In this document: piece after piece, positions 1-64,000 of the stretch
How the letters are laid out: each line of letters starts with the position of its first letter
How positions within the stretch are numbered: position 1 is the first letter of the stretch
From: Psammoneis japonica
Taxonomy: Eukaryota
NCBI GenBank assembly: GCA_008632985.1
Contig: QPGO01000052.1
Location: 372,001 to 436,000 of the forward strand
DNA: 64,000 nt
Reading direction: 5' to 3'
Made by a program: the position numbers and the translations under genes
The notes under the pieces: model-generated
Databases searched by the model: none
What the model saw: only the letters and a program-made list of their open reading frames with translations
What the model was told of the DNA's origin: nothing

Positions 1-490
1 GACTTTAGTGCAATGCAGTTCCTCGACGATTGCAGCAATCCTGGAAAACGAGACATTGCTCAGTTTGTTGAATTCAACAAACACTCCAGCAACAGCGTTG
101 CATTGACCTCTGAAACTCTGCACGAGATTCCGGATCAAGTTGTTGGTTACTTTTCTAGTAAGGGGATCCCGCCGCTTCCACCAATTCAACGAAGTGACGA
201 TGAAATAATCGTGGAGTCCGAGGAGGAAGAGATCGATTTGTCCCTAGATTTCGGGGGTGGAGGAGTATTTGTGGCAGGGGGTGGCAATGATTTTCGGGAT
301 GGTTTTTGAATGAGTAAAGTTTGACGTCTCGTGGATGCGTGTGTTAAGTTGAGTAAAGAGATCTCTGAAAATTTTAATTAACTGGGTTTATTGTACGGTA
401 GAGGTTCAATTTCGCGCAACATAAAGTTGTACGGTAGACCAGTTGAATTAATCGGTCTGCATTACTTCACCTTTCACGCGTCCCTCAAGC

Positions 491-1642
491 CTATTTATTG
501 TAGGGTGGCGTACAAGAGTGCTCGCGACAAAGATGCTGTACACTGGTCGAAATGGCGTTGCTCCACTTCTTCTTTTTCTTGCCTTTGCTGCCGCTTCTCC
601 TGTCGACCGATCCCTGACGTTGAGAGCCAGTGTCGTCGTCTAGCAAGAGTAGATGATCGCCATAACCAATGCGCTTCCTAGATGCACGCAGCAACATGTC
701 AATGGCATCATTCGATGCCGCCTTCCATTCATCCGATGCCAAAGTTGGAAAGAAAGTTAGACCCGACACTGCTTCAAGATCCTTCCAGCACACCACATAA
801 TCTCGGAGCGTTGGCCGATCACGGAGATCACTTGCGCTACAAGAACTATCATCGTTAGGGATCACGAAGCAAGCAAATTTAGCGATCCGCGCCCCACACT
901 TCTCGTCTACTGGACTCTCGTTCTTCGATTCAACAACAACTACTACTTTGAAAAAGTGCGTGGGGACAGCCAACAACGACGGTGGCACCCCCAGGCCGCA
1001 AAAACTGTATTCGAATTTGCGATCCCCCAATTTCCGCTTGGGCAACCACAGAGGCCCCGAGACAACATAGGTTTCTTGCTGGCTTCTCTTTCCTTTTGAA
1101 CAAGAACGCGCCACATTTCTAGTCCATTCTTCCAACTGAGCCCATAACTTTCGGTTCAAGTCGGGATGTTGCGGTGCCACATTTATCAAATTGTACGAGT
1201 CCCTTGCATCAGCATGCTCTTCGTCGAGGAAATCAGCAGCAGCCGCCACATGACCACGGTCGAAACCAGAGAGGTGGTAGTGAGAGTTCCTCGAGCGGAA
1301 GTGCTCAGGAAGTGATGCCTCTTCGAAAAAATTATGGCGGCGACGTTTCTTTTGTTTGCCGTCACGGAGACTCAACCGCTGCAGAACATACAAGGGAGTT
1401 CGCGTGCGTACGTCGAAGGCGATTTCTACGTTAGAGTGGGGACGATAAAGTCGAATCGGAGGAAGTGGCGAGAATAACGGATCGTTCATCTTTGTAACCG
1501 CGGCCTTTGCTGTGTCGCCTGGTGTCGTCCCCGATTCCAAACGCCACGCTTCAGCTTTCGCAGTTTTGCTTCTCAATCCCAATGGGAGAAGCAGGGGAAA
1601 CACGGTGCTCCAAGATCGAGCCTGTGCAACAGAGAAGCTCAT
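491..1642 (-). CDS. DNA/RNA non-specific endonuclease (EndoG/Nuc1 family)
   Basis: Intact ORF with GFDRGH catalytic motif, NVAPQHPDLNRKLWAQLE, VVSGPLWLP and VPTHFFKVV; first ATG at 1642. Confidence 0.9.
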   Translation of the reverse strand: MSFSVAQARSWSTVFPLLLPLGLRSKTAKAEAWRLESGTTPGDTAKAAVTKMNDPLFSPLPPIRLYRPHSNVEIAFDVRTRTPLYVLQRLSLRDGKQKKRRRHNFFEEASLPEHFRSRNSHYHLSGFDRGHVAAAADFLDEEHADARDSYNLINVAPQHPDLNRKLWAQLEEWTRNVARSCSKGKRSQQETYVVSGPLWLPKRKLGDRKFEYSFCGLGVPPSLLAVPTHFFKVVVVVESKNESPVDEKCGARIAKFACFVIPNDDSSCSASDLRDRPTLRDYVVCWKDLEAVSGLTFFPTLASDEWKAASNDAIDMLLRASRKRIGYGDHLLLLDDDTGSQRQGSVDRRSGSKGKKKKKWSNAISTSVQHLCREHSCTPPYNK

Positions 1643-2242
1643 GATCAACACAATAAGATAGAGAAACTTCTAGTCCGTATTCGATGATTCATTGAGGTAG
1701 CTTGGGAGCTTCGTGGAACGCACGAATATCAAATCTTGATCGTGAGTTCAGCGCAGTGATGACAGTCCCCGTTCCTGCTCAAAATTTCTCCCTAGCGGGT
1801 TAAGGGGGTTCTCGAGAGGAAAGCTGTAGATAAATGGATTGTCAACCAAGCACCATGCGGGGTGCCAACACACAATACCGGTACATGTACTTACCGTAGA
1901 CGAACTATAACTGAAGCTGCCAAGGGCTGAGGGCCGAGGGCAACCAAGATAAAAGAGCCGATCGCCGATCTGATCAGCCGAGCGATCTGGTTATTGTTCC
2001 TTATTTTCGAAATTTGCTGGAGTATCGCTGTTAGTGTACAGAAACTCCCTCCGAGGACAAACCCCGTCCCACGACAACTCCGGTAAGTTAGTTATGATAC
2101 ACGTTCTACGAGGATTCTTCAACGCGAGCTATGAGCTCCTGGATCTTCCTTAACATGAGAGAACAGACAACGAACAACAAGAGTACTTCTAGTAGCAAGA
2201 ACAACCACCGCAAAACAACACACCATAAGAAAACATCTTGAA

Positions 2243-3139
2243 ATGAAGACCTTCACTCAACTGCCAACGCGGCTTGTTTTCCAACATGGCAATGCTCTCC
2301 CGAGATTTGGACAGAGTGTTCATTCTATTTTCACAATGGCAATAACTCGAAAGGTGTCGCCGCGCATCGCCGACGCACTCTCGACAGTTTCTTCTGAAAC
2401 GCCCATTTCCCTGGCCGTGGCAGAGAAGCAGCATTCCGATTACGTCAATTGCTTGAAACGGCTTCTTCCTGTCGTCGAAGAACTCCCCGCCTTGCAAGAC
2501 TTTCCAGATTGTTGTTTTGTCGAGGACGCGGCCGTTGTCATCCGGGACACGGCACTTGTTATGAATATGGGACACGACGCGAGAAAAGGCGAATCAGAAT
2601 CCATTATTCCTGTATTAGAAAACATAAGAGGAATCAAGCGTGTTTTTGATATGAAAAAGGAGAATGAGTTCGCCACTTGCGATGGCGGCGATGTCTTATT
2701 TACCGGCCGACACGTCTATGTCGGGCTGTCTAAGCGAACCAATCAAGAAGGACTCGAAGTACTGCGAAGCGTGTTTCCCAGATACGAGGTCATTGGTGTA
2801 CCGGTGACTGGAGCATTGCATCTCAAATCATTAGTATCGCACATGGATAGTTACACTTTGGTCGCACCTACGGGAGAGTTGGGAGACTCGCTGATTCGCG
2901 ACATGCAAGCTGCTGAACGGGGTTACGAAGTCGTTCGACTCCCAAATAAACTGGTTTGCAATGTGGTGGCTGTCAATGGAACAATAATTGCGCAAGACGT
3001 GGACTGTGCAGCTTCTAAGAGCGAGTTGCAAGAAGCAGCGGAAGAGAACAATTTGAGATTGGAATTTGTCGATACATCCGAATTGGCAAAGATTGATGCG
3101 GCTTTAACCTGTTGCAGTATCCTATTGGACGCAAAGTAA
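2243..3139 (+). CDS. DDAH: Dimethylarginine dimethylaminohydrolase (amidinotransferase superfamily)
   Basis: FPDCCFVEDAAVV, DGGDVLF, LHLKS and C-terminal LTCCSIL motifs; start may be the later ATG at 2336 (MAITRKV). Confidence 0.9.
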   Translation: MKTFTQLPTRLVFQHGNALPRFGQSVHSIFTMAITRKVSPRIADALSTVSSETPISLAVAEKQHSDYVNCLKRLLPVVEELPALQDFPDCCFVEDAAVVIRDTALVMNMGHDARKGESESIIPVLENIRGIKRVFDMKKENEFATCDGGDVLFTGRHVYVGLSKRTNQEGLEVLRSVFPRYEVIGVPVTGALHLKSLVSHMDSYTLVAPTGELGDSLIRDMQAAERGYEVVRLPNKLVCNVVAVNGTIIAQDVDCAASKSELQEAAEENNLRLEFVDTSELAKIDAALTCCSILLDAK

Positions 3140-5419
3140 GCTAGAGGGTCATTTATCATGATGCGGTCTACAGTACGGTCGCTTCGGTTCAGAATATAAC
3201 GCGAAGGGAGATTGAGACACCGCTTTGGCAATAGATAGGCTGTCACCGACAACGGGAATCCATTTCGTGCTAGACGTTTTCTCACGCAGCCTGGCGTGAA
3301 TGCAACACCAGCTTCGTCGTCGATGCCATCATATACAGAGAGCTCTGTCACGTTGAGACTGACTGACTGAACTGCAAGAACCTTGCCCTCCTTCCACCCC
3401 GTGCTCGCCATCACACAGTACCGGCATCTTCAGAACCTGCCAAAAAGGAGACAATTCATAAGCGACTTCGCACAGTAACAACCCGTGCTGTTGAGTTGCG
3501 AAGACAGGACCTCAGTCAACGAGAAGAATATGCCAGGTCTCCATGATGGTGTCGCTCCTACATACTGACTACAACCAGCAACTTCCGGGTTGAGGTATGG
3601 TTCACGAGCAATAATGCAAATACTTCGCTACTAACGAGCAATTTCTCAGTGACCTGTGTACCGGTAGAAAACGATAACGGAGGAGCGCAAGTGTTACTGA
3701 AAAAGTCAGCGTCCAATGGATTGTGATTTCTTGGCTTGCTGGAGTCATACTCTTCCTATCGAAACACAAACTCGTCATTCACAATCGAGAATACTCCATA
3801 GCTATTCTTGTCGAGAGGTAACGTTTTGCTACTCTCTATATTCAAAGAGAGCTAGGACTTCCAACAATCTCATGGTACCAAAGTGGATGCTCAATAAACA
3901 AGGTTGGCTCGATCTCAGTGTACATGTCAGTGTGTTCTTGGCATAATCATGCTTCAGAATTCATTCGCGTTTGCAGCGGGGCAACAGTGAACATACCTTG
4001 TTTCTCGTGCAAAGTCACACGAAACTCAGCAGTCTTACCGGTATCACTCCCTTTTGAATGTTGCCATCACCGCTGGCTGCATCATATCAAATAGCTTGCC
4101 AAAACAATTTATCCTCTGGACCTTGCCCAGTGTCCCGTCCTGTGTGGTTTGATGGTGGCATTATTACATCCAGGAGTTCGAATTGACATGCAAGTAGTGC
4201 TTGTTCTGTTTTCCGAAGAAGGCTGGCAGCACGGCCGGAGATTGTTCCTCTCCACAAAATTCCTGGTTATCATGTAAGGCGCATCGTGAGAGTTCTGTTT
4301 GTTTTGTTGCAGACGACCTTTCACACGCATCGAATTGTGCATTCGATAACGACAGTGCTGATCGTTAATGGAATGGCTCCCAAAACTTGCCACACTCTTT
4401 ATTGATCAAGTCTCGTGAGCTAGGCACAACGGAGATGAGGGCAAAGCAACGTCAGTTTCTTGTTCGTACATAATCACTTCCACATATTCACAATGATGCA
4501 GAGTCTTAGAGAGCAATAGAAACATGACAGAGGTGAAAGAGCTATCCAAGCAAAGTGGAGCTCTCCGATAATGCACTTTACACAAGGAGCATACCTCTTC
4601 TATCTTGACAACCACCAGCATCTATTGGAGACAATCACACACATTGTCTGCGTCAAAAAAGCCCATCTGTTCCAATCTTCCATTGCTTCGATGAAGAAGG
4701 TAGATGCAGCAACAATAACATAACCAGCAAATCAACCCGCGAACACAACCGTCAACGCAAGAAATCTCTTATCTCTACGTGGTATGGCATCTCATTTTCC
4801 AAGCCAAATCACTCTCGTCTTTCTCCTACTTGCAACTCATTGTCTCCACCGATCATATATTACAAGGCTCATCTTATTGCTGTTGGTGGACAAATAATAA
4901 ATACAGAAAGACACGAAGCGGAACCCACGGAAAGCGACAAATAGGGTCGTCGTCAAGCTAGACGAAGGTTCTCTCTTCCCCCCAAAGAATAAAAAAAATG
5001 ATCCCAGAGCGCGAGGGTCTTGTCATAAAGAGAATTGCATTACTGATGTTTGATTGGGTGGCGCCAACATTTCAGATGGAAGAAGCAAAAAATAAACTAC
5101 AACATTCAACCTCGAGTTGCTGATCTAGGGCATGCTTCCAAGGCACACGACAATCTCCCACTGCCTCCTTGTATGCTTTCAGTTTCTCCGCCATCCATCA
5201 CCATCCATTCAGACATTCAGACGCTTCCGTTGTTCGGCATTCGTTTTCACGCTGTGCCACGACGCATGTCTTTACCCATTCTCTCAAATACGAGGCGCCT
5301 TTGCCATGTGCTTGTGCTTATCTGAGTAGGAACCAAACAGCGTCGATGCAACAGGTGGAAGACTTTTGGACCACATTTGCTACATACGGTACAGTGCTTC
5401 TACGGTACGTACAGTAAAA

Positions 5420-8400
5420 GGTGCCCTGCGCACTTGGCATTTTCGAGTGTCACATCATCTGGTGTGGGCAGAAGGTTTCGATTAACTCGACTCGAACAAA
5501 GCGAGAGTGGAGTCGTCGTCAGCTCACAAAAGCAACCCGCCCAGCAGGTGTTAAAGTGTGGAGAACTGACAACTGCACCCATCACCGAAGGCAGCTGCAC
5601 TCAAGGACAAGGAACAACATGAGAAGCAAAGTGCAACATGCAGACAAGAGGAGCTTGTGCAGAAGCAGAGTGTCCAGCCACAGCACCAGCACCAGTGGCT
5701 GAAGAGGCACACCCGAGCAAGGAGAAGCAAGATGCAACAAAAAGCAGAGAGCACCTCCAGCTGTTTGTTGGAGCAGCAAGCAGCCAGAGCAACAACAAAA
5801 AGAAAAGAGCAAAAGAGGAACAGAAAGAAGAGCAAAATCCAGGCATTTTGTGTTGGCAAAATGCTCGAGAGCTCCGCAGCACACAGTGCTTCGCAGAGAA
5901 GCACCAAGATCATGAGCAAGAGTGGCAGCAGCAGCAGCAGAAAGGCAGCTCTGTGCATTGGAGCAGCAAGCGGCCAGAGCAACAGCAGAAAGAAAAGATG
6001 AAAAGAGCAGAAGTTCACAGGCATGCACCAGCATCCGCGGCAGTCAGAAATGATCTCCAGCATGTGTGCTGGCGTGCAAGGTGGGCAGCAGCAGAGAGGC
6101 AGGGCAAAAAAAAACAAAGGCTTTTTTTTTTAGAGAAATTAAAAGCTTGTTTTTGTGAGGATAGCATGAGCAAAGTCAAGAAGCCAAGCAGAGAGAAGCA
6201 AGCCAACTTTGTGCAGCCTTTGCACCAGGTGGCGGCTCAAGAGTGCACACTGTCCTTCACCGTCGCTGCTTGCGAGGCACCAAGAGCAGCAGCTGCTCCT
6301 GTGCTGGCCAGCTCCCAGCTGCAAGAGCTCAGCCTCTTGCACTGCCAACTCAGAACACTTTGTGGCAGAGTTGAAAAGAGCAAAATGCTTTGATCAATGT
6401 GTGCAGCATGGTGGCAGGAAGGAAGTGGGTGAGACAAGCTTGTGAAGTGGCCACGCTGCAAAAGAACAAATGACAACAGAGAGAGAGACAGGAAACAAGC
6501 AACAGCTGACAATGACAAATCTTCCTGCTTGGAATGCCTTCACATTTTTGTGTTCACTGTCCTTGTTGTTTGCATTGGACTGGTGACATTCATGCCACAA
6601 GATCTGCCATCTCCTTGTGCGCTGCACAACAGCGCAGTTTAAAAATGCGTTTGACTAATTTGGTTAAAGTGACAAAGGGGCAATGTGTGATGACTCTAAA
6701 AAATGTCACGTTGAGATGGCAGCAGTGTGAGCTTGGCTCGTGGCAAGACAACAGACATTGGAGAGGCTTGTCCAATCTCAAAGGAAAGACAAGTGAGAGC
6801 AACAGCAAAGGAAGTGAAATTGCCAACATGTGAAATTGCTTGGGAAGCAAGAGCATTGACCAATGCCTTGTCAGTTCCACAAACACAACCCCACCTGCCA
6901 GGTCTGTTTTTGCCACCATTTGTCATTGTGATGACACACATTTTGCAGGAAACAAGAAACAAACTCCAAAAATGTGGTGTTAAATTTCACTTTGGTGCCA
7001 AACCTTTCAGGTGTGCACATGTGCACAGCAGAGGGATGTTGGCCAGACAGAGTTTGTGGCTCCAATGTAGTTCACGTGCAAGTGTGTAAATCCGAGTGCC
7101 ATGTGTGTCTGAGAAAGAAAATGTTGGGCACGCAGAGAGGAGCAGCAACAACCATGAGCCACATGACCGCGAATGGGGGCCAATGTGGTCAACAGAGACA
7201 AAGAGAAACAACAGACAGACTGGAGAAAGTCATGCCAGTTTTGACCACAGTGACTCAGCGGCACACAGAGGGCAATTCTGAGGATGTGCTTCTCATTTCA
7301 AAGGCACCATTTGAGATGGTGTGGCAAGACAGGCCAGAGTGTGAGTCCATCATCGGCCGCCAAAGCGGTCCCCACAGAACAGCAGACCCAATCAGGATTT
7401 GAGAGTGTGTCTGCACAAAGATGGTGCCACATGGCATGACCACAGTCAACACAAACAGAGAAAGGGTGGGAGGTGCATCCACAGAATGGCGCTGAATGGC
7501 GTGGTGACAAACAGCGCCAATGCACGAGACACTCCCATCTGTGCAAGCAGACCATGCAAGGGGTTTTGTTGACTGACTGGGAGGGAGAAAGCCCTTTTGT
7601 TTTCACCATTGGCATCTCCCAGGAGAGACCTTTGGCAGTTCCATGGTGCTGTCTCCCACCCTGCTGGACAATGAGGGACCCCTTGGGCTGGCCTTGTTCC
7701 CGCTCATCTTGTCTGTCATCTGCTCCTGCTTTCATGCAGCAACTCTTGGTCCAGCCAAGGAGGTGCTCTCTTTGCCAGCTTGGAGTCCAGGCATCAATTT
7801 TGTGACTTTGCTGTTGCTGTGGCTGACACTTTCTTAGAGTTGGCTCTTGCGACACACTTCTTGCAAAGCTGGTTGGCGCAAGACAAGCTCAAAGCCCAAC
7901 TGCCAAAGAGGCAACAACTCCTGCATCCAAGCAAGGATGTTCTCTTGGCTTTCCATGTCCAAGTCAAAGCCAACCGCTGCCTCTCATGGAATTTGATTTT
8001 GTGCAAACTTTGTGACAAGAGGGCAGATGCTGTCAAAACCCAAGTGCTCATGAAGCATCCCAAAAGGAGTCCAGTCCAGAACACATGTGATGGATCTGTC
8101 ATTTTCTTGCTCTTCATTGGCACAACAAATGATCTTTGCACAGATGTTTTGTCTCTTTTGCTCTTGCTGGCCAAAGCAAATGCAAAGTCTTGCCTGAAAC
8201 CAGTGTGTCACAAGCTGCAAAGAGACACACAGAGAAGAGCTCTGCAGACTGCAAAATTCCAGCAGGCACAATGATCCATGTGGAACAAGCTGTTGTCAGC
8301 TTTTGGTTGCACAGCTGAGCAGAGCTGATGTCAGAGCACCAGCAAACACAGTGGAGACAATGTGGGCTTGTGGTCAAGTGCTGGGACCAGCAGCATTTTC

Positions 8401-8850
8401 TGGCAGCACCATGAGCTCCACTTTGGAGAGTTGGAGAACAGTTTGGGGTGGACCAGAAGAAAGACAGCAGGCCGTGACAGTTGGAGCACAGTGTGCAACT
8501 CTGTTTCACCCATGGACTCTGTCATTTGCCCTGGGGCTTGGAAATCCTGCTTGCCATGTTGTCTGACACTCCTGATCCACTGTTGGCAGATGCATGTCTG
8601 CACTTGATGTGATTGAGATTCTTGCTGCTGTGAATCCCGCTCAGAGCAAATGAGCACTTTGGCTGTTTCCAAGCAATGTCCTCCATCCACATTGCTCCTC
8701 ATGGTAGGTCAGAATGATGTCATTGGGTGGCACTGCACTTCGTGTCCTGTCCAGGATGTGTTGGCTGAGAGCAAACAAGCTTCAGAGAAAGCATTTGCTG
8801 TGTTGACAAGATGAGGGTGCGCGAGCAAGAGTTCATTTTTGAGCCGGTAA
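5420..8850. repeat. TpA- and CpG-depleted degenerate block 1 (old TE/repeat-derived, family not identifiable)
   Basis: About 14 TpA by manual count in ~3.3 kb; strong TG/CA excess; many overlapping C/H/Q-rich ORFs with no recognisable domain. Confidence 0.7.
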
Positions 8851-9128
8851 AAAATCAAGCCCCCTCCAGTCATCCTCCACAACTGGATCCATTCGATCCG
8901 CAGCAGGTGCCATGGCTTCGATACTCAGAATGGATGTCTTTCATGAAGATATGCAGAGAGAGAGCACGAACCAGACTTGCAAGATTCTAAGGATGTTTCA
9001 GGATTGACAACCCATGATTACATTAAGAAGGCACTTATTCACCGCACTGCTAACTCCTGCTATGAACTCTGGTAGTTGCTACTCAATTTTCTGACGCCAG
9101 TCCATCAACAGCTTGGAGCTACCGTAGT

Positions 9129-9824
9129 CTAACGGGTGACAAGCATTGAAGCGGCGATTTCATCCGCCTTTTCCTTACCGAAAAGCTGCTCACCGAGTTG
9201 AAGAGCAAACTTGAGCGAAGTGCCAGGCCCCTGCGAAGTAATTTGATTTCCGGTGACAGCCACCTCATCTTCCACAGGCTTGGGTAAGGCGGCACGAAAG
9301 GCTGGAGCGGGGTAGCACGTGGCATCGCCTTCACTCAACAAGTCATTCGATGCCAGCGCCACGGCAGGTGCTGCACAAACAGCTCCGTAGAGCTTGCCTC
9401 CTGACTTCTGTTTTTCCAACAGGCCCACCAGCGCTTTTGAATCACGCAAATGTTCAGCGCCCGGCATGCCGCCAGGCAAAGCGACAAGATCCCATTCTTC
9501 CTTGGCCGCTTCTTCGATTGAACAGTCCGCCACGATTTTGATGCCGCGACTCATGGTACACGTCAAATCCTTCATGACTGAGGCAACCACAACATTAGCA
9601 CCAAACCGCGTGAGCGTATCGGTGATACACGTTGTTTCGATCTCCTCGCTGCCATCACCAATGGGGACGAGAACTCGTTTCGGAGCGGATGAAGCAGAGG
9701 ATGACATTTTCAAGAACGAGGTGCTTCTCCCAGGAAAAACAAACGTGACAGGAGTGAAGGCTTGAGAATGACGAGCAAGGAGCGAGACTGCAACAAGAGC
9801 TGTACTTCTAGGGAGACGGACCAT
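9129..9824 (-). CDS. DJ-1/PfpI (YajL/ThiJ-like) protein, probably plastid-targeted
   Basis: KRVLVPIGDGSEEIE, LPGGMPGAEHL, GAVCAAPA (catalytic Cys), TSQGPGT; signal peptide followed by SQAF-TP. Confidence 0.92.
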   Translation of the reverse strand: MVRLPRSTALVAVSLLARHSQAFTPVTFVFPGRSTSFLKMSSSASSAPKRVLVPIGDGSEEIETTCITDTLTRFGANVVVASVMKDLTCTMSRGIKIVADCSIEEAAKEEWDLVALPGGMPGAEHLRDSKALVGLLEKQKSGGKLYGAVCAAPAVALASNDLLSEGDATCYPAPAFRAALPKPVEDEVAVTGNQITSQGPGTSLKFALQLGEQLFGKEKADEIAASMLVTR

Positions 9825-10251
9825 TCGCAATGGGAGAGTACATACACCACAAATAGACAATCAATAACACTGTAGCATGGGATGGAAAGATCCGCCCCCG
9901 TCATCCCCGCCCCACAGTGTGTTGAGGTTTTGCCGCGTTACTTTTATAAGTACTGAAGGCTACGGCCCAGAAAGATCTTCGCACGCACCCCGATACCCGA
10001 TACCCCTGCCTGCTGGTCCGTCTAGCTCTCATGTTCATTGTGCGGCGCGGCGCGTCAGCCTTATAGTACGGTGTACCGGTAGGAACTACTATTGAGTAGT
10101 CTAAGGTATGTAGGTAGAGCCATGTCTCTAAAACGGACATGCAATACTTGTACTGAAACACTCTGAATGCTGAAATTGGCATCGAAGTAGATAAGTTACT
10201 CAAAAGGCCACGTCAAGTCATGCATTAGGTTACGTTGGAGGCTTCGCAGAA

Positions 10252-11643
10252 TTACATGACGCACATGGTGTAATCGGTTGGTTCATTTCGCAAGGGGACC
10301 AGTCGCTCACCAAAGGTGTCCACAATACTCTCCCTGTCCAGTCGTAGAGCAATCTCGGCTGGATTGACACTTTGCAAAAAGATGCTCAGACCATCCTTCA
10401 TTGACAAAATCAGGGATGAATTTCAAGAACGCTGACATAATGAGGACAGGGAGACAACAACACAACAAAAAAACGCCATTTCGTACTCACCAACAAAGCT
10501 TGCTGACAATGTTGTAAAGCTTCTCGTTCTTCTGGAACGTTACTTTTGTCCAACGCATTTTCCCATGCTTGCCAATAGGTAGTTGACACGGGCAACAAGA
10601 AAGAATCAATCGCTTTCGGTCCAAACAGGCTGATGGCTGTGATTCCGCCGAATTGCGTAGCGAGAGGTTTGTCTGCGCTAATCGCTTGCACTAAAGTCTT
10701 TAGCAGCCGAGCCTTGAGGGTCGTGTACTTGTTACCGAATCTAATGAAACAAAATGAACTGAGAAACGAGCGAAAATGACAGAGTGAGATGATATCCGTT
10801 TCAGGCTACTTACAATGAGCATGCCTCGCTCAATGCTTGTGCCGCTTCGGTACGAAGAGCCCACTGGTTGTCAGATGGATTTGATGAGAGATTCTTGGCG
10901 ACAGTGCACGTAACAAGTGCCGACAAGAGCTGTGGCAAATGCAACTCTAAATGTAAATGAGGGTTTCTCAATATTGCTCGAGCCAAACGCACCAGAGTCC
11001 GACAATGCTCCGGATTGTCTACATGTTGATAAACATTCTGTACCACGTAGTGCACCAGAAAGGGCGCCAACTCCTGTAAGCCCGAGTCAGTATATAAGCT
11101 TTCTATCGCTGCATCCTGTTGTTGTCGCGTAGCCGGTGTCGCTCCACCTCGTTCGACTGCCTGTGTAATACGAGTTCCGTACAACTGAAGTTCCTCGGAC
11201 AAAACTCTCGGCATCAATTGCTGGACTTTGACTTCACCATCGTCATCTACGCGATGAACCGTGTTGGCGTCGTCTCGTGTATATGAAGATATGGGATTGA
11301 AAGGCGTGTCCGGCTGCTCCCCATCAACTGCCAACCAGTGAAGTGTCAGCCCCAGTTCAGAAGGCGGCCTCGTTGACGCTTCACTCTGTAGATACGCATT
11401 CAGATCGACACGCTTTGTATCGGGAACCATATTGGCTGTAGCATATATCTTTTCACTCCCACGCCACGCTAGAGCCATGTTGATATCCTGCGCTGTCACC
11501 CGACGCCGTATCGCGCTGTTTTCATCATCACCGACGAGACGTGCTCTCTTCGCATGCTTTTGAACCGTGGCTGCTTCACCAATCAAACCAGTCAAATGAT
11601 CTTCTACCAGGCTTACGAGTGCAGTTTTTGCAGCAGCCTGCAT
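10252..11643 (-). CDS. TAF6: TFIID subunit TAF6-like protein (3 exons; introns near 10742-10812 and 10390-10490, boundaries approximate)
   Basis: H4-like histone fold (KHAKR...VTAQDINMAL), LHWLAVDGEQP, VLSEELQLY, DSGLQELAPF; later exons FGNKYTTLKARL..FGGITAISLFGP and DTFGERLVP..TMCVM-stop. Confidence 0.85.
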
Positions 11644-12096
11644 CTTTGATTAGTGTACTAGATAGTATAGTAGACTATGGTATATTCCAGAAAGTGTGGT
11701 GGTGTGTGTTGTTGGTACCGATACTGTATCCGAAGGACTTCATTTTTCTGCCGCAGCCGCCATTGGGAGCTAATTTACCGCGCCATCGCGCGAAGCATTG
11801 TTTTAGTCAGTTGAATCAAAATGTCAGATGCAAAGTTGGTTCAAGTTCAAAGAGATGGGGTGTAGAAATCTACGGAGGAATTAGTACGAAATCTAACAAT
11901 AATTTTCCGGGTTTCTTTATTTTTGAAATTTTGGTGTTCGGTCGGTCGTCATCCTCGCCCGCTTTTTGTGCCACATCACACCACATCACACAATGAATAC
12001 ACACAATGCAAATGGCTACCGGTATTGATTTTTGCGAAGCAAGGAAAGTAGCATCACTGCAATGCAATTTTGCATGGAGGCAGAAAGAGAGAAGAA

Positions 12097-13857
12097 ATGA
12101 AATGGGAGCCGCTAACAAGACGGAAGAATATACGGCTGGAACAGGCTATCAGCAGCAGAAGATTTGTTGGGATTCTTGCTTTTCTAATGTGCTTTTCTCG
12201 GAGCGTCTCCGCGTTTCAGCCCCCCAGAGTTTGGAGGTCGACAAGATCTCGTACGACTCGGTGTGTTAAATTGAATGTACATGATCTGGAAAGCAGACAA
12301 GAAGAAAAGATCGTCGGCCGCACGCGTGTTGAAGTAGAGAAAGAGTCGTCTTTGGATGACAGGATATACTCAGAAAACACCATTCTACCTGCTCAATCCA
12401 TTGGAACAACCATGCCGTCGCCAGGAAACGCTAGTGACGAACAATCGAGTAAAAGAAATACAGAATTGATCATTATGATTATCTTGTGCTGGGGTGTGGC
12501 ATGCCTCTCCGCATTGGATCGTGTCGCAATGTCGGTTGCAATTCTCCCAATGTCACAAGAGTTTGGTTACACGGAAACAGTCAAGGGACAGATCTCGGCT
12601 CTATTCTCGATTGGATATGGTTGTGCCGTTCTGCCTAGTGGTTTGCTAGTTTCGTCTAAAGCATCTTCGCCGCGCCTTGTGTTGGGATGCGGTATTCTCT
12701 TGTGGAGCTTAGCCACGCTTGCAACACCTCTGGTGGCTGCAACCGGCCTTCGCAGCGACGTCATTGCGATTGCCTTCACCATTTCCCCGCTGTTGACTGC
12801 TAGAGCTGTTGTGGGTGCAGCTGAAGCAGTCGTGTTACCATCACTTCAACGCCTCATGTCCAGCTGGATCGACTCAGGTCAAAAGAGCTTGGCTGTAGCG
12901 GGGATCTTTTCTGGGTTCCAGGCAGGTACGGTGGTTGCCTATTTGCTGAGTCCCTTTGTCATTGATCAAATGGGTGGATGGAGAGGCTTGTTTTATTTTT
13001 ATGGATGCATCGGTTTGCTTTGGCTCGTGCCGTGGCTTATTCTCGCAAAAGATTCTCCGGGGACACCGTCAGCTGAACAGAAAGGGGGGAGCAGCGCATC
13101 TAACTTGGTGGCTTTTGGTGCGGAGGAGGAATTCTCCGCTCTGGAGTCTGCGTCTTCACCGCCGCTGCAAGAAGCAGCTGCGAGGCTTTTGAAGTCTGCT
13201 CCGTGGAAAGAATTGCTGTCTTCCAAGAGTTTCTGGGCAATGACTATCGCACATGCAGCAAACAATTGGGGCTTGTACAACAACTTGTCTTGGACCCCAA
13301 CGTTCTACGCTGAAACATATGGGCTCGATGTAAAAGAGTCAGCTTGGTTTTCGATATTGCCCAGTGTCACTGGTGCGGTTGGGGGATTACTAGCAGGCGC
13401 CCTTGCAGATACTGTCATCACGCGAATAGAACACAGAGAAGAGAGCGAAGGAAGAGAATCGTACAACGGAAGCGTTCGGACGAAAACTCGCCGTATCTTT
13501 CAAGGCATTGCGCTTTACGGTCCAGCAGCCATGTTGGCTCTTTTGTCGGCGCACCTTCCTGAAGAACCTTGGGCTGCCCAAACAATCCTTATGGGAATGG
13601 TGGGGTTACAAGCGTTCAATGCGGCAGGCTATGGCGCGGCTAATCAGGAAAAGGCTGGAGAAAAGTGGTCCGGTCTCTTGTACAGCCTTTCAAGTCTTCC
13701 TGGTGTCGCTGTGGGCAGTTTTGGTGTGTTCGTGACGGGGCAGGTGTTGGATGCTACTCATGACTGGACAATCGTGTATGCAATTAATGCTTTTGTCAAC
13801 GTAGTCGGCGCAACCGCATTTGTGACACTCTATGATTCAAAAAAGGAATGGGACTAG
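12097..13857 (+). CDS. MFS anion/phosphate transporter (PHT4/ANTR, SLC17 family), probably plastid-targeted
   Basis: LDRVAMSVAILPM, GWRGLFYFYG, FWAMTIAHAANNWG..LSWTPTFY; about 12 hydrophobic segments; signal + SAF-QP motif. Confidence 0.9.
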   Translation: MKWEPLTRRKNIRLEQAISSRRFVGILAFLMCFSRSVSAFQPPRVWRSTRSRTTRCVKLNVHDLESRQEEKIVGRTRVEVEKESSLDDRIYSENTILPAQSIGTTMPSPGNASDEQSSKRNTELIIMIILCWGVACLSALDRVAMSVAILPMSQEFGYTETVKGQISALFSIGYGCAVLPSGLLVSSKASSPRLVLGCGILLWSLATLATPLVAATGLRSDVIAIAFTISPLLTARAVVGAAEAVVLPSLQRLMSSWIDSGQKSLAVAGIFSGFQAGTVVAYLLSPFVIDQMGGWRGLFYFYGCIGLLWLVPWLILAKDSPGTPSAEQKGGSSASNLVAFGAEEEFSALESASSPPLQEAAARLLKSAPWKELLSSKSFWAMTIAHAANNWGLYNNLSWTPTFYAETYGLDVKESAWFSILPSVTGAVGGLLAGALADTVITRIEHREESEGRESYNGSVRTKTRRIFQGIALYGPAAMLALLSAHLPEEPWAAQTILMGMVGLQAFNAAGYGAANQEKAGEKWSGLLYSLSSLPGVAVGSFGVFVTGQVLDATHDWTIVYAINAFVNVVGATAFVTLYDSKKEWD

Positions 13858-14179
13858 GGAATTCAATCCGTAATTCTAGATTTTGAAAAAAAACAAATCT
13901 ATATGTCTGTGTTTATGGTACCCGTAAGTTACTTTCCGATTCCGCAACAACCCCCCGTGTCTATTCTCTCTCGAAAGTACTCGTTCAGATCAAAATTGCT
14001 TTTGCTCGCGTTGAGGAAGGTTGATGAAGTTACGAGCCGACTTCTCGTCTGTATCAAGACAAATCTTTCCTGTAAAATCAGAAGTGTCAACGCCAGTGTC
14101 ATTCTCCACCAACAAAGAGAAATTTGCAAGATTCTGTTTCGCATCCATCCGCCTTCGACAAGACTTTTATTGATGCCAT

Positions 14180-16220
14180 GGCAAAGGCTTCACTGGCAGC
14201 CCCTGCAATGTGTCCAATGGCTCAATGGCTGCCACCTGGACAGCTTCCATTTGAAGACCCATCCAACCCAGACCATTGTGACCCAAACAGTGAAGAGGTT
14301 GATGGTGAACCATGTTGGGTGAGCAAGACAGATGCAGTCAATCCATGTGACAATCACAGTGACAGCTCCTTCCAGCAAGCCCTGCACCATTCCATCTGCA
14401 ACTCTGTTCTGAGCAAATCTCCCAGCAATGTCCCAGTGCACCCACATCAGTGATGACATCTGTGCCATCACTTTCACATTTGACTGTCCCCTCAGGCATC
14501 CCTTTGTGGAGCCTGGCAAGGATCCATCAAATTTCTCTTCTCAGCCGAATGGTGCTGCATTGCTGACACTTTCAAAGGCTCCCTCAGATGCACCTTTTGT
14601 TGATTTCCTGAGCATGGCTCCTTGGCATTGCGCCATGGACAATTTCCTTCTCTGAGCCCAGCAAAGTGTCGTTGACAAAGGCATCTTCTTTGTGACCTCA
14701 GCAAAGGTGACATGTCTTTGACAAAACCCTTGGAAATGCCTTCTGTCACCACAACCACAGCTCTTTCTGCAGCAGGCCCAATGCAGTGCCATCAGTGGCC
14801 CCTTCAATGATGCCAACCTTTGACCCATCAAAAAACCAAGGGTGGACCCAGCACCCAGCAATGAGCCACCTGGAGCACCACAAAATGAAACCTCAGTCAA
14901 GTCCAGTGGCATTTTTTCGAGTTTGCCATCACTTTTTCCAAGGGGAGAATCTCTCAGCACTGTCCCCAATGCAGCTCCATTGATGACACCGTGTCACATG
15001 CCCAGTTTTGCATTTTGCACTCTCCACTCTCTGCAGCTCCTTTGTTGACTCCAAACAATGAGCTGACAAGCAAGCCAAGCACTGTGCTCCATCACATGAG
15101 CCATTTGTTGTTTCAAATGAGTGATCTCCAAGTGATGTCCCAACCAACAGACTAGCTGCCAGGGAGCTCAGCACACTGTTCATTCATTGGTGCCATGAAA
15201 AGCACCTGGCAGCATGCCACCTGTTTCAAAGTGGGAAAATCAGCTGACCTTCCAAGTGCAGCATCATCAAAAGAGACTTCTTTTGCTCTGCCCATGCTGC
15301 CTTCCACCAGTCTCAGTTGCCACCCATCAAAATCCCCTTTGTCATTTGTTTCCACAGTGCACTTGGCAACAAGTTTGCTTGGCAAAGCTCCCTCCACTGT
15401 GTGTGGCATCTTTCTCACTTGCAGCACACAGCCATCAGCGTCACTTTTGGTGTTGCCATTTTCCACAACTTTGAATGAACCAAGTTGGCACCTCAGCACA
15501 CAACTGTTGGCTGCACCTTCAACACCACCATCGTTTGCCCCCAGGAGAAATCCAGCCAACATTTCAAGGATGCTGGCATGCCAAGTGGAGCTCCACCTGG
15601 CAGTTCTGTTAGAAAGGCATCTGCCAAATCCATGCTGTGTGGTTGCAGACCCTTTTTTTGCATCAAGGTCTCCACAAGGGATCATGACTCCTCTGTGTCC
15701 ACCGCTTGCTGCAGCTTCCACACCCAAAGCAACAAGCAGGTGCACATCAAGGGCCAAGTTCTTCCACACAACATCAAAATCAGCTGCAGGGAGCATGTTC
15801 CTGCACCCAAAATTTGTTCGGGATCTTGGCTTCTGTGAGAATGCCACGAGCTGTTGAGAAGGGGCATTTGTTGTCGCTTGACCAGACCGCCCACACATCC
15901 AGTCCATCCAACACAGTGTTTGGCTTTCTTCCTTGTGTGCACCAAGAAGCAGCACATGTCGTCCACATCAACAACAAGGGTGCAACTGCCATTGGCAGAT
16001 GCCTGATTGGCTTGCAGCGCTGAGGAAGTTTTCACAAACAATGGGTCGCATGCACGCCATTCCCAAGAAAGGGGCTGCTGCGACATGCTGCCAGCATTGC
16101 AGGAACAAAAAACTCGCCCTCGATGCTGCCGCAACTGCAGACACATTGAAAGAACACCTCATAAAACAAAAAATGATGCAAAAGGTGTTCAAAGCGTGCA
16201 TCACCACTCACCACCCTCTT
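14180..16220. repeat. TpA/CpG-depleted degenerate block 2 containing decayed coding-like sequence (PSxxPS-like repeats)
   Basis: Very few TpA between 14.2 and 16.2 kb; fragments such as SKAPSDAP, PSVAPSMMP, PAPSNEPP in shifting frames. Confidence 0.6.
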
Positions 16221-16398
16221 GAGCTGCATTGCAGAAAAGTCGGTGCCTCGGAAAACAGACCTGGGACGAAACATACAAAACCTTCATAAATAACTATTAT
16301 TTCTTTTTTCAATCAACGAAGACATTCTTACGTCATGTGCGATTTTTATTGGAATTTTCAAAGATGCCGGCTCGGCTCGCGATCCAAAAACCAATGCC

Positions 16399-17346
16399 AT
16401 GATAGCAGCAACAAAGACAATGAGGAGCTTTGCTTCTATACTGCTGTTGACATGCTTCGTCTCCGCATGCACTGCACGATACGCGTGTGATGGATTGTCA
16501 ACGAAAAGGCTGCCATCAGTGTCGACGTTTTCTCGCAAAGAGCGAAACGTCTCTCCTATCCCAGCATCGTCATTAAAAAATGAGTTCCGCATCAGAGGTG
16601 GGGCGGCATTATCCAGTGTCGAATCCGATTTGGTGGACGATGCCTTTGAATGGGTTGCAAATTTGGGTGCTCCGGCAGCCCTCGTTGCGGGCGCCGTCTT
16701 TGCGAGCTTGCTAGACAGTCGTGACAACATGGGACCCAACTCGGACGATACTCGATTCATTCGCATCTCGAAAAAGGTGACTCGCATGCTCATGCTGAGC
16801 AGCTTTGCCTTGGAAATCATCTCCATTTTCGTCACGACCGTGACTGGAACAATGTTGTTGAGTCATGGCGATCGTCCTGCGGGCAGTTCCGCCGGACAGT
16901 CCTACTACAGCCCCATGGGTTTTATGCATCACAATTTGGAATTTGAGTATCTCACCTCCCGCATTACCTTTTTGCAAGGTCTCCTTAATTGGCTAGCTGC
17001 GGTCGCATTGGAAAACGTGATTCCAAAGTCCGGTGAAGGCCTCGAGGCGAGGCGAATGAACCTTTTTATCAGCTCGGCTCTATTGACAATTGTGTTTGCC
17101 ATGGTTTCGTTTTACAACCATCACACCACCTTTTATGCCAATTACTTTGATATGCTACGCGTCTATACAAAAGTTGCTTTAAAACGTTTCATCTGGAAGT
17201 GGCCACCCAGGCCCATGGCGTATTTGTATCTTCCGTTTGCTGCCTTGACGTGCGTATTGGGGTATAAAGCTTTGCTGACCGAGCCAGAAGTACAAGCCGA
17301 GAAAGCTGTGACGTATTATGGCAGGTTTCGTAGAATCCGTCAATAG
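16399..17346 (+). CDS. Hypothetical multi-pass membrane protein with signal peptide and RGG motif
   Basis: 315-aa intact ORF with normal Tyr content; N-terminal signal, IRGGA, NLGAPAALVAGAV, EFEYLTSRITFLQGLLNWL. Confidence 0.75.
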   Translation: MIAATKTMRSFASILLLTCFVSACTARYACDGLSTKRLPSVSTFSRKERNVSPIPASSLKNEFRIRGGAALSSVESDLVDDAFEWVANLGAPAALVAGAVFASLLDSRDNMGPNSDDTRFIRISKKVTRMLMLSSFALEIISIFVTTVTGTMLLSHGDRPAGSSAGQSYYSPMGFMHHNLEFEYLTSRITFLQGLLNWLAAVALENVIPKSGEGLEARRMNLFISSALLTIVFAMVSFYNHHTTFYANYFDMLRVYTKVALKRFIWKWPPRPMAYLYLPFAALTCVLGYKALLTEPEVQAEKAVTYYGRFRRIRQ

Positions 17347-17588
17347 AGAAACCCTTTCAGACTCATTCGACGTCCCCACACACCAATCTATTGCTGGACT
17401 AAGCAGACATCTCCGATAAGGCAAAAAGAGAGTTCCATTGTCTTATAATCTAGCTATGAAATCGAACGTTACGAAGCTTAGTTATTGGTGCTGTATCATA
17501 GCTGTACTCTCTAGTAGTAGGTCTTTATAAACACCTGGTATGGCATTTGTACAAAGTTTTCGCGTGGCCATAGGAACACACGCTACTA

Positions 17589-18240
17589 TCATCGGAAATC
17601 CTTGTTAGCATTGTAATTCCTCTCTAGTTGTAGTTGGGCAATCATGAGCTTGGCCACGTAGTCGACATCGGAGCCGTTAGTTGCCTCAATTCCGAATCCA
17701 AGAGTCGCAGTCGCACTGTGCGCTTCTGTGGAACCGTCTATGGGACCGTCGACCATACGAGTTGTCACTTTCTTCTGTAGGGCGGCCGTTGCCTCGGAGT
17801 CCCATTCATCTGCTGATTGATGCAATTTATGCAGCACGGATGATAGCGATGTTTGACGCTTTTCTGGGTTCCCGCCGTGTTCTTTCTTCCTCCAGGCTGT
17901 GATGCTGCAAGCCTGTCAAGAGCCCTTGAACGCCCTGGATTTGCAAACAGGACGTACCTTGTCTTAGGAGAGTAGAGGATGAGGGATAACAGAAGACTCT
18001 GTTTCTGGAAGCATCTTAGCAATTGTTCTACTTGGACTTTCTTTTTCGCCGGATTCGAAGAAGGGCAGTCGGCTTTGAGGTGTTGATTTAATGTCTCGGC
18101 AAGATTGGTAGAGTCTGACTTGCCGTCAATGGCATTGGTGGTGACTGTGGAATGAAACTGAGTGCTTGAGGGGGGAGAATGGCTTACGAGTCACATTGTC
18201 GCTTCTCGTATTCTTTCGCATCACGCCTCGCAATCTGCAT
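17589..18240 (-). CDS. Small hypothetical spliced protein (about 3 exons)
   Basis: Protein-like ORF pieces (LKADCPSSNPAKKKVQVEQLL; TRMVDGPIDG..VAKLMIAQL) separated by GTAAG/GTACG...AG intron-like segments. Confidence 0.4.
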
Positions 18241-18502
18241 GATACTTAAAACAAGGAAAATAGCTTGATAATGACCGAGAAGAAATGACGAACAGCGGAA
18301 AGAACAGGCCTGGAAGACTAAAAGCAGTAGCCATGACAGCAATTACATCATGAATTTACTGATGACTTCCCTACCAACCGCTGCGACATTTCCACAGGAC
18401 AAACCAATCCCTCACTCTCTTGTGTACGGGGCAAAGTAATGTCGGAATCAAACATGAAGTAATTTATGGATCGAACCTCTCTACGGCTTGTCAGTCACTG
18501 CA

Positions 18503-19414
18503 CTACTGCTTGTCCATTTCTCGCATAAAGATGCTGACTGTGATTGGCACGGAACAGCAACGGAAGAAAAAGAATGAGACTAGAAGTAGAAAAGAAACTC
18601 CGTACCAGTCGGACACCAAAGAGAGCACGCTTTTTTGGGTTGCGAATCTCCAAATTTCTTCGGCGGAGGATAAAACTCACCTGCATCCATAGTAATGAGC
18701 ATACCAGCGTAGGGTAAGGATGGACGAAGCGCCGGCCGAGACGTCATTATCCCCATGGACGCCAATCCGGCTAAACCAATCTCGGCTGGAGTGCCCGGAT
18801 CCATCGTAACACGTAATCCATATTTGAGCTATTCCAAAGAAAAAAGCATCGAATGAGACAGATTGTATTTTGAATAAGAGGAAATGCGTATCAGTATGTT
18901 TGTAATGCAAAAGAGGATCGCACGCGTTCCGATGCTTCTTTCCGTTTCCAGAACAAACCATATGCCTAATACCACTTTGTGCAGAACTCACAACATGATA
19001 TCCACCAAAAAAGCCACCAAACAAGCTTGCGGATCGCGTTGTACCCTGCAAAATGTACTTGCTCTTTGCCGAATTGGACGCCAGTTTCAACACCTCTGAT
19101 TCTCCTGCTGTTCTCATACCGTCCATAAAACCAAACACCGACCCCGTAATGGTACCAATACATGCACCAAAGGCTGCCATTTTGAACAATTCAGAAGTCT
19201 CGAACGGAGGCTTTATTGATTTTTTGTTGCTCGTGTCTTGTAAAGGACTTGCTGTTTGTGCTGCTTCCAATTCCTCCAATTCTGTCTCAGCTTCTTCGTA
19301 TGCTGCCGCGGTCAAACTCCGATTCAGCATTTCCTTTTGATGGTCAATGTCATCTCCGTCAATTTCAGAAACATGCGACCATGGAATTGATCGAGCTCGA
19401 TCCCAAGCTGACAT
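18503..19414 (-). CDS. Tim17/Tim22/Tim23-superfamily (Mgr2/Romo1-like) membrane protein, 3 exons
   Basis: Glycine-zipper helices GACIGTITGSVFGFMDG and SLFGGFFGGYH; exon 2 LKYGLRVTMDPG..PYAGMLITMDA; exon 3 VSIFMREMDKQ-stop. Confidence 0.7.
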
Positions 19415-22008
19415 GATATAACGTACTTTACCGGTAGCTGCAGTGTGCAGTGTTAGATTATGTTGGTGGATGCTTTGTGCCGTGTGCCGTTCGCAAAAGG
19501 AATCTTGATGTTGGACGTGTCGCTGCGGGCGGACGGGTACTGTGTGGGCTCATTACATTGTCTACGCAGGGCCTACAGTAAGTACGGTACCAGCACTGTA
19601 CAGTGCAGTCAAGATAAAAATTTTGATTTTTGATTTCACTTTTGTCATTCTCAGAGAGAAGGATGTCCACATTGTTCTTGGGCTTCGCGGTTTGTCTGCA
19701 CCAAAGACTTTGAACAATGGCGTCGATGGCTCAATGAGTTGTTTTGTCAAACTCAGAGGAAACCACCGATTTGATGGTGGTCAAGTGTGGGGTGAGATTC
19801 TTTCACACTTTCGAACAATGCAAGGGGGCTGACAAAAGGGTCGTTGCATCTGGGCCTGGCGAGACACTGGGCTGGGCCAAAGGAAAGCCACATCCTCAGC
19901 AAAACAGCTCACAAAAACCATTGCCACCAATCTTGGTTGGAATGCTGTCAATGGCGGCATTGTCAAGAAGGTGTTGGAGGGAACACACTCAAACTCTCTT
20001 GCACAACCACCTCCACCAATGCCGTTGCGGTCTGTGCAAACAATCTCAAGTGGAAAAAAGCAGAGTTTGCCAGCAGGTGCAAGCGCGTGGAATTTGAAAA
20101 GATGAGCTGTCCAAGAACGTTTTTGTTTGCAGCCTGTCCACAAGCTCATGTCAAGCAAATCAAGGCATGTGGGCCCTCTTTTCAAGGTCTGCCATGACTG
20201 CCCCTCTGATGATGAGCCTCAATGAGGACGTGTGGAGAAAAAAAGGCCAGCAGCACTGTTGGCTTTTTTGAGGGAGTCAAGCTGAAGGAATGAGGTGTTT
20301 CTTTGGACAATTTAGGGACAATGAGGGTTGGCAGTCATTGGGCGAGGTCAGCCTGTGGTCAGCCCCAAACCCTGACTTTGTCTTGCCTGTCTGTCTCTGG
20401 TCCGGTTGGGGGTCAGGGCAGGGAGGGGGAGATGCAGATGGATTGATGGGGGCTGATTGCTGTCAATGAATGGTTTTCTCACCAGAAATCATGCGTTCAC
20501 ATCAAGCTCCAACAAACTGCATCTTTGGCAGTCAGCCACTTTCATTTGTGACCCAGGTTTTGTAAAATTTCCACAGGCTCTGGTGGTGTGTTCCTGCAAC
20601 CTTGTGCAGGTCCAGCATGCTGCATCAAAAGCCTCATTCAGTTTGTTTTTCTCATGTTCATTTGTTTTATTTTGCATCTTGATGATGGGAAAAGAAACAA
20701 AATGAACAGCCAAAAAGGCAGGGCACTTCAGAGCCAGAAGACCAAGAGAGCCAAATTGAGTGTGAAGCAAAGAATCAGGCCAAAAGGAACATGCCACCAC
20801 CAGTGGCAGGCTCAAAAGAATTCCACATCTCTGCCATCATTTTCGTGACAGCAGCAAATGTTGGGTTGGACATGAGAACACTGTTGTGGCAACTTCCGGC
20901 AAGAAACCAAAATGTGAAATTGACACTCGTGCCTCCATCAATTTGGTTGAGAGGATGAAGAAATCACCAGAACTGAGCTTGATGAGAAAGACTTGTGGAT
21001 GCTGCAGAGTTCTTTCATCATGTTCCTCACAACATCAACTCAGACTGGTGGCATGTCACTTGCCAGGCCAATTTTGAGTGCTCTGTCCTCTTGCTTTGTT
21101 CAGAGAGTGAAAAGCATGCACAGTTTCTGGGCCATGCCAGCAATCCAGAGCAGTGCAAGACCAACTTGAAAAAATCCTTGCTCCTGTGAATCTGCTGGTG
21201 CACAGCTGCATCAGGCACATGTCAAGCAAGAACATGATGGTCACAAGAACAAGTGCAACTTGGTTCAAGGAACCCATCCATTGAGCCATGTCTGGGGCTC
21301 TCATTTGATTTGGTCATGGTCCATTCAAAAAGAATTCTGACACCAAGAAGCTGATGAAAGACTTAAAATGGAAATTGGTTCCAGCCCTGGCAAGGGTCAT
21401 TGAGCTTGAGAAAGACCTGCCAAGGCTTTTTTGATGCTTGGTTTGGGTCCAAGATCTTTGGAAATTGCAGTGCTTGTGCTCAGGTTTGAGCCTGCTTTTT
21501 GTTGGCAACAGGTTTGATTGCATGCTCATCAGATGTCACTCACTTCTGTCCTCATTTTGAGAACTTGGAGTGGCCTGCAGAGTCAAGGGACTGTCTCAAG
21601 GATGGGCTCCCAGTGTCTGTCATTGCAAGATTGATGGATTGGAAATCTTGGAAAGAGTGGCCTGAGCTTCTGTGTCTGGTGCATGTGCAAGGTGCAACTC
21701 CAAGCCAACACCAAAGATTTACAGTTTTGACTGCCCTGTCCATTGACTGATGAAACATTGGGAGCTTTGTGGTCACAAGCTGGGTCCGGTTGTGAGTGAG
21801 GTCAGAGGTCTTCAACATTTGTGAGACAGTTGAAGAAGTTGTTCAATGCTGGTCTTGGTGTGTGCTCCAGCCACTCCATGAGAAGATCTGCAGCACAGCA
21901 GGCTTGTTGTTGTGGTGCCAACATTGTCACAATTTGAGTTTTTGGCAGGTGACCCAGTTTGAAAAATCTGTTTCTGTGCATGTGCAAAGGTGAGAGGATT
22001 GGGCAAGA

Positions 22009-22284
22009 TGACAGGATTTGAACAGGATTTGGATGCGCGCGAAGCATCGCGCGCTGTTTAGTTTACCGCGCACAGTTTTGTGTGCTTTAGTTCCGCGCGT
22101 TCGCGCGCGATGTAGTTTGCTTTCGAGCCACAAGGCTCACAAGAATAATAACAGTAGCCCGATTATACCGACTTACACGTCTTTCGGCTCCTGTAACGGT
22201 CTCTGAGCAGAGACTCATCTGCTATTTAGACAGCAGTAAGGAGTTATTGTTTGAATTCTTGCCATTTGCCTTCATTTTCTGTCA
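22009..22284 (+). repeat. 5' LTR
   Basis: Aligns without gaps to 28876-29151; 10 mismatched positions, all transitions. Confidence 0.97.
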
Positions 22285-22301
22285 GATTAACAGTCTTGCT
22301 C
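22285..22301 (+). other. Putative primer-binding site complementary to a tRNA-Asn(GTT) anticodon arm
   Basis: GATTAACAGTCTTGCTC; reverse complement GAGCAAGA-CT-GTT-AA-TC reads as anticodon stem, loop and 2 nt. Confidence 0.6.
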
Positions 22302-23257
22302 ATTGTCAACCCATTGAGCAACCGCCATCGTCGTCGTTGATTTACCAACGACGCTATTTCAATTCTACGTGGACCTCCGTATATATTCTACATACATCGG
22401 CAAGTCTACGCGCATCCAATACCAGGGCATCGGCAGGAAGTTAACGTCACCGTCAAGTCTCCTTACCGCTGGATATCTGGATTGATTATACTACCTTTGG
22501 TCGCTGAAGACTTATATTCAACGGTCATATCCAAGTCTATCCTTGATCCTCATCCCTTGATATACCTATTCATCGGTTAACGGTCAAGAACCCTACATAT
22601 TCAAGGATCTTCGTCGCTGAAGACATGTGTATATATACATATCTTCACGGCCAAGAACCTGTACCCACTCTTCGGACTGCGGTTTTGCTGCCACTCTACA
22701 GGCACACCGAGTCCATTGTACCTGATCTACCCCGGACTGCTGGTGCTCTACAGTTCTACTAGGTCCACGAGGACGACTGTGAGAGCAAGCAGCCGTGATT
22801 GCAGCCTGCGTTGGGGCGAGGGTGCTTTCCCGCGTTTGTTCGTTCGTCCACAGCGCCTGACGCCTGCGTCAACTGGCCAGCCTGATCGGGAAATCCAACC
22901 GACATAAAATAAGAACGGTTCGGGGGTCTTGTCCACCTCCAGTCAGCTTGCCTGCAGGGGTTTACAACCCGCTGCTCCGCTCGCAAGCAACCCAAAGCGC
23001 CACCAGCTGCGGGTTCGGACGTGCCGGCACAACTCTACGGACCGGACAGGAAGTTTAGCACTTGACAACGAACGGGACAACAAAGCCCGGCGACTTCTGA
23101 TTTTTTTAAGACAGTTCAAGATTTCAAGTCAAGTCCATTTCAAGTCAAGTCCATTCTCACCCAAGTTTCAAGTCTGCCTTCGTTTTTCGAGTCCACCTTC
23201 GAGTCTGCCTTCGCTTCCCAATCAGAATTGATTGTCCTGACACCACTTTTGTCTGCC

Positions 23258-26200
23258 ATGGTTCTCACTCGTCAGCAACAAATCGATGGTTTTGAGCACG
23301 TTGTTGGAACCGTGCTTGCCCAAGGTGCTGGGAGTCCTCTTCGTTTGGCTTTGGCTCAAGACGGCACGGACTCGCATCAGGAACTGTTCACGTTCATGCC
23401 GTCCCAAATCGACTCGCTTGAGTGCGACAACGGCACCAATGTGGTCCCTTTGCCTCGTGGTTATAAGAACATGTTAGCAGCACCAGTTGGTCTGTGCATT
23501 GTCAAAGCACACAAAGGTCTTGACGTTGCCAACGACTCCTCTTTGTTCACGCATGACGAGTTCCTTGCCTGCCGCCTCAGCCCGGACTGCATGTCCTCTG
23601 TGTCCATCGGCAGCTCACCCCTTGCACCTCCACATGTCACCAACCCGACCAAGGCACGCGACCCGGTGCGAGACTTCAAGCGAGGCATCAAGCGTGATCC
23701 CACCGCTTTCACGGCTCTCAAATCCGACAAGCAGTGGCACACTTGGCACACCTCACTTGTGGCACAAGCCCGTGCCCAAGACGTCGAGTGCATTCTAGAC
23801 TCGTCGTGCAAACCAACCAGCCCCGAAGACAAACTGCTCTTTGCTGAACAGCAAAAGTGCATGTTCGCCGTCTTCGAACGCATCCTTCTCACCAACAAGG
23901 GCAAGGCTCTCATTCGCGAAAATGTGGGGTCTTCTGACGCACAGACCGTCTGCCGCTCCTTGTCTGAGTGCGCGCTTGCCTCCACCCGCGCATCCATCGA
24001 GTCCTCCACCCTGCTCACGCACCTCACCACCGCACGTCTTGGTGATGGCACTTGGAAAGGTCCAACCCACGGGTTCATCCTTCATTGGCAAGATCAGTTG
24101 CGCAAGCACGAGGCACTCATCCCCGCCAGTGACCACTTCTCTGAAGGACAGAAACGCGTCATGCTCGAGAATGCCGTGCACCCTGTCGAGGAACTCCATG
24201 CTGTCAAGAACCAAGCTGATCAGCATCGTACGCAGAGTGGCAAGAGCCTCACGTGCGATCAATGCTGTGGCTTGCTCCTCTCCGCGGCAGCTCAGCACGA
24301 CAGCACGTTTCAACCCAAGACGACACCTCGAGCTCCCCGATGCGCCATGTGCGCACACGACGTCCACTCCGAGGAACCGTCCGACGATGTGTTCTGCGAC
24401 ATTGACAGTGACGTTGACGTCCTTCAAGCCAATGCCACCTGCACCCGCGGTCCCAGCCTCACCGGTGTCCAATGGAGACGTCTCCCTCCCGACCACCAAC
24501 GGCTCTGGGATTCGTTGCCCGATTCCTCCAAGGCGATCATCCTTGAGCACTCTCGCCCGCCTCCCCACAACCCGCGAGCCAGCAACTGCCATGAGTCTGT
24601 TACGGCCAACCTTCACGACCAACACCTTGGGAGTGACGGTGATGTCAACTTGTCCAACACGACTCCTGCTGACTGTGGTGACTCCGCTGCACATGTGGAC
24701 GCCACTTCGGACAATCCCATCCTGGCGCACCTCACCAAGCGCAAGCCACTGCCACCCGGTGATCTGCAATGTCTGTTGTCTCCTAACCAAGCCCCCACTG
24801 CCAGTCGACCGGGGCCATCCGCCGCTTCCTCTACCCCGCCAGCTTCTGCAGATAACGTGGAACTTAACGGCCGCACTTGCCGCCGCGTTGACAACCACAA
24901 TGTCATTTACTCTGCCTCTGCTCATCGCTCCACACGCACTGGCGCTCTAGTCGATCGTGGGGCCAACGGCGGCATTGCTGGCGACGACGTTCGCGTCATC
25001 GCACGCACCTCTCGCCAAGTCGACGTTCAGGGCATTGACGACCATCAATTGGTGGACATCCCCATCGTCACCGCTGGTGCCGTCATTGAGACCCAGCGTG
25101 GTCCCGTCATCGCCATCCTCCATCAGTGCGCATGCACGGGAAAGGGCAAGACCATCCATTCCTGCGGCCAGCTCGAATGGCACAAACAGGATGTCAACGA
25201 TCGCTCTGTCAAGGTGCCCAACGGCTTGCAACGTATTGCCACTCCTGATGGCTGTGTCATCCCCATTGACATCAAGGCTGGCCTGCCTTGTGTTGCCATG
25301 CGACCTCACACTGACGCCGAATGGGACACCCTGCCCCATGTCATCCTCACCGGTGATGACACATGGGACCCTTCCGTCCTCGATCACTCTGTCACTGACG
25401 ACGACCAGTGGTACGACGCGATCTCTGACCTGCAGGACGATCCCACTGCCAACCCATTTGACGAATGCGGCAACTGCCGTCACCGTGTCGTTGTCAACGA
25501 GACCATCTTGTCCGCTTCCTTGTCTGACGATCACGCGTCCGCCCTCGATGATCACCTCATTCCGAACGACGACGTGTTCTACGAGTGTCATCTGCATGCG
25601 ATTGACCCCACGGGCGATGACGTTCCACCTCCGGAGCGCACTGTAAAGCCCAAGGACCCCCCCTTCGAGTCTCTTCGGCCTTGCTTTGGCTTCCTACCTG
25701 CCGACACGGTCCGTCGCACTTTTGACTGCACCACGCAGCATGCCCGCATGCCCGCCGGCACACACCTTCGCAAGGCCTGCAAATCACCCAACCCCGCCCT
25801 TAATGTGCACCGCCGCAACGAGCCTGTCGCCACTGACACCGTTTGTGCCGACACCCCGGCCGTCGACTCTGGTTGCACCAGCGCCCAACTGTTTGTTGGC
25901 ACCGAGTCTACCGTCACTGACGTCTGCGGCACTGAGACGGACAAAGAGTTTGTCAACACACTCGAGGATCAGATCCGTGAACGTGGTGCACCATCCAAAC
26001 TCATTGGCGACCGTGCTCAAGTTGAGATCAGCAACAAAGTGCTCGGGATCCTGCGCGCCCTCTTCATCTCCAGCTGGCAAAGTGAGCCTCACCAGCAACA
26101 CCAAAACTTTGCCGAACGTCGACACCAGACCGTGAAGCGCATGGCGAACACTGTCATGGACCGTTTTGGTTCGCCCGCCCACACATGGCTCCTGGCGCTC

Positions 26201-28928
26201 ATGTGCGTGTGCTTCACACTCAACCACACAGCGTCCCCACGTCTCCACTGGCGCACGCCCCTCGAGACTCTCACTGGATCCACCCCGGACATCAGCCCAT
26301 TGCTTCGCTTTCACTGGTGGGAACCAGTGTGCTTCCACCTCGATGACTCCGATTGGCCGTCCGAATCCCGTGAGTTGCGTGGACGCTTTGTTGGCATTGC
26401 TGAGCACGTCGGCCACCAGATGACCTTCAAGATCCTATCTGACGAGACTCAAAAGATCCTCTGCCGGTCCAACGTTCGCTCCGCTGCCCCCGATCCTGCC
26501 GTTCGAAACCTGCGTCTTGATCCTCCTGATGGGGAGCCACCTGAACCCATCATCAAATCTCGCCATGACGACAACCCCGTCGATTCTACTGATGGGGAGA
26601 TCAGGACACCCAAGATGCCAGTTTTCGATCCGCAAGACATCATTGGACGTACCTTCCTCATGCAGCCACAAGAGGATGGACAACGCCACAGAGCTCGCAT
26701 CGTCAAGGCCGTCGAAGACCACGAATGGAAAGTGAACGGCAATCCCGAGCTCACTAAGTTCGTCTGCTCTGTCAACAATGACGAATACGAGGAAGTCCTT
26801 GCCTGCAATGACATCATGAATCACATTGAGCAAGAAGACGAAGACACCACCATTTGGAAATTTCGACGCATCGTATCACACGAAGGACCTCTGAAGCCTC
26901 ACGACCCAACCTGGAAAGGCTCAAGCTACAACATCATGCTTGAATGGGAAAGTGGGGAGATCACGTCCGAGCCTCTTGCCATCATCGCCAAGGACGACCC
27001 CGTCACCTGTGCCATCTATGCACGAGAGAACGGACTCCTCGACACGGATGGCTGGAAGCGGTTCCGCACTATCGCGAGGCGCCAAAAGAAGCTATTTCGC
27101 ATGGCCAACCAAGCCAAGCTTCGCTCCTTCCGCACTGCACCTCGCTACAAGTGCGGATGCGAAGTTCCCCGGAACTACAAACACGCCATGTCACTAGACG
27201 AACGCAACGGCAACCGCAAGTGGGGAGACGCAACTAATCTCGAGATGGACCAACTCGACGAATACGAAGTCTTCCATGACTGCGGGCCCTTCAAGTCTTC
27301 CACTCCTCCTGCGGGACACAAGAAGATCCGAGTGCACCTGGTGTTCGACGTGAAACACGACGGTCGCCACAAGGCACGACTCGTAGCCGACGGGCACCTC
27401 ACGGACGTACCTGTCGACAGTGTTTACTCCGGAGTAGTCTCCCTCCGTGGCCTTCGGCTGATGATTTTCCTGGCCGAACTCAACGAGCTGGAGACATGGG
27501 CCACCGACATTGGCAATGCCCACCTTGAAGCCACCACCAAGGAGAAGCTTTACATTGTAGCTGGACCCGAATTTGGCAAACTCGAAGGACACATCCTTGT
27601 CATCCACAAGGCACTGTGTGGACTTCGCAGCTCCGGTCTCCGCTGGCACGAGCGCTTCGCCGACTGCCTGCGAGCTGAAGGCTTCTTCCCCTGCCGCGCC
27701 GAACCCGACATTTGGATGCGCAGGAACGGCGACCACTGTGAATACATTGGCGTTTATGTGGATGACCTCGCCATTGCCATGAAGGACCCTCAATCTTTCA
27801 TCGACACTCTCACGGAAAAGTGCAAGTTCAAGCTCAAGGGTGCGGGACCCATTGAGTTCCATCTGGGTTGCGACTTTTCCCGGGACCCCGACGGAACCTT
27901 GTGCCTGTCTCCGCGCAAGTACATCGAGCGCATGGTCGACAGCTGCACCCGATTGTTTGGGGAGAAACCTGCCACCAACGCCTTGTCACCTCTAGAGAAG
28001 GGTGACCACCCCGAACTGGACACTTCCGAACTGCTGGGACCCGATGGCATTCACAAGTTCCAGTCTCTTGTTGGTTCACTCCAATGGGCAGTGTCCCTTG
28101 GTCGAATTGACATTACCACGGCTGTCATGTCACTCTCTAGCTTCCGAGCTGCGCCCCGTCAAGGCCACTTGGATCGTGCCAAACGCGTCTGTGGGCACCT
28201 CTCCAAGATGCGACACGGTGCTCTCCGCGTTCGTACGGAAGAGCCCGACCATTCGGATCTCCCTGCTCCGGCCCCATGAATGGATGCATTCCGTGTGTGG
28301 TGAAGCAGAAGAGATGATCCCGAAGGACGCTCCACCGCCCCTTGGCAAGTTCGTCACTGCCACCCACTGCGTCGATGCAAACTTGTGCCATTGCATGCTC
28401 ACCGGACGCTCTGTCATGGGAATGCTCCACTTCCTCAACAAATTCCCGGCTGATTGGTTCTCCAAGAAACAAGCCACCGTGGAGACTGCAACCTGCGGAT
28501 CTGAATTTGTTGCCGCAAGGAATTGTGTCGAGCAGATTGTCGACCTGCGCATCACCCTGCGCTGCCTTGGCGTCCCGATCCGCAATGTCAGTTACATGTT
28601 CGGTGACAACAAGTCGGTTGTAGACAGTGCCACCATCCCGCACTCCAAGTTACACAAGCGACACACCGCACTGTCGTTCCACCGTGTGCGTGAGGCAATT
28701 GCCTCTGGTTGCCTTGAGTTCCACTTCATCGAGGGCTCCCGCAATCCTGCTGACATTCTCAGCAAGCATTGGGGTTGCTCCCAAATCTGGGACCTTCTCC
28801 GCCCTCTCATGTTCTGGAACTTCATCCCATCCGAAGTCGAATCTGTTTCTGTAGCTCCTCAAGCAAACTGGGGAGTGACAGGATTTGAACAGGATTTGGA
28901 TGCGCACGAAGTGTCGCGCGCTGTTTAG
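23258..28928 (+). pseudogene. Copia gag-pol polyprotein with one frameshift (~28273) and many Tyr->Cys/His substitutions
   Basis: Protease ALVDRGANG; integrase VATDTV..SEPHQQHQNFAERR; RT HLVFDVKHDGRHKARLVA, DIGNA, GVYVDDL; RNase H VDANL..GSEFVAA..FGDNKS..NPADILSK in the 28002..28928 frame. Confidence 0.93.
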
Positions 28929-29151
28929 TTTACCGCGCACAGTTTTGTGTGCTTTAGTTCCGCGCGTTCGCGCGCGATGTAGTTTGCTTTCGAGCCACAA
29001 GGCTCACAAGAATAATGACAGCAGCCCGATTGTACCGACTTACACGTCTTTCGGCTCCTGTAACGGTCTCTGAGCGGAGACTCATCTGCCATTTAGACAG
29101 CAGCAAGGAGTTGTTGTTTGAATTCTTGCCATTTGCCTTCATTTTCTGTCA
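28876..29151 (+). repeat. 3' LTR
   Basis: Direct repeat of 22009-22284 followed by TSD CAAGA. Confidence 0.97.
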
Positions 29152-32100
29152 CAAGAGAAGAGCCTTCATGACAACAACTGTGACCCAATTTGGGACATGT
29201 GGGTGTTCCACACCAACACGCCAGGTGCCCATGAACAATTTTCTGGCAGTGGTTGAAAATTAGAAAAATTGAAGTGCTTTGTTGGTGCTGATCACAAAAC
29301 CAGTGTGCACGCTGCTCCATTGCCAAGCACTTGCACACCATTGCTGGCATTGTGTGCTTTTCAATTTTTTGTGGTCAACACAAAAGGAACACTGTGCATT
29401 GCAAATCTCTGATTGCATCATGCCATGAAGTTCTGGGCTTGTGGGATGTGCCAAGTTTTCTCAGATTTGAAATGTTCTGTTTTGGAGTTGTCGGGTTGTT
29501 GTCTTTTGGCACAGTGCAAACTGCACAGTGTGCCATGCACCACAAACTGAATTTTGAATTGTGACTCCTTTTCTGTTCTGCTTTTTTCCCTGCTTTTTTC
29601 ATCCCATGGTCTGCAAGGAGAACGCACATGATTGTCTTTTTTGTCCACAAACTTGTCCTCAAACACCCGCGCAAGTGCCGTTGCATGCATCTCATTGTCA
29701 CATTTGTGCAAATTTGGAACAGTTTCTTTTTTGCGGCAGGTCCAAGACAATGGAGCATTCATGTCCAGTCTGTGTGTCAAGCAGATGAGGGCGTTGCACC
29801 CTTCTGGTGCTGCATTTGGCAGCACTTGCACAGGTCCTTCTTCCTTCCCTGGTCTCAACTCTGGACAGCACAACAGACACCCAGTTTTTGTGCACAGCTT
29901 CAGTGGTGAACAAACAGCTGGTGACTGCTGTCACTCCCTTCCAGCTTCTTGTGTCCTGCAGCATCATCAATGACAAATGCAGCTTGTTTTGCTTCTTTGA
30001 GGCACACAACACTCCTGGTGTCTGCAGGAAGTTGCTCTTGATGCAATGCTTGAGCACAGCATCACCTGCTCAGTTTGCAGCTGCAGCTGGCAAAGCACAA
30101 AGGCCACTTTGCTGGGTTGTTGCTGGAGGGCATCTGCAACCCAGGGTTCATTCTACCTTCTCTTGATTCTGTGCCTCTTTCTTCACATTTTTTCCACAGT
30201 GTCTTGTGTGTTGAAAAGGCCAGCACTCTTGTGCCATCACACACATTCACGCAAGTTGTCATCAAATGTTGTCATTGAAGTGAGCACTTTGCCATCTCCA
30301 CTGTGCAGCTGCCTCACTCTTTTTTCAAAGCATGCTCCTGTGTTGATGGAGTCTTTCTCCTTGTTCCCACATGTTGTGTGTTTGGTGTGTGTGAGGCAGC
30401 TGCTGACCATGTGCAATGACTCTCTTGCTGCCAACAAAGTTGGTGTCTGCCACAGCAACAATGTCTCCATCTTAGAAATGACTCAGCAGCCCCAGCAATG
30501 TTCCATCTCAGAAATGTTTCAGCAGCCCTCTGCCCCATTCTGAATCATCTTTCAAAATGTTGTGCATGCCACAGAGCTTGGTGCCACCAGCAATTGACCC
30601 ATTCAGCATGTCTCTCCCTGCAAAGTGGGTGCACATTTTTCCCTGCTTGTGGGCTGGCTCTGGCTCTTTTTTTTGAAGTCACCTGCAAAAAAGTGTTTGA
30701 GCCTTGGCAGGGCTTGCCTGAGTGCTATTCTCTGATGTGCAGCCACATTCTTGCAAACCTTTTTCAAGCTCTTTCAGCATAAAAGGAAGTCTCATCCACC
30801 ACCACAGGTGTGCGTGACTCCATGCTTCAGTCTTTGCTTTGGCAATCTTTTTCTTCCTGTTGCTTTCAGAAAGCCACCCTTTTCTCCTTGATGAACAGCA
30901 CTGCCTTTGAGGACAATTGTGGTGACTCCAGCTGCTGCTGTGTCTGTGACAGCACATGAGTTGTGAGAAAAGCTGATTCATGAAAGAGCAGCATTCTCTC
31001 ACATGCTGAACTGCCAGACCAGCCACTCTTGTTGGCTTGTGACTTTTTCTTGTTCTGTGCAAAAAGATGCCAGCTGGGTGGCACCTCATTTCATTGCTTC
31101 AACAACAAGCCTGGCAGCAACCAGTTTGTGGCAGCTCTTGCTGTGAAACAACACCTGGTTGAGCCTCTCCTGTTGCTGCTGGTCTGTTCTCAAAAACTCC
31201 CAGCTGTCATCTCAAAGCAGCACAGCTTTGTTGGTGTGTGGGTGTGTGGGTTGGCTTTTGTTGACCAGCTGGCATGCTGGTGCAGGGCAGCAGCAAAGAC
31301 TGCTCTGCCAGGCCAACCACAACTTTAGCTGGTCTCTCATTTTTGCAGCCAATTTGGCACATTGCTGCTGTGAGGGATCACCCTTGCTCTGCAACCTTCA
31401 CAAATGCACAACACAAGGTTCTTCCAGAATGTCTTGTGGGGGCTGGAGAGGGTCAACAAGTCTCTTGCTCCATGCACACATGCCTGCAAGTTGCCACCAA
31501 ATGTTGCCATGGAGCTGAGCTCTTCTTTGCCATCTTTTTTGTGCAGCTGTTTCCAATTTTTTTTCAAACAATGCCATGTTTGTGGAGCCCCTGTCACCCT
31601 TGTTTCTGCCAAGTGCTGTGTGCTTGGTGTAATTGTTCAGCAGTTGTTGACCATGTGTGATGTTGTTTGTGTCTGCAAGATCCACATGACCACCTCAGAA
31701 ATGTTCCAACACTCTGCTCCACTCTGGATCTTCTTTGAATCTGTGCATGCCTCACAAAGCTCACTCTGCTCAGCTGCTGACCTGGCCATGCTCTTGACAA
31801 AATTCCACACACGTCTTTTCTTGTGAAGGGGTCAGTGCACTTCTTTTCCCACTGACTCCAACTGTTTCTAAAGTTGTCCACAAAAAGGTATTTTGCATGC
31901 AGTTGTGGCAGCAAAGAGCTGCTAGATGGCTTTCACATTGCTTTTGTGTGCCAAAGGTCCATGCTGTCCACCCATCTGCAGAGCTTTGTGCAGCCTTGGA
32001 GTTGCCACAATCTTTGTGTGCTGTGCATGGAGGGCCCCCAGTGTGTGTGCTCAAATGTCAGACTTGAGTGTTGCTGCATCAAGTGCTCCCATCAAAAACA

Positions 32101-33535
32101 CAGCAAACGCCACCACTCTCGCCATCATTCAATGTGGCATGTGTTGAACCACAGCTCCAGCAGCTGCTGCAATCAAAAAATTGGGTGCTGTTGTCGTGAG
32201 ATTGCCAAGTGGAGCGATGGTTGAAAGTTCTCCACACCAAGTGTCAACTCTTCCAAGGAAGAGGTCTGGCAAGCTTTGAAGAAGTGGGAAAGCTTTGCAA
32301 GGAAACATGGGTGCTTGTCATCTCCACATTGGCAAAGCTCATGTGGTGGCTGAGTTGTCAGCAGCGATGCTGCACCAAGGCTCTCAGTGATGACAAAATC
32401 AAAAAGTCAGACAGCACTTGATGCATGGGTGTGTCCAACAAAGTGTCAGAACACAAGACCACAAAAGACAAGGCACTGCGGTCATGGCTGTTGAGGCAGA
32501 AGAGGCCAACAAGCAAGAGAGGGGTGAAAATGGGCACACAGAGCTGTGTGAGGTCTCGACATTGACCTGTCTTTTTCTGCTGCAAACGCCAACAAAATGC
32601 AAATCACCCATGAAAACAAGGGGCTGTGGGCAGTGCATTGCAAAGAGTTGTGAGAGAGGTTTGTCAATGGAGTGGATGCTGCAACATTCCTCAAAGTGGC
32701 CCTGTGTCAGGGGTGGGCGTGGGTCTCCAGCCAGCATGAAAGGAAGGGGATGGTGGGTCAATTGCCAAATGAAGAAGTCAGAGAAATTTGGGCTTGTGTG
32801 GACAGCAAAGCACAGCTGGGGGGTGATCCAAAAACATGAAAGGCACCTGTTTGCAGAAAAATCCACGGCATCTGCTTTTCAACATGGCTGTTTTACCAGC
32901 AAAGCATTGTGATCAGGGTCTGACAATTGTGCACAAATGATGGATGAGCTTGCACTTCTCTTTTTCTCTTTGAGTCATTTTGTTGCGCACCAGGGGAGTG
33001 GTCACCAACCTTCCACAGCTCTGCAAGAGTGTTCAATGACAGGCTGTGTCCAGTCTGCCAATGTTGTTGAGCTCATGCGCATCTTTGCAAAGAACCCATG
33101 CACAGAATTCTAGCTGCACTGGTCAAGCCAACACAACCACGGGTCAAATGCCGTTTTAGAGGTTTGTGTTGGCCCTGAGAGCACGATCACCCTTCACATG
33201 TTTAGGACGGGAAAGGCACGAATTGGTGACAAGTGACAGGTAGAGTGATGTCCATCAAGATCAGAATTCGAAAGTCGAAGGTGTTCAAGAACCATGTTTT
33301 CCATTGTAGAAGTGTTGAATCGCCATTGTGATCATCTGTAAATCTTTACTAGAAATACACAACAGTTGGCATTACGAGTATCTTCATCACAACCACTATA
33401 TTTTGGAAAGAAAAGGGACCTAAAACTCGAGTAGCTAAATTTTAAAAACAACAAAAGGAGAAAAAAGTCGACGTCCACTTGTCTCTGCCATCTCTGTAGT
33501 AGCAACGAAGAACGAAGACTTCTTCGCGAAACCCT

Positions 33536-34196
33536 TTAGTACGAGTAAGGAGGGCGGTGGCGGTTCTCATATCCACCACTTCCATTTTGGTCGTACTTGC
33601 TGTAGGCAGCATGGTACCACTTATCGTCCCCTTGTCCACGAGCATTGCTGCTGTACGAAGCATTGCTGGGACGAGCATAAGCCGCGTTCGCGGGCGGGTA
33701 ACTAACCCTGGGCTGAATGTAAGCGGGATTTTGTTCAAAACTGCTACGGTGACTGTACTTCCATTCTTCGCCTCCCTTGGCACCCCAAATCTTTTCCTGA
33801 TCAGATATCACAGTTGGCCTCTGCTGAGGAGGCGGAGCCGGTTGCTCAGCTGTCATGGGTCATGGTGACGAAACAAAACAGGTGAGAATGTTGAACGTCG
33901 TAAAGCAATGAATTATAAATGATAAAAGAACGCGCAATTCATTTTCCTACCATAGTAAGGAGCATCTGGAGCAGGGGCCGCAGGAGCTTCCTGGGCCATC
34001 GGAGGTTGCGGCGCTAGTGGAGGCTCCGGGACAACAGGAGGAGCAGTCTCAGCAGCAGGGGAGGAGCCTGTGTGGTGGCAGGCGTCTGCGCAGCACTCGA
34101 AGCGAGAGCGGTTCTTCTACCGAAGGGAGATGGTGCAGTGAAGCCATTGGTGCTCCGCAAAGCAAAGAGAGCAAAGACAATGGTGTTGATCTTCAT
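33536..34196 (-). CDS. Small plastid-targeted Pro/Tyr/Gly-rich protein, paralog A (intron 33850-33950; apparent 1-nt frameshift at 34058-34061)
   Basis: MKINT..TNGF-TAPS presequence; Pro/Ala-rich linker in shifted frame; exon 2 ends WYHAAYSKYDQNGSGGYENRHRPPYSY. Confidence 0.7.
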
Positions 34197-34793
34197 GGTT
34201 AAACACGCAACTTTTCTGAATTTTTTACACGAAAATGAAGTTGGATGCAGTTTTCTCATTCCAAAATTGCGTAGAAGCCTACATACGCGTTGTAGTACCG
34301 ACTTACACGTAGATTCGTACGACGTCATCGTCGATCGCTCTTGATGGCCCATCGCTCTCTGGGATATGGTACCGGTTATTCCAGCTTGCGATCCTGTTCC
34401 CGACGCCATCATTATATTTGCCGATGGTTTTCAGACGACCGCCTCTCGACCACATTGACGATGATACGGTAGCATGTGGACACAATGACATCTTTAGAAG
34501 TCAGCCTCCCTCTTCCTCTAAAATTGGCGAGGACCACTAGTGAGCTTCCTGTACTTCAACCGAGATCTTCTTTGTATGGCAAGTTGCGCATCTTCAACGC
34601 CACATCATGAGTGTCAAAGGAGTTCCTGAAGCAAACTGGCTAAAAAAAGGCTCTCTAGAGTTCCTAAAGTGAAGAAGCAAACAATCACAATAGAGTAGCC
34701 GCATGAGTAACAAAGAAAAATCTATGTATTATATGTATACCTGTTTTTCATCATACTGTAGACCTGAAAGGCTTGAGAGCCCTCACCTTCATT

Positions 34794-35425
34794 TTAATAA
34801 GAGTCCGGGCTGCGATGGCGGTTGATGTACCCACCACTTCCATCTTGGTTGTAGTTGGGCAGGTGGGTGTGGTACCACCACGTTTTACCCCCTGTATACG
34901 AACCCGTGTAGGGACCGGCGTGAGGCCTCAAACCATCCCTGCCATCTTGGTTATAGAGAGCCCTATGATCATGGTACCACGCGTGAGCTCCCACACTGGG
35001 AATGTGGCCGCCGTAGTCTACGTTCGGCCCGGGCATTTCCATTCCAAAAGTGCTGCGATGACCGTACCTGAAGTCGGCCGAGTTGTATGCGTTGTGGGGC
35101 CTGTCTTGATCAGAAAAGCTTTGATATGTAATAATGGGTGCAGGATCTTCTGAGGCTGAAGATATAGAGATGTTCAGAAAATAAAGCATTAGACAGTAGA
35201 TAGAAAAAACGAGGCAAGGGGACAAGAAGTACCGTTGACTACCTTACCGAAAAATGGCGCTAAGGGAGCATCGGGCGCAACCGCTTGCTGCTGCTGAATT
35301 TCTTCTCTAGTTGCCATTGATGCAAGAGCTTTCATCCCAGTGCTCGCGTGAGACGGGGCAGTGAAGGCGTTGGTGCCTTGGATAGCGCAAAGGGCGAGGA
35401 GAACAGCTCTGAGGTTGATCTTCAT
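34794..35425 (-). CDS. Small plastid-targeted Tyr/His/Gly-rich protein, paralog B (intron 35156-35247)
   Basis: MKINL..TNAF-TAPS presequence; phase-1 intron as in paralog A; ends WYHTHLPNYNQDGSGGYINRHRSPDSY. Confidence 0.8.
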
Positions 35426-35531
35426 GTTGTTCCTTCAAAAATTGTGAGAGAGGGCGTTGGAGGGAGTTTCACTGCATGCCGGTGGAGCTTGGTACTTTTT
35501 CTACCCTCATCTCCTCGAAACCGGAGAGTAA

Positions 35532-35548
35532 GACGTCATCTGACGTCA
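35532..35548. promoter_or_regulatory. Tandem TGACGT(CA) bZIP-type boxes upstream of paralog B
   Basis: GACGTCATC-TGACGTCA about 110 bp upstream of the ATG; the same GACGTCATC lies at 34321-34329 upstream of paralog A. Confidence 0.45.
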
Positions 35549-35639
35549 CAGTTACTCGAATCCCATCCAAACTGACGTGGTCGATGCCCTCTCGCTGTTC
35601 GCGCACCGAAGTGCAGGAGGTGTTCCAACTTACTGTAAA

Positions 35640-38600
35640 AACCCATGACATTTTTTGTGATTTCGCTGCTGTTTGTGCTGCACTTGATTCTCATAACTTG
35701 CCTGCTTTAACTTTGCTCATTCTTGACAGATTGAAGAGCATCGGACACCCCCTGGTTGTGAGAAATTGATGCAGCAACTCCTTCCTGCTGACACCTTGTC
35801 AAAAGCAACCTTGTTTCACTTTGCTGCCGCTGCTGCTGCACTCTGCAAAAGTGTGCAATGCACGCAAGTTCTCCCAAACAACTGCACCTCTGATTGCTGC
35901 TCACATTTCTCTTTTGTAATTGTGCTGTAAATCTGGTGCTGCAACCGCCACACTTTGGAAAAGCTGAGAAAAATCCGGCAGAGATGAGGCTGCTCTTGCC
36001 TCAAAATGTTTTGAGCAACTGCCAGGGTTGCTGACTGCAGCAGCACCCTCTGCCACAGGTCTCATCTCAAGTGGTGTCATTGGCATCTCAAGCAGCAATG
36101 TTGCGCCCCAAGTTGTGTCTCACATCTCATCTTTTTGCCTTGACAGGAGGTGCCATCTCATCTTGAGTGGTGTCATTGTGCATTTTCTCTCATTGAGTTG
36201 CATCATCTTGTCTCATCTTGAATTGCATCATCTTTGTGAGGCAGCGCCATCATCTTTTCTCAAGTCATGTTGTCTTGTCTCATGGTGTCGGCCTTCTTGT
36301 CACATTTCAAGTTGAGCCATCTCTTCTTGAGTGACACCAACTCTGCTGCAGGTCTTGTGTTTTGAGTGCATTGTCTTTTCTCAAGTCATTTCAATTCTGC
36401 TGCAGGTCTCATCTTAAAATGTGTGATCTTTTCTTGGCACTGGTGCCATTGCATGTCATCTACTCTTGAATGCACTGTCCTGTCTGGAGCCATCTTCTGC
36501 AGTCCTGAGTTGCACCATCTCTTCTCAAGTCATGCCACCAGGCACAGCTGGCAGCCCTGTTTGGATCTGCTGCAGCTCCTGCTGCTGTTCTTTGGAACTG
36601 CAACGGCAAGTTACACCTCCATGTAAATTTGAAGGCCAAACACTTTGTGGTGCTTGTCGTGAGTGAAAAATCTCCTTTTTCTTGTTGTTTGGCAATGTTG
36701 TGCATTGTGGGACAGTGTGCTGGTTGGAGTCAACAGGACAATGTCTGTGCTGCTTCAATGTGCCCCACAACACAAGAGCTGTGGCCACAGCAACTCTGCA
36801 CTCATGTCTGTGCTGCTTCTTTTAGCATCTCTGCTCTCTCTCTCTCTCTCTCCACTTGGTTCTTCTGCTTGCACTGGCAAAATGGTTGTTTGTTCATCTT
36901 GTTCTTTCTTTAGAACATTTGCAAGTGTGATGCTCCCCTTTTTGACAAGGAAACAGTCTTGTTGCCTGTTTGCAAGTGTTTGCTTGCAAGCTTGGGACAG
37001 CCAAATGTTGCTGCGCTGCATTTGTGATTGCTTTTTCCACCCACCACACCACTGGACATGTGTGCTGTCTGAGTCAGACCAGCAAGTGGGGGCACTGGCA
37101 AAGGGTTGTCCAGCAGAGTTGTTGCCCTCCTTGTTTGTGGCAATGTGACTTCCACTTCCATCACCACAGCTCAAACATTTTCTGTCCTCCAGTTTGCTTT
37201 GCACTTGATTTTTTTTGGAGTGACATGGCTGCCCTCTTTTCTTCTGCTGCTGGTGGCTGGCCAAGTTTTTTCAAAAGTCTGCATCAGTCTAAATGTGCCA
37301 AATTCTTCATCATTGCTGACACTTGTGTTGTCTTCCATTTGTTGCAATGGCCCCACAGCATTGAGGGAGAAGCTTCAGAAACGCTGTCACACAGCCTGCT
37401 TTCCACTTGAACAAAGCGGCCAAGTCCAGTTGTTGAAGAGCTTCATTTCATCTGGGTGGGCCATGTGAAGGAGATGCCCTTTCAGCTTCATTTGTCTTGC
37501 TGTGCTGGCAATGGCACATCCTCATTGAGCTTGGGGTGAGGTTTGCTTTCTTTGACAAACTTTGCACTGCAGCCAAGGGGTCCAATTCCTGCTGCAGCAA
37601 AATTGCCACCAGTTGAAACAGCAACTGATCAACATTGTGTTCAGGAAATGGATTGCAGCCAAACAACTTCAGTGCTTGCAGATGGGCTTGGTCAACATGG
37701 GCGCATGCAGCACTGAAAAAAATGTGGAAATTCCTTCTTCTTCACTCCCGCATTGATGCTGCACCAGTGTGTGACAAGGACAAGCAAGAAGCACTCCACC
37801 CCAGTGCCAATGCCATGAGGTCAAAAGGCCACCCTCATCTTTTCTGACACATTTTCCCCAAGCTGTCAAAGTTCTGCTCAAGCTTTGATTGGTGTGTCCA
37901 TGCCTCCTTCAACAAGAGGCACGCAACAGTCAAGTTGCGGACTGCCAAAATGTCACCCCACTCTTTTTGTAAATGACAGCGGGCAAACCCAAACTTGCCT
38001 TCACCAACATGCAATTTTGGAGTGAAAGTGATCAAGAACATTCTCAGGTCTGTGATGCCACAGTGGTGTGGTGCCAGAAATTTTGTCTTTGCCACAAAGA
38101 ATCATCAAGGTCTGAATTGAGAGCAGCCCAGATCACCAAGCGACTGACCCACTTCAACAGATTGCTTGTTTTGGCATCAGCAGTGGATGATGGTGCAGCA
38201 CATTCAGTCAACCCAACTTCTGTTCAGTCTGTGGTGCATCTCATTGGAGTTGCTCTTGTCATCCCCAAAAGGATCACAAAGCCAGTGCTCTTGTCAAGTG
38301 CATGATGTGTCAACAGCAGAGTCATTCTTGTCTGCACTCTTGTCATTTTTCTGCATCCACCCCATCTGCCATGCTGCAATGCTTGTTGTGTCCTGCACAG
38401 GCATTTGCATTCTCCCAGCTGCTCTCTGTGCTGTGTTTGTGGTGTCATTTGTTTCAAGTGCACCACTGGCAGCATCTGGGTCATTTTCTGCATTCTGAAC
38501 ATCACATTTGTCATGTCTGCTGCACCCATGTGGTGTGGAGTGCTGCATCAGCTTTCTGCTTGAGTCATCTGCAGTTGCTGCTGCACTTGCTTGCAAGAAC

Positions 38601-41600
38601 TCCCATCATTGCTTTGCTTTGGCAAGCCATCAATTGACTCCAATCAGAACCTCAGTCAGTCTGTCAGCCAAGTTGTTGACAGATGTTCCAATGTCTGAAA
38701 TTTGTGCTTCAGCTGGACCACAACCTTTGCATGATCCCAGCCTGGTGTGCCATCAGCAATCTGCTCAGCTTCAATTTGAAGCCAAATGCTGGCAAAGCAC
38801 TTTGCACTGTGACCTCTTTGACAACAACAAGACTGCAGTTCCATCCAACTGTCATCTGACACCAAATGCCAACCTCTCTGCCTGCACCAACAACAAACTC
38901 AAGCACATCAGCAGCACAAACATGCTTTCTGTGCATTGACTGTGCCTTTCTCCATGGTGGCACAAGGGTGGCAATGAAGGAATTGCAGCTTCTTGCATGT
39001 GCATCTCACTTCTGCAGTCAACGTTCAAACAGAATTGCAGTGTGGTCAAGGATCAGGCACAGCACACTTCTGCAGTTCTGGAGCATGCTGCATCAGCCAC
39101 CAACTGGCACTTTGTGGCTGAACTCATCAATGCAAAGAGATCAACAAGGAGGAGTCAAGCATGGGGTGGTTCTTGGGACACCCAGCTGTTTTGCCAGCTC
39201 CATCATTTTGAATGTGCGTGCCATGCTTGCCTCAAGAGCTTGGAGTCTTGGGGGACATTCACATCTGCCAGGACAAGCTTCAGATGTTGAAAACTCTGCC
39301 TGCTCAACTGTGCAAGGAACTTGTTTGTGAGCAAAAATGCTCATTTCTATCAGGTCCAGAACTGAAGCTTTGCCATGCAGTCCCAGACTGGATGGAAAGC
39401 AAACTTGCAGGTGATTCTTCTCCTCTCTGCCTGGGTCAATTTGGTGTCCAACCTGCACACCTCTTAAGCAAGAGAAGCAATCTTGCCAGTCATGTGCTGA
39501 GAGACCAGCTGACAGTCTCAGCAACAGCCGTGAAAACCAAATGCTTTTCTCATGCCAACAAAGCTTGAGGAAGCACATTTTAAGACTTTCATCACTGCCA
39601 CATTGTGCTGCACTTTGGCTCATCAAAAAATTCTCTGACCAGAGCCCTGCCATCCCCTTTGACATGTTTCAGCACAGCAGCACTGCTGTTTGTCCTTGCC
39701 ATGTGATGCTGCTGTGAGTCAATGGCTCAATTTCTTTGTTGTTGGACTTGGCACAACAAAGCCAATTTAAGCCACAAATCCCACCAGCCAAACAATGTCA
39801 TGCCGTGCAAGGAAAACATTGTCCCCATCCTTTTTGATGCCAAAATCATTTTTGAAAATTTGAAAGAATGGTCACTCAACTCAGACTGATCAGGGTGCAG
39901 CTGAAAGCCATTTGGAAAATGTGTTTTTGAGTGTGTCCATGCTGGGACTCAAAATTGCAAACAAACTCAAACCCAACCTGCAGCTCCATTGGACCTTTGC
40001 CCAGCAACACCAGTGCTGGCCAACCCACACTTCCAGTGCACCCTGCAAGGTGTGTGGAGGAAGCCTGTCATGCACCACTTTGCAATGATGCCCACCAGCA
40101 AAACCTGGTTGAAATGAAACTGCACAAGAAGGAGATTGTTTTTTTTTTTAAATGAATGCAAAGCATGGTTCACACCATTGCAGCAGAGGACACACAGCCA
40201 TCTTTGGTGAAACAAGACCATCCTTGGGTGGAACAAGATTTGGGACAAAAGCAAACAGCTCACTGCTCTGAGGAGCAGCAAGCTTGGCAAGCCAGCAAGC
40301 AAAAGAAGAGATGTTCAGGGCTTGTGGGTGTGAAGTGGGGAGCCTTGATGACACAATGAGAAGGACATCAGCCAGAAGAAATGCTTTTCTCATGTGGAGT
40401 TGATGCCAAATCTTGCACACAAATCAATTCACTCAGAAGATGGGTGATCATCTGGCAACACCAATGGCATTTTTTTTTCCAAACAAGCACTCCCAAGCAC
40501 CACAGCAGGGGCAGCAATTTGATTGACCAGCAGGAGAAGAAGAAATCAACAAGGACCAATGGGTGTGGATGGAAGCAGTTCACAGTTTTGATGATGAGGT
40601 TGTTGGTGAGCATTTCTGAAGCATGCAGAATTTGTGCCAGATCCTGCTCAGATGTGCACTGAATCTGCAAAAGATCACCAAAAATGACAACAAGAATGTG
40701 AGCCACAAGGCTTTGATGCTGGTCATTTTCTGCTGAATGTTGTTTTGTGTGCTTTGCCAAAACAAGGGTGCACCATTGACAGAAATGGCCAAAATGGTCT
40801 TGGAGAACCCAGCAAAACACCATCTGAGAAGGCCAGGGTCATGACATCAGCACAAGAGCACATGCACAGAAACACACGTGGGGGTGCCAGCTGGTGCTGT
40901 GCTGAAAAATGCCCACCCTTGGCAGACATGGGATGTTCATCAGCCTTGGCTTGAGAGGCATTCCCACTGCACTTGCCAGGTGAGTTTGTTGAGTGAAACA
41001 GTTGGGGAACAAACATGTCAATCATGCCACCACCAGGTTTTGCAAGAGCCTCTTGTCCATCAACCGTGTCACTTGGCATGTCCAGGCATGAAAGGTTGTC
41101 CACCCAACACTGTGCAGACTTTGGTTCATTGTGATTTTTGTCAGCCTGTTTTCATCACTTTGTTATTGCATTTGGTCTTTTTTTTTTTTTTTTTTGTCAG
41201 TTGTTTTTCACACCTCTGTCATCATTGACCTTCGCTTCTGTCAGGTCATGGCCTTGCGCTGTGCCACAGAACTCTGTGCCATGCTTTCTGTTTTGATTCA
41301 TTTGTTTTGTGAACCAACTGAGCAAGCCTCATCGCTGTTCCAACAACAAACTTTTCCTTGCTTTCCTGCATTTTTCACGATTGTAGAAACATGCCAAGTT
41401 TCCATGTGTGCATGACCAAAAATGTTTTTCACCAAGTGAACCATGGCATCTCCCGACCTCACAAAGGCCGCTCGACATCCATTGCAGAGATCCATTTTGA
41501 ATTCCAAGCACATGCAACAATGCCACACCTCCATGTATGCTTGAACAAGACACACGCAGATTCAACATTTGATCTGGACCCATTCTTTGATGATCCAGAG

Positions 41601-44600
41601 CATGCTGACCCAAGAAAGATTTGCGGACTTGCTTCGAGCATGTCTTGTCAACAAGGCATTCCCACCTTGCACAGTCAATCCTGTGGACATGCAATCCATC
41701 AAAACAATGGTGGATCAAGCTCTGTTCTGCATCACAGACCCTGCCAGGCCTCATGTGATCCATTTGACGTCTGCAGCTGTGTCGCCGATGATCAAGACAA
41801 ATCTCCAGAACCATGATCAATCGACATGCATTGTCATCTCTACACAACACATTTACATGATCTGCATGTGACATGGAATTGTAGGATTGGAAGGAGTTTT
41901 CCTCAAGCCCTGCCAGCAGAAGCAACAGTCTACATCCTCATCTACAACCAGTTCAGGACCTGTGACTGTCGGTGTGAATGACTTGATCACCACCCTCAAC
42001 AAGTTTGCGTCAAGCAATGCTCCACCTTCCACTGCTTCTGGCAAGACATCTGGAAGTGCTGCAACTTCCATGGCATCAAAATGTCTCTTCAATCCCAATG
42101 CCCTGCATGCCAATGTCTGTGAATGCTGCGACCACAAAGAATTGGTGACGTTGCCTGAAGAGCTGCTTGTCCATTGTGCCATGGATCCCGCCATCACATC
42201 AACGTGTCTGATCACATCATTCTCAATGATGGAACTCTTTTTGTCATGAGCTTGACCCCTGACCAGAAAATGTTGTTCAGGAACCTCCAATCTGTCATGA
42301 CGACTCTCCCGCTGGGATGCGTGCATGGTGCCAACACTTTCAATGTCGCTCCTTCAACTTGGGATGCTGCGTGCATCCTTTGTGGTGTTTCACTGAGGAT
42401 CAAGGTGGTGAGAAGGGCTTTGAGATTGGCAATGGCAAAGATGATGACTTGCCCCAATGCATCCTTTTCAAGTTGGACATGTTCCCCAAGAACAGCAGAT
42501 GTCATCAGATTGTTGCCTCATGCTGTGGCAATGGATGCAAGGCTCTCAAGCAGATTGTCTGCAAGAACCACCTGGCATTTGATCACAAGGCTGCTGGACC
42601 AGATTCCCATCCTGCTCAATGCAATCTGTCATTGACAGACTGTCGTTTGCTCTTCAATGATTTTCTGCAGCTGCGTGCTCATGTCTTTGATGCGGACTCC
42701 ACGTTGGATGATCCACAAGAGATGACTGTCTTCATCAAGAACACTGAATGCTCCAAGTTCTTGTCTTGTGCCACCAGGCACAACGGAAGTCTCCTGCCAT
42801 GCTCAAGAAGCACAGATGCCCAGATTGTTGAGACTCCATCTGACTTCCTTCATCAATGGATGGCCCATCTCTTGCAACTCATACGAACCCTCACAACCCA
42901 TGCCGCAAATGGGATCGGAATGCTGATGATGCACGTTGCACGACTGTTGCTGTCAATGCCTTGACTGTCTTGGATTTCCCTCCCATTGAGGAGGATGCTG
43001 ACAAGACACCTGAGGATGCTGGTGCCGACAACCCCCCAGAGGACACCTTGATGCTCTTTGCAGTGATTGGATGACCTCAAGGTGCCCTCTGTGGATGAAG
43101 ACCATCTTCTCCATCATGTCCACTCGGCTTCTGTGCACAAGCTAAAGGTTGCTCCCACTGAGGCCTCCAAGAAACCATGCATTGTCTGCTCCGATGGGAA
43201 CTTGTTCCATGATTGCCCTGACCTGAACAACAATCTGTGCATCAAGGGCTTCCATGTGCATTTTTGTCAATTCTTGAAGTGGGAAGTGGCCGTGCATGCC
43301 TCTGAATTTCAAGGACCCCAAGATTCATTGCCACCTCATCAGGGATGACCTGATGCTCCGCCCAGTTCTGGTGCTCAGTCTCCAGATTTTCAATCGGGCC
43401 ATTGCAGACAGTTTCGGATCTCCAACACAGCCCATTTTCCACCCACCAAGACAAGACCAATGTCAGCAGGATGACTGTGAAAGAGGGACCAGCCATCTCG
43501 TCATCCACCACTGCACTGCCTCTTTCTTCGACAACTGATGTAGACCACACTCATGCCCCCAACTCAAGACATCTCCTGACATCACCAAGTTGTCCAATGA
43601 TGATCCTGCTCTCCCAGAGGTCACAGCAGGTGTTGATCCTGTTCCGGACTCTTTGGAACAGGGGAGGGAAGATCCAGAAGAAAATGATTTTGCCAAATTC
43701 ATTGATCTCACCTGTGACGACATGGCTGTTGAGGATGGTTTTGCCCGGTGAACTCTGTCTGTGTTGCTCCAATTGATCCACCCCATGATGTTGATCAGAT
43801 GCACAAGAATTGCTCCGCACTGCCTGTTCTGTCAACACTGTCAAGTTTGCACCAAATGAACAATGTGCTCAGCTGGATGCTGGTGCCAATGTTGCCTGTG
43901 CTGGAGACCGTGATCTCCTGCATCAATGCCAAGCATTTGCTCCCTCCAATCCATGCCCGCTTGCTGTCAATCCAGCTCTTGGACATGAAGCTGTCCCAGT
44001 TGGCTTCGGATGCCTTGCATGCCTGCGGAGAACTCCAATGGATGTGTTGAGTTTGCACATGTTGCCACCCGCCAATCCAATCTACCTTGGTTGATGAGCA
44101 ATTGCCACTCTCCAGAATGGTGCTCATTGCACGGATTGCAACATTGACTGCATCCTCAATTCCATGATCTTGGCACCTGCAAGTTTGTTGCATGACATCG
44201 ATTGCGCAAGAGTCAGGATGTCATCATTCATGGGAAATTGATCAATGGCAAATGTCACACCCACCCACTCATCCTCCCAGAATCTCATGATGAGCTGGAT
44301 GCATCAATTGAACGCCTCAGGAACAGCGACCCTTCCTTTGCTGATGAATGTGAAGCGGTCTTGGCCTGCATGGTTGAAACATGTCGTGCATGCCAACATG
44401 ATGCTCTCCGCATGGCAAGGAAGTTGATTCCCTGAGCATGTCAAGACATCCCTTTTGAGAAGTGTGCTGAGAAGAGCATCCCCATCCAATCCCTCAAGGC
44501 GACACGGAACGCCTCTCATGGCATCAACATCTTGGGCACCCCAGTGATCACCATCTCTGTCATGCTCATGAGCATGTTGACGGTGTTCCAAAGTTTGCAC

Positions 44601-47600
44601 ATGGCACATCCCCCCTTGACACTTGCCCCACTTGTGTCCAGGCTAAACAGACGAAGGAACCTGCTGGACCCGACACTGCCTTGACTGCCACCCAACCCCA
44701 CCAAGGTCTCACAGCAGACTTTTCTTTTTCTGGCCTTCTCCAAGAACTCAGAGTTGCCAAGGATTGTGTTGGGTTGAATGGTGAGAGGTGTTGGATCACC
44801 ATTTTGATCATGCAACAAAGTGTCTTGAAGGCCACCCCTTTGAATTGGATTTGCCACTTTCTGGAGGAGCACTTGCTGAAATGTCCTGACAAACATGTTT
44901 TTGTGGATCAAGGAGGTGAATTGTGCAATGATCCGGCGGTTTGGTGACTCTTTGAGGATGACTTTCATCATGTGATTTGTCCTGCTGGAAAAGACGCTTC
45001 AAACCAGAGTGGCCCAGTTAAACGGAGTCATTTGACCATTGCAAATGCCATTTGGGCAATGCTGACAGGTGCTGATTTACCCATCAAGTTTTGGCCCTGT
45101 GCTTTTCATCACTTCACTCAGATCAAGAATGCTGTGCCATCCTGAGGGCAAACTGCTGCCCTGATTGCACTTGCCACTGGTCAGAAGGATGACTTTTTTG
45201 GAACTTTTGCACATTTGGTTGTCTGTTTGGGTGTGGCTTCGAATCATCATCCAGCAAAATTCCGGGCCGTTTCACACAAAGGCATTGTCTTGGGTTGTCT
45301 TCTGGACACCACCAAGAATGTCTTGTGGTGTGACACTGAGACGTCACGTGTCAAGCTTGCCAAGCACATCAGCATGATAAGGGGATGAATGATTTGCCCC
45401 ATGATTCCATTCCCTGAATGTGGTTCACTTGGAACACACTCAGGCTGGTGCCACCTTCCCTGCTGAAACTGAAAAGACTGCCCCATGGACAGTTCCACTT
45501 TCATGGTGACTCTTTTGCCAAGACAATCATGCGCATGATGAAAGGCCCTTTCTCGGATTCTAATTTTGGAGTGTCAATGGCTGCGGATGACCCATGTCAA
45601 TGTGTTTTTGTCTCGGACATCAAACGTGGTTCCCCTGCTGCTCGTCTGTTCTTGTCCTTGAAGGTGACACACAACAAGATCAAGGGCATGTGCATTGCAT
45701 CGATTGATGGTCAACCAGTCTTTGCTCATGATGAAGCTGTCAAGCGTTTCCAACTGTTGCATGATTCTGGCAAGACACATTTTGAAATTGAACTCGTGCC
45801 AGAATGCCAAGGAACCACTTGATGACTTCAAGGCAACACCAATCCCGGTGGATTCCATTCCTGAACTTTGCAACACTGTTGGGCCTGCTGAAGGCACACC
45901 GGAGCATGCGAGAGCCTGACAACAAGCTGCTGGTTTTGGATGCCGCACTCTCCTTGGTGAGCTGTTGTGTGCTTGTGTTGTCTGTCGACTTTACATTGGC
46001 TGTGCCTGTCACTGCTCTCTCCAAGTTCTCCACTTGCCCCACAGAGGCACACTGCAATGCACTCAAGGGTGTTTGCAAGTGTCTTCGACACACCAAGCAT
46101 TGGGAATTGAACTGCAAGAAGGCCAAATGTGACTTGAGTCTCCCTGCCTGTCTGTGTCAATGCCTGAGTCCCAATCCAACCCTCCCATCATTCCCTGCTC
46201 CCAAATGTGACCATCAACTTGTTGCCTTCCTTGATGCTGCATGCAGAAATGATCTTCATAACCTGTCATTCCACAACAGGACATGCTTGCATGTTGGCTG
46301 GTGCTGCCATCTCCTTCCATTGCAAGACACAGTCGGTGACTGCTGCAAGCTCTGCGGAAGCAGAATTCTGAGCTGCTGGCACTGCTGCCAAGCATGTTCT
46401 TCACCTTTGCCATGTTTTGCATTGACCTCGGTTTTTCTCAAATGAAGCTGACTCCTTTGTGCATTGACAATGAATGACCATCAAGATCATCAATCATTCA
46501 TTCTGACCGAGCGCTCATGACATGTTGAGACTCAGTTCTTTGTGATTCAAGAATGGAAGGAGGCGGGCAAGATTGTCACCAGACATGTCCCTGGCATTGT
46601 CAACCCCAGCAATGACCTCACCAAGGCTCTTGGGTGGGTGCTCCCACCTCGACGCATGATGGGACACTGCCGTTGATGTTTTTTTCCGCAGTGGCCTCCC
46701 TGCTGTGCCATTGCCCCATCGTTTGTTGTGCATTGGGCTTGGACATGCATGGTGTCTTTTCTGGTCACTCTGTTTGCATCATCCCTGTTCTTTGGTTTGA
46801 TCTGCACTGTCTTCTGTTTTTGAGACATTGCAGATCAGGGGAGGGCGTCAGCCTGTCTGTCATGCAATGGACAGACTGTGTGTGGATGACCAGACCATTT
46901 AGACAGACGAGCAGATCTCTCTGAGATCTGCTTCTCACTTTCTCATCCACCAGCACGCGTGTCATCACAGTCCCAGTGCTCAGGGAGTCTTTCACACCTC
47001 TGTCATCATTGACCTTTGGTGTTCTGTCACAGCCAAAAAGCATTTCTTTGGTGCACAGACATGAAAGCTCATGTGCAGAGTTGCTTGGTGCATGACAATG
47101 CAACCAACTCAGCAGCAACAACATGAAGTTAGAGCAAAACTTTGCAAATGTCCTTCCACAGTTGTCTCCCCCCATGCAGTCTGCTTTGCAGCCAAGTTTT
47201 CTGTGCAGCACCTGGACAATTGTGCCAAAGCAGTGCGCTGAACACCAGCACCACCCACTGGACTGCAGAGTGTCTTGCTTCTTACAAAAAATGCAGCGCA
47301 TTGCTCTTTGTGGGCTTTGCAGCCAGCCCTTCATTCTGCACAAAAATGGGTCAAATTGGCAAACTGCTTCTTCAAACCAATTGAAGGGGTCCAAATTGTC
47401 CATTGGTGCTGCTGAGTGGGCGGGGTTGGGGGGGTGCAACACTCTGTCCTTTGCAGGTGTCACTGTGCCGGTGGAAGAAAAGATCTCTTGCTGTTTTTGT
47501 GCCAAGGAGTTTTTGTGCAGCTTCAACCCAGGCTGTGGCTTGTGACATGAGCTCCATTTTTTGCTTCTTCCAACACACTGTCATCTTCATCATCAACATT

Positions 47601-48300
47601 GCAACTCTTGTGGTCATCACTTGGCATTGGAGCTGCATGCGCTGTTTCCAGAGGAGAGGTTTTCACCCTTTTTTTGTGCCGCCATGTCCCCAAGCCTGTC
47701 CAGAGACACCAGCTTTCTGTTTTTCCAAATCCTGTGCATGCTTCTTGAGTTGCTTTTCATGGAGAGCTTCTTCTTGTTGTTTTTCCTGCCTCACCATGCT
47801 GCTGTTGTTTCGTTTTTTCACTTTCGGCCTTTGCTTTGCACACTTCTTGGCCTTTGGTGTGCTCTTGGTCTGTGATCTCTTGTGGTGCACACATGACAAC
47901 AATGTCCTCCATCCAGCATCAACCCCCCAGCAGATGACAAGCTGGCCCCAGCCCGCCAGTGCCCGCTTCCTGCTGCCATGTGTGGCAGTTGACTGCAGTG
48001 ACCGCCCTCTCGTTTCTCAGATGTCTTGGGTGCTTTTCCATGTTGACGACTGCTCGACTCCTCTGCTCTCCACTCTCTCTCTGGCTTTCTCATGAGTTGG
48101 GCTGATCAAAACCTTCGGCCCACATGAACATTGCATCCCATGGACTTCAGCATGCAATCCCTTTCATGCTCATGAGATCAAAAATGGCAAGCGACAAAAT
48201 CATTGCGTCCATCAGAAATGTCTCATTGCCCTTGTCTAGCCATGAAGCTCGACGACGCGTCCTTGTTTTCTCATCATGTCACCTGCTGAGTTGGCATTCA
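35640..48300. repeat. TpA/CpG-depleted degenerate block 4 (nested TE remnants)
   Basis: Roughly 40 TpA in ~12.6 kb by manual count; contains the decayed copia below. Confidence 0.75.
41207..47029 (+). mobile_element. Decayed Ty1/copia element of a second family (RT core deleted, 5' LTR partial)
   Basis: LTR 3' ends match (41207-41243 vs 46991-47029, both ending CTGTCA); PBS-like GGTCATGGCC at 41244; WHQHLGHP, DQGGELC, QSGPVKRSH..KFWPCAF (integrase); GCRTLLGELLCAC; AEAEF, CIDN, NPSNDLTKALG (RNase H); purine tract 46837-46845. Confidence 0.88.
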
Positions 48301-48529
48301 CGACTACCGAGCGATACATGCATGCGTACACACAGTACAGTACCGGTACGTACGTAGAATTTTTATGTAGGGCTAGCTAGAGAGAGAGATAGGGGCGGCG
48401 GCGGGACGGGATAGTCATAATTTTTGAATTTTTTTTTTGTGGCATTCTCACATTCAATCAACTGCATGCATCTGGCCTCGGCCTCGCACAAGACACAATA
48501 AGGCATTCACTCCTGCATGTTGCTTTGTG

Positions 48530-51279
48530 ATGCTTCAAGACTCGTTTCTCTTTCTTTGTTTGACGGCATTGTGTCTTCCTAAGACGCGATGGGCTGCAGA
48601 CTTGATTCGGGCACTTGGAGAAGTTTTAGAGGTCACCGACGGGCAAATTCATGGGGCACTTCCGCTGCTGTATTCTCCTCAACTCCATGAAGAAAGTATG
48701 CTGTGTCATGCAGAAAAGATGGCGGCTTCCCTACGATCAAATATGACGCGGGAATCGGCAGTTGGGGGTTTCATCACCATATTTTCAATTATTCTGCATG
48801 GGCAGGAACTAGCGGCGCTGGAAAAGCCAAGCAAACTAGGAAAAGAAAAGCGGTTAGATCCTAAAGTGGTGCAGCTGTTGCGGTTTGATGCACGCACGTC
48901 TGTGTTGCTCCGACGATTGGCGTTCTTGCTAAGAATAAAGCTGTCGTCGTTATCAAAGCTGGAAGATGTCGCTATACGACAGATGCAGCAGAGCGTCATG
49001 CAAATGCGACAGTCTGAAAATGCGGGCGAGGGAAAGAACAGATTAGTACGAAAGCAACTGATTCGCGCTAGTAAGATTTGTGGAGGTGCCATTGCAGCTG
49101 GGGGTATGTTGGCACTGACAGGGGGCATGGCTGCACCGGCGCTGGCAACCGGTCTGGCAACGTTAGGGTTTGCCAGTGCGGCAACTTTTGCCACCACGGC
49201 TGCGGGTAAGTGCCATTTTCGAGTGTGACGCCTTCCTGCCTACTCTTACGCTCAATCCAGAGTTATTATACACCTTTCAGTCGCAGGTTTGCTAGGAGGG
49301 GCTGGTGCTGGATATGGCGCCTACAAAATGACCAATAGAACCAAGGGGCTGACGCACTTTGAATTTCAACAGATTAGTTCCCAGCGACAAACTGAGCATG
49401 GAAATGATTTCAGTCTTACGACGATGAAATGAAAGGCATGACCGTTTACATCTGTGTCAGTGGCTATCTCCGCCAAGCTGGTCCAGTGTTAAATGACCCC
49501 GAAAGCATTGATCGCACATCGGCCGTGTCCTCCATGTTGTTCTCGACCGATGCCACGAATTCTCCAGATTTTTATGCGCCATGGGGAGCAGAGCCGCCCG
49601 TTAAATTCAACTCACTGTTGCTAGACAGATTCTACTCCGTGGTCGCCCCCGAGCGAAGGAAACTAGTTCCTCATTTGCTCAAACGGTATTCTGGGCAAGA
49701 GGAGACACTGATGAATGAACTAGAGCGTCTCTATGGCATACACCCAAAGAAATTGGCGCCACGCCAGGCGCAGCCAAATTACTACGTGGGCGACGACGAA
49801 ACCAAAATCTATAGCATCGTTTTGGACAATGGCATTGCTGCTGCCAGAAGAACATTCGAATCTACGAGTACCGGGGAGGAACCGCGGCTCGAGCCGCTCC
49901 CTGGTACCGCGGAGGGCATGAAATTGTTTGTAGACTCAAATCAACCTTGGAGTTGTGCTTGTGAAGATCTTGAACTAGACGGGGTCGGAGAACCGCCGGA
50001 TGCCATCGAGGAGCCGAAAATCGTTGATGACGACATTGTTAAACCTGAAAGTGAAACAGAAGGTTCCAGCATGAGCCCATCAGAAGTGCGAAACGCTCCA
50101 CGTTGTTTGCCCAGTAAGATACGAGACGCCCTCGCGGTGGAGATGGAAGCCATTAATTTGAACCAGTGCACCGCGAAGGAAGGTGTCTTTCCAGATGGGA
50201 ACGATTTCGAGCACCGACATAACATTGAACGCCCTCAGAAGGATGGAAACTTAAGCGATGACAAAGATGAGGAAATGGAGGAGCTTTCAGTTTGGTCAAC
50301 TCAATCTCTGTCATCTTCACAGCACTCAATTTCCTCCACGCAGCATTCTCGTCCATCGGTTGAATCTAGTCGAAGCGAAGTTTACTGGTGGAGAGAAAGC
50401 GTGGCAAATCATGGGGATCAATATACTGTCATTTGGGAACCAGATAATTTGCTCGCAATTGGCAAAGGTCTACAAGAAGTTATTGTGGAAGGTCTATCCC
50501 GTGGTATTATCGAAGGTTTGAAGTGGACTGTTCTGAGTGCTGTTGTGATGGCGGTCGCTATCCCTACGGCGATCTTCCAGTTCATGCATACGCTTGATGA
50601 CAGCTGGTGTCTAGCTATACGCAAAGCCGACGAAGCAGGAAAGTTGTTGGCCGATGCTCTCATGTCTGAATCCCATGGTAATCGTCCTGCGGTTCTCGTT
50701 GGTTACAGCGTTGGTGGCCGTGTTGTCGGAAAGTGCTTAAGTGAGCTAGCCGCAATTGCCACTGGAGGTGCTAAAACAAACGGGAAGGATGACGCTGATC
50801 CAGAAATACCGCCTATAGAAGAAGAGTTTGAGTTTCTCACACAAAGGATTGAGTGTGACACAAGTCTATCTGAGAAGGAGAGGAAGAGGAGGCTTCGTGC
50901 GGCGACCATCGTTCGTGACGCCGTCATAATCGGCGCTCCAATCGACACGTCTCCTCGAAAGTGGGCACGGCGTCGCTCTGTCGTTCTTGGGAGGCTCATA
51001 AATGTGTACAACAACAAAGACTGGGTCCTTGCTTTGATTTATCGATACAAGCGTTGGTCTGTCCTTTCCCTTGCCGGTCTCAGGCAGATCAGGCTTCCCG
51101 TTTCCATTCAGCACGAGTTGGGCCAAGTGGAAAACTTCAACGTATCCGATCTTGTCGATGGCCACGGAGACTATCCAGCCAAGATGAGAGACATTCTAGA
51201 TCGTGTTGGAGTAGGTGATGTTAGTTGCGAGGAGTATCTTTCTCACTACTTTCCAACAGGACCGAAGGCATCGAAATAA
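48530..51279 (+). CDS. TMCO4/DUF726 family protein (intron 49206-49280; apparent 1-nt frameshift near 49410; start uncertain)
   Basis: GGMLALTGGMAAPALA, GAGYGAYKMTNRT, HGNRPAVLVGYSVGGRVV, GRLINVYNNKDWVLALIYR, LAGL, VDGHGDY. Confidence 0.85.
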
Positions 51280-51413
51280 TATCAGCCGCGACGCGGGGTG
51301 TGAGCGAACTGCAAAGGCAGAGATGAAAAGGACTGTCTAATCTAATAAATAGTTGCGCACATCTAATCGGTCTTTCTAAAGAGTGAACAAGAATGTGTCT
51401 ATCTTCCCGGGTG

Positions 51414-53177
51414 TTACATGCGAAAGATGCCAAACTTTGTTTGGTTTGGTTCGCATCCAGCTCGGCACGCCACGGAAAGGGAGCAACCCAGCACCATGCG
51501 GGTGTCTGCAGGATCAATGATGCCGTCATCCCACAGACGGGATGTAGAATAGTAACTGCTGCTTTCAAGGCTGTATTTTTCCAAAATCGGCCGCTGGAAC
51601 TCGGCCTCTTCAGCGTCGGACCATGTTTCTCCTCGCGCTGCAATGTTGTCTCGCTGGATAGTGGATAGGACGTTTGCTGCTTGCTCACCACCCATTACGC
51701 CAATTTTCGCTCCCGGCCACATGTACAAGAACCTAGGAGAATAAGCTCTCCCACACATGCCGTAGTTTCCGGCTCCATAGCTTCCGCCAAGAATGAGCGT
51801 GATTTTAGGAACGTGTGTTGTAGCTACTGCGGTCACGAGTTTTGCTCCATGCTTTGCAATTCCTTCGTGTTCGTACTTGGTACCGACCATAAATCCGTTA
51901 ATATTTTGCAGAAACAGTAGTGGCACGCCTCGCTGACTACATAATTCAACAAAATGAGCTGCCTTGAGCGCACTTTCTGAGAACAGGATGCCGTTATTGG
52001 CGACGATTCCAACCTCTTGTCCCATGATTTTTCCAAAGCCCGTCACAATGGTCGTTCCATAGTTAGCTTTGAATTCATGAAACCGAGAACCATCAAGGAT
52101 CCTCGCTAGTACCAAGCGCACATCGACTGGTTGTTTAAGGTCGATCGGAAGGACAGCTCCCAATGAGCTAGGATCATACAATGGCTCCTCCCAATCACCG
52201 ATCTGTGACGTTGCGTTGGAAGACGAGTCTCCTAAACAAGCTACAATATCACGAGTGATACGGAGGGCGTCCTCTTCTGTCTTGGCCAAATGATCCGCCA
52301 CACCGGATGTTGTACAGTGCACATGAGCACCTCCGAGTTCCTCTGCAGACACTTCTTGGCCAGTCGCGGCCTTGACAAGAGGCGGACCACCTAGGAAAAT
52401 AGTTCCGTTGCCCTGTACCATGACAGTCTCATCACTCATACTGGGTACATAGGCCCCACCGGCAGCACAGCTGCCGCAGACGACTGCAATTTGCGGAATG
52501 CCACGACTGGACATTTGAGCTTGGTTGTAAAAGATACGTCCAAAGTGGTTTTTGTCAGGAAACACTTCCGCCTGTTTCGGTAGGAAGGCTCCTCCAGAAT
52601 CCACCAAATAGATGCATGGTAACTCATTTTCCAAAGCAATTTCTTGCGCTCTGAGGTGTTTCTTGACCGTGATTGGAAAGTACGTCCCGCCTTTTACTGT
52701 AGCGTCGTTGGCAATAACCATGCACTGACGCCCCGCCACGACACCAATTGCTGTGACAATGCCTCCGCTAGGAATATTTTTCTTCTCATCTGTATCAAAG
52801 CCGGCTAGAGCTGATAGCTCTATAAGGGGCGTTCCTGGGTCACACAAACGATCAATGCGTTCCCTTGGTAACATCTTGTTCCGAGCCTTGTGCCGCGCCA
52901 CAGAGTCGCTGCCTCCACCCAATCGAACTTTCTCAAGCCGTTCTTCTAGCTCATTCACTTGATAAAGTGTTCGATCCATAGCTTTTTGAAATAAATCACC
53001 CTTTTTGTCCAGCTCGCAGTCCAGAAGCGGCGGTGGCTCGTGAACAGCAATCTCGCGAAAACAATCCGATGCTGTGAAAGTTGACAGGGCTCTTCTTCTC
53101 GACACTTCAAAGCAACGTGAGGTTTGAGTCACTCGCCCCAAACCTCTGCTTCCCTCAATACACAGACGAGCTAGCAT
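51414..53177 (-). CDS. MCCC2: 3-methylcrotonyl-CoA carboxylase beta subunit
   Basis: [58 protein letters not shown]-terminal FGIFRM. Confidence 0.96.
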
Positions 53178-53416
53178 CGTTTTGGATAAAAATAAACCAA
53201 GAGGTCGTGTTCAGGTGTTCAGTCGGTGACAGCGTGCCGAATGTCATTGACAACAGGCATTTCGCAGAATTGCAGACAAGCCGAATTTCAATCAGTTCCG
53301 GGTGCTTTTGTGTCAAATCAGTCACGCTTTGGCTTGAGTCACGACCTGCTTGCTTGCAACCGCGCGATCGCGCGAATCGGAAACGAAGACGGACAACGGA
53401 CAACGACTATTAGACC

Positions 53417-53950
53417 ATGATGATGGCTAGTACCGACGAGGCGAAAGCTGGAGCAACGCCAACTACTGTATTCATGAATCAGAGCCCATCCTTGACCATT
53501 CGAATTGTTGGTCTGGGCCAAGACTTCACTTTGGTGGACTTGGACTCATCAACAACGATTCGCCAAGTCAAAGCAGAAGTGGAGGCGAGAACCAAGCTTC
53601 CATCATGTTATCAGCGATTGATTGCGCGAGGGAAAAAGCTTGACAACGATGATGCAACGTTGTCTGAGATTGGCATTGAAAATCGTACTCGTTTTATGCT
53701 ACTCCACAATGCGTCATATGCTACTGATCGGCAAGCGTTTGAAACGATTGCTGCTCTGGAGGAAGAAATCGATGAATTAGAAGGAAAGGTCGACAGCACA
53801 CCACCAGAAGTACTGCAGGAGCTAGCAACTCAATTATGTTGTAAACTGGATGGTGTAGACACGAATGGATCTGAATCTCTCCGAGCTTTGAGAAAGAAAG
53901 CAATTGAGAAAGCCAACGCGATTGGCCATTCAAAGGACACGGACAAGTAA
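53417..53950 (+). CDS. Ubiquitin-like + BAG domain co-chaperone (BAG1-like)
   Basis: UBL segment (QRLIARGKKLDNDDATLSEIGI) followed by BAG-like helices (TQLCCKLDGVDTNGSESLRALRK). Confidence 0.85.
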   Translation: MMMASTDEAKAGATPTTVFMNQSPSLTIRIVGLGQDFTLVDLDSSTTIRQVKAEVEARTKLPSCYQRLIARGKKLDNDDATLSEIGIENRTRFMLLHNASYATDRQAFETIAALEEEIDELEGKVDSTPPEVLQELATQLCCKLDGVDTNGSESLRALRKKAIEKANAIGHSKDTDK

Positions 53951-54028
53951 CAAACAACATCATTGGCGGATTTTTGGTACTGGTACTTTAGACTTGAATT
54001 TAAAAATATGACGCATTCGTTTAATCTA

Positions 54029-55217
54029 TTAGTCCATGGTACATGAGCTCCCATCATCGCTGCTGTCAGGACGCATCGTAATGCCCACACTTGTTAGAAA
54101 GAACGGTTCGCCATGAAGAGTAACTTTTCGCCAGTGAGCTGTAATCGTATCGAACTTTTCGTGTGCACCATTTTTTATATATAAGTTGATCTCGGCAGTG
54201 CCATCTGCGTGTGGTGTAACATCACCCTCTTGAAATCCTACAAATTGGCAAATCAGGGGATGCATAGCCTTATACAAACTCTCTTTGATGCTGGATAGGC
54301 AACACAAGCAATATGCGTCGGTGAAGAAAATTGATGTAAGAACAGTTGCGAGTTATTCTTTCCAAAATGTAGCACTTGAGGATCATACCTGAATCGGAGT
54401 AACACTTCTTCCTCCTTTGATATCCCCTGTACAGAAACAACAATGGATTGAAAGGAAAAAGCGGAGAATTAACCAGTGCTTCTTCGTCATACGCGCTTGT
54501 TGGTCCTAAGTTCTCACCTCAATGCGCCCAAGGTCCTCGATTTCTTGAGGGGTTAAAATGCGTTTCGCAACACTCCGTCTTTTCGAATGGGTGTATTCGA
54601 TATCGATTCCAACTCCCATTGCAGGAGCGTCAGGATCCGAATAATCTACTCTCGCGACGAGTGCAACTCCCGTCGTTCCCTTATGACTAATGGATCCCAA
54701 GAACCCCTTTGGCAACGTTGGTCTCCCATTGTCGTCACGTAGTATTATGCAATCGTCTATAGGCGCTTTTTCCTCCCGCAGTGCTTGTCGCATCGCTAGC
54801 CTCCTAAGTAAAATGTTTGCAACGCATACGTCGATTTAAGGCCCAATCCGAACGATACCTCCTCAGGATGCAAGCACCCGTTTATCCAGTGCTTGTCATT
54901 GCTTTCAACTTCAAACCGAGTCAACGCGTCGGGATGCGATGTCTCGTCAGACTCTGCTGCCAGTCGCAAGCCCACACACCGACCCTCGGGGAGCTCCAAC
55001 GTAAACAACGATTCGTACTTCTCGAGTTGCGTTTTTTCGACAATGGAAAAGTATCCACCGCACTTCTCATTCTCATTACTTGTCTAAGTGGCCACGTTGG
55101 TGAGCATGACAAATTGTTCAATGTTGCTCTGTGTCGTCTCAATAATATTCTCGTCATTGCCGATCCCGTTGTAGCAGAAAACGCTGTTGTCGTCCACAAT
55201 GACATGATTAAACACAT
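54029..55217 (-). CDS. 4'-phosphopantetheinyl transferase (EntD/Sfp-like); two introns and apparent frameshifts near 55090 and 54800; start uncertain
   Basis: LHPEE, GRPTLPKGFLGSISHK, GVGIDIE, LLRFS/IKESLYKAMHP. Confidence 0.85.
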
Positions 55218-55909
55218 TACAAGGAAGATCAACCGAATCGCCTGTCTTTGTCTATGGCGGTGAATGTCCCCACGCCTTATTGTTCTTTGCTTCGGAGAAG
55301 ACCCATGTGCGAGATTCATTCGACCTGCTGACAATCCTTTCCACGTGCGTCGACACGATGAAGCTGCCAACACAGAAAAAGTCCGGATGAAGTACTTGTA
55401 CTCAACACTCGGCTGCTTCAACTACAAGAGTTGCCATTGCAATTCTTTTTGATGTTTATTGGTTAGGAGGGGAACTCTGACTGAGAGGTTGAGGGTCGAG
55501 CGTAGAGCGTCGAAACACTGAAGGTCAGGCGTTATAAATGCGTTATGTACTGTACGTACCCATGGAAGCGGTTTTTGCGCCACATTTTCCCCGCCATTTT
55601 TCCTCGCCACGTCACTGAGAAATTGCGAGCTACTACTAGCGATAAAACTTTGACATTCCTGGAACACCCTGGTCTCATCATTTCTGTCGCTTCTGGTGTG
55701 TTGTTTGCAATTCCAAATTGTGCTCTACTAGTAGCTAGAGCTCTACTCTAGTTGGGCTAGAGCGCGGCACAAGCTGAACCTGTTCAAGGCAGAGGCATTT
55801 ACACGTTCTTGTGTTTCGTGTTGCGGCAAGCTGAAGGTTGAGGGTCAAGAATCTTTGGTGTTGGCACGCATCTCGAGTCGCTAGTCTGACTCCACTTTTT
55901 GAAATCAAC

Positions 55910-56609
55910 ATGCCTTTCTCACGACGAGATATCTTTGCGGTTGCGATGATTGCAACTCAATTGAGTTACGCAGCGAGTTTCTCAGTCAAACCGCCACTTT
56001 TTTCGTCGACACGCAGCATTAAGCGACCCCCCAATGTCGTTCAGCTATGCGGTGGAGGATCTGACGACGATCCCACCAAGGTTTGGTACGCAGGCATCGC
56101 CAACGGCATTCAGAACATTTTGACGAATTCTCCTCTCAAGGAGGGGAAGAAAGCCATTGTTCGTGCACTAGCGGGTGAATACGATGAAGAAGCCGTCCGT
56201 GCCAAGTTGCGTGCCTACATTGAAGGCTCCCCTGTTGTCATGCTGAGCTTCACCACGTGACCATTCTGCATCAAGGCCAAGGCGGTTCTTGATGCAAAAA
56301 ATGTCAAGTATGATGCCGTCGAACTGGATGTCGTGCCGGACGGTAAAGCCATCCGTGCGGAAATGGGTGAACTGTTGGGGAGAACCAGCGTGCCTGCGAT
56401 TTGGATTGGCGGCAAGGTACGCTTGTGGGAATTGTATGAGATTGTTTAAGATAGTGGGTGAAGTTTCGCATCAATCCAACACTGTTTTGTTTGTCCCGTT
56501 TCAGTTCATTGGAGGCTGCAATGATGGGCCCAGTGAGTACGGCGGACTTATGACGCTCGAGAATTCGGGCAAGCTTAACTCCATGCTGAAAGAAGTTGGA
56601 GTTATGTAG
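55910..56609 (+). CDS. Glutaredoxin with in-frame TGA at the first active-site position (U-P-F-C), probable selenoprotein, plastid-type presequence; intron 56417-56504
   Basis: VVMLSFTT-TGA(56258-56260)-PFCIKAKAVL..GRTSVPAIWIGGK|FIGGCNDG, all in one frame. Confidence 0.88.
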
Positions 56610-56685
56610 AGTCCCCGGCGAGGTTTTCGAACCCGTGCATATTCGATTGAGGTTGACAATCGAGAGCGCGTGCAATCTGTAGTTT

Positions 56686-56752
56686 CGTGTGAGAATGACA
56701 GCGGTGCTGGCATGCAGAAATTAGCATCCCGTCATCGCTTGACCAACACACG
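56686..56752 (+). promoter_or_regulatory. Eukaryotic SECIS-like element in the glutaredoxin 3' UTR
   Basis: Helix I CGTGTG/CACACG; ATGA...GA core; helix II AGCGGTGCTGG/CCGTCATCGCT; apical ATGC/GCAT mini-stem with an AAA-containing loop. Confidence 0.8.
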
Positions 56753-56903
56753 TTATCTACGCTTGAGACTCGAGTATTCCTTTGACTAGTCAGCATCTCT
56801 CGATCGGACTATGCATTAGAGAATTGGTCACGTGTGTATTTGGATTAGTTATAGCATCTTCTTTCCCGTAGTATGTTTTCATTTAAAAGAAATCGCCGCC
56901 TCT

Positions 56904-58805
56904 CTAGTCCTCGAGAATGATTTTCCCAGCTGGAATGGGTTTTCTCTTCTTCCCGGGCTCGACGGGGTCCTTGATATCGTCAAGCCAGCCAAGATTGTGT
57001 GGGCGCCCAATTGCACGTTCTTCGGGCACCTTGTAAGTACTCGCCTCTTCCTCTGTTCTGGGGGACGTCCCCATCGCGTCTTCGTTTTCTGGCACGCCAA
57101 AAATATCTCCTCCAAAGCTGAATACACCTTCTACACTCTTTACGAAATCCTGAGAAAAGAAAACAGTAGCGACTCCGGGTAAGATAAGGATAAGGCGTCC
57201 ATCAGATTATGAATGTTGTCGTACCTCGGCTCCTACTCCAACTGATAATTCATCCGGTCGATCAAGCCTCTGGTCCAAGAAACGAATAATGGACTGCTTC
57301 TCCGACTCGAAGGTATATGTTTGGAAAAATCCTGGTCCGCCTTCCTCTCCAATTAAAATTTCCTCGTAGGGGGTCTTTTCTTCTGGTGTTCCCTGCTCCA
57401 TTGCTTCGCACAAGCGATCGACGACGAACCAGATGTCCTCGTAAGGATCGACTTGCATGTTTTCCAGCTGTTGAAGTAAACGACGCATGCCTTCTCTCAA
57501 CCCAGCTGGCTCAATTTCCTCGGCTGGACAAAATTCTTGGTCGACAAACTTTCGGAGAGCGGTTCCATCCTGAATAGTGGATGCCTTCTCCAAGAATCGA
57601 ATTTCGACTGGCAAATCATCGAACAGCTCAGGCGTTTCAACGAAAAGCTTTGTCATTTTCAGAGCCATTGCCAGGATTTGCTCACAATCTTTCTTTTCCC
57701 AAATGATTTGGTTCTGAGGCAAAAATCTCTTGGGGTCGCCAATACTGACAATTTCAATCAAGTTTTCGCGATTTGGTGGCCCAAGCGCCTCGAGTTGTTC
57801 ACCATCTCTGTACTTCTGAGCCCAATGAGCTACCATGCCTTTCAGAACGAGATAGTCACCACAACGCTCATATATTTCTTTTCCGCAGAAAGACTTGAGA
57901 TCCAGATTTCCGAAATTTGGTCCAATGCGCTCTTCTCCGTCCAGGATGATTTGACGAAATGGTGCCGAAATATGATTTTCTAACAGAAAAAAGTGCTTGG
58001 CCAAATCGCGATAACCCCTGGCCGCATCCTTCTCACCGAGAGACTGAGCACGAAGCATAAGACGGACAAGTGTCCTTTTCATGTTGTGTCCGAGCCAGTC
58101 GCGATTCGCCAAGACAAAATCAATGGCCTTGTTCGCTACAGAAGGCGTCGGTGGCAGGCCTCTTGACCCATCTTCCAGCTTGACAGAGCAAGCCTCGCGT
58201 AGCAAATCGATAATTTCCTCAGCCTTGGTGGTTTCCGGATTAAATCTATATTTTGCCCGTACATCCGGTGGAACACCCGGGAACATTTGAGCCAATCGAT
58301 ACATTGGTCCTAAATCGCTTAGTTTGACCGCCTTTCGCGTCACAACGTCCATCACCTTTTGACCCTGTTCAATCATTTCAAAGCCGGTTTCGTCATCCAC
58401 AATAATCCGCGACACTTCAGGCCGCTCTGACTTTTCCTTCGCAATACGATTCCCGACCGTGGAAGCGCCACCAGTGATACTGTCAGCAGCAGTTGGTTCT
58501 TCTGGAGCAGCATCGGCGTTGTCGTCGTCTTCGCCAATGTACACTGGATCGTCTCCAGCAGCACTACTCCGGGTAGATGCCGCAGTGTCGTCGTCATCAT
58601 CGTCGAGTAGAACTTCACGAAGTCGCTTGTTTCGCATCTCTTGTTGTTGTTGTTTTTTCTGCTGTCTACGAGCTCTGCGATTCATGGCAAATAAGGTAGT
58701 TGTAGTGAAGGGCTGACTACGAGTAGGCGGCGAGAAGGCTTGACATGATTGACTGCAAAGCCACAGCGTCAGCACGCCGCTTAATGCCATCCATCTCCAA
58801 CTCAT
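56904..58805 (-). CDS. Hypothetical plastid-targeted protein (2 exons; intron ~57150-57224, junction phase uncertain)
   Basis: 532-aa ORF with signal + CQAF-SPP motif; second exon GFRKSVEG..IGRPHNLGWLD. Confidence 0.75.
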
Positions 58806-60066
58806 GATTTATAAGCAGAAAAGTTCAGGAACAACGGGTAATGAAGAGGAACGCAAGGTACAGTATCGAAAAAGCAGGAAGTGTACACTTGATGATGTTT
58901 CACCATCGCGCTCATCCAAGCCAAGCAAGGTTTCAACGAAAAGATGCCATTGACGAGTGACGCATTCAACAAACCCGGAGTTAGATTTTATGTGCGGTCA
59001 CAATCGCATTCCACGTGTTACACAATAATTACATCGGCTCATAGCCAATAAGACAGTGTGAATGCTATTCTTTGAACTCTCTACTCTTTGTGTCTACCTG
59101 CTACTGTTTCCATAGCTTGGCAGGGAAAGCGAAACTCCGGGGAAAATAGTAGAAGATGGGAGGAAATGCTTGACTTTCGTGTACTACTGTAGCTCTACAT
59201 ACGTGATGTAGCGAAAGACTACACTCTTGTATTATCTATCGGAGAACTGCAGAACTTTCGAGTCTTCAATTTTAAAGAAATGTGACATTGTAACTGGAAC
59301 AATGTCATCATTCATCCGCAAATGCATTCTAAACATTCTCCTTTTTCTAGTTGAAACATGGCGATGACGTGCCATTGTTAGATCGGAACGACATTGTGTC
59401 GCTCGCTGTTGTGCGACCGTGGCCGCTGATCCATGGTGCTCTGCGCGACAGTCGTTAGCATTGCATTCCGTTGGAGCAGGTGCGATGTTGTCGCGTCCAT
59501 CTAGGCATACATGAGAGGGATTCGCCAAAAGTCAGAGCGCAAGTGTGAAGCAAAATATAGAATACACAGGCTCGTTGGAAGGCTCTGTCGATTCAACCAC
59601 GAGTTCTGGCGTATAGCATAACTCTTAGTTGGCACGGAAGGGTCCTCCTCGAAGCGACGTGACCGCGCCGCTATGCCGCTCCGTGCGCCAGGACCAGCAA
59701 TGCTGCAAAGATAACGCGGTTCTGTCCCATCTCACTCTGATGCTGCAGACCCAATATTTTCGAATGGCCTGTCGTTAACAGCTTACTCTCGACTGACACT
59801 TTAGAAACGGGTCATTCTGAGACAGCAACGATGAAGTCGACGGTGCCCGGACTTGTTGATAGACACCAGTTGGGGAAAAACCTGCCATATAAATGTCATG
59901 TTCATCTCCAACAAGAAAGTGTGCGTAGCTTGACAACTGTGGCCATCATCCAACTAGGCAGGTAATAGGTGTTAGCAGCAGAAGGCGAGACTTCAGATTG
60001 ACCCTGGCAATGACTGGTCGAGCGACAGAGAGAAATTCAAACTACAATCTTTCCATAAACGAGTAC

Positions 60067-60894
60067 CTAATGATTGGCCTCCTCCATAGCTTCGTCCGCG
60101 TCGTCTTCTTCATCTTCGTCTCCTTGAGGAGCACTCCACCACGTCGTCAATCCAAGTCCGTCCTCACAGATGGAGCCGACAATATGCATGCTCGCTGGTA
60201 TCTTTGAATCTGAAAGATCTAAAGAAGAGCTTCTCTTTCGAACGGGACGATCTGGAAAGCTCTCTGAAGAATCCTTTGGGCTATTTTCATCTCCACCGGT
60301 GAGAGACTTTCTGTCCATAGATGTGAACAAAGACGATTGGGCTGTTGTCGTTGTGGTAGCTTGTACTCCCTTGGCGGTGTTTGTCACTTGAGTAAAATTG
60401 ATGGACTTGACTTTGAACCGTATCTGTGCACCAATATCCATTTCAAATCGATTTTCTTCAGCCGCTTCTCCAGTACCTTCTTCTTCGTCGTCGTACTGAG
60501 GAGTCCAAACCCATAGGCCTGATTCCTTTTCATACTGACTAGGACGAAGCATCCAATAAGCTGGGATGAAGACATCGTCAAAGAATCCCAAACTGACGCG
60601 GATACCATCTTGTGTACTTTTCGATATTGTTCCGAGACAGACCTCCTCGACAAAAGGCCGAAACACCACCAGTCGAACAATGACTTCATGATGTGCCCCT
60701 CCGTCCCCAGCCACACAGACACCGTCTCCAATTTCCAAGGCATCCCCATACCGACAAATCACCAAACCTACGTCCATAATCACGCGGTTGGGGTACTTTT
60801 TGTCCATCTCGCCATGAACTGAAGTCAAAGTCGGCTGTGCCAGCAGTGACGGAGGAATCCTTACCGTGTCAGCGACCGTCGTTAACACAAACAT
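60067..60894 (-). CDS. POLR3H: RNA polymerase III subunit RPC25/RPC8 (Rpb7 paralog)
   Basis: MFVLTTVADTVRIPP, KYPNRVIMDVGLVIC, RLVVFRPFVEEV, GIRVSLGFFDDVFIP, EDGLGLTTWW. Confidence 0.92.
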   Translation of the reverse strand: MFVLTTVADTVRIPPSLLAQPTLTSVHGEMDKKYPNRVIMDVGLVICRYGDALEIGDGVCVAGDGGAHHEVIVRLVVFRPFVEEVCLGTISKSTQDGIRVSLGFFDDVFIPAYWMLRPSQYEKESGLWVWTPQYDDEEEGTGEAAEENRFEMDIGAQIRFKVKSINFTQVTNTAKGVQATTTTTAQSSLFTSMDRKSLTGGDENSPKDSSESFPDRPVRKRSSSLDLSDSKIPASMHIVGSICEDGLGLTTWWSAPQGDEDEEDDADEAMEEANH

Positions 60895-61081
60895 TCTCGT
60901 GAAGAACAAAAATCCTTCTTGTGCTGTTGACCGTCTGAAACTTTTCTAACCTTGTATATCACTACTCTAGCTAGTGATACTTCCGTTCTACCACTTAGAT
61001 ACAGCCAACGTCATGCCATAACTGCAACAAGATAGAGTCGGGGGCAGGTTCCAGGGTACATACGATACGGTACGTAACGAA

Positions 61082-64000
61082 TTTTCATTGACCACTCAGT
61101 GGTTGGTGATTGCAGACTTTTTCGTGTCGGTCCGGCAGTCGGGCAGTCGGGCAGTCGGGTTGTCCGTCTGAATTTGAAAGTGTGTCCCTCGGATTTTGGA
61201 ACGGGATGGGTTGTTTAGTACAGATGAATTCTTCGGATTCGTAGAATGATCATTGAGGACATGAGAGGTCGTGGGGACATCCTAAAAAATCGATAAATTC
61301 CCTACGACGGGTACGTGGCACGGTTTTTCAGGAGAGCTCGAAAGTTCTCAAAAATTGGGATTGCCGGCGTGGCATGTTGAAAAATGTATTTTAAGTTATA
61401 AACAAAGATAATTAATCGTGAATTCTACACGAAACAGTCATATTTGGGAAAACATATCGAACAATAAGTGAGTTTGTGCGATGCGCTATTATGGCGATAA
61501 ATTGGAAAAAAAAGAGTGTCCGTGCACCTCGCTACAGCCCCAAAAATGGCATGAGACATCAAACATGACGGTCATCCGCGTCACCGGTGCGGTGGCCACG
61601 CCACTCAGCCGCCACAATGCCGGCCCCGGCGGCAGGGCCCTGCGCACGTGCAGGCAACACAGCATGCAACGGCACACACCCACACCCACAAAAAGAAAGA
61701 CAAGTGGTCAATGCTCCCCGCAGGCCTGGTTTGTTTTGATGAAGAACGAAGACCAAACATTGATTGAAGATGCCGTCATTCAGTGCGTGCTTGCTGGTGG
61801 CGAAATCCGGGGCGCGCAGCTATGGGAGGGGCACGCCGTAGAAATCACGCAGGGACGAATTTTCTTGGATCGAAACGAGAGTTGCCTTAGTCGACAGAGG
61901 GTGTTACGGCGGTCTTAAAATGGGGGGCAACTTTTTCATTTGCCTTGCATTCGTCGTTGACGAGATCGATGAAGTGACCACAATTTTCCCGTGCTTTGCC
62001 GTGCAATCATCACTGAAAACATTTCGATTTTCCGAAAATCCTGCTGTCGCTCGTTTGCAGTTTTGGAATGTCGCTGCAACTTTTGTCATGCCGACACTGG
62101 CCAATGTCAAAAGCAGAGGCTCTCACGTCTCTAACAATGCATCCCCAAGTCACCTGACTCCGCAGTTGGAAAGAACGTGAAACGGTGCTTTTGTTGCTTT
62201 TGCCGCACTTCACCATGTGATCACGACTGAAAATCCTTGATGTCTCGTTTGCAGTTTTGGAGTGACATTGCGGCCATTGTGATGCCAAAAGTGACCAACA
62301 TCAAAAGCAGAATCAATCACGTCTCTGACAATGTGTCTGCCACTTCAGCTGCCTCTCCAGTTGCAGAGAACGACCAATGGCATCTTTCTCTCTTTCGCCG
62401 CACTTCGCCGTGCAAAAATCGCCGAGTGCCAACACACGCCCATTTCGCGGTGGAACTGAGTTCTCATTTCAAAGCACAATGAGCTCCACCATTTTGTTCT
62501 TTCTGCTTGTCTGTTCAGGACATGATTCTTTGCAGCTTCTGATGTTGGTGTCGGCAGAGGCGGTTTGATGGCAGGTTTGGAGAAGACTTTGTCACAAGAG
62601 AATGCAAGGCGTGGCTTGTTTGCAGGTTTGCCACGGGGCTTCCAAGGCAGAGGCAAGCCCTTCTTTCTGGCATCAACGCGTGCTCTTTTGTGCACTGTTT
62701 GCTTTGGCATCTTGTCTGTCTCATCCTTGGTCTTGTTGAACATGAAGATTCTCGCATGGCGCCCTCGTGTCATCGTCTGGTTCATCGACAGCAAGCATTT
62801 CCTTCGCATTCATGACACCAAAATCCATTCCAGACTCAAGGATTGCATGACTCAAGAACACGGCATGAGCTGATTTGCGGATTTTCGTTGCTCCTCGGAA
62901 TCCAAATGAAAGGTTTGAACTGCCACCAACAACCTTTGCATGCGGACACCGTTCCTTGATGGTCTTTGTTGTTGATGAGGTCGACTTGCAGTTGGCATGT
63001 TCCTCCATGCCGGCGCCAATTGTCGACGCATTGGGGTCACACACAATGTCTGTGCCCACTTCGTGAATGTCGTGCGAGCGCTTGCATGTCCAAACCTTGT
63101 CCTCCTTGGTCGCTGCATGTCCTTGTTCGTCAAATGCCATGTCTGCTGCTGCAGCACCGTGTTTCTCCAACCATGTCCAACCACCCATTGCTCTCCACAA
63201 TGTGCCTCTCAGTGGCGCTCTTCCTGTTGACATGGCCGAAAACGCAGTGTTGGAATGCTTGTTGCTTGTCGTGAACTTGGAGTCGATCGCTCTCAATGTC
63301 TCAGAGTCCAAGAGCCTAAAAATCCTTTTCTCAGAGCTTTCATCATGACAGCAAGTTGTTTGCTGACAGACCAAGTCTCTGTGGTCTTTGTTTCCAGCAC
63401 ATGACAAAACCATTTCTCGCGAAGGTGTCATTTGGATGACGGCATGATGTTCAGATGAGATGTGAGGTCATTTGCAGACATTTCAAAATCACTTGATGAA
63501 ACTGCCACCAAAAATCATGCTTCGGAGCCCCTCTCCTAATTCGATGACGGTGGACACGATGGCATCAAATGTGCATCTTTTCACGTTGATCCTGAGGGTG
63601 CAAAAGCAATGTGGTGCGAAACGGCATGTTTGTTGGTCAGGTGTCGACATTGTTTTTAATGTCTCAACCAAATCGTTGTTCGAGACAGCCCCTTGCAGCA
63701 TTCCACCTGATGAGATGATGGCGGATGCAACACTTTGAAGGGCTGTCTGAAACAGTGATTCTGAGGGTGCGAAAGCGATTTGGTGAGAAACGGCAGGTTG
63801 ACTTGGTGGTCGCTTGGCAAACGTTGTGGCGGGAGTTGGAAGCCCGGCCTTGTGCAAGCACTGGACATTGAATGTTTCAATGCAATGAGCAGGAACAACA
63901 CTCACGCGGAATGCAATCCTCACAGCTGCTGACACTCAAACCATGCAGAAAACCCCATGCAGCAAACAAGTGCACAGTCTTGCGAAGCATGTGAGTCCCG
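61082..64000. mobile_element. Probable non-autonomous element with a Helentron-like left end carrying gene fragments; TpA-depleted from ~61.5 kb; runs off the window
   Basis: T-run, short hairpin ACCACT-C-AGTGGT, tandem GGCAGTCG x3 and GTCCGTCTG, then a TpA-poor mosaic interior. Confidence 0.45.
62510..63170 (-). pseudogene. METH: Fragment of cobalamin-dependent methionine synthase (pterin-binding region), degenerate
   Basis: HGAAAADMAFDEQG, DIVCDPN, GMEEHANC, GGSSNLSFGFRG, AHAVFLSHAI..GMDFGVMNA resemble MetH YGAAVVVMAFDEQG, DIIFDPN, GIEEHNNY, GGVSNVSFSFRG, IHAVFLYYAI..GMDMGIVNA; frameshift near 62745. Confidence 0.88.

Follow-up and report, generated by a model that had tools for sequence, protein, structure and literature searches.

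Probable TpA-targeted hypermutation of inserted and dead DNA in the diatom Psammoneis japonica

Inserted and dead DNA in a stretch of 64,000 nucleotides from the diatom Psammoneis japonica (hereafter the window, whose positions are used throughout) is almost devoid of the dinucleotide TpA, and this depletion is confirmed as a real observation. Very probably, it results from a genuine host-driven, TpA-specific hypermutation. In this diatom, A:T pairs of 5'-TA-3' would be changed to G:C on either strand, each TA becoming TG or CA and tyrosine codons becoming those of cysteine or histidine. The targets would be LTR retrotransposons, relics and a pseudogene fragment of methionine synthase (MetH), with the flanking genes spared.

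TpA-depleted blocks of the window

Segmentation with a two-state HMM on TpA positions gave six depleted blocks (5553-8921, 14074-16273, 19616-22058, 23108-33110, 35709-48236 and 61534-64000), which hold 139 TpA in 33,010 bp (4.2/kb) versus 1,280 TpA in the 30,990 bp (41.3/kb) of the genic remainder of the window. Their borders are sharp to tens of bases, as TpA is met every 5–70 bp until 19615, 48237, 33111 and 16274 and is then nearly absent. The original prediction had described five blocks; the depletion stands and the number does not, since the block at 19.6-33.2 kb is broken by a TpA-normal LTR and leader. Its count of about 14 TpA in 3.3 kb of the first block is close to the 13 found in 3,369 bp, and the ordinary TpA content that it ascribed to adjacent genes extends to the spacers. 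The features are as follows.

5553..8921, no strand: old block of unknown origin; 13 TpA and 45 CpG in 3,369 bp
14074..16273, no strand: old block of unknown origin; 4 TpA and 28 CpG in 2,200 bp
19616..22008, no strand: left half of an old block split by a copia insertion; 0-1 TpA per 200 bp as far as the target-site duplication
22004..22008 (+) and 29152-29156: left and right target-site duplication CAAGA, five identical bases beside both LTR ends
22009 to ~22800: TpA-normal island, the 5' LTR and leader of the nested copia element within the 19.6-33.2 kb block
22009..22284, + strand: 5' LTR, 276 bp, TG..CA ends, 15 TpA, nearly unmutated
22285..23257, + strand: leader (5' untranslated region), ordinary-to-high TpA until ~22800
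23258..28276, + strand: Ty1/copia polyprotein frame, hypermutated, still open; continues shifted to ~28844
28876..29151, + strand: 3' LTR, partly mutated, 9 TpA
29157..33110, no strand: right half of the old block; TA o/e 0.02-0.09, CpG o/e 0.02-0.28
35709..48236, no strand: composite depleted block; 37 TpA in 12,528 bp
44471..44944, + strand: GAG-pre-integrase domain remnant; PF13976, E 1.4e-6, 28.4 bits, exactly the curated cut-off
48237..61533, no strand: control genic segment; 522 TpA in 13,297 bp
61534..64000, no strand: depleted block with near-normal CpG, running past the window end; 9 TpA and 122 CpG in 2,467 bp, TA o/e 0.06, CG o/e 0.78
62513..63176, - strand: degenerate MetH fragment (pterin-binding part and start of the B12 cap), mapped by tblastn; frameshift near 62746

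Recognisable transposon protein remains were found in only two of the six blocks, and another one carries the MetH fragment. The open frames of 5553..8921 gave no match in Pfam or PDB, and 14074..16273 gave no family match. The composite block consists of an older part and a middle-aged element at ~41.0-47.0 kb, distinguished by a CpG step (CpG o/e 0.24-0.34) and by a 43-bp end motif common to 41203-41243 and 46987-47029. Pfam matches in the control segment include DUF726, methylcrotonoyl-CoA carboxylase beta, a BAG/ubiquitin protein, a phosphopantetheinyl transferase and Rpc25; as predicted, no deaminase gene is present among the genes of the window.

The strand-symmetrised observed/expected ratio (o/e) of TA drops from 0.60 in genic DNA to 0.04 in the old blocks, with 0.19 in the interior of the copia element and 0.06 at 61.5-64 kb, and that of TG/CA is 1.80 in the old blocks versus 1.16 in genic DNA. 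Among all dinucleotides, a decrease is confined to TA and CG and an increase to TG/CA. TG and CA are balanced in the old blocks (2,768 vs 2,736); in 14074..16273, CA exceeds TG in all four 500-bp bins. Most blocks are also strongly CpG-poor (o/e 0.19), and the TG+CA gain of ~80/kb equals a TA loss of ~38/kb plus a CG loss of ~45/kb. CpG decay thus contributes about half of the TG/CA excess of the old blocks, a share that the original prediction had not set apart. Decay of methylated CpG (deamination of 5-methylcytosine) likewise gives TG and CA and is seen in the older blocks here, but it leaves TpA untouched. Two blocks have lost TpA yet kept CpG (CG o/e 0.91 and 0.78); the processes can therefore be told apart, and the loss of TpA is the quicker of them. 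Transposons of the diatom Phaeodactylum are CpG-methylated (PMC9998398).

Among the MetH candidates, 27 of 165 scored matched the fragment at E <=0.01 (best 2.3e-46), and they carry PF00809/PF02607. The fragment keeps 61 of 83 conserved columns and has no tyrosine in 144 residues; its changes include Y -> H, Y -> C, V -> A (GCA) three times and I -> T (ACA), in agreement with the motif changes suspected earlier. Non-signature changes at conserved columns amount to about 14%, yet only 3.6 TpA/kb are present; in a rough model, whose outcome depends on the assumed background spectrum, background mutation at d = 0.05-0.10 would add 9-18 new TpA/kb.

Mutation pattern of the copia element

The open frame 23066-28276 comprises 1,737 codons with an RVT_2 match, and the alignment of one relative extends to 28844 in a different frame. 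The region 22001-22800 has 11-18 TpA per 200 bp. The LTRs differ at 10 of 276 positions, all ten of the TA/CG -> TG/CA class, the remainder being identical. At six sites, TA of the 5' LTR stands opposite TG (three) or CA (three) in the 3' LTR, and the two outcomes are interleaved. The 5' LTR retains 15 of ~16 TpA, and the 3' LTR is only ~40% mutated.

The polyprotein contains 0.86% tyrosine versus a median of 4.1% in 270 relatives. At 39 sites with a tyrosine consensus, the window has cysteine (18), histidine (6), tyrosine (9), phenylalanine (5) and isoleucine (1). In the N-terminal 1,200 residues, where it covers 21 of 26 such columns, the residues are cysteine (13), histidine (2), phenylalanine (4), tyrosine (1) and one other, and cysteine occupies 0.8% of 1,756 cells in 139 relatives at these N-terminal columns. 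The reverse transcriptase part retains 200 of 213 columns conserved among 80 relatives; six of the 13 changed columns are Y -> C/H, and two further ones are TA -> TG spanning a codon border. TA predominates (at least 60% of 80 related elements) at 17 sites, which in the window read TA (8), TG (5), CA (3) and TT (1).

Taken together, the LTR pair, the conserved tyrosine codons and the TA sites of related elements show that the polarity is TA -> TG or CA on both strands, as originally proposed. Such changes never create a new in-frame stop, so frames remain open while proteins are ruined; the proposed disabling of transposons by missense is supported by the long frame, free of stop codons, whose conserved tyrosine codons now read as cysteine or histidine.

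Cysteine and histidine outcomes are clustered (6 runs in 24 sites, permutation p 0.028). In the 5' coding part, outcomes favour the sense strand (C 13 : H 2, p 0.007), with cysteine at 13/16 sites versus 5/17 in the 3' part and histidine at 2/16 versus 4/17. At two 5' coding sites (24107 and 24296), TG makes up 94-100% of the family depth, which, with this bias, means that strand choice tracks element orientation.

Comparison with known systems

The signature has been measured experimentally in Bigelowiella natans, so the kind of process is already known and is less new than the original prediction assumed. According to that report, 230 of 231 mutations in two integrated viral regions of mutation-accumulation lines were A -> G or T -> C, all of these at TpA (Mettrop et al., bioRxiv 10.64898/2026.01.13.699255). 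There too, nearly all changes give TpG and CpA and are limited to inserted DNA in an otherwise ordinary genome, TpA-poor and CpA+TpG-rich clusters have coding sequences enriched in reverse transcriptase and DDE domains, and an adenine deaminase is the proposed enzyme. The process in the window would be of the same kind. Several differences are seen. The host is a diatom (stramenopile) here and a chlorarachniophyte (rhizarian) there; instead of giant-virus or virophage inserts, the targets here comprise LTR retrotransposons, relics beyond recognition and part of a host gene. Depletion is near saturation here (o/e 0.04-0.19 vs 0.45 for the B. natans viral region), and adjacent CpG decay, sparing of LTR and leader, and strand-clustered outcomes are added. 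Mutations were measured in accumulation lines there, whereas here the process is read from the sequence pattern. A search of the literature found no report of TpA hypermutation for diatoms.

RIP of ascomycete fungi is similar in that it, too, is a hypermutation by transitions that depends on a dinucleotide context, strikes both strands of particular segments and kills transposons. It has the opposite direction, making TpA from CpA, whereas TpA is destroyed here. Both indices are accordingly reversed, as foreseen: TpA/ApT is 0.05 and (CpA+TpG)/(ApC+GpT) is 2.03, the RIP thresholds being >=0.89 and <=1.03 (as quoted in PMC7884421). Under RIP, GC falls and stop codons arise; the process here raises GC and cannot make stops. 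Duplication triggers RIP, and such triggering could here only be presumed.

APOBEC3 and ADAR of animals likewise leave dead copies with clustered, deaminase-driven mutations. They act on one cDNA strand or on RNA and change one strand, unlike the TG and CA found here, interleaved even within one LTR. ADAR is, to our knowledge, confined to animals. Its preference for 5' U is noted in the B. natans report (bioRxiv 10.64898/2026.01.13.699255).

Stage and chemistry of the process

The process probably works chiefly on chromosomal DNA that is already inserted, because the two LTRs differ and the MetH fragment is TpA-poor despite background divergence. It would continue until TpA is nearly exhausted, far faster than background mutation and distinct from decay of methylated CpG, a slower process that adds further TG and CA. 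In the likeliest chemistry, offered tentatively, an ADAT/TadA-like polynucleotide deaminase requiring a 5' T would turn adenine into hypoxanthine; it would work on one strand at a time, because the cysteine and histidine outcomes are clustered. For TadA and ADAT enzymes, an A after U is the natural substrate. Both this chemistry and the trigger are what we infer.

Confinement to repeats, as first supposed, holds in that only inserted or dead DNA is affected; a trigger by duplication does not follow, as the old blocks have no paralogues within the window and lie at single-copy depth in reads. Simple repeat targeting fails to explain the spared 5' LTR and leader of an element with ~1,600 copy-equivalents in reads. 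This sparing, with the partly mutated 3' LTR, also speaks against marking of the whole element; a better fit is given by editing at the stage of reverse transcription, or by a link with transcription.

Editing during retrotransposition is unlikely as the general cause, but it has several points in its favour. A TpA-specific deaminase would act on genomic RNA (sense TA -> TG) and on exposed minus-strand cDNA (sense TA -> CA), so new copies would be dead on arrival, like APOBEC-edited retroviruses. Opposite gradients of this kind and little LTR editing are predicted by the kinetics of reverse transcription. The spared 5' LTR and leader, the intermediate 3' LTR, the coincidence of block edges with element ends without spill into the flanks and the orientation-dependent strand bias, recurring in the family majority, all agree with it. 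However, it cannot yield three TA -> TG interleaved with three TA -> CA in the 3' LTR only, and it leaves unaccounted for the near-total, balanced loss of TpA on both strands of old blocks, the MetH fragment (unless this is a retrocopy) and the lasting TpA-poverty despite background divergence. Moreover, the B. natans mutations occur in integrated single-copy viral DNA.

Quite improbably, thymine is the mutated base: the T of TpA would be oxidised by a TET/JBP-like dioxygenase, and the resulting 5-hydroxymethyl- or 5-formyluracil would pair wrongly with G, leading to T -> C. 5-Formyluracil is mutagenic towards T -> C, and in dinoflagellates T is replaced by 5-hydroxymethyluracil, preferentially at TpA and TpC. 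Since TpA is palindromic, the same TG and CA would arise, and the sequence pattern cannot separate A -> G from T -> C of the opposite strand. Against it, the B. natans authors prefer adenine deamination and name ADAT2 as a candidate.

Composition, repair errors and artefacts

An intrinsic TpA-poverty of the elements, due to master-copy composition or to selection against TpA in active elements, is already contradicted as the sole cause and very improbable. Depletion of the young copia element does roughly coincide with its coding region, and selection for TpA-poor coding, imaginable where such a mutator operates, may play a part. But 80 related loci have TA o/e of 0.49-1.15, and 462 kb of related elements have a minimum of 16 TpA per 1-kb window (1,557 windows), so TpA-poverty is not a trait of the lineage. 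Tyrosines invariant in the 80 relatives are replaced, the TpA that survive fall about equally in the three codon phases (15/14/19), and unrelated blocks and the MetH fragment are TpA-poor too. Family copies also differ from one another at ancestral TA sites: at the invariant tyrosine at 27521, family depth is 53% TG and 47% CA, and at 27177 and 27435, where the window has TA, about half or more of it is TG or CA.

Equally little probability is given to error-prone repair synthesis by a polymerase eta-like enzyme in silent chromatin. Its hotspot WA -> WG, known from immunoglobulin hypermutation, includes A -> G after T as half of the motif, but AA/TT is undepleted (o/e 1.21 in old blocks vs 1.14 in genes), as are AT, GC, AC, AG, GA and CC in the window (strand-symmetrised o/e), and changes at conserved sites are limited to TA.

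Miscalling or polishing errors at modified bases, which would render TA as TG or CA and which the original prediction had itself named as a way to be wrong, are largely refuted and hardly credible: single-base gaps between window and read contigs are many (12 in 2.0 kb, 17 in 3.6 kb) and suggest an incompletely polished long-read assembly, but contigs of run X1 at k-mer depth ~50, possibly from the same sample as the assembly and of a library type not on record, reproduce 29.5-35.4 kb with 38 differing letters in 5.6 kb (16 in 2.0 kb and 22 in 3.6 kb, ~40 TpA/kb being expected; ~1% in 29157..33110), and the states are clean TG or CA, in line with protein-level decay and LTR polarity.

Conclusions

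In our opinion, a host process targeted to TpA of inserted or dead DNA is the best overall explanation and a reasonably likely one, and the earlier interpretation is partly supported. Inserted DNA in a diatom would thus carry the mark of a targeted mutation system reported once before, in a distant alga.

Extent and Composition of the TpA-Poor Blocks

The window bears a hypermutation that turns TA into TG or CA, acts on both DNA strands, is confined to discrete blocks and causes missense changes without stops. Using a 1-kb profile and a two-state HMM on TpA positions, six blocks were delimited.

Depleted blocks of the window (HMM on TpA)
5553–8921, depleted block
14074–16273, depleted block
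19616–22058, depleted block
23108–33110, depleted block
35709–48236, depleted block
61534–64000, depleted block

These blocks contain 139 TpA in 33,010 bp (4.2/kb) and the rest of the window 1,280 in 30,990 bp (41.3/kb). Block borders are sharp, within tens of bases, and within this window the loss is confined to the blocks, the flanks being ordinary. Most 1-kb windows of the blocks hold 0–8 TpA, with up to 18 inside a young copia element. The original prediction had limited the process to repeats, and single-copy intergenic DNA, when checked for equal depletion, proved not to be depleted, since the spacer adjoining the blocks is rich in TpA.

Strand-symmetrised observed/expected (o/e) dinucleotide ratios in genic DNA and in old blocks (segments poor in both TpA and CpG)
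Genic DNA: TA 0.60; CG 0.97; TG = CA 1.16
Old blocks: TA 0.04; CG 0.19; TG = CA 1.80

Of the 10 symmetrised dinucleotides, TA and CG are the only ones in deficit, and the TG/CA pair alone is raised; AA/TT, with an o/e of 1.21 in old blocks vs. 1.14 in genic DNA, shows no depletion. Per kb of old block, about 38 TA and about 45 CG were lost and about 80 TG + CA were gained, and due to this balance the GC content is unchanged at 48%. The counts of TG and CA in old blocks are also balanced (2,768 vs. 2,736). Their TG–CA skew is mildly over-dispersed (variance 1.8–2.4 vs. 1.35–1.45), and long single-strand tracts were rejected, as the over-dispersion is only mild. The first block begins with a strong local skew, its leftmost 500 bases (5553–6052) containing 77 CA vs. 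30 TG.

Surviving TpA are enriched in the contexts TTAA, CTAA/TTAG and GTAA/TTAC, and ATAT and GTAC are absent (chi-square p 1e-8; small numbers, namely 79 sites in old blocks and 51 in the copia element, compared with a baseline of 1,001 of the 1,221 genic TpA that leaves out the first genic segment). This hints, in a suggestive manner only, that a following A makes TA a poor target and a following pyrimidine makes it a good one.

Sequences Affected

The best-preserved target is a complete retrotransposon nested in an older depleted block.

Features of the young copia element
22009–29151, complete Ty1/copia element
LTRs, 276 bp, 96% alike, direct, with TG..CA ends
Target-site duplication, CAAGA
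Reverse transcriptase, RVT_2, E 7e-27 (Pfam)
Open frame, 1,737 codons

Taken together, the paired LTRs, the duplicated target site and the copia-type reverse transcriptase (RT) identify it as Ty1/copia. Its relatives show 60–72% identity over the RT part, and one named relative comes from Cylindrotheca closterium. At 28272–28276, one base is missing in other copies, and the alignment of a relative runs to 28844 in another frame; these alignments place a frameshift, or else an assembly indel, where the long frame of the window copy ends.

A GAG-pre-integrase remnant (44471–44944), scoring exactly at the Pfam cut-off, lies in the 35.7–48.2 kb block. The CpG content of this block changes in a step, which suggests that an older element encloses a middle-aged one at ~41–47 kb. 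A second LTR pair at ~41.2 and 47.0 kb was rejected, the alignment being limited to a 43-base end motif.

The 61.5–64 kb block contains a degenerate methionine synthase (MetH) fragment on the minus strand (63176–62513), in agreement with the MetH motifs that had been remarked upon from the sequence alone; the process is thus not restricted to transposon sequence. Next to this fragment, at 62034–62412, there is a diverged tandem duplication of ~195 bases whose units are 73–78% alike.

A Pfam search of 265 stop-free frames of at least 70 residues from the depleted blocks gave RVT_2, the GAG-pre-integrase match described above and, below threshold, matches at chance level. Four long frames of the blocks had no match among PDB sequences. 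Two rounds of tblastn, the first with 121 copia relatives as queries and the second with as many as 167, hit only the shifted continuation at 28407–28844 beyond the young element. The remaining blocks therefore match no family in Pfam, the PDB sequences or the copia-relative tblastn. Self-comparison of the window revealed no long paralogues beyond the LTR pair, so that substitutions in the old blocks, which have no paralogue in the window, are not polarisable. No RNA genes were found in the window by Rfam and tRNA scans. As the original prediction had also stated of the enzyme responsible, no deaminase gene was found within the window.

As to the genic parts, a methylcrotonoyl-CoA carboxylase beta gene (51414–53177) has its closest named relatives in Seminavis robusta (78%) and Nitzschia inconspicua (74%), followed by those from Cylindrotheca, Amphora and Mayamaea. 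On the strength of these relatives and of the Cylindrotheca relative of the copia element, the window was assigned to a diatom, probably a raphid pennate. Contigs of the read run X2, which may be RNA-derived though not recorded as RNA, cover genic parts only; their missing cover over the depleted blocks is given no weight. One of them (minus strand, 33501–34216) joins 33849 to 33951, resembling a removed intron of about 100 bases, and this junction reveals that the TpA-normal island 33111–35708 contains a gene lacking annotation.

Direction and Speed of Change

The change from TA to TG or CA, which had been proposed from the sequence alone, is borne out in three ways, by the LTR pair, conserved protein columns and the DNA of related elements. 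The two LTRs differ at 10 of 276 positions, and every one of these differences is a transition in the TA/CG to TG/CA class, with no other kind present. At six sites, TA of the 5′ LTR is opposed to TG (3) or CA (3) of the 3′ LTR in interleaved order; one further site has CA vs. TG and two have CG vs. CA. Thus, 7–8 TpA changes stand beside 0 non-signature differences in 276 bp.

Compared with 80 relatives, the RT part retains 200 of 213 conserved columns, and the 13 changed ones include 6 Tyr to Cys/His replacements and 2 more TA to TG changes spanning a codon border. When the N-terminal 1,200 residues are set against 150 representative relatives, 21 of 26 Tyr-consensus columns are occupied in the window (13 by Cys, 4 by Phe, 2 by His, 1 by Tyr and 1 by another residue); in 139 pooled relatives, Cys occupies 14 of 1,756 such N-terminal cells. 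Over all 39 Tyr-consensus sites, the window copia has 18 Cys, 6 His, 9 Tyr, 5 Phe and 1 Ile, i.e., 24/39 are Cys or His. Surviving TpA are spread evenly over the codon phases of the copia frame (15/14/19), which indicates little filtering by selection.

At the DNA level, 17 sites with TA in at least 60% of 80 metagenome elements are TA (8), TG (5), CA (3) or TT (1) in the window, so that 8 of the 9 changed sites gave TG or CA. Non-TA dinucleotides are 78–100% retained relative to the 80 related elements, except AT and AC, which are lower as by-products of TAT and TAC codons. The MetH fragment, with no Tyr in 144 residues, shows Y to H, Y to C, V to A via GCA (three times) and I to T via ACA.

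The interior of the young copia element has a TA o/e of 0.19 and a CpG o/e of 0.91, its LTRs being identical except for signature changes; the MetH block has 0.06 and 0.78, respectively, and old blocks have lost both dinucleotides. Since TpA is gone where CpG is kept, the TpA process is fast and separable from CpG decay.

Alternative Explanations

TpA poverty as a trait of the element lineage was rejected, because 80 related loci (462 kb) have ordinary TpA, with a TA o/e of 0.49–1.15 and a lowest count of 16 in 1,557 one-kb windows. Five of the related metagenome loci (L006, L024, L045, L026 and L042) combine low CpG (o/e 0.10–0.44) and raised TG/CA with ordinary TpA, and represent plain CpG decay without the TpA process.

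An assembly artefact was likewise rejected. Contigs of the read run X1 (k-mer depth ~50), possibly the assembly's own sample and of unrecorded library type, match 29517–31514 with 16 other letters and 31834–35431 with 22, far fewer than the ~40 differences/kb needed to restore TpA in depleted sequence. Many single-base gaps separate these contigs from the window at 29517–35431 (12 in 2.0 kb and 17 in 3.6 kb), which suggests an imperfectly polished long-read assembly or another haplotype.

Inheritance from one odd master copy would require the same state in all copies of the family, whose summed contig depth is ~70,000–130,000 vs. ~50 for single-copy DNA, or ~1,600 copy-equivalents at ≥85% likeness. 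At 27521–27522, the codon of a Tyr invariant in 80 relatives, the family depth is divided into ~53% TG and 47% CA, and at 27177 and 27435, which are TA in the window, 52% and 68% of it are TG or CA. Since copies differ at the same sites, the master copy was rejected; different copies or lineages must have acquired their mutations independently.

Decay of methylated cytosine fares better, as a partial explanation. The CpG o/e of 0.19 in old blocks matches their TG/CA excess, part of which would be due to this decay, judging from composition; such decay is expected for methylated diatom transposons (PMC9998398).

Site and Mode of Action

In our opinion, the process probably acts mainly on the chromosome, after insertion. 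In favour of this are the different LTRs of one element with interleaved TG and CA changes, the TG/CA balance in old blocks and the involvement of MetH, a non-transposon gene fragment. At conserved columns, ~14% of this fragment has undergone non-signature changes, but it contains no more than 3.6 TpA/kb, and a rough background-mutation model with an assumed spectrum gives 9–18 new TpA/kb at d = 0.05–0.10; its poverty in TpA despite such modelled regeneration also points to action in place. Moreover, mutations in the chlorarachniophyte Bigelowiella natans arose in integrated DNA, as stated in the preprint (bioRxiv 10.64898/2026.01.13.699255).

The main rival, for the young copia family, is editing during reverse transcription. 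Several observations count against a simple post-insertion picture, namely the sparing of LTR and leader, the graded hits and the strand bias. The 5′ LTR retains 15 TpA and the leader 11–18 per 200 bp; mutated Tyr-consensus sites make up 15/16 in the coding region adjoining the leader and 9/17 in the RT part, and the 3′ LTR is mutated at ~40%. In the 5′ coding part, A to G on the sense strand is favoured 13 to 2 (p 0.007), and two sites have TG in 94–100% of the family depth. Over all 24 Cys/His sites, the two outcomes are clustered (6 runs, permutation p 0.028). The regional bias implies that strand choice follows the orientation of the element. On the other side, ADAR/APOBEC-type editing affects one strand of the integrated copy, whereas the window copia has both TG and CA outcomes (18 Cys and 6 His) and 3 TG interleaved with 3 CA in its 3′ LTR, though the regional sense-strand bias exists.

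The strand choice points to an enzyme that handles a single strand at a time, coupled either to transcription of the copia element or to the intermediates of its replication. The agent is probably a host enzyme, and deamination of adenine seems preferable to modification of thymine.

A separate observation concerns the leader: in one read contig of single-copy depth, 22304 is linked directly to 23003 and 698 bases of this TpA-rich region are left out, and hence in at least one copy most of the leader is missing.

Comparison with Known Systems

In the literature searched, one published description of the signature was found, that of Mettrop et al. (bioRxiv 10.64898/2026.01.13.699255), and no report of TpA hypermutation in diatoms; these algae are unmentioned in the preprint. 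Its authors describe, for mutation-accumulation lines of B. natans, 231 mutations in two integrated viral regions, of which 230 changed A to G or T to C; each of these 230 lay at TpA, and mutation ran at ~1,000 times the average of the genome. Reverse transcriptase and DDE domains were over-represented among TpA-poor coding sequences, and an ADAT2-like DNA adenine deaminase was proposed (bioRxiv 10.64898/2026.01.13.699255). Similarly, the changes in the window are almost only A to G/T to C at TpA, giving TpG and CpA, and inserted DNA is affected while the remainder, here within the window only, is ordinary. Unlike in B. natans, the depletion is near saturation, and both host and targets differ. 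The window is a further case of a kind known from one preprint, with added observations on mechanism.

Repeat-induced point mutation (RIP) changes C to T at CpA and leads to high TpA/ApT and low (CpA+TpG)/(ApC+GpT). Old blocks are the reverse, with indices of 0.05 and 2.03, respectively. Regarding duplication, the copia family is highly repeated (~1,600 copy-equivalents), and MetH presumably counts as a duplicate too. In contrast, the window contains no paralogue of the old blocks, and these have single-copy depth at ≥85% likeness; saturated copies, however, would have diverged beyond this threshold.

Related copia polyproteins from public assemblies include 7 of 270 with <2% Tyr (P0356, P0323, P0330, P0243, P0365, P0303 and P0324). 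Tyr is kept at 0/10, 3/16 and 0/6 Tyr-consensus columns in P0356, P0243 and P0323, respectively; several of the seven carry Cys/His there, and four (P0356, P0323, P0243 and P0303) have at least two Cys at such columns. These protein sequences hint that the same signature may be present in other organisms. The DNA encoding P0356 and P0243 was not found in viral_contigs.

Conclusions

That genomes are defended by targeted hypermutation is well documented where cytosine is the target, as in RIP and APOBEC systems. For adenine at TpA, the precedent is one preprint on one alga, and the signature is far stronger in the transposons of this diatom. Independence from CpG decay, strand-clustered changes and the sparing of LTR and leader provide clues to the mechanism.

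There are also practical consequences. Gene finders will be misled by open frames devoid of stops and TpA, repeat libraries built on similarity miss hypermutated copies, and in genomes of this sort LTR divergence gives no usable date for an insertion. For genome engineers, a natural DNA adenine deaminase would be of interest as well.

It is a tentative and rather doubtful idea that diatoms and chlorarachniophytes share an old genome defence, in which a DNA adenine deaminase reading 5′-TA would be directed at transposons, viruses that have integrated and dead copies of genes, acting on one strand at a time, linked to transcription and independent of cytosine methylation; this would be a natural DNA adenine editor and a mirror image of RIP across the SAR supergroup. 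The TpA system is probably no curiosity of a single species. It targets retrotransposons and dead gene copies besides viruses, and a large share of a genome can be shaped by it, one copia family alone amounting to ~1,600 copy-equivalents.

Follow-up and report, generated by a model that had tools for sequence, protein, structure and literature searches.

TpA-step differences between the LTRs of a Ty1/copia-type retrotransposon in a pennate diatom, Psammoneis japonica, are consistent with TpA-specific hypermutation of repeats

A Ty1/copia-type element in partly TpA-poor DNA

The window analysed here, a stretch of 64,000 nucleotides of the P. japonica assembly GCA_008632985.1 (contig QPGO01000052.1, positions 372,001 to 436,000), contains a full-length Ty1/copia-type LTR retrotransposon of 7,143 bp (22009-29151) with a 5-bp target duplication (Table 1). 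We found a single pair of direct repeats, which align without gaps, and assigned the element by these repeats with TG..CA ends, the short target-site duplication, and a copia-type reverse transcriptase (Pfam RVT_2). The coding region as a whole spans 23258-28832 (tblastn of relatives) and is interrupted by a one-base frame shift at ~28273-28275 (tblastn with P0003 and P0008); one base is missing in the family contigs at 28272, 28275, or 28276. The polyprotein ORF, P0001, comprises 1,737 codons with zero stops and aligns over its whole length with relatives of 1,700-1,900 aa, whose sole precomputed Pfam domain is likewise RVT_2, and the reverse transcriptase occupies its last quarter, as expected with an integrase upstream. 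The best named matches of the methylcrotonyl-CoA carboxylase beta in the window are pennate diatoms (68-78% identity).

The element resembles the Ty1/copia (Pseudoviridae-like) elements of diatoms, presumably those of the 'CoDi' groups, in its TG..CA LTRs, 5-bp duplication, single long gag-pol frame, and RVT_2 near the C-terminal third, and marine and freshwater metagenomes contain hundreds of relatives, at 55-66% identity. It departs from them in that P0001 is an outlier in Tyr content (0.86% vs. at least 2.86% in the best 120 relatives), gives no Pfam-detectable integrase or gag domain (no rve or gag_pre-integrs match at E ≤ 0.01), and is followed by the frame shift described above.

Table 1. 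Features of the element and its surroundings, and positions at which the two LTRs differ (5' LTR coordinates).
Feature	Position	Strand	Remarks
Low-TpA / low-CpG block	5553..8704		composition
Low-TpA / low-CpG block	14169..16161		composition
Left flank, older block	19616..22008		nearly TpA-free, also CpG-free from ~20.7 kb; element inserted into it
Left target-site duplication	22004..22008	+	CAAGA, identical to 29152-29156
5' LTR	22009..22284	+	276 bp, TG..CA ends; 15 TpA (o/e 0.81), 21 CpG
LTR difference, G (5' LTR) vs. A (3' LTR)	22039		CG vs. CA
LTR difference, CA (5' LTR) vs. TG (3' LTR)	22045-22046		ambiguous step
LTR difference, A (5' LTR) vs. G (3' LTR)	22150, 22165, 22246		TA vs. TG
LTR difference, T (5' LTR) vs. 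C (3' LTR)	22155, 22223, 22237		TA vs. CA
LTR difference, A (5' LTR) vs. G (3' LTR)	22209		CA vs. CG
Leader / 5' UTR	22285..23107	+	TA-rich: 44 TpA, o/e 0.91; lightly affected
Polyprotein frame (gag to RT)	23258..28273	+	alignment starts at the first residue of the relatives; TpA o/e 0.08-0.32
RVT_2 reverse-transcriptase domain	27308..27943	+	P0001 residues 1415-1626, PF07727, E 7.4e-27, 94.9 bits
Polyprotein C-terminal part (RNase H side), next frame	28275..28832	+	tblastn of P0003, P0008: frame 2 then frame 3
Purine run, polypurine-tract-like (putative function)	28870..28875	+	GGGGAG; abuts 3' LTR
3' LTR	28876..29151	+	276 bp; 9 TpA (o/e 0.53)
Right target-site duplication	29152..29156	+	CAAGA, read from sequence
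Right flank, TpA- and CpG-free block	29157..32893		TA o/e 0.07, CG o/e 0.03 at 30-32 kb
Largest low-TpA block	35929..48236		36-41 kb also without CpG; composition
Copia remnant, gag_pre-integrs	44471-44944	+	domain match; sole recognisable one in the 35929-48236 block
TpA lost, CpG still held (putative earlier stage)	62133..64000		54 CG in 62133-63316; composition

Depletion of TpA is restricted to part of the window and is bimodal; 101 of 256 intervals of 250 bp hold at most one TA (39.5% of the window is nearly TA-free), whereas the others hold a mean of 10.1. The total of pyrimidine-purine (YR) steps per 250 bp is nearly the same in the TA-poor and the other class (60.5 and 60.7), with TA down and TG/CA up in the former. 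Repeats in the window have a TpA o/e of 0.02-0.3 and genic DNA one of 0.5-0.7 (0.49-0.64 for the genic stretches at 48-62 kb), and the stop triplets at 36-48.3 kb number 673 TGA, 30 TAA, and 19 TAG. The eroded blocks are putative old mobile elements; only 1 of the 109 ORFs in them still matches a transposon family. Within the element, the switch is sharp at ~23108, with a TpA o/e of 0.08 at 23108-24750 vs. 0.91 in the adjoining leader, and the GC content of the body is 0.55-0.59 vs. ~0.48 for the window. By comparison, 79 related metagenome elements have a median TpA o/e of 0.74 (minimum 0.43), and none of these contains a 1-kb stretch below 0.2.

We placed the contigs of a public run, which may be the assembly's own data, on the window. 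The element family is very abundant in the genome: 14,660 contig pieces match the element at 80-100% likeness, and the summed contig depth is ~56,000-216,000 over the element vs. ~50-500 on its flanks. Contigs stop at 22008 and 29152, and neither a read nor a contig bridges unique flank into an LTR. Among the 40 of 642 family-variable places that were listed, 24 lie inside the element and none in an LTR, and it is mainly at TA/CG/TG/CA steps (19 of these 24) that the copies differ from the window; transversions account for 106 of 635 variable places among the copies. The leader is polymorphic for TA/TG/CA at 22515, 22627, 22629, 22739, and 22760, and CG/TG/CA polymorphism among the copies is also present. 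At 24107-8, the mutated state is found in 13 of 13 family contigs. The same contigs reproduce the TA/CG-free flanks (684 bases with seven other letters in record 8; 393 with three in record 6), with small gaps between window and contigs which indicate that the assembly is not error-free.

Spectrum and direction of change

The original prediction described two LTRs of 276 bp that differ by 10 transitions and no indels, and our recount agrees with it at every coordinate and base. All 10 differences fall in TA, in CG, or in the ambiguous CA/TG step at 22045-6, vs. 0 of 200 positions elsewhere. The six sites described as having TA in the 5' copy and TG or CA in the 3' copy of the LTR are indeed so arranged, with the TA state on the 5' side in 6 of 6 cases (chance (1/2)^6, one-sided), and their enrichment is unlikely to be due to chance (30 of 276 positions in TA, binomial P(≥6 of 10) = 2.3e-4; 42 of 276 positions and P = 1.5e-3 if the opposite direction is assumed). 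Two to four of the 10 differences are due to another process, the decay of CpG, and we propose that the CG-type differences represent decay of the methyl-CpG type in both LTRs. Such decay (CpG→TpG/CpA) explains 22039 and 22209, the two certain sites, possibly the ambiguous 22045-6, the near absence of CpG from the oldest low-TA blocks (CG o/e 0.03-0.3), and the CpG depletion of some related elements (CG o/e 0.22-0.23 in L004, L006, and L069); it cannot, however, explain the loss of TpA. As the coding region of the element has a TpA o/e of 0.08-0.32 while its CpG o/e still stands at 0.75-0.99, the process that removes TpA is the faster of the two.

For polarity, we compared P0001 in an alignment with 106 relatives, each 1600 aa or longer, and scored the columns that are at least 80% conserved, 544 of which are kept in P0001 and 61 changed. 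Conserved Tyr residues are kept at only 10 of 34 positions, the other 24 having become Cys (12, TAY→TGY), His (7, TAY→CAY), Phe (4), or Trp (1), whereas 93.5% of the conserved non-Tyr residues are kept; P0001 has thus lost 71% of its conserved Tyr vs. 6.5% of its other conserved residues, against means of 7.9% and 6.6% in the relatives. TpA→TpG/CpA alone accounts for 24 of the 61 changes in conserved columns. At 44 columns with a Tyr majority in at least 60% of the relatives, P0001 has Cys 18 times and His 10 times, and its composition is 0.9% Tyr, 3.1% Cys, and 4.5% His vs. means of 3.86%, 0.90%, and 3.53%, respectively, in the relatives. This alignment shows that the direction of change in the ORF is from TA to TG or CA. 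The direction that had been proposed from the LTRs is supported by this polarisation, by the depletion of TpA with an excess of TG/CA, and by the published spectrum of Bigelowiella natans considered below. Two further expectations were also borne out, namely that both strands are struck (three A→G and three T→C in the LTRs; 18 Cys and 10 His in the Tyr-majority columns) and that the 3' LTR is struck harder (6 to 0, given the TA→TG/CA polarity), which fits the TA map of the element, the 3' LTR adjoining the TA-poor body and the 5' LTR the TA-rich leader. The six TA-type differences are most simply read as post-insertion hits on the 3' LTR, with the polarity taken from the ORF rather than from the LTR sites themselves.

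Codons 348 and 411 are independent double hits, with CAC in the window, TGC in the family contigs, and Tyr in the outgroups (98/106 and 89/106, respectively). The family consensus, which had been put forward as the reference that could overturn the TA→TG/CA direction, is unsafe for this use, as the family majority at these two codons is itself mutated where the outgroups have Tyr. Since the majority is already mutated at some sites, some of the TA steps missing from the body were lost before the insertion, and their loss was inherited. A change of TA to TG or CA removes TAA and TAG and makes no stop, and frames therefore stay open while Tyr is replaced by Cys or His. An open frame is thus no proof of an intact gene; here, all 1,737 codons are open although 71% of the conserved Tyr residues are gone.

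Probable TpA-directed hypermutation and its alternatives

We consider it probable that this genome applies a TpA-specific transition hypermutation to repeated or foreign DNA, and that this accounts for the TpA loss in the element, the six TA-type LTR differences, and the eroded blocks. On either strand, the adenine in TpA would be converted to G, so that TA becomes TG or CA; the action would be patchy, striking the coding region and the 3' LTR while almost sparing the 5' LTR and the leader; and the slower, ordinary decay of CpG to TG/CA would come second, leaving old repeats with TG and CA as their sole pyrimidine-purine steps. The element would sit within such an older, fully eroded repeat of a pennate diatom. 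This would also explain a class of sequence that makes up much of the window and defeats homology searches, kilobases long with no pyrimidine-purine steps other than TG and CA. A TadA/ADAT2-type adenine deaminase would be a candidate agent; in tRNA, such an enzyme naturally acts on U33-A34, which is a UpA step. The 6 to 0 asymmetry of the LTRs and the sharp switch at ~23108 tell against this reading.

A TpA-only process has so far been reported in one unrelated alga, B. natans, in which it was measured in 2026 (Mettrop et al., bioRxiv 10.64898/2026.01.13.699255). In that preprint, 231 of 302 new mutations in a mutation accumulation experiment fell in two integrated viral regions, and 230 of these 231 changed A→G or T→C, each of the 230 at a TpA; 211 mutations on 6,169 TpA arose over 3,132 generations, vs. 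a baseline rate of 3.5e-10 (10.64898/2026.01.13.699255). A process of the B. natans type would be expected to operate on chromosomal DNA, over cell generations, at no less than 1e-7 per site, for which the LTR pair in the diatom is only indirect evidence. As described there, B. natans shares with our element the spectrum (A→G or T→C alone, restricted to TpA, with TpG or CpA as the product on either strand) and the confinement to foreign-DNA stretches with sharp borders and raised GC; reverse transcriptase and DDE domains are over-represented among its low-TpA coding sequences, and a TadA/ADAT2-like deaminase was proposed (10.64898/2026.01.13.699255). In the diatom, 6 of the 10 LTR differences are of this type, 19 of the 24 changed conserved Tyr residues became Cys or His, the direction leads away from TpA and raises GC (outgroup polarisation of the ORF; GC of the body), and the changes are confined to stretches, with the adjacent host genes unaffected. 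By analogy with the mutation accumulation in B. natans, we infer that the process may act on integrated DNA after insertion. The two cases differ in host (a pennate diatom, Stramenopiles, vs. a chlorarachniophyte, Rhizaria), in target (a very high-copy LTR retrotransposon family vs. single-copy giant-virus and virophage inserts), and in extent (near-complete erosion, TA o/e 0.02-0.09 over kilobases, vs. 0.45 for the B. natans NCLDV insert); moreover, CpG loss accompanies TpA loss here, unlike in the B. natans account, and the process is deduced here from sequence whereas it was measured there in real time. The words diatom, stramenopile, LTR, retrotransposon, and CpG are all absent from the preprint text (10.64898/2026.01.13.699255), and our literature search found no report of TpA-specific hypermutation in diatoms.

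TpA hypermutation could be real and the LTR differences nonetheless imported, either through ectopic gene conversion of one end or through polishing or consensus mixing in the assembly. The family offers ample material for this, given its very high copy number (depth and contig pieces as above) and copies that differ mainly at these very steps; contigs end precisely at the LTR borders, which leaves the copy-specific alleles to rest on assembly, the element alternates between TA-rich and TA-poor segments, and the gaps in the flanks point to assembly errors. We nevertheless regard an imported origin as unlikely, since the six TA-type sites all point one way and the intact, identical 5-bp duplication opposes whole-element exchange; that 0 of 10 differences are transversions or non-YR transitions is weak evidence in the same sense (0.83^10 = 0.16).

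Editing during retrotransposition, with an APOBEC3-like deaminase acting on RNA and/or minus-strand cDNA so that copies integrate already edited, seems to us improbable. Reverse transcription makes the two strands in an established order, in which the 3' LTR has its minus strand left single-stranded the longest and could take late hits that the 5' LTR escapes, and the extra hits are indeed all in the 3' LTR (6 to 0); mutated states common to most copies at some sites (e.g. 24107-8) likewise suggest that edited copies or their descendants kept spreading. Action on the minus strand alone, however, would give only plus-strand T→C, as opposed to the three T→C and three A→G in the 3' LTR and the 18 Cys and 10 His in the ORF, and the B. 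natans spectrum appeared in vegetatively growing cells, in DNA that was integrated and single-copy (10.64898/2026.01.13.699255). In addition, to lose nearly all TA across 12 kb of old sequence demands a persistent process or many cycles. The known enzymes APOBEC3 (C→U, minus-strand cDNA) and ADAR (A→I, double-stranded RNA; an animal family) provide deaminase-type, transition-only, context-dependent hypermutation of retroelements in animals, but they work on intermediates of replication and leave their mark on one strand, whereas here both strands are about equally affected and non-coding relics are eroded to saturation. ADAR-type hyper-editing passed on through reverse transcription, which predicts sense-strand A→G only and identical LTRs, was rejected, as both A→G and T→C occur and the LTRs differ. 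ADAR is described as preferring a 5' U, i.e. UpA (Discussion of 10.64898/2026.01.13.699255).

We attach very little credence to a non-mutational origin of the low TA content, be it selection against UpA in the element RNA or mis-called modified bases in silenced repeats. UpA is reportedly under-represented in most coding RNAs, but selection of this kind would not swap 24 of 34 conserved Tyr residues, nor would it act on non-coding relics in all frames; methylated motifs are mis-called in some long-read chemistries, but the TA/CG-free flanks are reproduced by the public-run contigs (records 8 and 6), and ~50x contigs of up to 315 kb would imply accurate reads, with the reservation that the run may be the assembly's own data.

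Fungal RIP is alike in being repeat-directed, transition-only, and dependent on dinucleotide context, in ruining transposon genes, and in involving the same four dinucleotides, yet it is opposite in direction and chemistry, making TpA from CpA, lowering GC, and creating stops, whereas here TpA is destroyed, GC goes up, and stops cannot arise. Action of a RIP-like process on cytosines of the 5' LTR (CpA→TpA), with TG/CA ancestral and TA derived, would suit the high copy number of the family, the six sites (TA vs. CA/TG, dinucleotides that RIP interconverts), and the fact that the LTR pair by itself gives no direction, but it is scarcely credible and was rejected, given the depletion of TpA in repeats (o/e 0.02-0.3 vs. 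0.5-0.7 in genic DNA), the raised GC of the body (0.55-0.59), the lack of any stop in 1,737 codons, the near absence of TAA and TAG from the blocks, and outgroups that show Tyr→Cys/His and not the reverse.

A possible genome defence and the age of the element

Beyond this genome, we suggest tentatively, and with more doubt than confidence, that diatoms possess a B. natans-like, adenine-directed, TpA-specific defence that is old, SAR-wide or wider, is aimed at chromatin or transcription domains, and leaves 'zombie' frames in its wake. If so, the targeting of such domains would explain the sparing of the 5' LTR and leader next to an eroded body and 3' LTR, and, with no stop ever created, long open 'zombie' frames would persist; mutated copies could keep spreading from these frames, by which gene finders and LTR clocks would be misled throughout diatom genomes. 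P. japonica would be a second, phylogenetically distant host of a process known from a single 2026 preprint, and this process, at present a peculiarity of one species, would become a candidate for a genome defence widespread among eukaryotes; diatom model species are routinely transformed and knocked out.

That LTR dating overestimates age in this genome, the last claim of the original prediction, is supported by the finding that 0 of 10 differences lie outside hypermutable steps; the element looks far older than it is. A rough extrapolation from the B. natans data gives a rate of ~1e-5 per TpA per generation, at which the six hits among 30 TpA would take ~2e4 generations, vs. the ~5e7 generations given by the conventional LTR formula with the baseline of 3.5e-10.

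The element and its LTR pair

A repeat search of the 21–30.5 kb interval returned a single long direct repeat (276 nt, 96% identity), whose two copies align without a gap, begin with TG and end with CA. Since the pair also has CAAGA on both sides, the element is the product of a single LTR-element insertion. A script count found exactly 10 base differences between the LTRs, all transitions, so that the length, number, sites and bases described in the original prediction were correct in every detail and the observation is real (see table). Six of the 10 are TA-type: the 5′ LTR always has TA, opposite three TG and three CA in its 3′ counterpart. The LTRs hold 15 vs. 9 TpA (5′ vs. 3′; TpA observed/expected ratio, o/e, 0.81 vs. 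0.53). TpA covers 30 of the 276 LTR positions, and six or more of 10 differences would fall there with a binomial P of 2.3e-4 (1.5e-3 with the opposite direction of change); no difference lies in the 200 positions outside TA/CG steps and the 22045–6 step. If TA was the ancestral state, six TA hits fell on the 3′ LTR and none on the 5′ LTR (seven and one, respectively, if 22045–6 was also TA), in line with the earlier claim that the 3′ LTR was hit harder; the CG-type changes are divided equally between the two. The TA hits are also distal within the LTR (0/5 TpA before 22149 vs. 6/10 from 22149 on, Fisher P about 0.04), and the asymmetry matches the copy map, in which the 3′ LTR continues an eroded body and the 5′ LTR a TA-rich leader. 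This leader holds 44 TpA and ends in a sharp TpA border at about 23108, beyond which CpG o/e in the body is still 0.75–0.99.

Coordinates of the element, its LTR differences and the features around it
Feature	Position	Strand	State or value
Flanking CAAGA, left	22004–22008		
5′ LTR	22009–22284	+	
Leader	22285–23107	+	TpA o/e 0.91
Stop-free frame	23066–28276	+	1,737 codons
Element body	23108–24750		TpA o/e 0.08
Element body	24751–26500		TpA o/e 0.19
Element body	26501–28250		TpA o/e 0.32
Element body	28251–28875		TpA o/e 0.13
3′ LTR	28876–29151	+	
Flanking CAAGA, right	29152–29156		
LTR difference	22039		5′ G / 3′ A; CG in 5′ LTR vs. CA in 3′ LTR
LTR differences	22045 and 22046		C/T and A/G (5′/3′); CA vs. 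TG step
LTR differences	22150, 22165, 22246		A/G (5′/3′); TA vs. TG
LTR differences	22155, 22223, 22237		T/C (5′/3′); TA vs. CA
LTR difference	22209		5′ A / 3′ G; CA in 5′ LTR vs. CG in 3′ LTR
Low-TpA block	5553–8704		Dinucleotide profile
Low-TpA block	14169–16161		Dinucleotide profile
Low-TpA block	19616–22008		Dinucleotide profile; left flank of element
Low-TpA block	29157–32893		Dinucleotide profile; right flank of element
Low-TpA block	35929–48236		Dinucleotide profile
Low-TpA block	62133–64000		Dinucleotide profile
gag_pre-integrs match (PF13976)	44471–44944	+	E 1.4e-6
Methylcrotonyl-CoA carboxylase beta gene	51417–53177	−	One uninterrupted frame

As a control, we searched 79 loci of related metagenome elements, 39 of them at least 5.5 kb long, and found terminal repeats in 14/39. 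Nine of the 14 were 100% identical contig-end overlaps of 103–127 bp; the five differing pairs held 46 substitutions (5/46 TA-type) and 5 indel columns, a weak control in that these repeats may be assembly products.

The body carries a long stop-free frame whose product (P0001) has a copia-type reverse transcriptase domain (RVT_2, residues 1415–1626, 94.9 bits) and no further Pfam domain at E ≤ 0.01. Its relatives in public metagenomes number more than 1,500, the best 120 being 55–66% identical across residues 600–1737. By tblastn with two relatives, their first residue aligns at 23258, and after a one-base frame change near 28273–28275 another 186–214 residues align to 28832; in some contigs of the family a single base is missing, at 28272, 28275 or 28276. 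The element is thus a retrotransposon of the Ty1/copia type, full-length and interrupted by one frame shift. The shift at 28272–28276 cuts off the last ~190 polyprotein residues and could be a real mutation or an assembly run-length error. Stop-free frames of 383 codons overlap on both strands at 23795–24950, and many others lie inside the element; open frames here are no evidence of genes, because they are a by-product of TAA/TAG loss.

The family is clearly very abundant. When its contigs from four public sequencing runs of one sample were matched to 21000–30200, summed contig depth, which is not a copy number, was about 56,000–216,000 over the element vs. about 50–500 on the flanks; the 14,660 contig pieces comprised 3,666 of at least 99% likeness, 4,653 of 95–99%, 4,512 of 90–95% and 1,829 below 90%. 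No other copy was found within the 64-kb window (tblastn of P0001, blastn self-comparison). In one contig, 22304 is followed directly by 23003, with 698 leader bases missing between them, and some copies may be without this TA-rich segment. Among the variable places in these contigs (642 in all), the 40 listed lie outside the LTRs. The abundance of the family leaves room for another origin of the LTR alleles, the main alternative: they could have been imported, by gene conversion or assembly polishing, from copies that vary at these hypermutable sites. In the four runs, no contig was found to bridge unique flank into LTR, contigs ending instead at the LTR borders. Such import concerns the LTR evidence only.

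Direction of change in the coding region

To polarise the changes, we aligned P0001 with 106 of its 120 best relatives, namely those that reach 1,600 aa; the 14 shorter ones were left out. Where columns were at least 80% conserved among relatives, P0001 keeps 544 and changes 61. It retains just 10/34 conserved Tyr, having changed 24 (12 Cys, 7 His, 4 Phe and 1 Trp), vs. 82–100% of conserved columns kept for every other residue type (lowest Lys, 27/33). In a leave-one-out comparison, the changed share in P0001 was 71% for conserved Tyr and 6.5% for the remaining conserved residues (relatives' means: 7.9% and 6.6%), and TpA→TpG/CpA can by itself account for 24/61 of its changes. A Tyr codon yields Cys by TAY→TGY and His by TAY→CAY, so TA was the ancestral step and the hits fell on both strands; in the 44 columns where at least 60% of relatives have Tyr, P0001 has 18 Cys and 10 His. 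This outgroup polarisation supports the original prediction both in its implied TA→TG/CA direction and in its claim that both strands were affected.

The Tyr content of P0001 is 0.86% vs. at least 2.86% in the others, making it the sole Tyr-poor protein among the 121 compared, and the 79 related metagenome elements have a median TpA o/e of 0.74 (minimum 0.43), with no 1-kb window below 0.2. One relative from another environmental assembly (P0073, 57% identical to P0001; Tyr content 2.86%) has a milder signature, with 7/39 conserved Tyr as Cys and 4/39 as His, and from this protein the process may also operate in other organisms. Five of the related loci (L004, L006 and L069, also L026 and L041) are strongly depleted in CpG (o/e 0.22–0.44) with TpA o/e of 0.43–0.60; since these loci are CpG-poor yet TpA-keeping, CpG decay occurs in other hosts without the TpA process.

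Codons 348 and 411 read CAC (His) in the window and TGC in the family contigs (24107–8 in 13/13 contigs; 24296–7 in 23 and 22 contigs with nearly all depth), while the outgroups have Tyr in 98/106 and 89/106 cases, respectively. One ancestral TAC has therefore been hit oppositely in different copies, and by the same token the CA/TG step at 22045–6 is readable as an ancestral TA that would have been hit once in each LTR, ancestral CG being the alternative. The family consensus is thus an unsafe polariser here, since the majority can itself be mutated. At some sites a mutated state is common to most copies; either mutated copies have kept spreading or depth weighting misleads.

Low-TpA blocks and the host genome

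By dinucleotide profile, the window consists of two kinds of sequence: genic stretches (e.g. 48–62 kb) with TpA o/e of 0.49–0.64 and CpG o/e of 0.90–1.08, and blocks with TpA o/e of 0.02–0.09, CpG o/e of 0.03–0.34 and CA/TG o/e of 1.7–1.95, in whose raw sequence the pyrimidine-purine steps are almost only TG and CA. At most one TA occurs in 101/256 windows of 250 bp (39.5%; mean 10.1 TA in windows with at least four), and 43 of these 101 also have at most two CG. Pyrimidine-purine steps per 250 bp number 60.5 ± 4.2 and 60.7 ± 4.2 in these two window classes (at most one TA and at least four, respectively), which is what transitions alone would produce, TA and CG becoming TG or CA. Some blocks without TA keep CG (0 TA and 54 CG at 62133–63316), which places TpA loss earlier and CpG loss later, the oldest parts of the blocks being poor in both. 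Stops on both strands are TGA-dominated at 36–48.3 kb (TGA 673, TAA 30, TAG 19) vs. 48.3–62 kb (503, 228 and 265, respectively).

Both flanks of the element are TA- and CG-free, and the element was therefore inserted inside an eroded block. A 494-base contig of one run (X1) differs from the left-flank relic (21513–22008) at 12 letters, including 21721 (TA vs. TG), 21663 (TG vs. CG) and 21677–8 (TG vs. CA), and may stem from another allele or from a paralogue that varies in a similar way. Among 109 ORFs (at least 100 aa) from low-TA blocks, Pfam gave one credible match, to gag_pre-integrs and exactly at the curated cut-off, the rest having none or falling below it. This match hints at another copia-type element, older than the first, in the 41–48 kb block; the blocks may all be old mobile elements, but only 1/109 ORFs still matches a copia domain. 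Comparing the element with the eroded blocks by BLAST after purine/pyrimidine recoding gave no signal (best 81 bits vs. 87 in a shuffled control), and seven pairs of old internal duplicates in the blocks (55–71% identity; 21 CA/TG steps vs. 174 concordant, plus 115 transversions) are too diverged for a spectrum to be read.

The methylcrotonyl-CoA carboxylase beta gene has its best named homologues in Seminavis robusta (78%) and Nitzschia inconspicua (74%), with others in Cylindrotheca, Amphora, Pseudo-nitzschia and Mayamaea (best unnamed, 82% identical); the named taxa are pennate diatoms. Host genes at 494–19549 and 48428–60945, which include this gene, an NS-type endonuclease, a DJ-1/PfpI protein, TAF6 and an MFS transporter, are mostly single uninterrupted frames, and the genome between the eroded blocks is intron-poor and gene-dense.

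The probable eroding process, its precedent and LTR dating

The best-supported reading is that integrated repeats would undergo TpA-specific A→G hypermutation, patchily and on either strand, and that ordinary CpG decay would then follow more slowly. We observed its spectrum, direction and patchiness, and its restriction to non-genic blocks; its probable action on the chromosome, once the repeats are integrated, is based on the LTR pair together with an experiment in Bigelowiella natans. In a 2026 preprint on mutation-accumulation lines of this alga, two integrated viral regions accounted for 231/302 new mutations; A→G and T→C made up 230/231 of these, every one of the 230 being on TpA. Per-site rates were near 6e-7 each generation, and the effect was seen in some lines only (10.64898/2026.01.13.699255). 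According to the same preprint, reverse transcriptase and DDE domains are enriched in low-TpA coding sequences, and an ADAT2-like deaminase is proposed; a deaminase is likewise our candidate agent. The words diatom, stramenopile, LTR, retrotransposon and CpG are all absent from the available text of that preprint (10.64898/2026.01.13.699255), and the literature searched, whose coverage leaves out most subscription journals, yielded no account of diatom hypermutation directed at TpA. The host there belongs to Rhizaria, whereas ours is a pennate diatom (Stramenopiles); this diatom carries a TpA-eroding process that has been described once before, in a distant alga, and is not categorically new.

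If replication intermediates were edited, a bias towards the 3′ LTR would be expected, but neither an equal share of hits on the two strands nor relics eroded to saturation would. The depleted TpA in the blocks, the TGA-dominated stops and the outgroup Tyr→Cys/His changes contradict a RIP-like CA→TA change. A base-calling artefact is contradicted as well, and so is selection against UpA.

The raw LTR divergence of 3.6% (K2P 0.038) says little about age because all ten differences lie in hypermutable steps, and the expectation that LTR dating would overestimate age in this genome is supported on the same ground. As an extrapolation only, the figures in the available B. natans text (211 mutations, 6,169 TpA, 3,132 generations) would correspond to about 1e-5 per TpA per generation, at which it would take about 2e4 generations for six of 30 TpA to be hit; with the B. 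natans baseline rate, the conventional calculation would give about 5e7 generations.

Follow-up and report, generated by a model that had tools for sequence, protein, structure and literature searches.

Positions 22009–29151 of the window (the whole stretch of 64,000 nucleotides that was analyzed) hold a recently inserted Ty1/copia-type LTR retrotransposon, in what the neighboring sequence indicates is a pennate-type diatom, and this element was probably hit by a DNA-level process that changes TpA to TpG or CpA and is aimed at silent or repeat DNA. The element carries a nearly open gag-pol frame in which Tyr has given way to Cys and His, a feature that an earlier note on this DNA had described and that we confirm here. 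Its parts are as follows:

22004..22008, + strand: left copy of the TSD, CAAGA, the identical 5 bases lying before the 5′ LTR and after the 3′ LTR
22009..22284, + strand: 5′ LTR, 276 nt, TG...CA, nearly unmutated, in direct repeat with 28876–29151
22285..23257, + strand: untranslated leader, TpA-rich to ~22760 and TpA-poor from ~22900
23258..28264, + strand: gag-pol ORF with protease-like DRG, integrase-like D,D35E and RVT_2 reverse transcriptase (RT), no stop
23792..24770, + strand: gag segment where CpG decay has started on top of near-complete TpA loss
26900..27950, + strand: less-converted patch over the RT core, YVDD retained
28272..28276, + strand: 1-base slip in a C run causing a frameshift, at the junction of the two frames
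28275..28925, + strand: remaining, RNase H portion of pol, read in the shifted frame and overlapping the 3′ LTR by ~17 codons
28876..29151, + strand: 3′ LTR, partly converted after insertion
29152..29156, + strand: right copy of the TSD, CAAGA, flanking the LTR alignment

The two LTRs (276 nt each, direct repeats bounded by TG...CA, with CAAGA on either side) are 96% identical. The main frame comprises 1,669 codons (a 1,673-aa ORF) and is followed by the slip in the C run and a further ~217 codons; contigs from sister copies are without one base at 28272, 28275, or 28276. The RVT_2 domain (PF07727) was detected with Pfam at residues 1351–1562 (E 7e-27, 95 bits versus a cutoff of 31.6), and via tblastn the main frame showed 57% identity over 1,680 columns to a relative, P0001, with the shifted frame showing 71% identity to residues 1653–1834 of the same protein. 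Upstream of RVT_2, at residues ~860–955, a D...D-35-E arrangement is conserved in a 61-sequence family alignment and resembles the D,D35E integrase motif. The integrase, gag, and protease Pfam profiles gave no match in the window or in P0001 at E values up to 1, and no Protein Data Bank chain was found by phmmer with P0001 as the query.

The host is a diatom, as judged from a neighboring methylcrotonoyl-CoA carboxylase gene that shares 65–78% identity with its named best hits. Among the 120 carboxylase matches listed, diatoms account for 9 of the 10 rows that name an organism (genera Seminavis, Cylindrotheca, Nitzschia, Amphora, Pseudo-nitzschia, Attheya, Helicotheca, and Mayamaea), the tenth being a partial protein from a bacterial MAG. 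The surroundings of the element are older repeat DNA almost without TpA or CpG, and have a GC content of 0.44–0.52, compared to 0.54–0.60 in the element itself.

Ancestral states in the frame were taken from relatives whose identity does not exceed 60% when half or more of the query is aligned (57% for the full-length match), and a column was treated as conserved-Tyr when 70% or more of the 60 relatives have Tyr. The main frame contains only 15 Tyr in 1,673 residues, namely four up to residue 1,176 (69, 551, 719, and 775) and another 11, those of an unchanged YVDD included, within residues 1177–1555 (nt 26786–27920). This matches the earlier counts (4 in the first ~1,180 residues and about 11 in the next ~390). 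The shifted frame of 310 aa contains one. The composition of the frame (Y 0.9%, C 3.2%, H 4.7%) departs from that of the 120 relatives listed (Y 3.8%, range 2.9–4.6; C 0.9%, range 0.5–1.3; H 3.5%, range 2.6–4.3). At the 49 conserved-Tyr columns, this copy has Tyr at 12, Cys at 23, His at 8, Phe at 5, and Trp at 1, while other residue classes are 78–100% retained. Twelve control relatives each retained 37–44 Tyr of 46–49, with 0–2 changes to Cys and 0–2 to His. Of the 409 columns that are at least 95% conserved, this copy deviates at 18, 13 of which are Tyr to Cys/His. All nine motifs quoted in the earlier note were found in place, and Tyr occurs at their changed residues in the following fractions of the 60 relatives:

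DGCVIPI, changed residue at 25253: 0.92
HQCACTGKG, changed residues at 25127 and 25133: 0.97 and 0.42
AERRHQTVK, changed residue at 26123: 0.68
DIGNAHLEA, changed residue at 27521: 1.0
KALCGLRSS, changed residue at 27617: 1.0
RVCGHL, changed residues at 28190 and 28196: 0.57 and 0.93
THCVDAN, changed residue at 28368: 0.85
ETATCGSEF, changed residue at 28494: 0.97
TLRCLGVP, changed residue at 28563: 0.92

It could be argued that no mutator is needed, the family being naturally GC-rich and TpA-poor with Cys and His as its normal functional residues, as the GC content of the element relative to its surroundings and the low TpA of some intact-looking relatives (e.g., the metagenome relative L006, O/E 0.27) might suggest. 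We regard this as extremely improbable: 95% or more of the 60 relatives agree on Tyr at the 13 changed columns, codons of this copy encode another residue in sister copies, the element's own LTRs have diverged from each other at TpA sites, and TpA-poor intact relatives still retain Tyr at 3.4–4.7%.

The signature is one of transitions at TpA. The 901 conserved columns hold 125 mismatches, and a single transition is enough to account for 53 of them (38 of TpA type, 10 of CpG type, and 5 others), which supports the reading of TAY to TGY (Cys) and TAY to CAY (His) as TpA to TpG/CpA changes. The direction is equally apparent in the dinucleotide content, with a TpA O/E of 0.20 in 23258–28928 compared to 0.81 in the 5′ LTR, 0.75 in the leader, and 0.4–0.8 in host gene islands; the corresponding values in the element body are 1.28 for CpA, 1.50 for TpG, and 0.94 for CpG. 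Given that TpA is self-complementary, an event on the coding strand yields Tyr to Cys and one on the other strand yields Tyr to His, and the 33 Cys and 14 His found across ancestral-Tyr sites therefore indicate that both strands were affected, with a bias to Cys (binomial 0.008). As no stop codon can arise from TpA to TpG/CpA, the frame remains open.

The earlier description of Tyr conversion as systematic holds for the conversion itself but not as a Tyr-specific chemistry, synonymous TpA being already rare in the coding sequence of the element. Tyr is prominent because TpA at synonymous positions was already scarce, and Tyr codons, which are unable to avoid TpA, were probably the main non-synonymous targets remaining. 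Before codons starting with A, T occurs at only 4%, compared to 18–35% before other codons and 29–31% in 35 unmutated relatives, and C occurs at 71%. At conserved Ile/Thr/Met columns, silent CA outcomes (~19, an estimate of codon-boundary conversions whose baseline comes from the elements of other organisms) exceed non-synonymous TG outcomes (3), whereas Tyr codons show 8 CA and 23 TG (Fisher 1.7e-5). In L006, 29 of 34 TpA lie within Tyr codons, and Tyr stands at 3.7%. These patterns would be consistent with an earlier purge of synonymous TpA by purifying selection in replicating ancestors, leaving Tyr codons as the chief targets. The normal TpA content of the 5′ LTR and early leader is poorly explained by a lineage-long purge and counts against it. 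Another observation, which counts against our best explanation, is that 27 non-Tyr TpA persist where Tyr TpA persist at only 3 of 43 sites.

The two LTRs of one element are identical when inserted, and their divergence thus records what happened afterwards. They differ at 10 places, all transitions, of which 8 set TA against CA or TG and 2 are of CpG type. Conversion has reached 7 of 16 TpA in the 3′ LTR and 1 of 16 in the 5′ LTR (Fisher 0.037), leaving 9 and 15 TpA, respectively; the single conversion in the 5′ LTR is the CA at 22045–22046, which lies opposite a TG in the 3′ LTR (a double difference). TpA conversion was therefore active on DNA in the LTRs after insertion. For the LTRs, this bears out the proposal that the element was caught mid-process; the body is consistent with either mutation in place or inheritance.

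Editing before integration, whether by ADAR-like A to I conversion of genomic RNA or on single-stranded cDNA in the course of reverse transcription, in the way that APOBEC3 acts on C in retroviruses, is very unlikely as the source of the changes, since LTRs made from one template and identical at insertion differ at 8 TpA-type places, coding-strand T to C is frequent (14 His; C at 71% before A-starting codons), and the same signature is saturated in flanking DNA that is not transposon-like and in other blocks across the window. What such editing would account for is the excess of coding-strand A to G at Tyr codons (33 Cys versus 14 His, binomial 0.008), along with the preference of ADAR for U before the edited A mentioned in the discussion of a recent preprint (Mettrop et al., bioRxiv 10.64898/2026.01.13.699255, 2026).

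Conversion is patchy along the element. Tyr is retained at 10 of 17 sites in 26900–27950 compared to 3 of 43 elsewhere (Fisher 5e-5; 0.004 in a permutation test allowing for the post hoc choice of region); from 27950 onward, one of the 11 ancestral-Tyr sites still encodes Tyr. TpA O/E is 0.40–0.43 in this patch and 0.00–0.33 in the remaining body (0.06 at 23600–24399), and the sequence context of the sites does not explain the sparing. On its 5′ side, the mutated tract begins within the leader (22285..23257), which has 39 TpA in 22285–22760 and 6 in 22761–23257 (O/E 1.13 at 22400–22799 and 0.29 at 22800–23199). The regional and incomplete conversion that had been proposed is thus supported and uniform conversion rejected; processive or strand-coordinated action was not borne out, the order of Cys and His forming 21 runs versus 20.7 ± 2.9 expected.

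The Tyr-rich patch overlaps the RVT_2 domain (residues 1351–1562), and one may ask whether it reflects selection, with copies losing RT-core Tyr removed while the lineage kept replicating under mutation, or recombination with a less mutated copy. Non-Tyr TpA is similarly dense inside (8 in 351 codons) and outside (27 in 1,535), such that the excess in the patch consists mostly of Tyr codons, and the prevalence of silent outcomes where these are possible implies selection on the lineage at some stage. Nevertheless, 7 of the 17 patch Tyr have been lost to conversion, two of them universal in the 60 relatives (NAYL to NAHL and KALYGL to KALCGL), indicating that an intact RT was not being maintained. 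The silent site 27070, also in the patch, is TA in the window and CA in all sister depth, and the non-coding 3′ LTR stands at a comparable intermediate level (7 of 16). We therefore consider either origin unlikely.

Sister copies were represented by contig runs X1–X4 aligned to the window (40 of 401 variant rows listed), which probably come from the same sample as the window assembly and are thus not independent support. In X1, transitions make up 336 of the 392 variant places, and among the rows listed, 25 of the 30 within the element fall at TA- or CG-derived steps. At six sites (23004/5, 23047/8, 23484/5, 24107/8, 24296/7, and 24348/9) one copy has CA and others TG, with mixtures of TA, TG, and CA at 23004/5 and 23047/8, and at two codons sisters have Cys where this copy has His.

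Much of the converted state may be common to the copies by descent from an already mutated parent. At its fullest, this explanation holds that a hypermutated parent RNA was copied using proteins from intact elements, most conversions being inherited and only the LTR differences local. Contigs of X2–X4 (185–902 nt) differ from the window at only 1–3% of letters (28 differences in the 902 nt of 23700–24601, where 10 ancestral-Tyr codons, at a threshold of 0.4, are all Cys or His now), 3,450 of the 14,011 aligned X1 contigs match the window at 99% or more, and TG makes up 89–100% of sister depth at 24107/8 and 24296/7, i.e., many copies share one converted state. At these same two sites, however, the window has CA, which implies unconverted TA in its own ancestry, and TA persists in some copies at 23484 (~35% of depth), 23995 (84%), and 22627/22629 (56–72%). 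The 3′ LTR conversion took place at the present locus, and 13 changes at columns that are Tyr in 95% or more of the relatives would leave the protein dependent on intact elements for its mobility. Mostly inherited conversion is thus possible but, in our judgment, the less favored account; if true, the mutation process is unchanged, but the body was not caught mid-process at the present locus and the element does not capture a single ongoing event.

TpA loss comes before CpG loss. Eight of the ten CpG-type changes fall in 23792..24770, which holds 112 of the 901 columns (binomial 2e-6, for a region chosen post hoc), and sister contigs retain CG at 23894, 24198, and 24341. Across the window, TpA O/E falls to 0.00–0.12 in blocks at 5.5–9, 14–16.3, 19.6–22, 29.15–33, 36–48, and 62–64 kb, with a CpG O/E of 0.02–0.34 except in the 62–64 kb block (0.68–0.75). 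Gene islands (carboxylase, Rpc25, DUF726, MFS, and nuclease genes) show TpA O/E of 0.4–0.8 and CpG of ~1. TpA erasure across the window is confined to repeat DNA, with ordinary genes spared.

In the mechanism we favor, A to G changes on either strand at TpA would target silent or repeat DNA, and the identical process would have stripped nearly all TpA from the older surrounding repeats, where CpG was lost too, CpG decay being a later step. It would act site by site, without strand memory and moderately favoring A on the coding strand, and very unevenly along the element, having converted ~6% of TpA in the 5′ LTR and early leader, ~40–45% in the RT core and 3′ LTR, and ~93% in the remaining coding sequence. 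Such a pattern suggests an enzyme acting on DNA and guided by silent chromatin; a DNA-acting adenine deaminase and a thymine-modifying enzyme are both compatible candidates.

Several known systems resemble this process in part. Deamination of methylated cytosine leads to CpG decay in silenced repeats and leaves TpA untouched; CpG to TpG/CpA changes are likewise seen in the flanking blocks and at ten places within the element, but here TpA loss runs far ahead of CpG loss (O/E 0.20 versus 0.94). APOBEC3 and ADAR edit single-stranded cDNA or RNA before integration, marking one strand. They share with our case a deamination-type riddling by a single kind of transition with a preference for the preceding base, whereas here both strands are affected (33 Cys, 14 His) and the LTRs diverged after integration, at 8 TpA-type places. 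Repeat-induced point mutation (RIP), known from Neurospora and other ascomycetes, changes CpA to TpA, raises A+T, creates stop codons, and depends on duplication and the sexual cycle. As in RIP, transitions at one dinucleotide affect both strands of DNA, target repeats and transposons, spare neighboring genes, and destroy coding capacity; unlike RIP, TpA becomes CpA or TpG, G+C rises, and no stops are possible. Fungal RIP was rejected on this opposite direction (TpA 0.20, CpA 1.28, TpG 1.50; TAY to TGY/CAY). RIP is treated in the RIPCAL paper (PMC2621366). The searched passages of the paper on the CoDi clades, the copia elements of diatoms (Maumus et al. 2009, PMC2806351), contain neither "RIP" nor "dinucleotide".

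The TpA-erasing signature is little known, with one 2026 preprint reporting a match, namely a hypermutation restricted to TpA that affects giant-virus and virophage DNA integrated in the genome of Bigelowiella natans (Mettrop et al., bioRxiv 10.64898/2026.01.13.699255). According to the preprint, TpA to TpG/CpA was measured in real time in mutation-accumulation lines, a DNA adenine deaminase was proposed but not identified, and reverse transcriptase and DDE domains are over-represented among coding sequences depleted in TpA. The words "CpG", "context", "trinucleotide", and "tyrosine" do not occur in its main text, such that CpG co-loss, neighbor-base effects, and the consequence for Tyr codons lie outside that text. 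The two cases differ in that new mutations were measured there and only the end state is seen here, in the host (a chlorarachniophyte there, with no occurrence of "diatom" in the main text, and a diatom here), in the target (single-copy viral insertions versus a many-variant LTR retrotransposon family near saturation), and in the CpG-type changes found here, absent from the preprint's report. What they share, as far as the preprint describes, is an almost exclusive A to G/T to C change (all at TpA there, with TpG or CpA as the product according to the strand hit; 38 of 53 TpA-type here, and 8 of 10 in the LTRs) and the targeting of foreign (there) or repeat (here) DNA with ordinary genes spared.

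The element at 22009-29151 is a complete Ty1/copia-type LTR retrotransposon with the following parts:

22009-22284 and 28876-29151, forward strand: LTR pair, direct repeats of 276 nt (TG...CA) with 96% identity
Outer side of each LTR: target-site duplication CAAGA, an identical five bases
From the end of the 5′ LTR to the frame start at 23258: leader of 973 nt
23258-28264, forward strand: long frame of 1,669 codons with zero stops
28272-28276: C run with a one-base slip, downstream of the long frame
After the slip to 28925, within the 3′ LTR: rest of the frame, ~217 codons

A copia-type reverse transcriptase domain (RVT_2) was matched at residues 1351-1562 (Pfam, E 7e-27), and the family alignment displays a conserved D...D-35-E pattern upstream of it. 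Integrase, gag, and protease profiles gave no Pfam match at E values up to 1, and a sequence search of the Protein Data Bank with a relative protein (P0001) returned 0 matches. We noted that the pol frame continues into the 3′ LTR, beyond the end of most aligned relatives, and that a CAA codon at ~28860-28862 lies near where most of these relatives stop; speculatively, this codon could be a former TAA stop. The leader also varies in length among copies, with an in-frame 3-base absence at 23101 in about half of the sister-contig depth (19,577 of 37,781 in X1, one of four sequencing runs).

Protein searching yielded 1,532 relatives (8,000 candidates scored). Among the 120 matches listed for the whole polyprotein, identity peaked at 61% for partial alignments and at 57% across the entire query, and a query with residues 148-448 (fragments of 165-527 aa) gave no match above 60%. 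In the sequence index searched, nothing resembled the LTR and leader. The first 60 relatives were aligned with the window frame, read through the slip with X, and DNA of metagenome loci, whose relatives reach at most 70% protein identity, served as a composition baseline only. Sister contigs from four runs of one sample were aligned to the element at 80% likeness; the window itself probably derives from this sample, so the contigs provide no independent support.

The frame is poor in tyrosine, as the earlier note had claimed from its residue counts: it has 15 Tyr among 1,673 residues, of which only four precede residue 1177 and 11 lie at residues 1177-1555, and all nine motifs quoted in that note are present. 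Tyr, Cys, and His make up 0.9, 3.2, and 4.7% of the window's frame, compared to 3.8, 0.9, and 3.5% in the 120 listed relatives. At 49 columns with Tyr in at least 70% of the 60 aligned relatives, the window carries Tyr at 12, Cys at 23, His at 8, Phe at 5, and Trp at 1, while each of the other residue classes has a retention of 78-100% in the same alignment; twelve relatives scored alike kept Tyr at 37-44 of 46-49 columns, with 0-2 Cys and 0-2 His. The window deviates at 18 of the 409 columns conserved at 95% or more, and 13 of these deviations are Tyr to Cys or His. Across 901 conserved columns we counted 125 mismatches, 53 of which are explained by a single transition (38 TA to TG or CA, 10 CpG to TG or CA, and 5 other), and Tyr accounts for 31 of the 38 non-synonymous changes of the TpA type. 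Given the conserved Tyr columns, the direction of change is TpA to TpG or CpA.

Conversion is regional, as had also been proposed, with a less-converted patch at the reverse transcriptase core (Fisher 5e-5; best 19-site run, permutation 0.004).

Tyrosine kept along the frame, for columns where 40% or more of relatives have Tyr and the window now has Tyr, Cys, or His:
23258-23999: 0 of 5
24000-24999: 1 of 9
25000-25999: 1 of 12
26000-26899: 0 of 6
26900-27949: 10 of 17
27950 to end: 1 of 11

Neighbor-base context was rejected as the cause of the patch, given that Tyr codons with a C before them kept Tyr at 4 of 7 sites within it versus 1 of 17 elsewhere. At the 5′ end, TpA density drops from 54 in the 752 nt of 22009-22760 to six in the following 350 nt, and the 5′ LTR and half of the leader are thus spared where the identical sequence of the 3′ LTR was hit, indicating that position in the element matters and not sequence alone. 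The further suggestion of processive, strand-coordinated action was not upheld: the order of Cys and His outcomes is random (21 runs versus 20.7 ± 2.9), and this runs test shows no processive single-strand tracts at this site spacing. The outcomes do favor the coding-strand A, with Cys exceeding His 33 to 14 (binomial 0.008), and Tyr codons preceded by T were kept more often (5 of 11 versus 8 of 49, p 0.049).

The LTR pair constrains when part of this change occurred. The two copies differ at 10 places, transitions throughout: at six, TA of the 5′ LTR is matched by CA or TG of the 3′ LTR; two are of the CpG type; and the other two belong to a single TA site, now CA in the 5′ copy and TG in the 3′ copy, implying an ancestral TA that received one hit in each LTR. 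Of 16 ancestral TpA, the 3′ LTR has lost seven to conversion and the 5′ LTR one (Fisher 0.037). Since LTRs are identical at insertion, these conversions occurred after insertion, on DNA. Among sister contigs, 14,011 from run X1 fit the element, and transitions make up 336 of 392 variant places; in the 30 in-element variants among those listed (40 of 401), 12 form six CA-versus-TG doubles, seven are TA versus CA or TG, six are of the CpG type, and five are other. At the window's His codons at 24107 and 24296, sister copies carry TG (Cys) in 89-100% of depth, indicating, in each case, independent hits on opposite strands of the same Tyr codon. Contigs of the small runs show just ~1-3% divergence from the window, so much of the converted state may descend from an already mutated parent; in that case, proof of conversion at this locus would be confined to the LTR changes.

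The element inserted inside an erased block, one of several that together comprise ~26 kb of the 64-kb window and alternate with gene islands. In these blocks (5500-9000, 14000-16300, 19600-22008, 29152-33000, 36000-48000, and 62000-64000), the observed/expected ratio (O/E) of TpA is 0.00-0.12, CpA and TpG rise to 1.5-2.2, and that of CpG is 0.02-0.34, with the exception of the 62-64 kb block (0.68-0.75); the islands show TpA O/E of 0.4-0.8 and CpG of ~1. The following genes have long uninterrupted frames in unmutated islands:

494-1669, reverse strand: non-specific endonuclease
12052-13854, forward strand: MFS transporter
49408-51276, forward strand: DUF726 protein
51417-53210, reverse strand: methylcrotonoyl-CoA carboxylase beta chain
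60070-60945, reverse strand: Rpc25 (RNA polymerase III subunit)

The carboxylase shares 65-78% identity with its named best matches, all from diatom genera (Seminavis, Cylindrotheca, Nitzschia, Amphora, Pseudo-nitzschia, Attheya, Helicotheca, and Mayamaea), and a further named match is a partial protein from a bacterial MAG. These matches identify the host as a diatom; a protein atlas placed the carboxylase no more narrowly than Eukaryota.

The element body has a TpA O/E of 0.20 but a CpG O/E of 0.94, so that the loss of TpA leads that of CpG. Eight of the 10 CpG-type changes fall in 23792-24770, which holds 112 of the 901 conserved columns (binomial 2e-6, for a region picked post hoc), and TpA is lowest where they cluster (O/E 0.06 at 23600-24399); at three CpG-type sites of this region, sister copies retain CG. 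Among the 85 TpA that survive in erased blocks, a following A on one strand is overrepresented: 61 have a TAA/TTA context, versus 447 of the 1,159 gene-island TpA (p 4e-9), which suggests that the mutator acts poorly on TAA. TTAA accounts for 13 of the 85 versus 44 of the 1,159, and GTAC for 0 versus 114. A single element displays graded stages, from an untouched 5′ end through the reverse transcriptase core and 3′ LTR (~40% converted) to the rest (~93%); CpG loss has begun in gag, and the flanks are completely erased.

Conversion of TA to TG or CA cannot introduce a stop codon: existing TAG and TAA either disappear or turn into TGA, and TAA is the sole source of any new TGA. The frame thus stays open. 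Six-frame stops number 26 TAA, 33 TAG, and 219 TGA in the element body (22900-28875; TGA 219 of 278), 30, 17, and 651 in the 36-48 kb block (TGA 651 of 698), and 225, 267, and 516 in one gene island. With TAA and TAG gone, erased DNA carries long spurious frames on both strands: 22000-30500 contains 50 frames that reach 80 aa or more, including one of 383 aa on each strand at ~23795-24950. The openness of a frame in erased DNA is no evidence of function, and annotation warrants caution, as such DNA will mislead both gene finders and selection tests.

Codon-level evidence bears on why tyrosine was hit. In the window frame, the base before A-starting codons is T in 4% and C in 71% of cases, versus T in 18-35% and C in 36-40% before other codons; in metagenome DNA from 35 relatives of normal TpA content, T precedes 31% of Ile/Thr/Met and 29% of Lys/Asn codons. 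Of the 82 conserved Ile/Thr/Met columns that the window retains, 64 are preceded by C and 4 by T, and only three conserved columns of this class show the non-synonymous TG outcome, giving an estimated ~19 silent CA versus 3 TG (31% baseline from relatives). Tyr codons, which offer no silent route, gave 8 CA versus 23 TG (Fisher 1.7e-5 against Ile/Thr/Met). A silent outcome on whichever strand permits one is a mark of purifying selection. One wave of mutation without selective filtering, acting on an ancestor of normal TpA content, was rejected, as it predicts ~30 non-synonymous changes from A-start to G-start at conserved columns, where 5-6 are seen. Replicating ancestors would instead have shed their removable TpA, leaving Tyr codons as the main targets once selection ceased to act on the present copy or on its parent. 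The normal TpA content of the 5′ LTR and leader fits poorly with such a lineage-long purge, and 27 non-Tyr TpA survive where Tyr TpA were kept at 3 of 43, with the refractory context accounting for only 11 of the 27.

An intact-looking copia relative on a marine metagenome contig (L006, 1-3974; Tyr 3.7%) has 29 of its 34 in-frame TpA inside Tyr codons and T before 1% of A-starting codons, and the 1 kb downstream of its frame has TpA of ~0.2 and CpG of ~0.2, so the same process may act in another organism. The codon-level purge seen among intact relatives points to a possible counter-adaptation of transposons to the mutator. Five other metagenome contigs with relatives (L002, L005, L013, L038, and L043) keep Tyr, with whole-contig O/E of 0.16-0.44 for CpG and 0.46-0.55 for TpA, and look like intermediate CpG-poor states.

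We tentatively propose, as one reading that may well prove wrong, that diatoms possess a dedicated DNA-editing defense, directed by chromatin state, which converts TpA, and CpG afterwards, within silent DNA and spreads unevenly from within an element. Under the proposed arms race with copia elements, replicating lineages would lack silently removable TpA, as in L006 with TpA almost only in Tyr codons, and Tyr, the sole amino acid with obligatory TpA codons, would be the remaining lethal target. The graded stages in one copy supply an event order and tract edges for comparison with chromatin maps.

The literature searched contained no report of a TpA-erasure signature in diatoms, and a text match for diatoms and hypermutation (PMC9258296) concerns antibody genes. 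The signature is the reverse of that of fungal RIP, and the chemistry of RIP and APOBEC is opposite to TpA-directed editing. The signature does agree with the hypermutation measured in Bigelowiella natans, where integrated viral DNA undergoes A-to-G/T-to-C changes at TpA only and the TpA-depleted coding sequences include reverse-transcriptase domains (bioRxiv 10.64898/2026.01.13.699255). The preprint's main text makes no mention of diatoms, CpG, neighbor context, or tyrosine; the element described here adds a graded within-copy series, no strand memory, a TpA-before-CpG order, a neighbor-base effect, and codon-level evidence for selection. If both diatoms and a chlorarachniophyte use TpA-directed editing of silent DNA, such editing probably represents a widespread genome defense of eukaryotes that has been overlooked until now.

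Follow-up and report, generated by a model that had tools for sequence, protein, structure and literature searches.

A fragment of a diatom-type gene for B12-dependent methionine synthase (METH) lies in multi-copy DNA of the diatom Psammoneis japonica and contains no TpA dinucleotide at all; measured against METH of other diatoms, its TpA sites have changed to CpA or TpG. The same signature covers about 26 kb of the 64-kb window (the whole stretch of DNA that was analysed), including a Copia LTR retrotransposon on which the process acted after integration, and it spares the adjacent genes. We consider it probable that a piece of METH was amplified and then exposed to the TpA-specific transition process seen in the rest of these ~26 kb, with CpG decay and background substitutions added. 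On this scenario, 221 codons of a host double-module METH would have been copied into a mosaic repeat, in a genome resembling that of a raphid pennate diatom, and amplified as non-functional DNA. After copying, context-specific transitions at the DNA level, TpA to CpA or TpG (A:T>G:C, on either strand), would have continued until TpA was exhausted, with the usual decay of CpG to TpG or CpA, as well as background substitutions, superimposed on them. The process would be the same one that acted on ~26 kb of the window, the LTR retrotransposon after its insertion included, with neighbouring single-copy genes keeping normal TpA. The features are collected in Table 1.

Table 1. Features of the window that bear on the TpA loss (positions of the whole stretch; a dot marks features given without strand)
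Feature	Position	Strand	Properties
TpA- and CpG-depleted block	5553..8704	.	dinucleotide counts
TpA- and CpG-depleted block	14169..16161	.	dinucleotide counts
TpA- and CpG-depleted block	19750..22008	.	dinucleotide counts
Copia LTR retrotransposon	22009..29151	+	RVT_2 E 7e-27; same TpA loss
Copia 5' LTR	22009..22284	+	15 TpA
Copia 3' LTR	28876..29151	+	9 TpA
TpA- and CpG-depleted block	29152..33110	.	dinucleotide counts
Largest TpA- and CpG-depleted block	35709..48236	.	TA 3.0/kb, CG 11.8/kb, CA+TG 226/kb
TpA-depleted repeated block around the METH fragment	61534..64000	.	TA 3.6/kb, CG 49.5/kb, CA+TG 197/kb
~195-bp direct repeats	61984..62425	.	2-3 copies, 70-78% identity; adjoin the METH fragment
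METH fragment part 2, inter-module linker and start of second module	62513..62743	-	77 codons, frame -1
METH fragment part 1, C-terminal half of first pterin-binding domain	62745..63176	-	144 codons, frame -3

Homology and coding state of the METH fragment

The fragment as a whole occupies 62513-63176 on the minus strand (221 codons, 664 nt), and its homology edges fall within 3-6 bases, at each end, of the interval 62510..63170 that the first-pass annotation had given. That annotation had also called it the pterin-binding region, which is right for the C-terminal half of the first pterin-binding domain; the last 77 codons, however, are the linker to the second module. Part 1 matches human MTR (4ccz_A) with E 3.7e-28, query 100-242 being aligned with chain residues 475-622 (phmmer, PDB). 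When the diatom METH protein P0057 is compared with the window by tblastn, its residues 465-689 match the fragment at 60-63% identity (E 4e-67), residues 465-614 matching part 1 at 62.7% and residues 615-689 matching part 2 at 59.7%; residues 607-681 of P0018 also match part 2, and identity to diatom METH proteins in general is 60-65%. The linker motif of part 2 is common to double-module diatom METH, and this linker is the one that, in many diatoms, connects a duplicated Hcy+pterin module with the remainder of the protein.

A single frameshift at ~62744 divides part 1 from part 2, and a straight read of the fragment contains three in-frame stops. A complete METH, with its Hcy, pterin, cap, B12 and activation regions in one unbroken frame, runs to more than 1,200 codons, of which the fragment retains 221. 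The fragment is a dead piece of a diatom-type B12-dependent methionine synthase. Pfam, at E up to 10, assigned no family to the fragment ORF, Pterin_bind included. With diatom METH proteins, tblastn returned no further METH piece better than E=0.27 in the 64-kb window and no METH sequence in the 824 bases upstream of the fragment (to the window end), and self-comparison of the window revealed no second copy. The flanks are repeated DNA, and the initial description of a METH piece set among unrelated sequence holds. A metagenome scan with the fragment gave eight loci at 40-48% identity, none of them close.

Copies and flanks

The block that carries the fragment continues past the end of the window, which stops 824 bases beyond METH. 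Contigs of one DNA run that match 61001-64000 at no less than 80% identity number 1389, though this run is possibly the window's own assembly data, so that the agreement is not fully independent. At position 62851, eight distinct contigs match at this threshold, which corresponds to at least eight variants of the METH fragment. Contigs of 1043 nt and 374 nt run across the point, at 62513, where the fragment meets its non-METH flank, and this flank is common to other copies. A second DNA run yielded only an 85%-identical copy of the METH block. These comparisons of copies and flanks, which the first-pass annotation had called for, bear out its claim of a host-gene duplicate inside a repeat, and they support the view that the fragment is a duplicated piece in repeated DNA, distinct from the native locus. 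Among 40 listed of the 515 places where window and contigs differ, 15 have CA or TG in the window against TA in 17-100% of the contigs.

The ~195-bp direct repeats beside the fragment belong to a high-copy family of the genome. The very high-copy stretch directly beside the METH block, 61001-61533, has normal TpA, from which it follows that repetition is not sufficient for TpA loss. A search of 60900-64000 for terminal inverted repeats and target-site duplications, the marks of a Pack-type element, gave only imperfect inverted repeats of 15-21 nt, and the carrier runs off the window end. Pfam on the ORFs and a repeat search detected no retroelement features in the METH block, and Tandem Repeats Finder reported nothing relevant.

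Loss of TpA and the substitution spectrum

The signature that had been proposed for the fragment was confirmed: its 664 nt contain no TpA, where the frequency in the window's 12 intact ORFs predicts 22.5 (Poisson P=2e-10), and the TA-free run containing it extends over 62133-63316. Ancestral states were taken from the protein consensus of other diatoms, so that nonsynonymous changes alone are visible; the consensus was built from 42 of 47 full-length-matching diatom METH segments, five with less than 53% identity being left out. In 155 columns conservation reaches 80% or more, and the fragment differs at 44 of them. These differences comprise TA>CA (10), TA>TG (2), CG>CA (6), CG>TG (3), other transitions (7), transversions (9) and multi-step changes (7). 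Twelve of the 17 A:T>G:C changes lie in TpA, against 13.4% expected (P=1e-7), and T>C changes precede A in 10 of 13 cases. Because the METH consensus gives the ancestral state, the direction is established as TpA being lost rather than CpA and TpG being gained by composition.

All four conserved tyrosines of the fragment are gone, three to His and one to Cys, and a fifth, whose column (FSYD) is conserved at 70-79%, has likewise become Cys. Two of the motifs cited in the first-pass annotation are genuine cases, KRSHD being a Tyr>His change from the diatom consensus KRSYD and EEHANC a Tyr>Cys change from EEHANY. In AAAAD, two Val>Ala changes from the consensus AAVVV are both GCA, as expected from GTA; the third change, Val>Asp, is a transversion. 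The motif HGAA had been misread, because the comparison was made with the wrong MetH: diatom METH already has His there (consensus KKHGAA, conserved at 90% or more).

The signature is not pure. Among the 37 single-step changes, 12 are of the TpA type, nine are of the CpG type and 16 are neither, so that ordinary decay in the fragment is substantial as well; three TG>CG changes and one CA>CG change are also present. The fragment shows that a host sequence, once within such DNA, is mutated too. A change of TpA to CpA or TpG is unable to make a stop from a sense codon; Tyr is therefore removed and NTA codons (Val, Leu, Ile) are altered, and long frames stay open.

Depleted blocks and the Copia element

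The depleted blocks contain 1-3.6 TA/kb, against 39-46/kb in normal DNA, with TpA o/e of 0.02-0.09, and the twelve intact ORFs of the window retain 20-44 TA/kb. In five of the six blocks the loss of TpA is accompanied by loss of CpG. The METH block, where TpA is ~90% gone, has near-normal CG, 49.5/kb vs 53-58/kb in normal DNA. The mass balance per kb is a loss of ~37 TA and ~45 CG and a gain of ~80 CA+TG. Mutated regions hold very long open frames, because TGA is the sole stop remaining. The blocks 29152..33110 and 19750..22008 are probably one older block, split by the Copia element. The largest block contains a gag_pre-integrase remnant at 44471-44944 (E 1.4e-6), which, together with seven matches below cut-off, CxC1 included, was all that Pfam found on 143 ORFs of the depleted blocks. 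When the window was compared with itself, the LTR pair and two short repeat pairs were the only matches, and no block had a copy with fewer mutations. A tblastn search with seven unmutated Copia homologues brought up no older remnants of Copia in the other blocks.

The Copia ORF is open over 23066-28276, and its last ~180 codons lie in another frame (C-terminal part 28275-28850). Tyr makes up 0.86% of its residues; the median of 120 homologues is 3.85%. In a polarised spectrum based on comparison with 60 of these 120, all seven T>C changes precede A, 19 of 22 A>G changes follow T, and all six G>A changes follow C; 26 of 29 A:T>G:C changes thus lie in TpA (P=4e-20). Conserved Tyr is lost at 25 of 35 positions (15 to Cys, 7 to His, 3 to Phe), against 11 of 139 for conserved His, Cys, Phe, Trp, Asp and Asn (P=5e-14). 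A broad A>G action at CpA was also considered and was rejected, with one such case among the 22 A>G changes.

The two LTRs are 96.4% identical, and their 10 differing positions (9 dinucleotide sites) all oppose TA or CG to CA or TG. Six TpA of the 5' LTR are CA (3) or TG (3) in the 3' LTR; in all, 6-7 of the 9 differing sites are of the TpA type, all in one LTR, and background substitutions are zero. Because LTR differences arise after integration, the TpA process acts post-insertion, and on the Copia element it looks very fast. Depletion is partial and graded along the element, whose first ~740 bases, 5' LTR included, are untouched. Both strands are affected, with CA and TG outcomes in the METH fragment, the Copia ORF and the LTRs.

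Alternative explanations

The same end state could be reached by slow decay of a modified symmetric TpA mark, e.g., oxidised thymine or methylated adenine in silent chromatin, in the manner of methyl-CpG decay and with no burst mutator. TpA is palindromic like CpG, both end as CA/TG, and the two disappear together in most blocks. We nevertheless regard this as unlikely, given the METH block with its TpA largely lost at near-normal CpG, and an LTR pair whose TpA-type changes, confined to one LTR on a background of zero, look fast and patchy. In Bigelowiella natans, moreover, the available text of a preprint describes bursts in some lines only (bioRxiv 10.64898/2026.01.13.699255). If transcripts of the repeats were edited in the manner of ADAR (A>I after U) and then reverse-transcribed into DNA, both the base change and the preference for a 5' U/T would be explained, and one carrier is indeed a retrotransposon. 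Yet one and the same strand carries T>C as well as A>G, both in the fragment and in the Copia ORF (7 vs 19) and between the LTRs (3 vs 3), the LTR differences are post-integration, and the METH block has no retroelement features; such editing seems very improbable.

A single METH piece is visible in the window, which might suggest the decayed remnant of the sole METH locus, or a region that is intrinsically TA-poor, with no special process in either case. This we find barely credible: so few of the METH codons are present, nothing else of the gene lies in the upstream 824 bases or elsewhere in the window, several distinct copies have a common non-METH flank, and the replacement of conserved Tyr by His or Cys is impossible as a codon-usage effect. 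Just as little weight is given to an error of sequencing or assembly, e.g., modified bases that are systematically miscalled. It is true that at six listed places the window letter is carried by no contig of the first DNA run, and that the second run has only the diverged copy of the METH block. But contigs of the DNA runs mostly support the TA-free state, three of the listed places lie in the fragment with none restoring TpA, and the partial, graded depletion of Copia and the one-sided LTR changes are unlike a call error. The preferred reading remains amplification of a METH piece followed by the TpA-specific process. Its chemistry may be that of an adenine deaminase working on DNA (A>I, with I read as G), an ADAT2/TadA-like enzyme being a candidate, and the process may serve as a defence against invasive DNA.

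Implications

Our literature search found no report of TpA loss in diatom repeats. A TpA-only A:T>G:C hypermutator has so far been described once, in a chlorarachniophyte with integrated viruses (2026 preprint). If the same footprint saturates diatom retrotransposons and repeats, it is not the curiosity of one alga; if this is true, a genome-defence or mutational system would reach wider among ecologically dominant phytoplankton. It can be proposed, tentatively and with less than even confidence, that diatoms possess a heritable DNA mutator for invasive or amplified DNA, which would convert every TpA to CpA/TpG, probably through deamination of adenine. Chlorarachniophytes would have it too, so that it might be old in SAR lineages. 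As a mirror image of RIP it would make no stop codons and would disable its targets through the loss of Tyr codons, of signals of the TATA and poly(A) type and of TA target sites, the native gene being spared when a fragment is amplified. The value of the METH fragment is that a conserved host protein supplies the ancestral state. For annotation, it matters that in the proteins of mutated regions Tyr gives way to His and Cys and that profile searches overlook these proteins, as the blank Pfam result for the METH fragment illustrates.

Comparison with known systems

Like Pack-MULE and Helitron captures, the METH block carries a host-gene piece amplified along with non-genic flanks; it differs from them in the absence of terminal repeats, target-site duplications and transposase from the part seen here. 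Methyl-CpG decay likewise turns a palindromic dinucleotide into CA/TG, and it also occurs in these blocks (nine changes in the METH fragment), but it concerns another dinucleotide and another base, and the TpA loss is faster than the CpG loss. Animal ADAR and APOBEC footprints resemble the present one as clustered deaminase-type transitions in mobile DNA, with ADAR favouring a 5' U; theirs are strand-specific and linked to RNA or cDNA, whereas here both strands are hit after integration.

Fungal RIP changes C:G to T:A at CpA, with the result that TpA rises, GC falls and stops appear. It has in common with the diatom process the dinucleotide-specific transitions, the targeting of non-genic or repeated DNA, action on both strands, sharp edges and the sparing of genes beside. 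The direction is opposite, however: A:T>G:C at TpA, with TpA vanishing, GC the same or higher, and no stops creatable. The low TpA o/e and the Tyr changes to His and Cys run contrary to what RIP produces. On duplication, the trigger in RIP, the observations point both ways: the METH block is multi-copy, but the neighbouring very high-copy stretch is unaffected. Diatoms have DNMT4 enzymes related to fungal RID, whose function is given as unknown (PMC9998398).

The closest parallel is B. natans. The preprint reports A>G or T>C for 230 of 231 hypermutations, with TpA as the site in every case, at a per-generation rate about 1000-fold over background and in some lineages only (bioRxiv 10.64898/2026.01.13.699255). 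The targets measured there, an insert of a giant virus, present in a single copy, and one of a virophage, still keep many TpA (Rho 0.45); the process leaves clusters poor in TpA and rich in CpA+TpG, and TpA-poor CDS show an excess of reverse-transcriptase and DDE domains (bioRxiv 10.64898/2026.01.13.699255). With a main target that is single-copy, the trigger may be something other than repetition. The same text has no mention of diatoms or of CpG (bioRxiv 10.64898/2026.01.13.699255). The diatom changes are likewise concentrated on TpA (12/17 in the fragment, 26/29 in the Copia ORF and 6-7/9 in the LTRs), though the fragment adds CpG-type and other changes. Both TpG and CpA outcomes occur, with three Tyr>His and one Tyr>Cys in the fragment (two with the less conserved column), 15 Tyr>Cys and 7 Tyr>His in Copia, and 3 vs 3 in the LTRs. 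In both organisms mutation is confined to invasive or foreign DNA and the rest is normal; here one adjacent high-copy stretch is spared as well. The differences lie in the host and its targets, a chlorarachniophyte with viral inserts there, a diatom with retrotransposon or repeat DNA and a host-gene fragment here, and in the extent of the change, the depletion being near-saturated (o/e 0.02-0.09) and joined by CpG decay. By this analogy, the process may well be of the same kind as the TpA-only hypermutation of B. natans, and the diatom case would be a further instance of it, with retrotransposons and a host-gene fragment as its targets.

Identity and extent of the METH fragment

The minus-strand stretch at 62513–63176 is a dead, amplified piece of a host gene, that of B12-dependent methionine synthase (METH), and it shows both a polarised TpA>CpA/TpG signature and ordinary decay. 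The stop-to-stop frame 62721–63467 (248 codons, minus strand) matches human methionine synthase 4ccz_A over frame residues 100–242 (E 3.7e-28); a Pfam search of this frame up to E 10 gave no family. Against a large protein collection, the fragment frame yielded 1781 candidates, 1456 of them with E≤1e-10 and the top one at 65% identity, and all species-named matches belong to diatoms or other ochrophytes (Seminavis, Conticribra, Skeletonema, Cyclotella, Phaeodactylum, Nitzschia, Aureococcus). With five METH proteins from these matches as tblastn queries against the window, the match covers residues 465–689 of the diatom homologue P0057 (E 4e-67), and the span assigned by the first-pass annotation proved right. 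The match falls into two segments in different frames, and there is therefore one frameshift. Elsewhere in the whole window, no further METH piece more significant than E 0.27 was found by tblastn.

Coordinates of the METH segments and the Copia element
Feature	Position	Strand and frame	Basis
METH fragment, part 1	63176–62745	minus, frame −3	tblastn
METH fragment, part 2	62743–62513	minus, frame −1	tblastn
Copia element	22009–29151		LTRs 96.4% identical, RVT_2 match

The fragment comprises the C-terminal half of the pterin-binding domain and 77 linker codons. Since in many diatom METH proteins such a linker connects the complete METH with a duplicated homocysteine-plus-pterin module, the parent was a double-module METH, with the module junction inside the fragment. 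The transcript-derived P0018 (1999 residues) bears S-methyl_trans twice and Pterin_bind twice, after which come the cap, B12, and activation domains; P0086 from P. tricornutum is the single form, with one S-methyl_trans and one Pterin_bind. The duplicated module lies N-terminal to full METH in many diatom proteins of 1500–2000 residues (P0001–P0036, P0018), and the conserved linker motif joining the modules, ARKKGLPxPRKPRGK...PRLQFxYD...PKPATEPPLPTS, has its counterpart at 62513–62743 of the window.

Direction of change in the fragment

An alignment of 42 of the 47 proteins matching the whole fragment, those with at least 53% identity, provided 155 consensus columns conserved in at least 80% of the 42; the fragment is identical at 111 and different at 44. 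Each difference was scored as a single base change between the consensus residue and the observed codon, the ancestral states being taken from other species' proteins and the spectrum covering nonsynonymous changes only.

Changes in the METH fragment relative to conserved columns
Change	Number	Remark
TA>CA	10	
TA>TG	2	
CG>CA	6	
CG>TG	3	two alternatively A>T from AGG
Other transitions	7	including TG>CG three, CA>CG one
Transversions	9	
Multi-step changes	7	

TpA sites carry 12 of the 17 A:T>G:C changes, against an expected 13.4% (P=1e-7); of the single-step changes, which number 37, 16 belong to neither the TpA nor the CpG type. All four conserved Tyr residues have been replaced (three by His, one by Cys), and a fifth, in FSYD, where the column is 70–79% conserved, is now Cys. 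No TA is left in the 664 nt of the fragment, although the window's 12 intact frames would predict 22.5 (P=2e-10); the surrounding TA-free run measures 1184 nt. The TpA signature that the first-pass annotation saw in a METH fragment is confirmed by this absence and by the share of A:T>G:C changes at TpA. Its example AAAAD is sound, as AAVVV became AAAAD with both Val>Ala changes in GCA codons; its example HGAA is no change at all, because diatom METH itself has His in KKHGAA.

TpA depletion across the window

TpA in the whole window stands at 0.34 of expectation, with a bimodal distribution. Normal DNA has 39–46 TA, 49–58 CG, and 142–151 CA+TG per kb, whereas the six depleted blocks (~26 kb in total) have 1–3.6 TA and 197–235 CA+TG; CG falls to 6–12 per kb in five of the six and is 49.5 in 61534–64000, the block with the fragment. 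In the depleted blocks, the loss of TA plus the loss of CG equals the gain in CA+TG. TA-free blocks keep only TGA stops, so spurious long ORFs arise in all frames; the minus strand of 61534–64000 has 54 TGA, 4 TAA, and 4 TAG codons.

Among the 75 TpA surviving in the six blocks, 55 stand in a TAA/TTA context, compared with 38% of 1001 in normal DNA (the numbers are small), and none in ATAT or GTAC; this skew may stem from a preference for certain flanking bases or from back-mutation that creates TpA anew. The largest block contains a gag_pre-integrase remnant (44471–44944, plus strand, E 1.4e-6) and a weak, below-cut-off match to CxC1, a KDZ-transposase-associated cysteine cluster (38227–38547, minus strand, E 0.0035).

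The 12 intact frames have 20–44 TA per kb and an ordinary Tyr content. They include TAF6, Rpc25, DUF726, an MFS transporter, and the methylcrotonoyl-CoA carboxylase beta subunit, the latter with 82% identity to its best match and 74–78% to proteins of Seminavis, Nitzschia, Cylindrotheca, and Amphora. On this basis the window is read as that of a raphid pennate diatom or a near relation of one.

The Copia element

Copia provides an independent replicate. Its frame (1737 codons, 23066–28276) contains 0.86% Tyr and 3.05% Cys; in 120 homologues, Tyr has a median of 3.85% and never falls below 2.86%, and Cys has a median of 0.90% and does not exceed 1.28%. Compared with 60 of the 120, it differs at 67 of 636 conserved columns: all seven T>C changes precede A, 19 of 22 A>G follow T, all six G>A follow C, and the single C>T precedes G, the remainder being 13 transversions, 16 multi-step, and 2 ambiguous differences. 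Of 35 columns with conserved Tyr, 25 have lost it, with Cys now in 15, His in 7, and Phe in 3; for conserved His, Cys, Phe, Trp, Asp, and Asn taken together, the loss is 11 of 139 columns (P=5e-14). The frame is still open because TA>CA/TG cannot convert a sense codon to a stop. Even so, Copia is broken here, with its final ~180 codons in another frame (28275–28850).

The LTRs differ at 10 positions, all at TA/CG versus CA/TG, with no other difference: six have TA in the 5′ LTR and CA (three) or TG (three) in the 3′ LTR, and the rest are one adjacent CA versus TG and two CG versus CA. TA is kept at 15 places in the 5′ LTR and 9 in the 3′ LTR. The changes therefore postdate integration, affected both strands, are unevenly spread, and accumulated much faster than background. 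Such a pattern speaks against RNA editing of the element with later fixation via reverse transcription, a route at odds with post-integration changes on both strands that are uneven along Copia. Slow uniform decay is likewise disfavoured by the rate and the unevenness, TA numbering 15–19 per 250 bases in the first ~740 bases (5′ LTR and leader) and 0–7 beyond. CpG is undepleted along the whole element (73/kb), with GC reaching 0.58–0.62; TpA loss thus preceded CpG loss and has a sharp boundary within one element. Copia seems to have landed in an older block fully depleted of TA and CpG (now 19750–22008 and 29152–33110), which suggests nested insertions into DNA already silenced.

Copies of the fragment

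Two DNA sequencing runs from one sample contain 0.79 (X1) and 0.54 (X2) of the sampled window words; X1 is possibly the source of the window assembly, and its agreement is not fully independent. At identity of at least 80%, 1389 X1 contigs fit 61001–64000 (302 at ≥99%, 331 at 95–99%, 429 at 90–95%, 327 below 90%). The summed depth over the fragment is 540–1310, with single contigs at ~50–85. The first-pass annotation proposed to count other copies and compare their flanks: eight contigs cover position 62851 and five 63025, and the junction at 62513 is bridged by an X2 contig of 1043 nt (61903–62971, ~85% identical) and an X1 contig of 374 nt (62244–615). At the other edge, a contig matches 63167–63489 and then continues into unlike sequence. 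The fragment is thus a module of a mosaic repeat and not the native METH locus. The first-pass interpretation is partly supported: the host-gene duplicate inside a repeat stands, and a Pack-type carrier, which it named as the alternative, is a candidate at most, since a search around the fragment turned up no terminal inverted repeats or target-site duplications, only imperfect inverted repeats of 15–21 nt in 60900–64000.

Transitions account for 358 of the 462 differing places in X1. Among the 40 of 515 places listed, 15 have CA/TG in the window and TA in 17–100% of contigs, and at 63317 the window's lone TA is CA in 13/13 contigs; the rest comprise 15 CpG-type places, 4 transversions, and 5 other transitions. 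The extent of conversion therefore differs among copies. We infer an enzyme and a trigger behind this TpA>CpA/TpG process.

The stretch 61001–61533, directly beside the TA-free block, is a very high-copy short repeat, with the highest summed depth (5500–20900 in X1, single contigs ~50–85) yet ordinary TpA. Neither this repeat nor the spared Copia 5′ end fits the idea that every repeat is simply hit.

Comparison with known systems

Fungal repeat-induced point mutation (RIP) has as its defining feature C:G>T:A at CpA, which is not seen here; the window footprint is its mirror image. Diatoms have DNMT4 enzymes related to fungal RID, whose function is reported as unknown (PMC9998398), and nothing in the present data ties them to the TpA process. 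A literature search found no report of TpA loss of this kind in diatoms.

The closest description, in a 2026 preprint on Bigelowiella natans (bioRxiv 10.64898/2026.01.13.699255), concerns mutation-accumulation lines, only some of which were affected, where two integrated viral regions mutate ~1000-fold faster than the remaining genome; 230 of 231 changes are A>G or T>C, all 230 on TpA. The genome has 124 clusters of TpA-poor, CpA+TpG-rich windows, TpA-poor CDS are enriched in reverse-transcriptase and DDE domains, and an ADAT2-like DNA adenine deaminase is what its authors suggest; the text of the preprint mentions neither diatoms nor CpG. The window footprint shares the base change, the context, and the strand symmetry, but differs in its lineage, in its targets (a retrotransposon as well as repeats and a host-gene fragment), and in being near saturation with CpG decay alongside.
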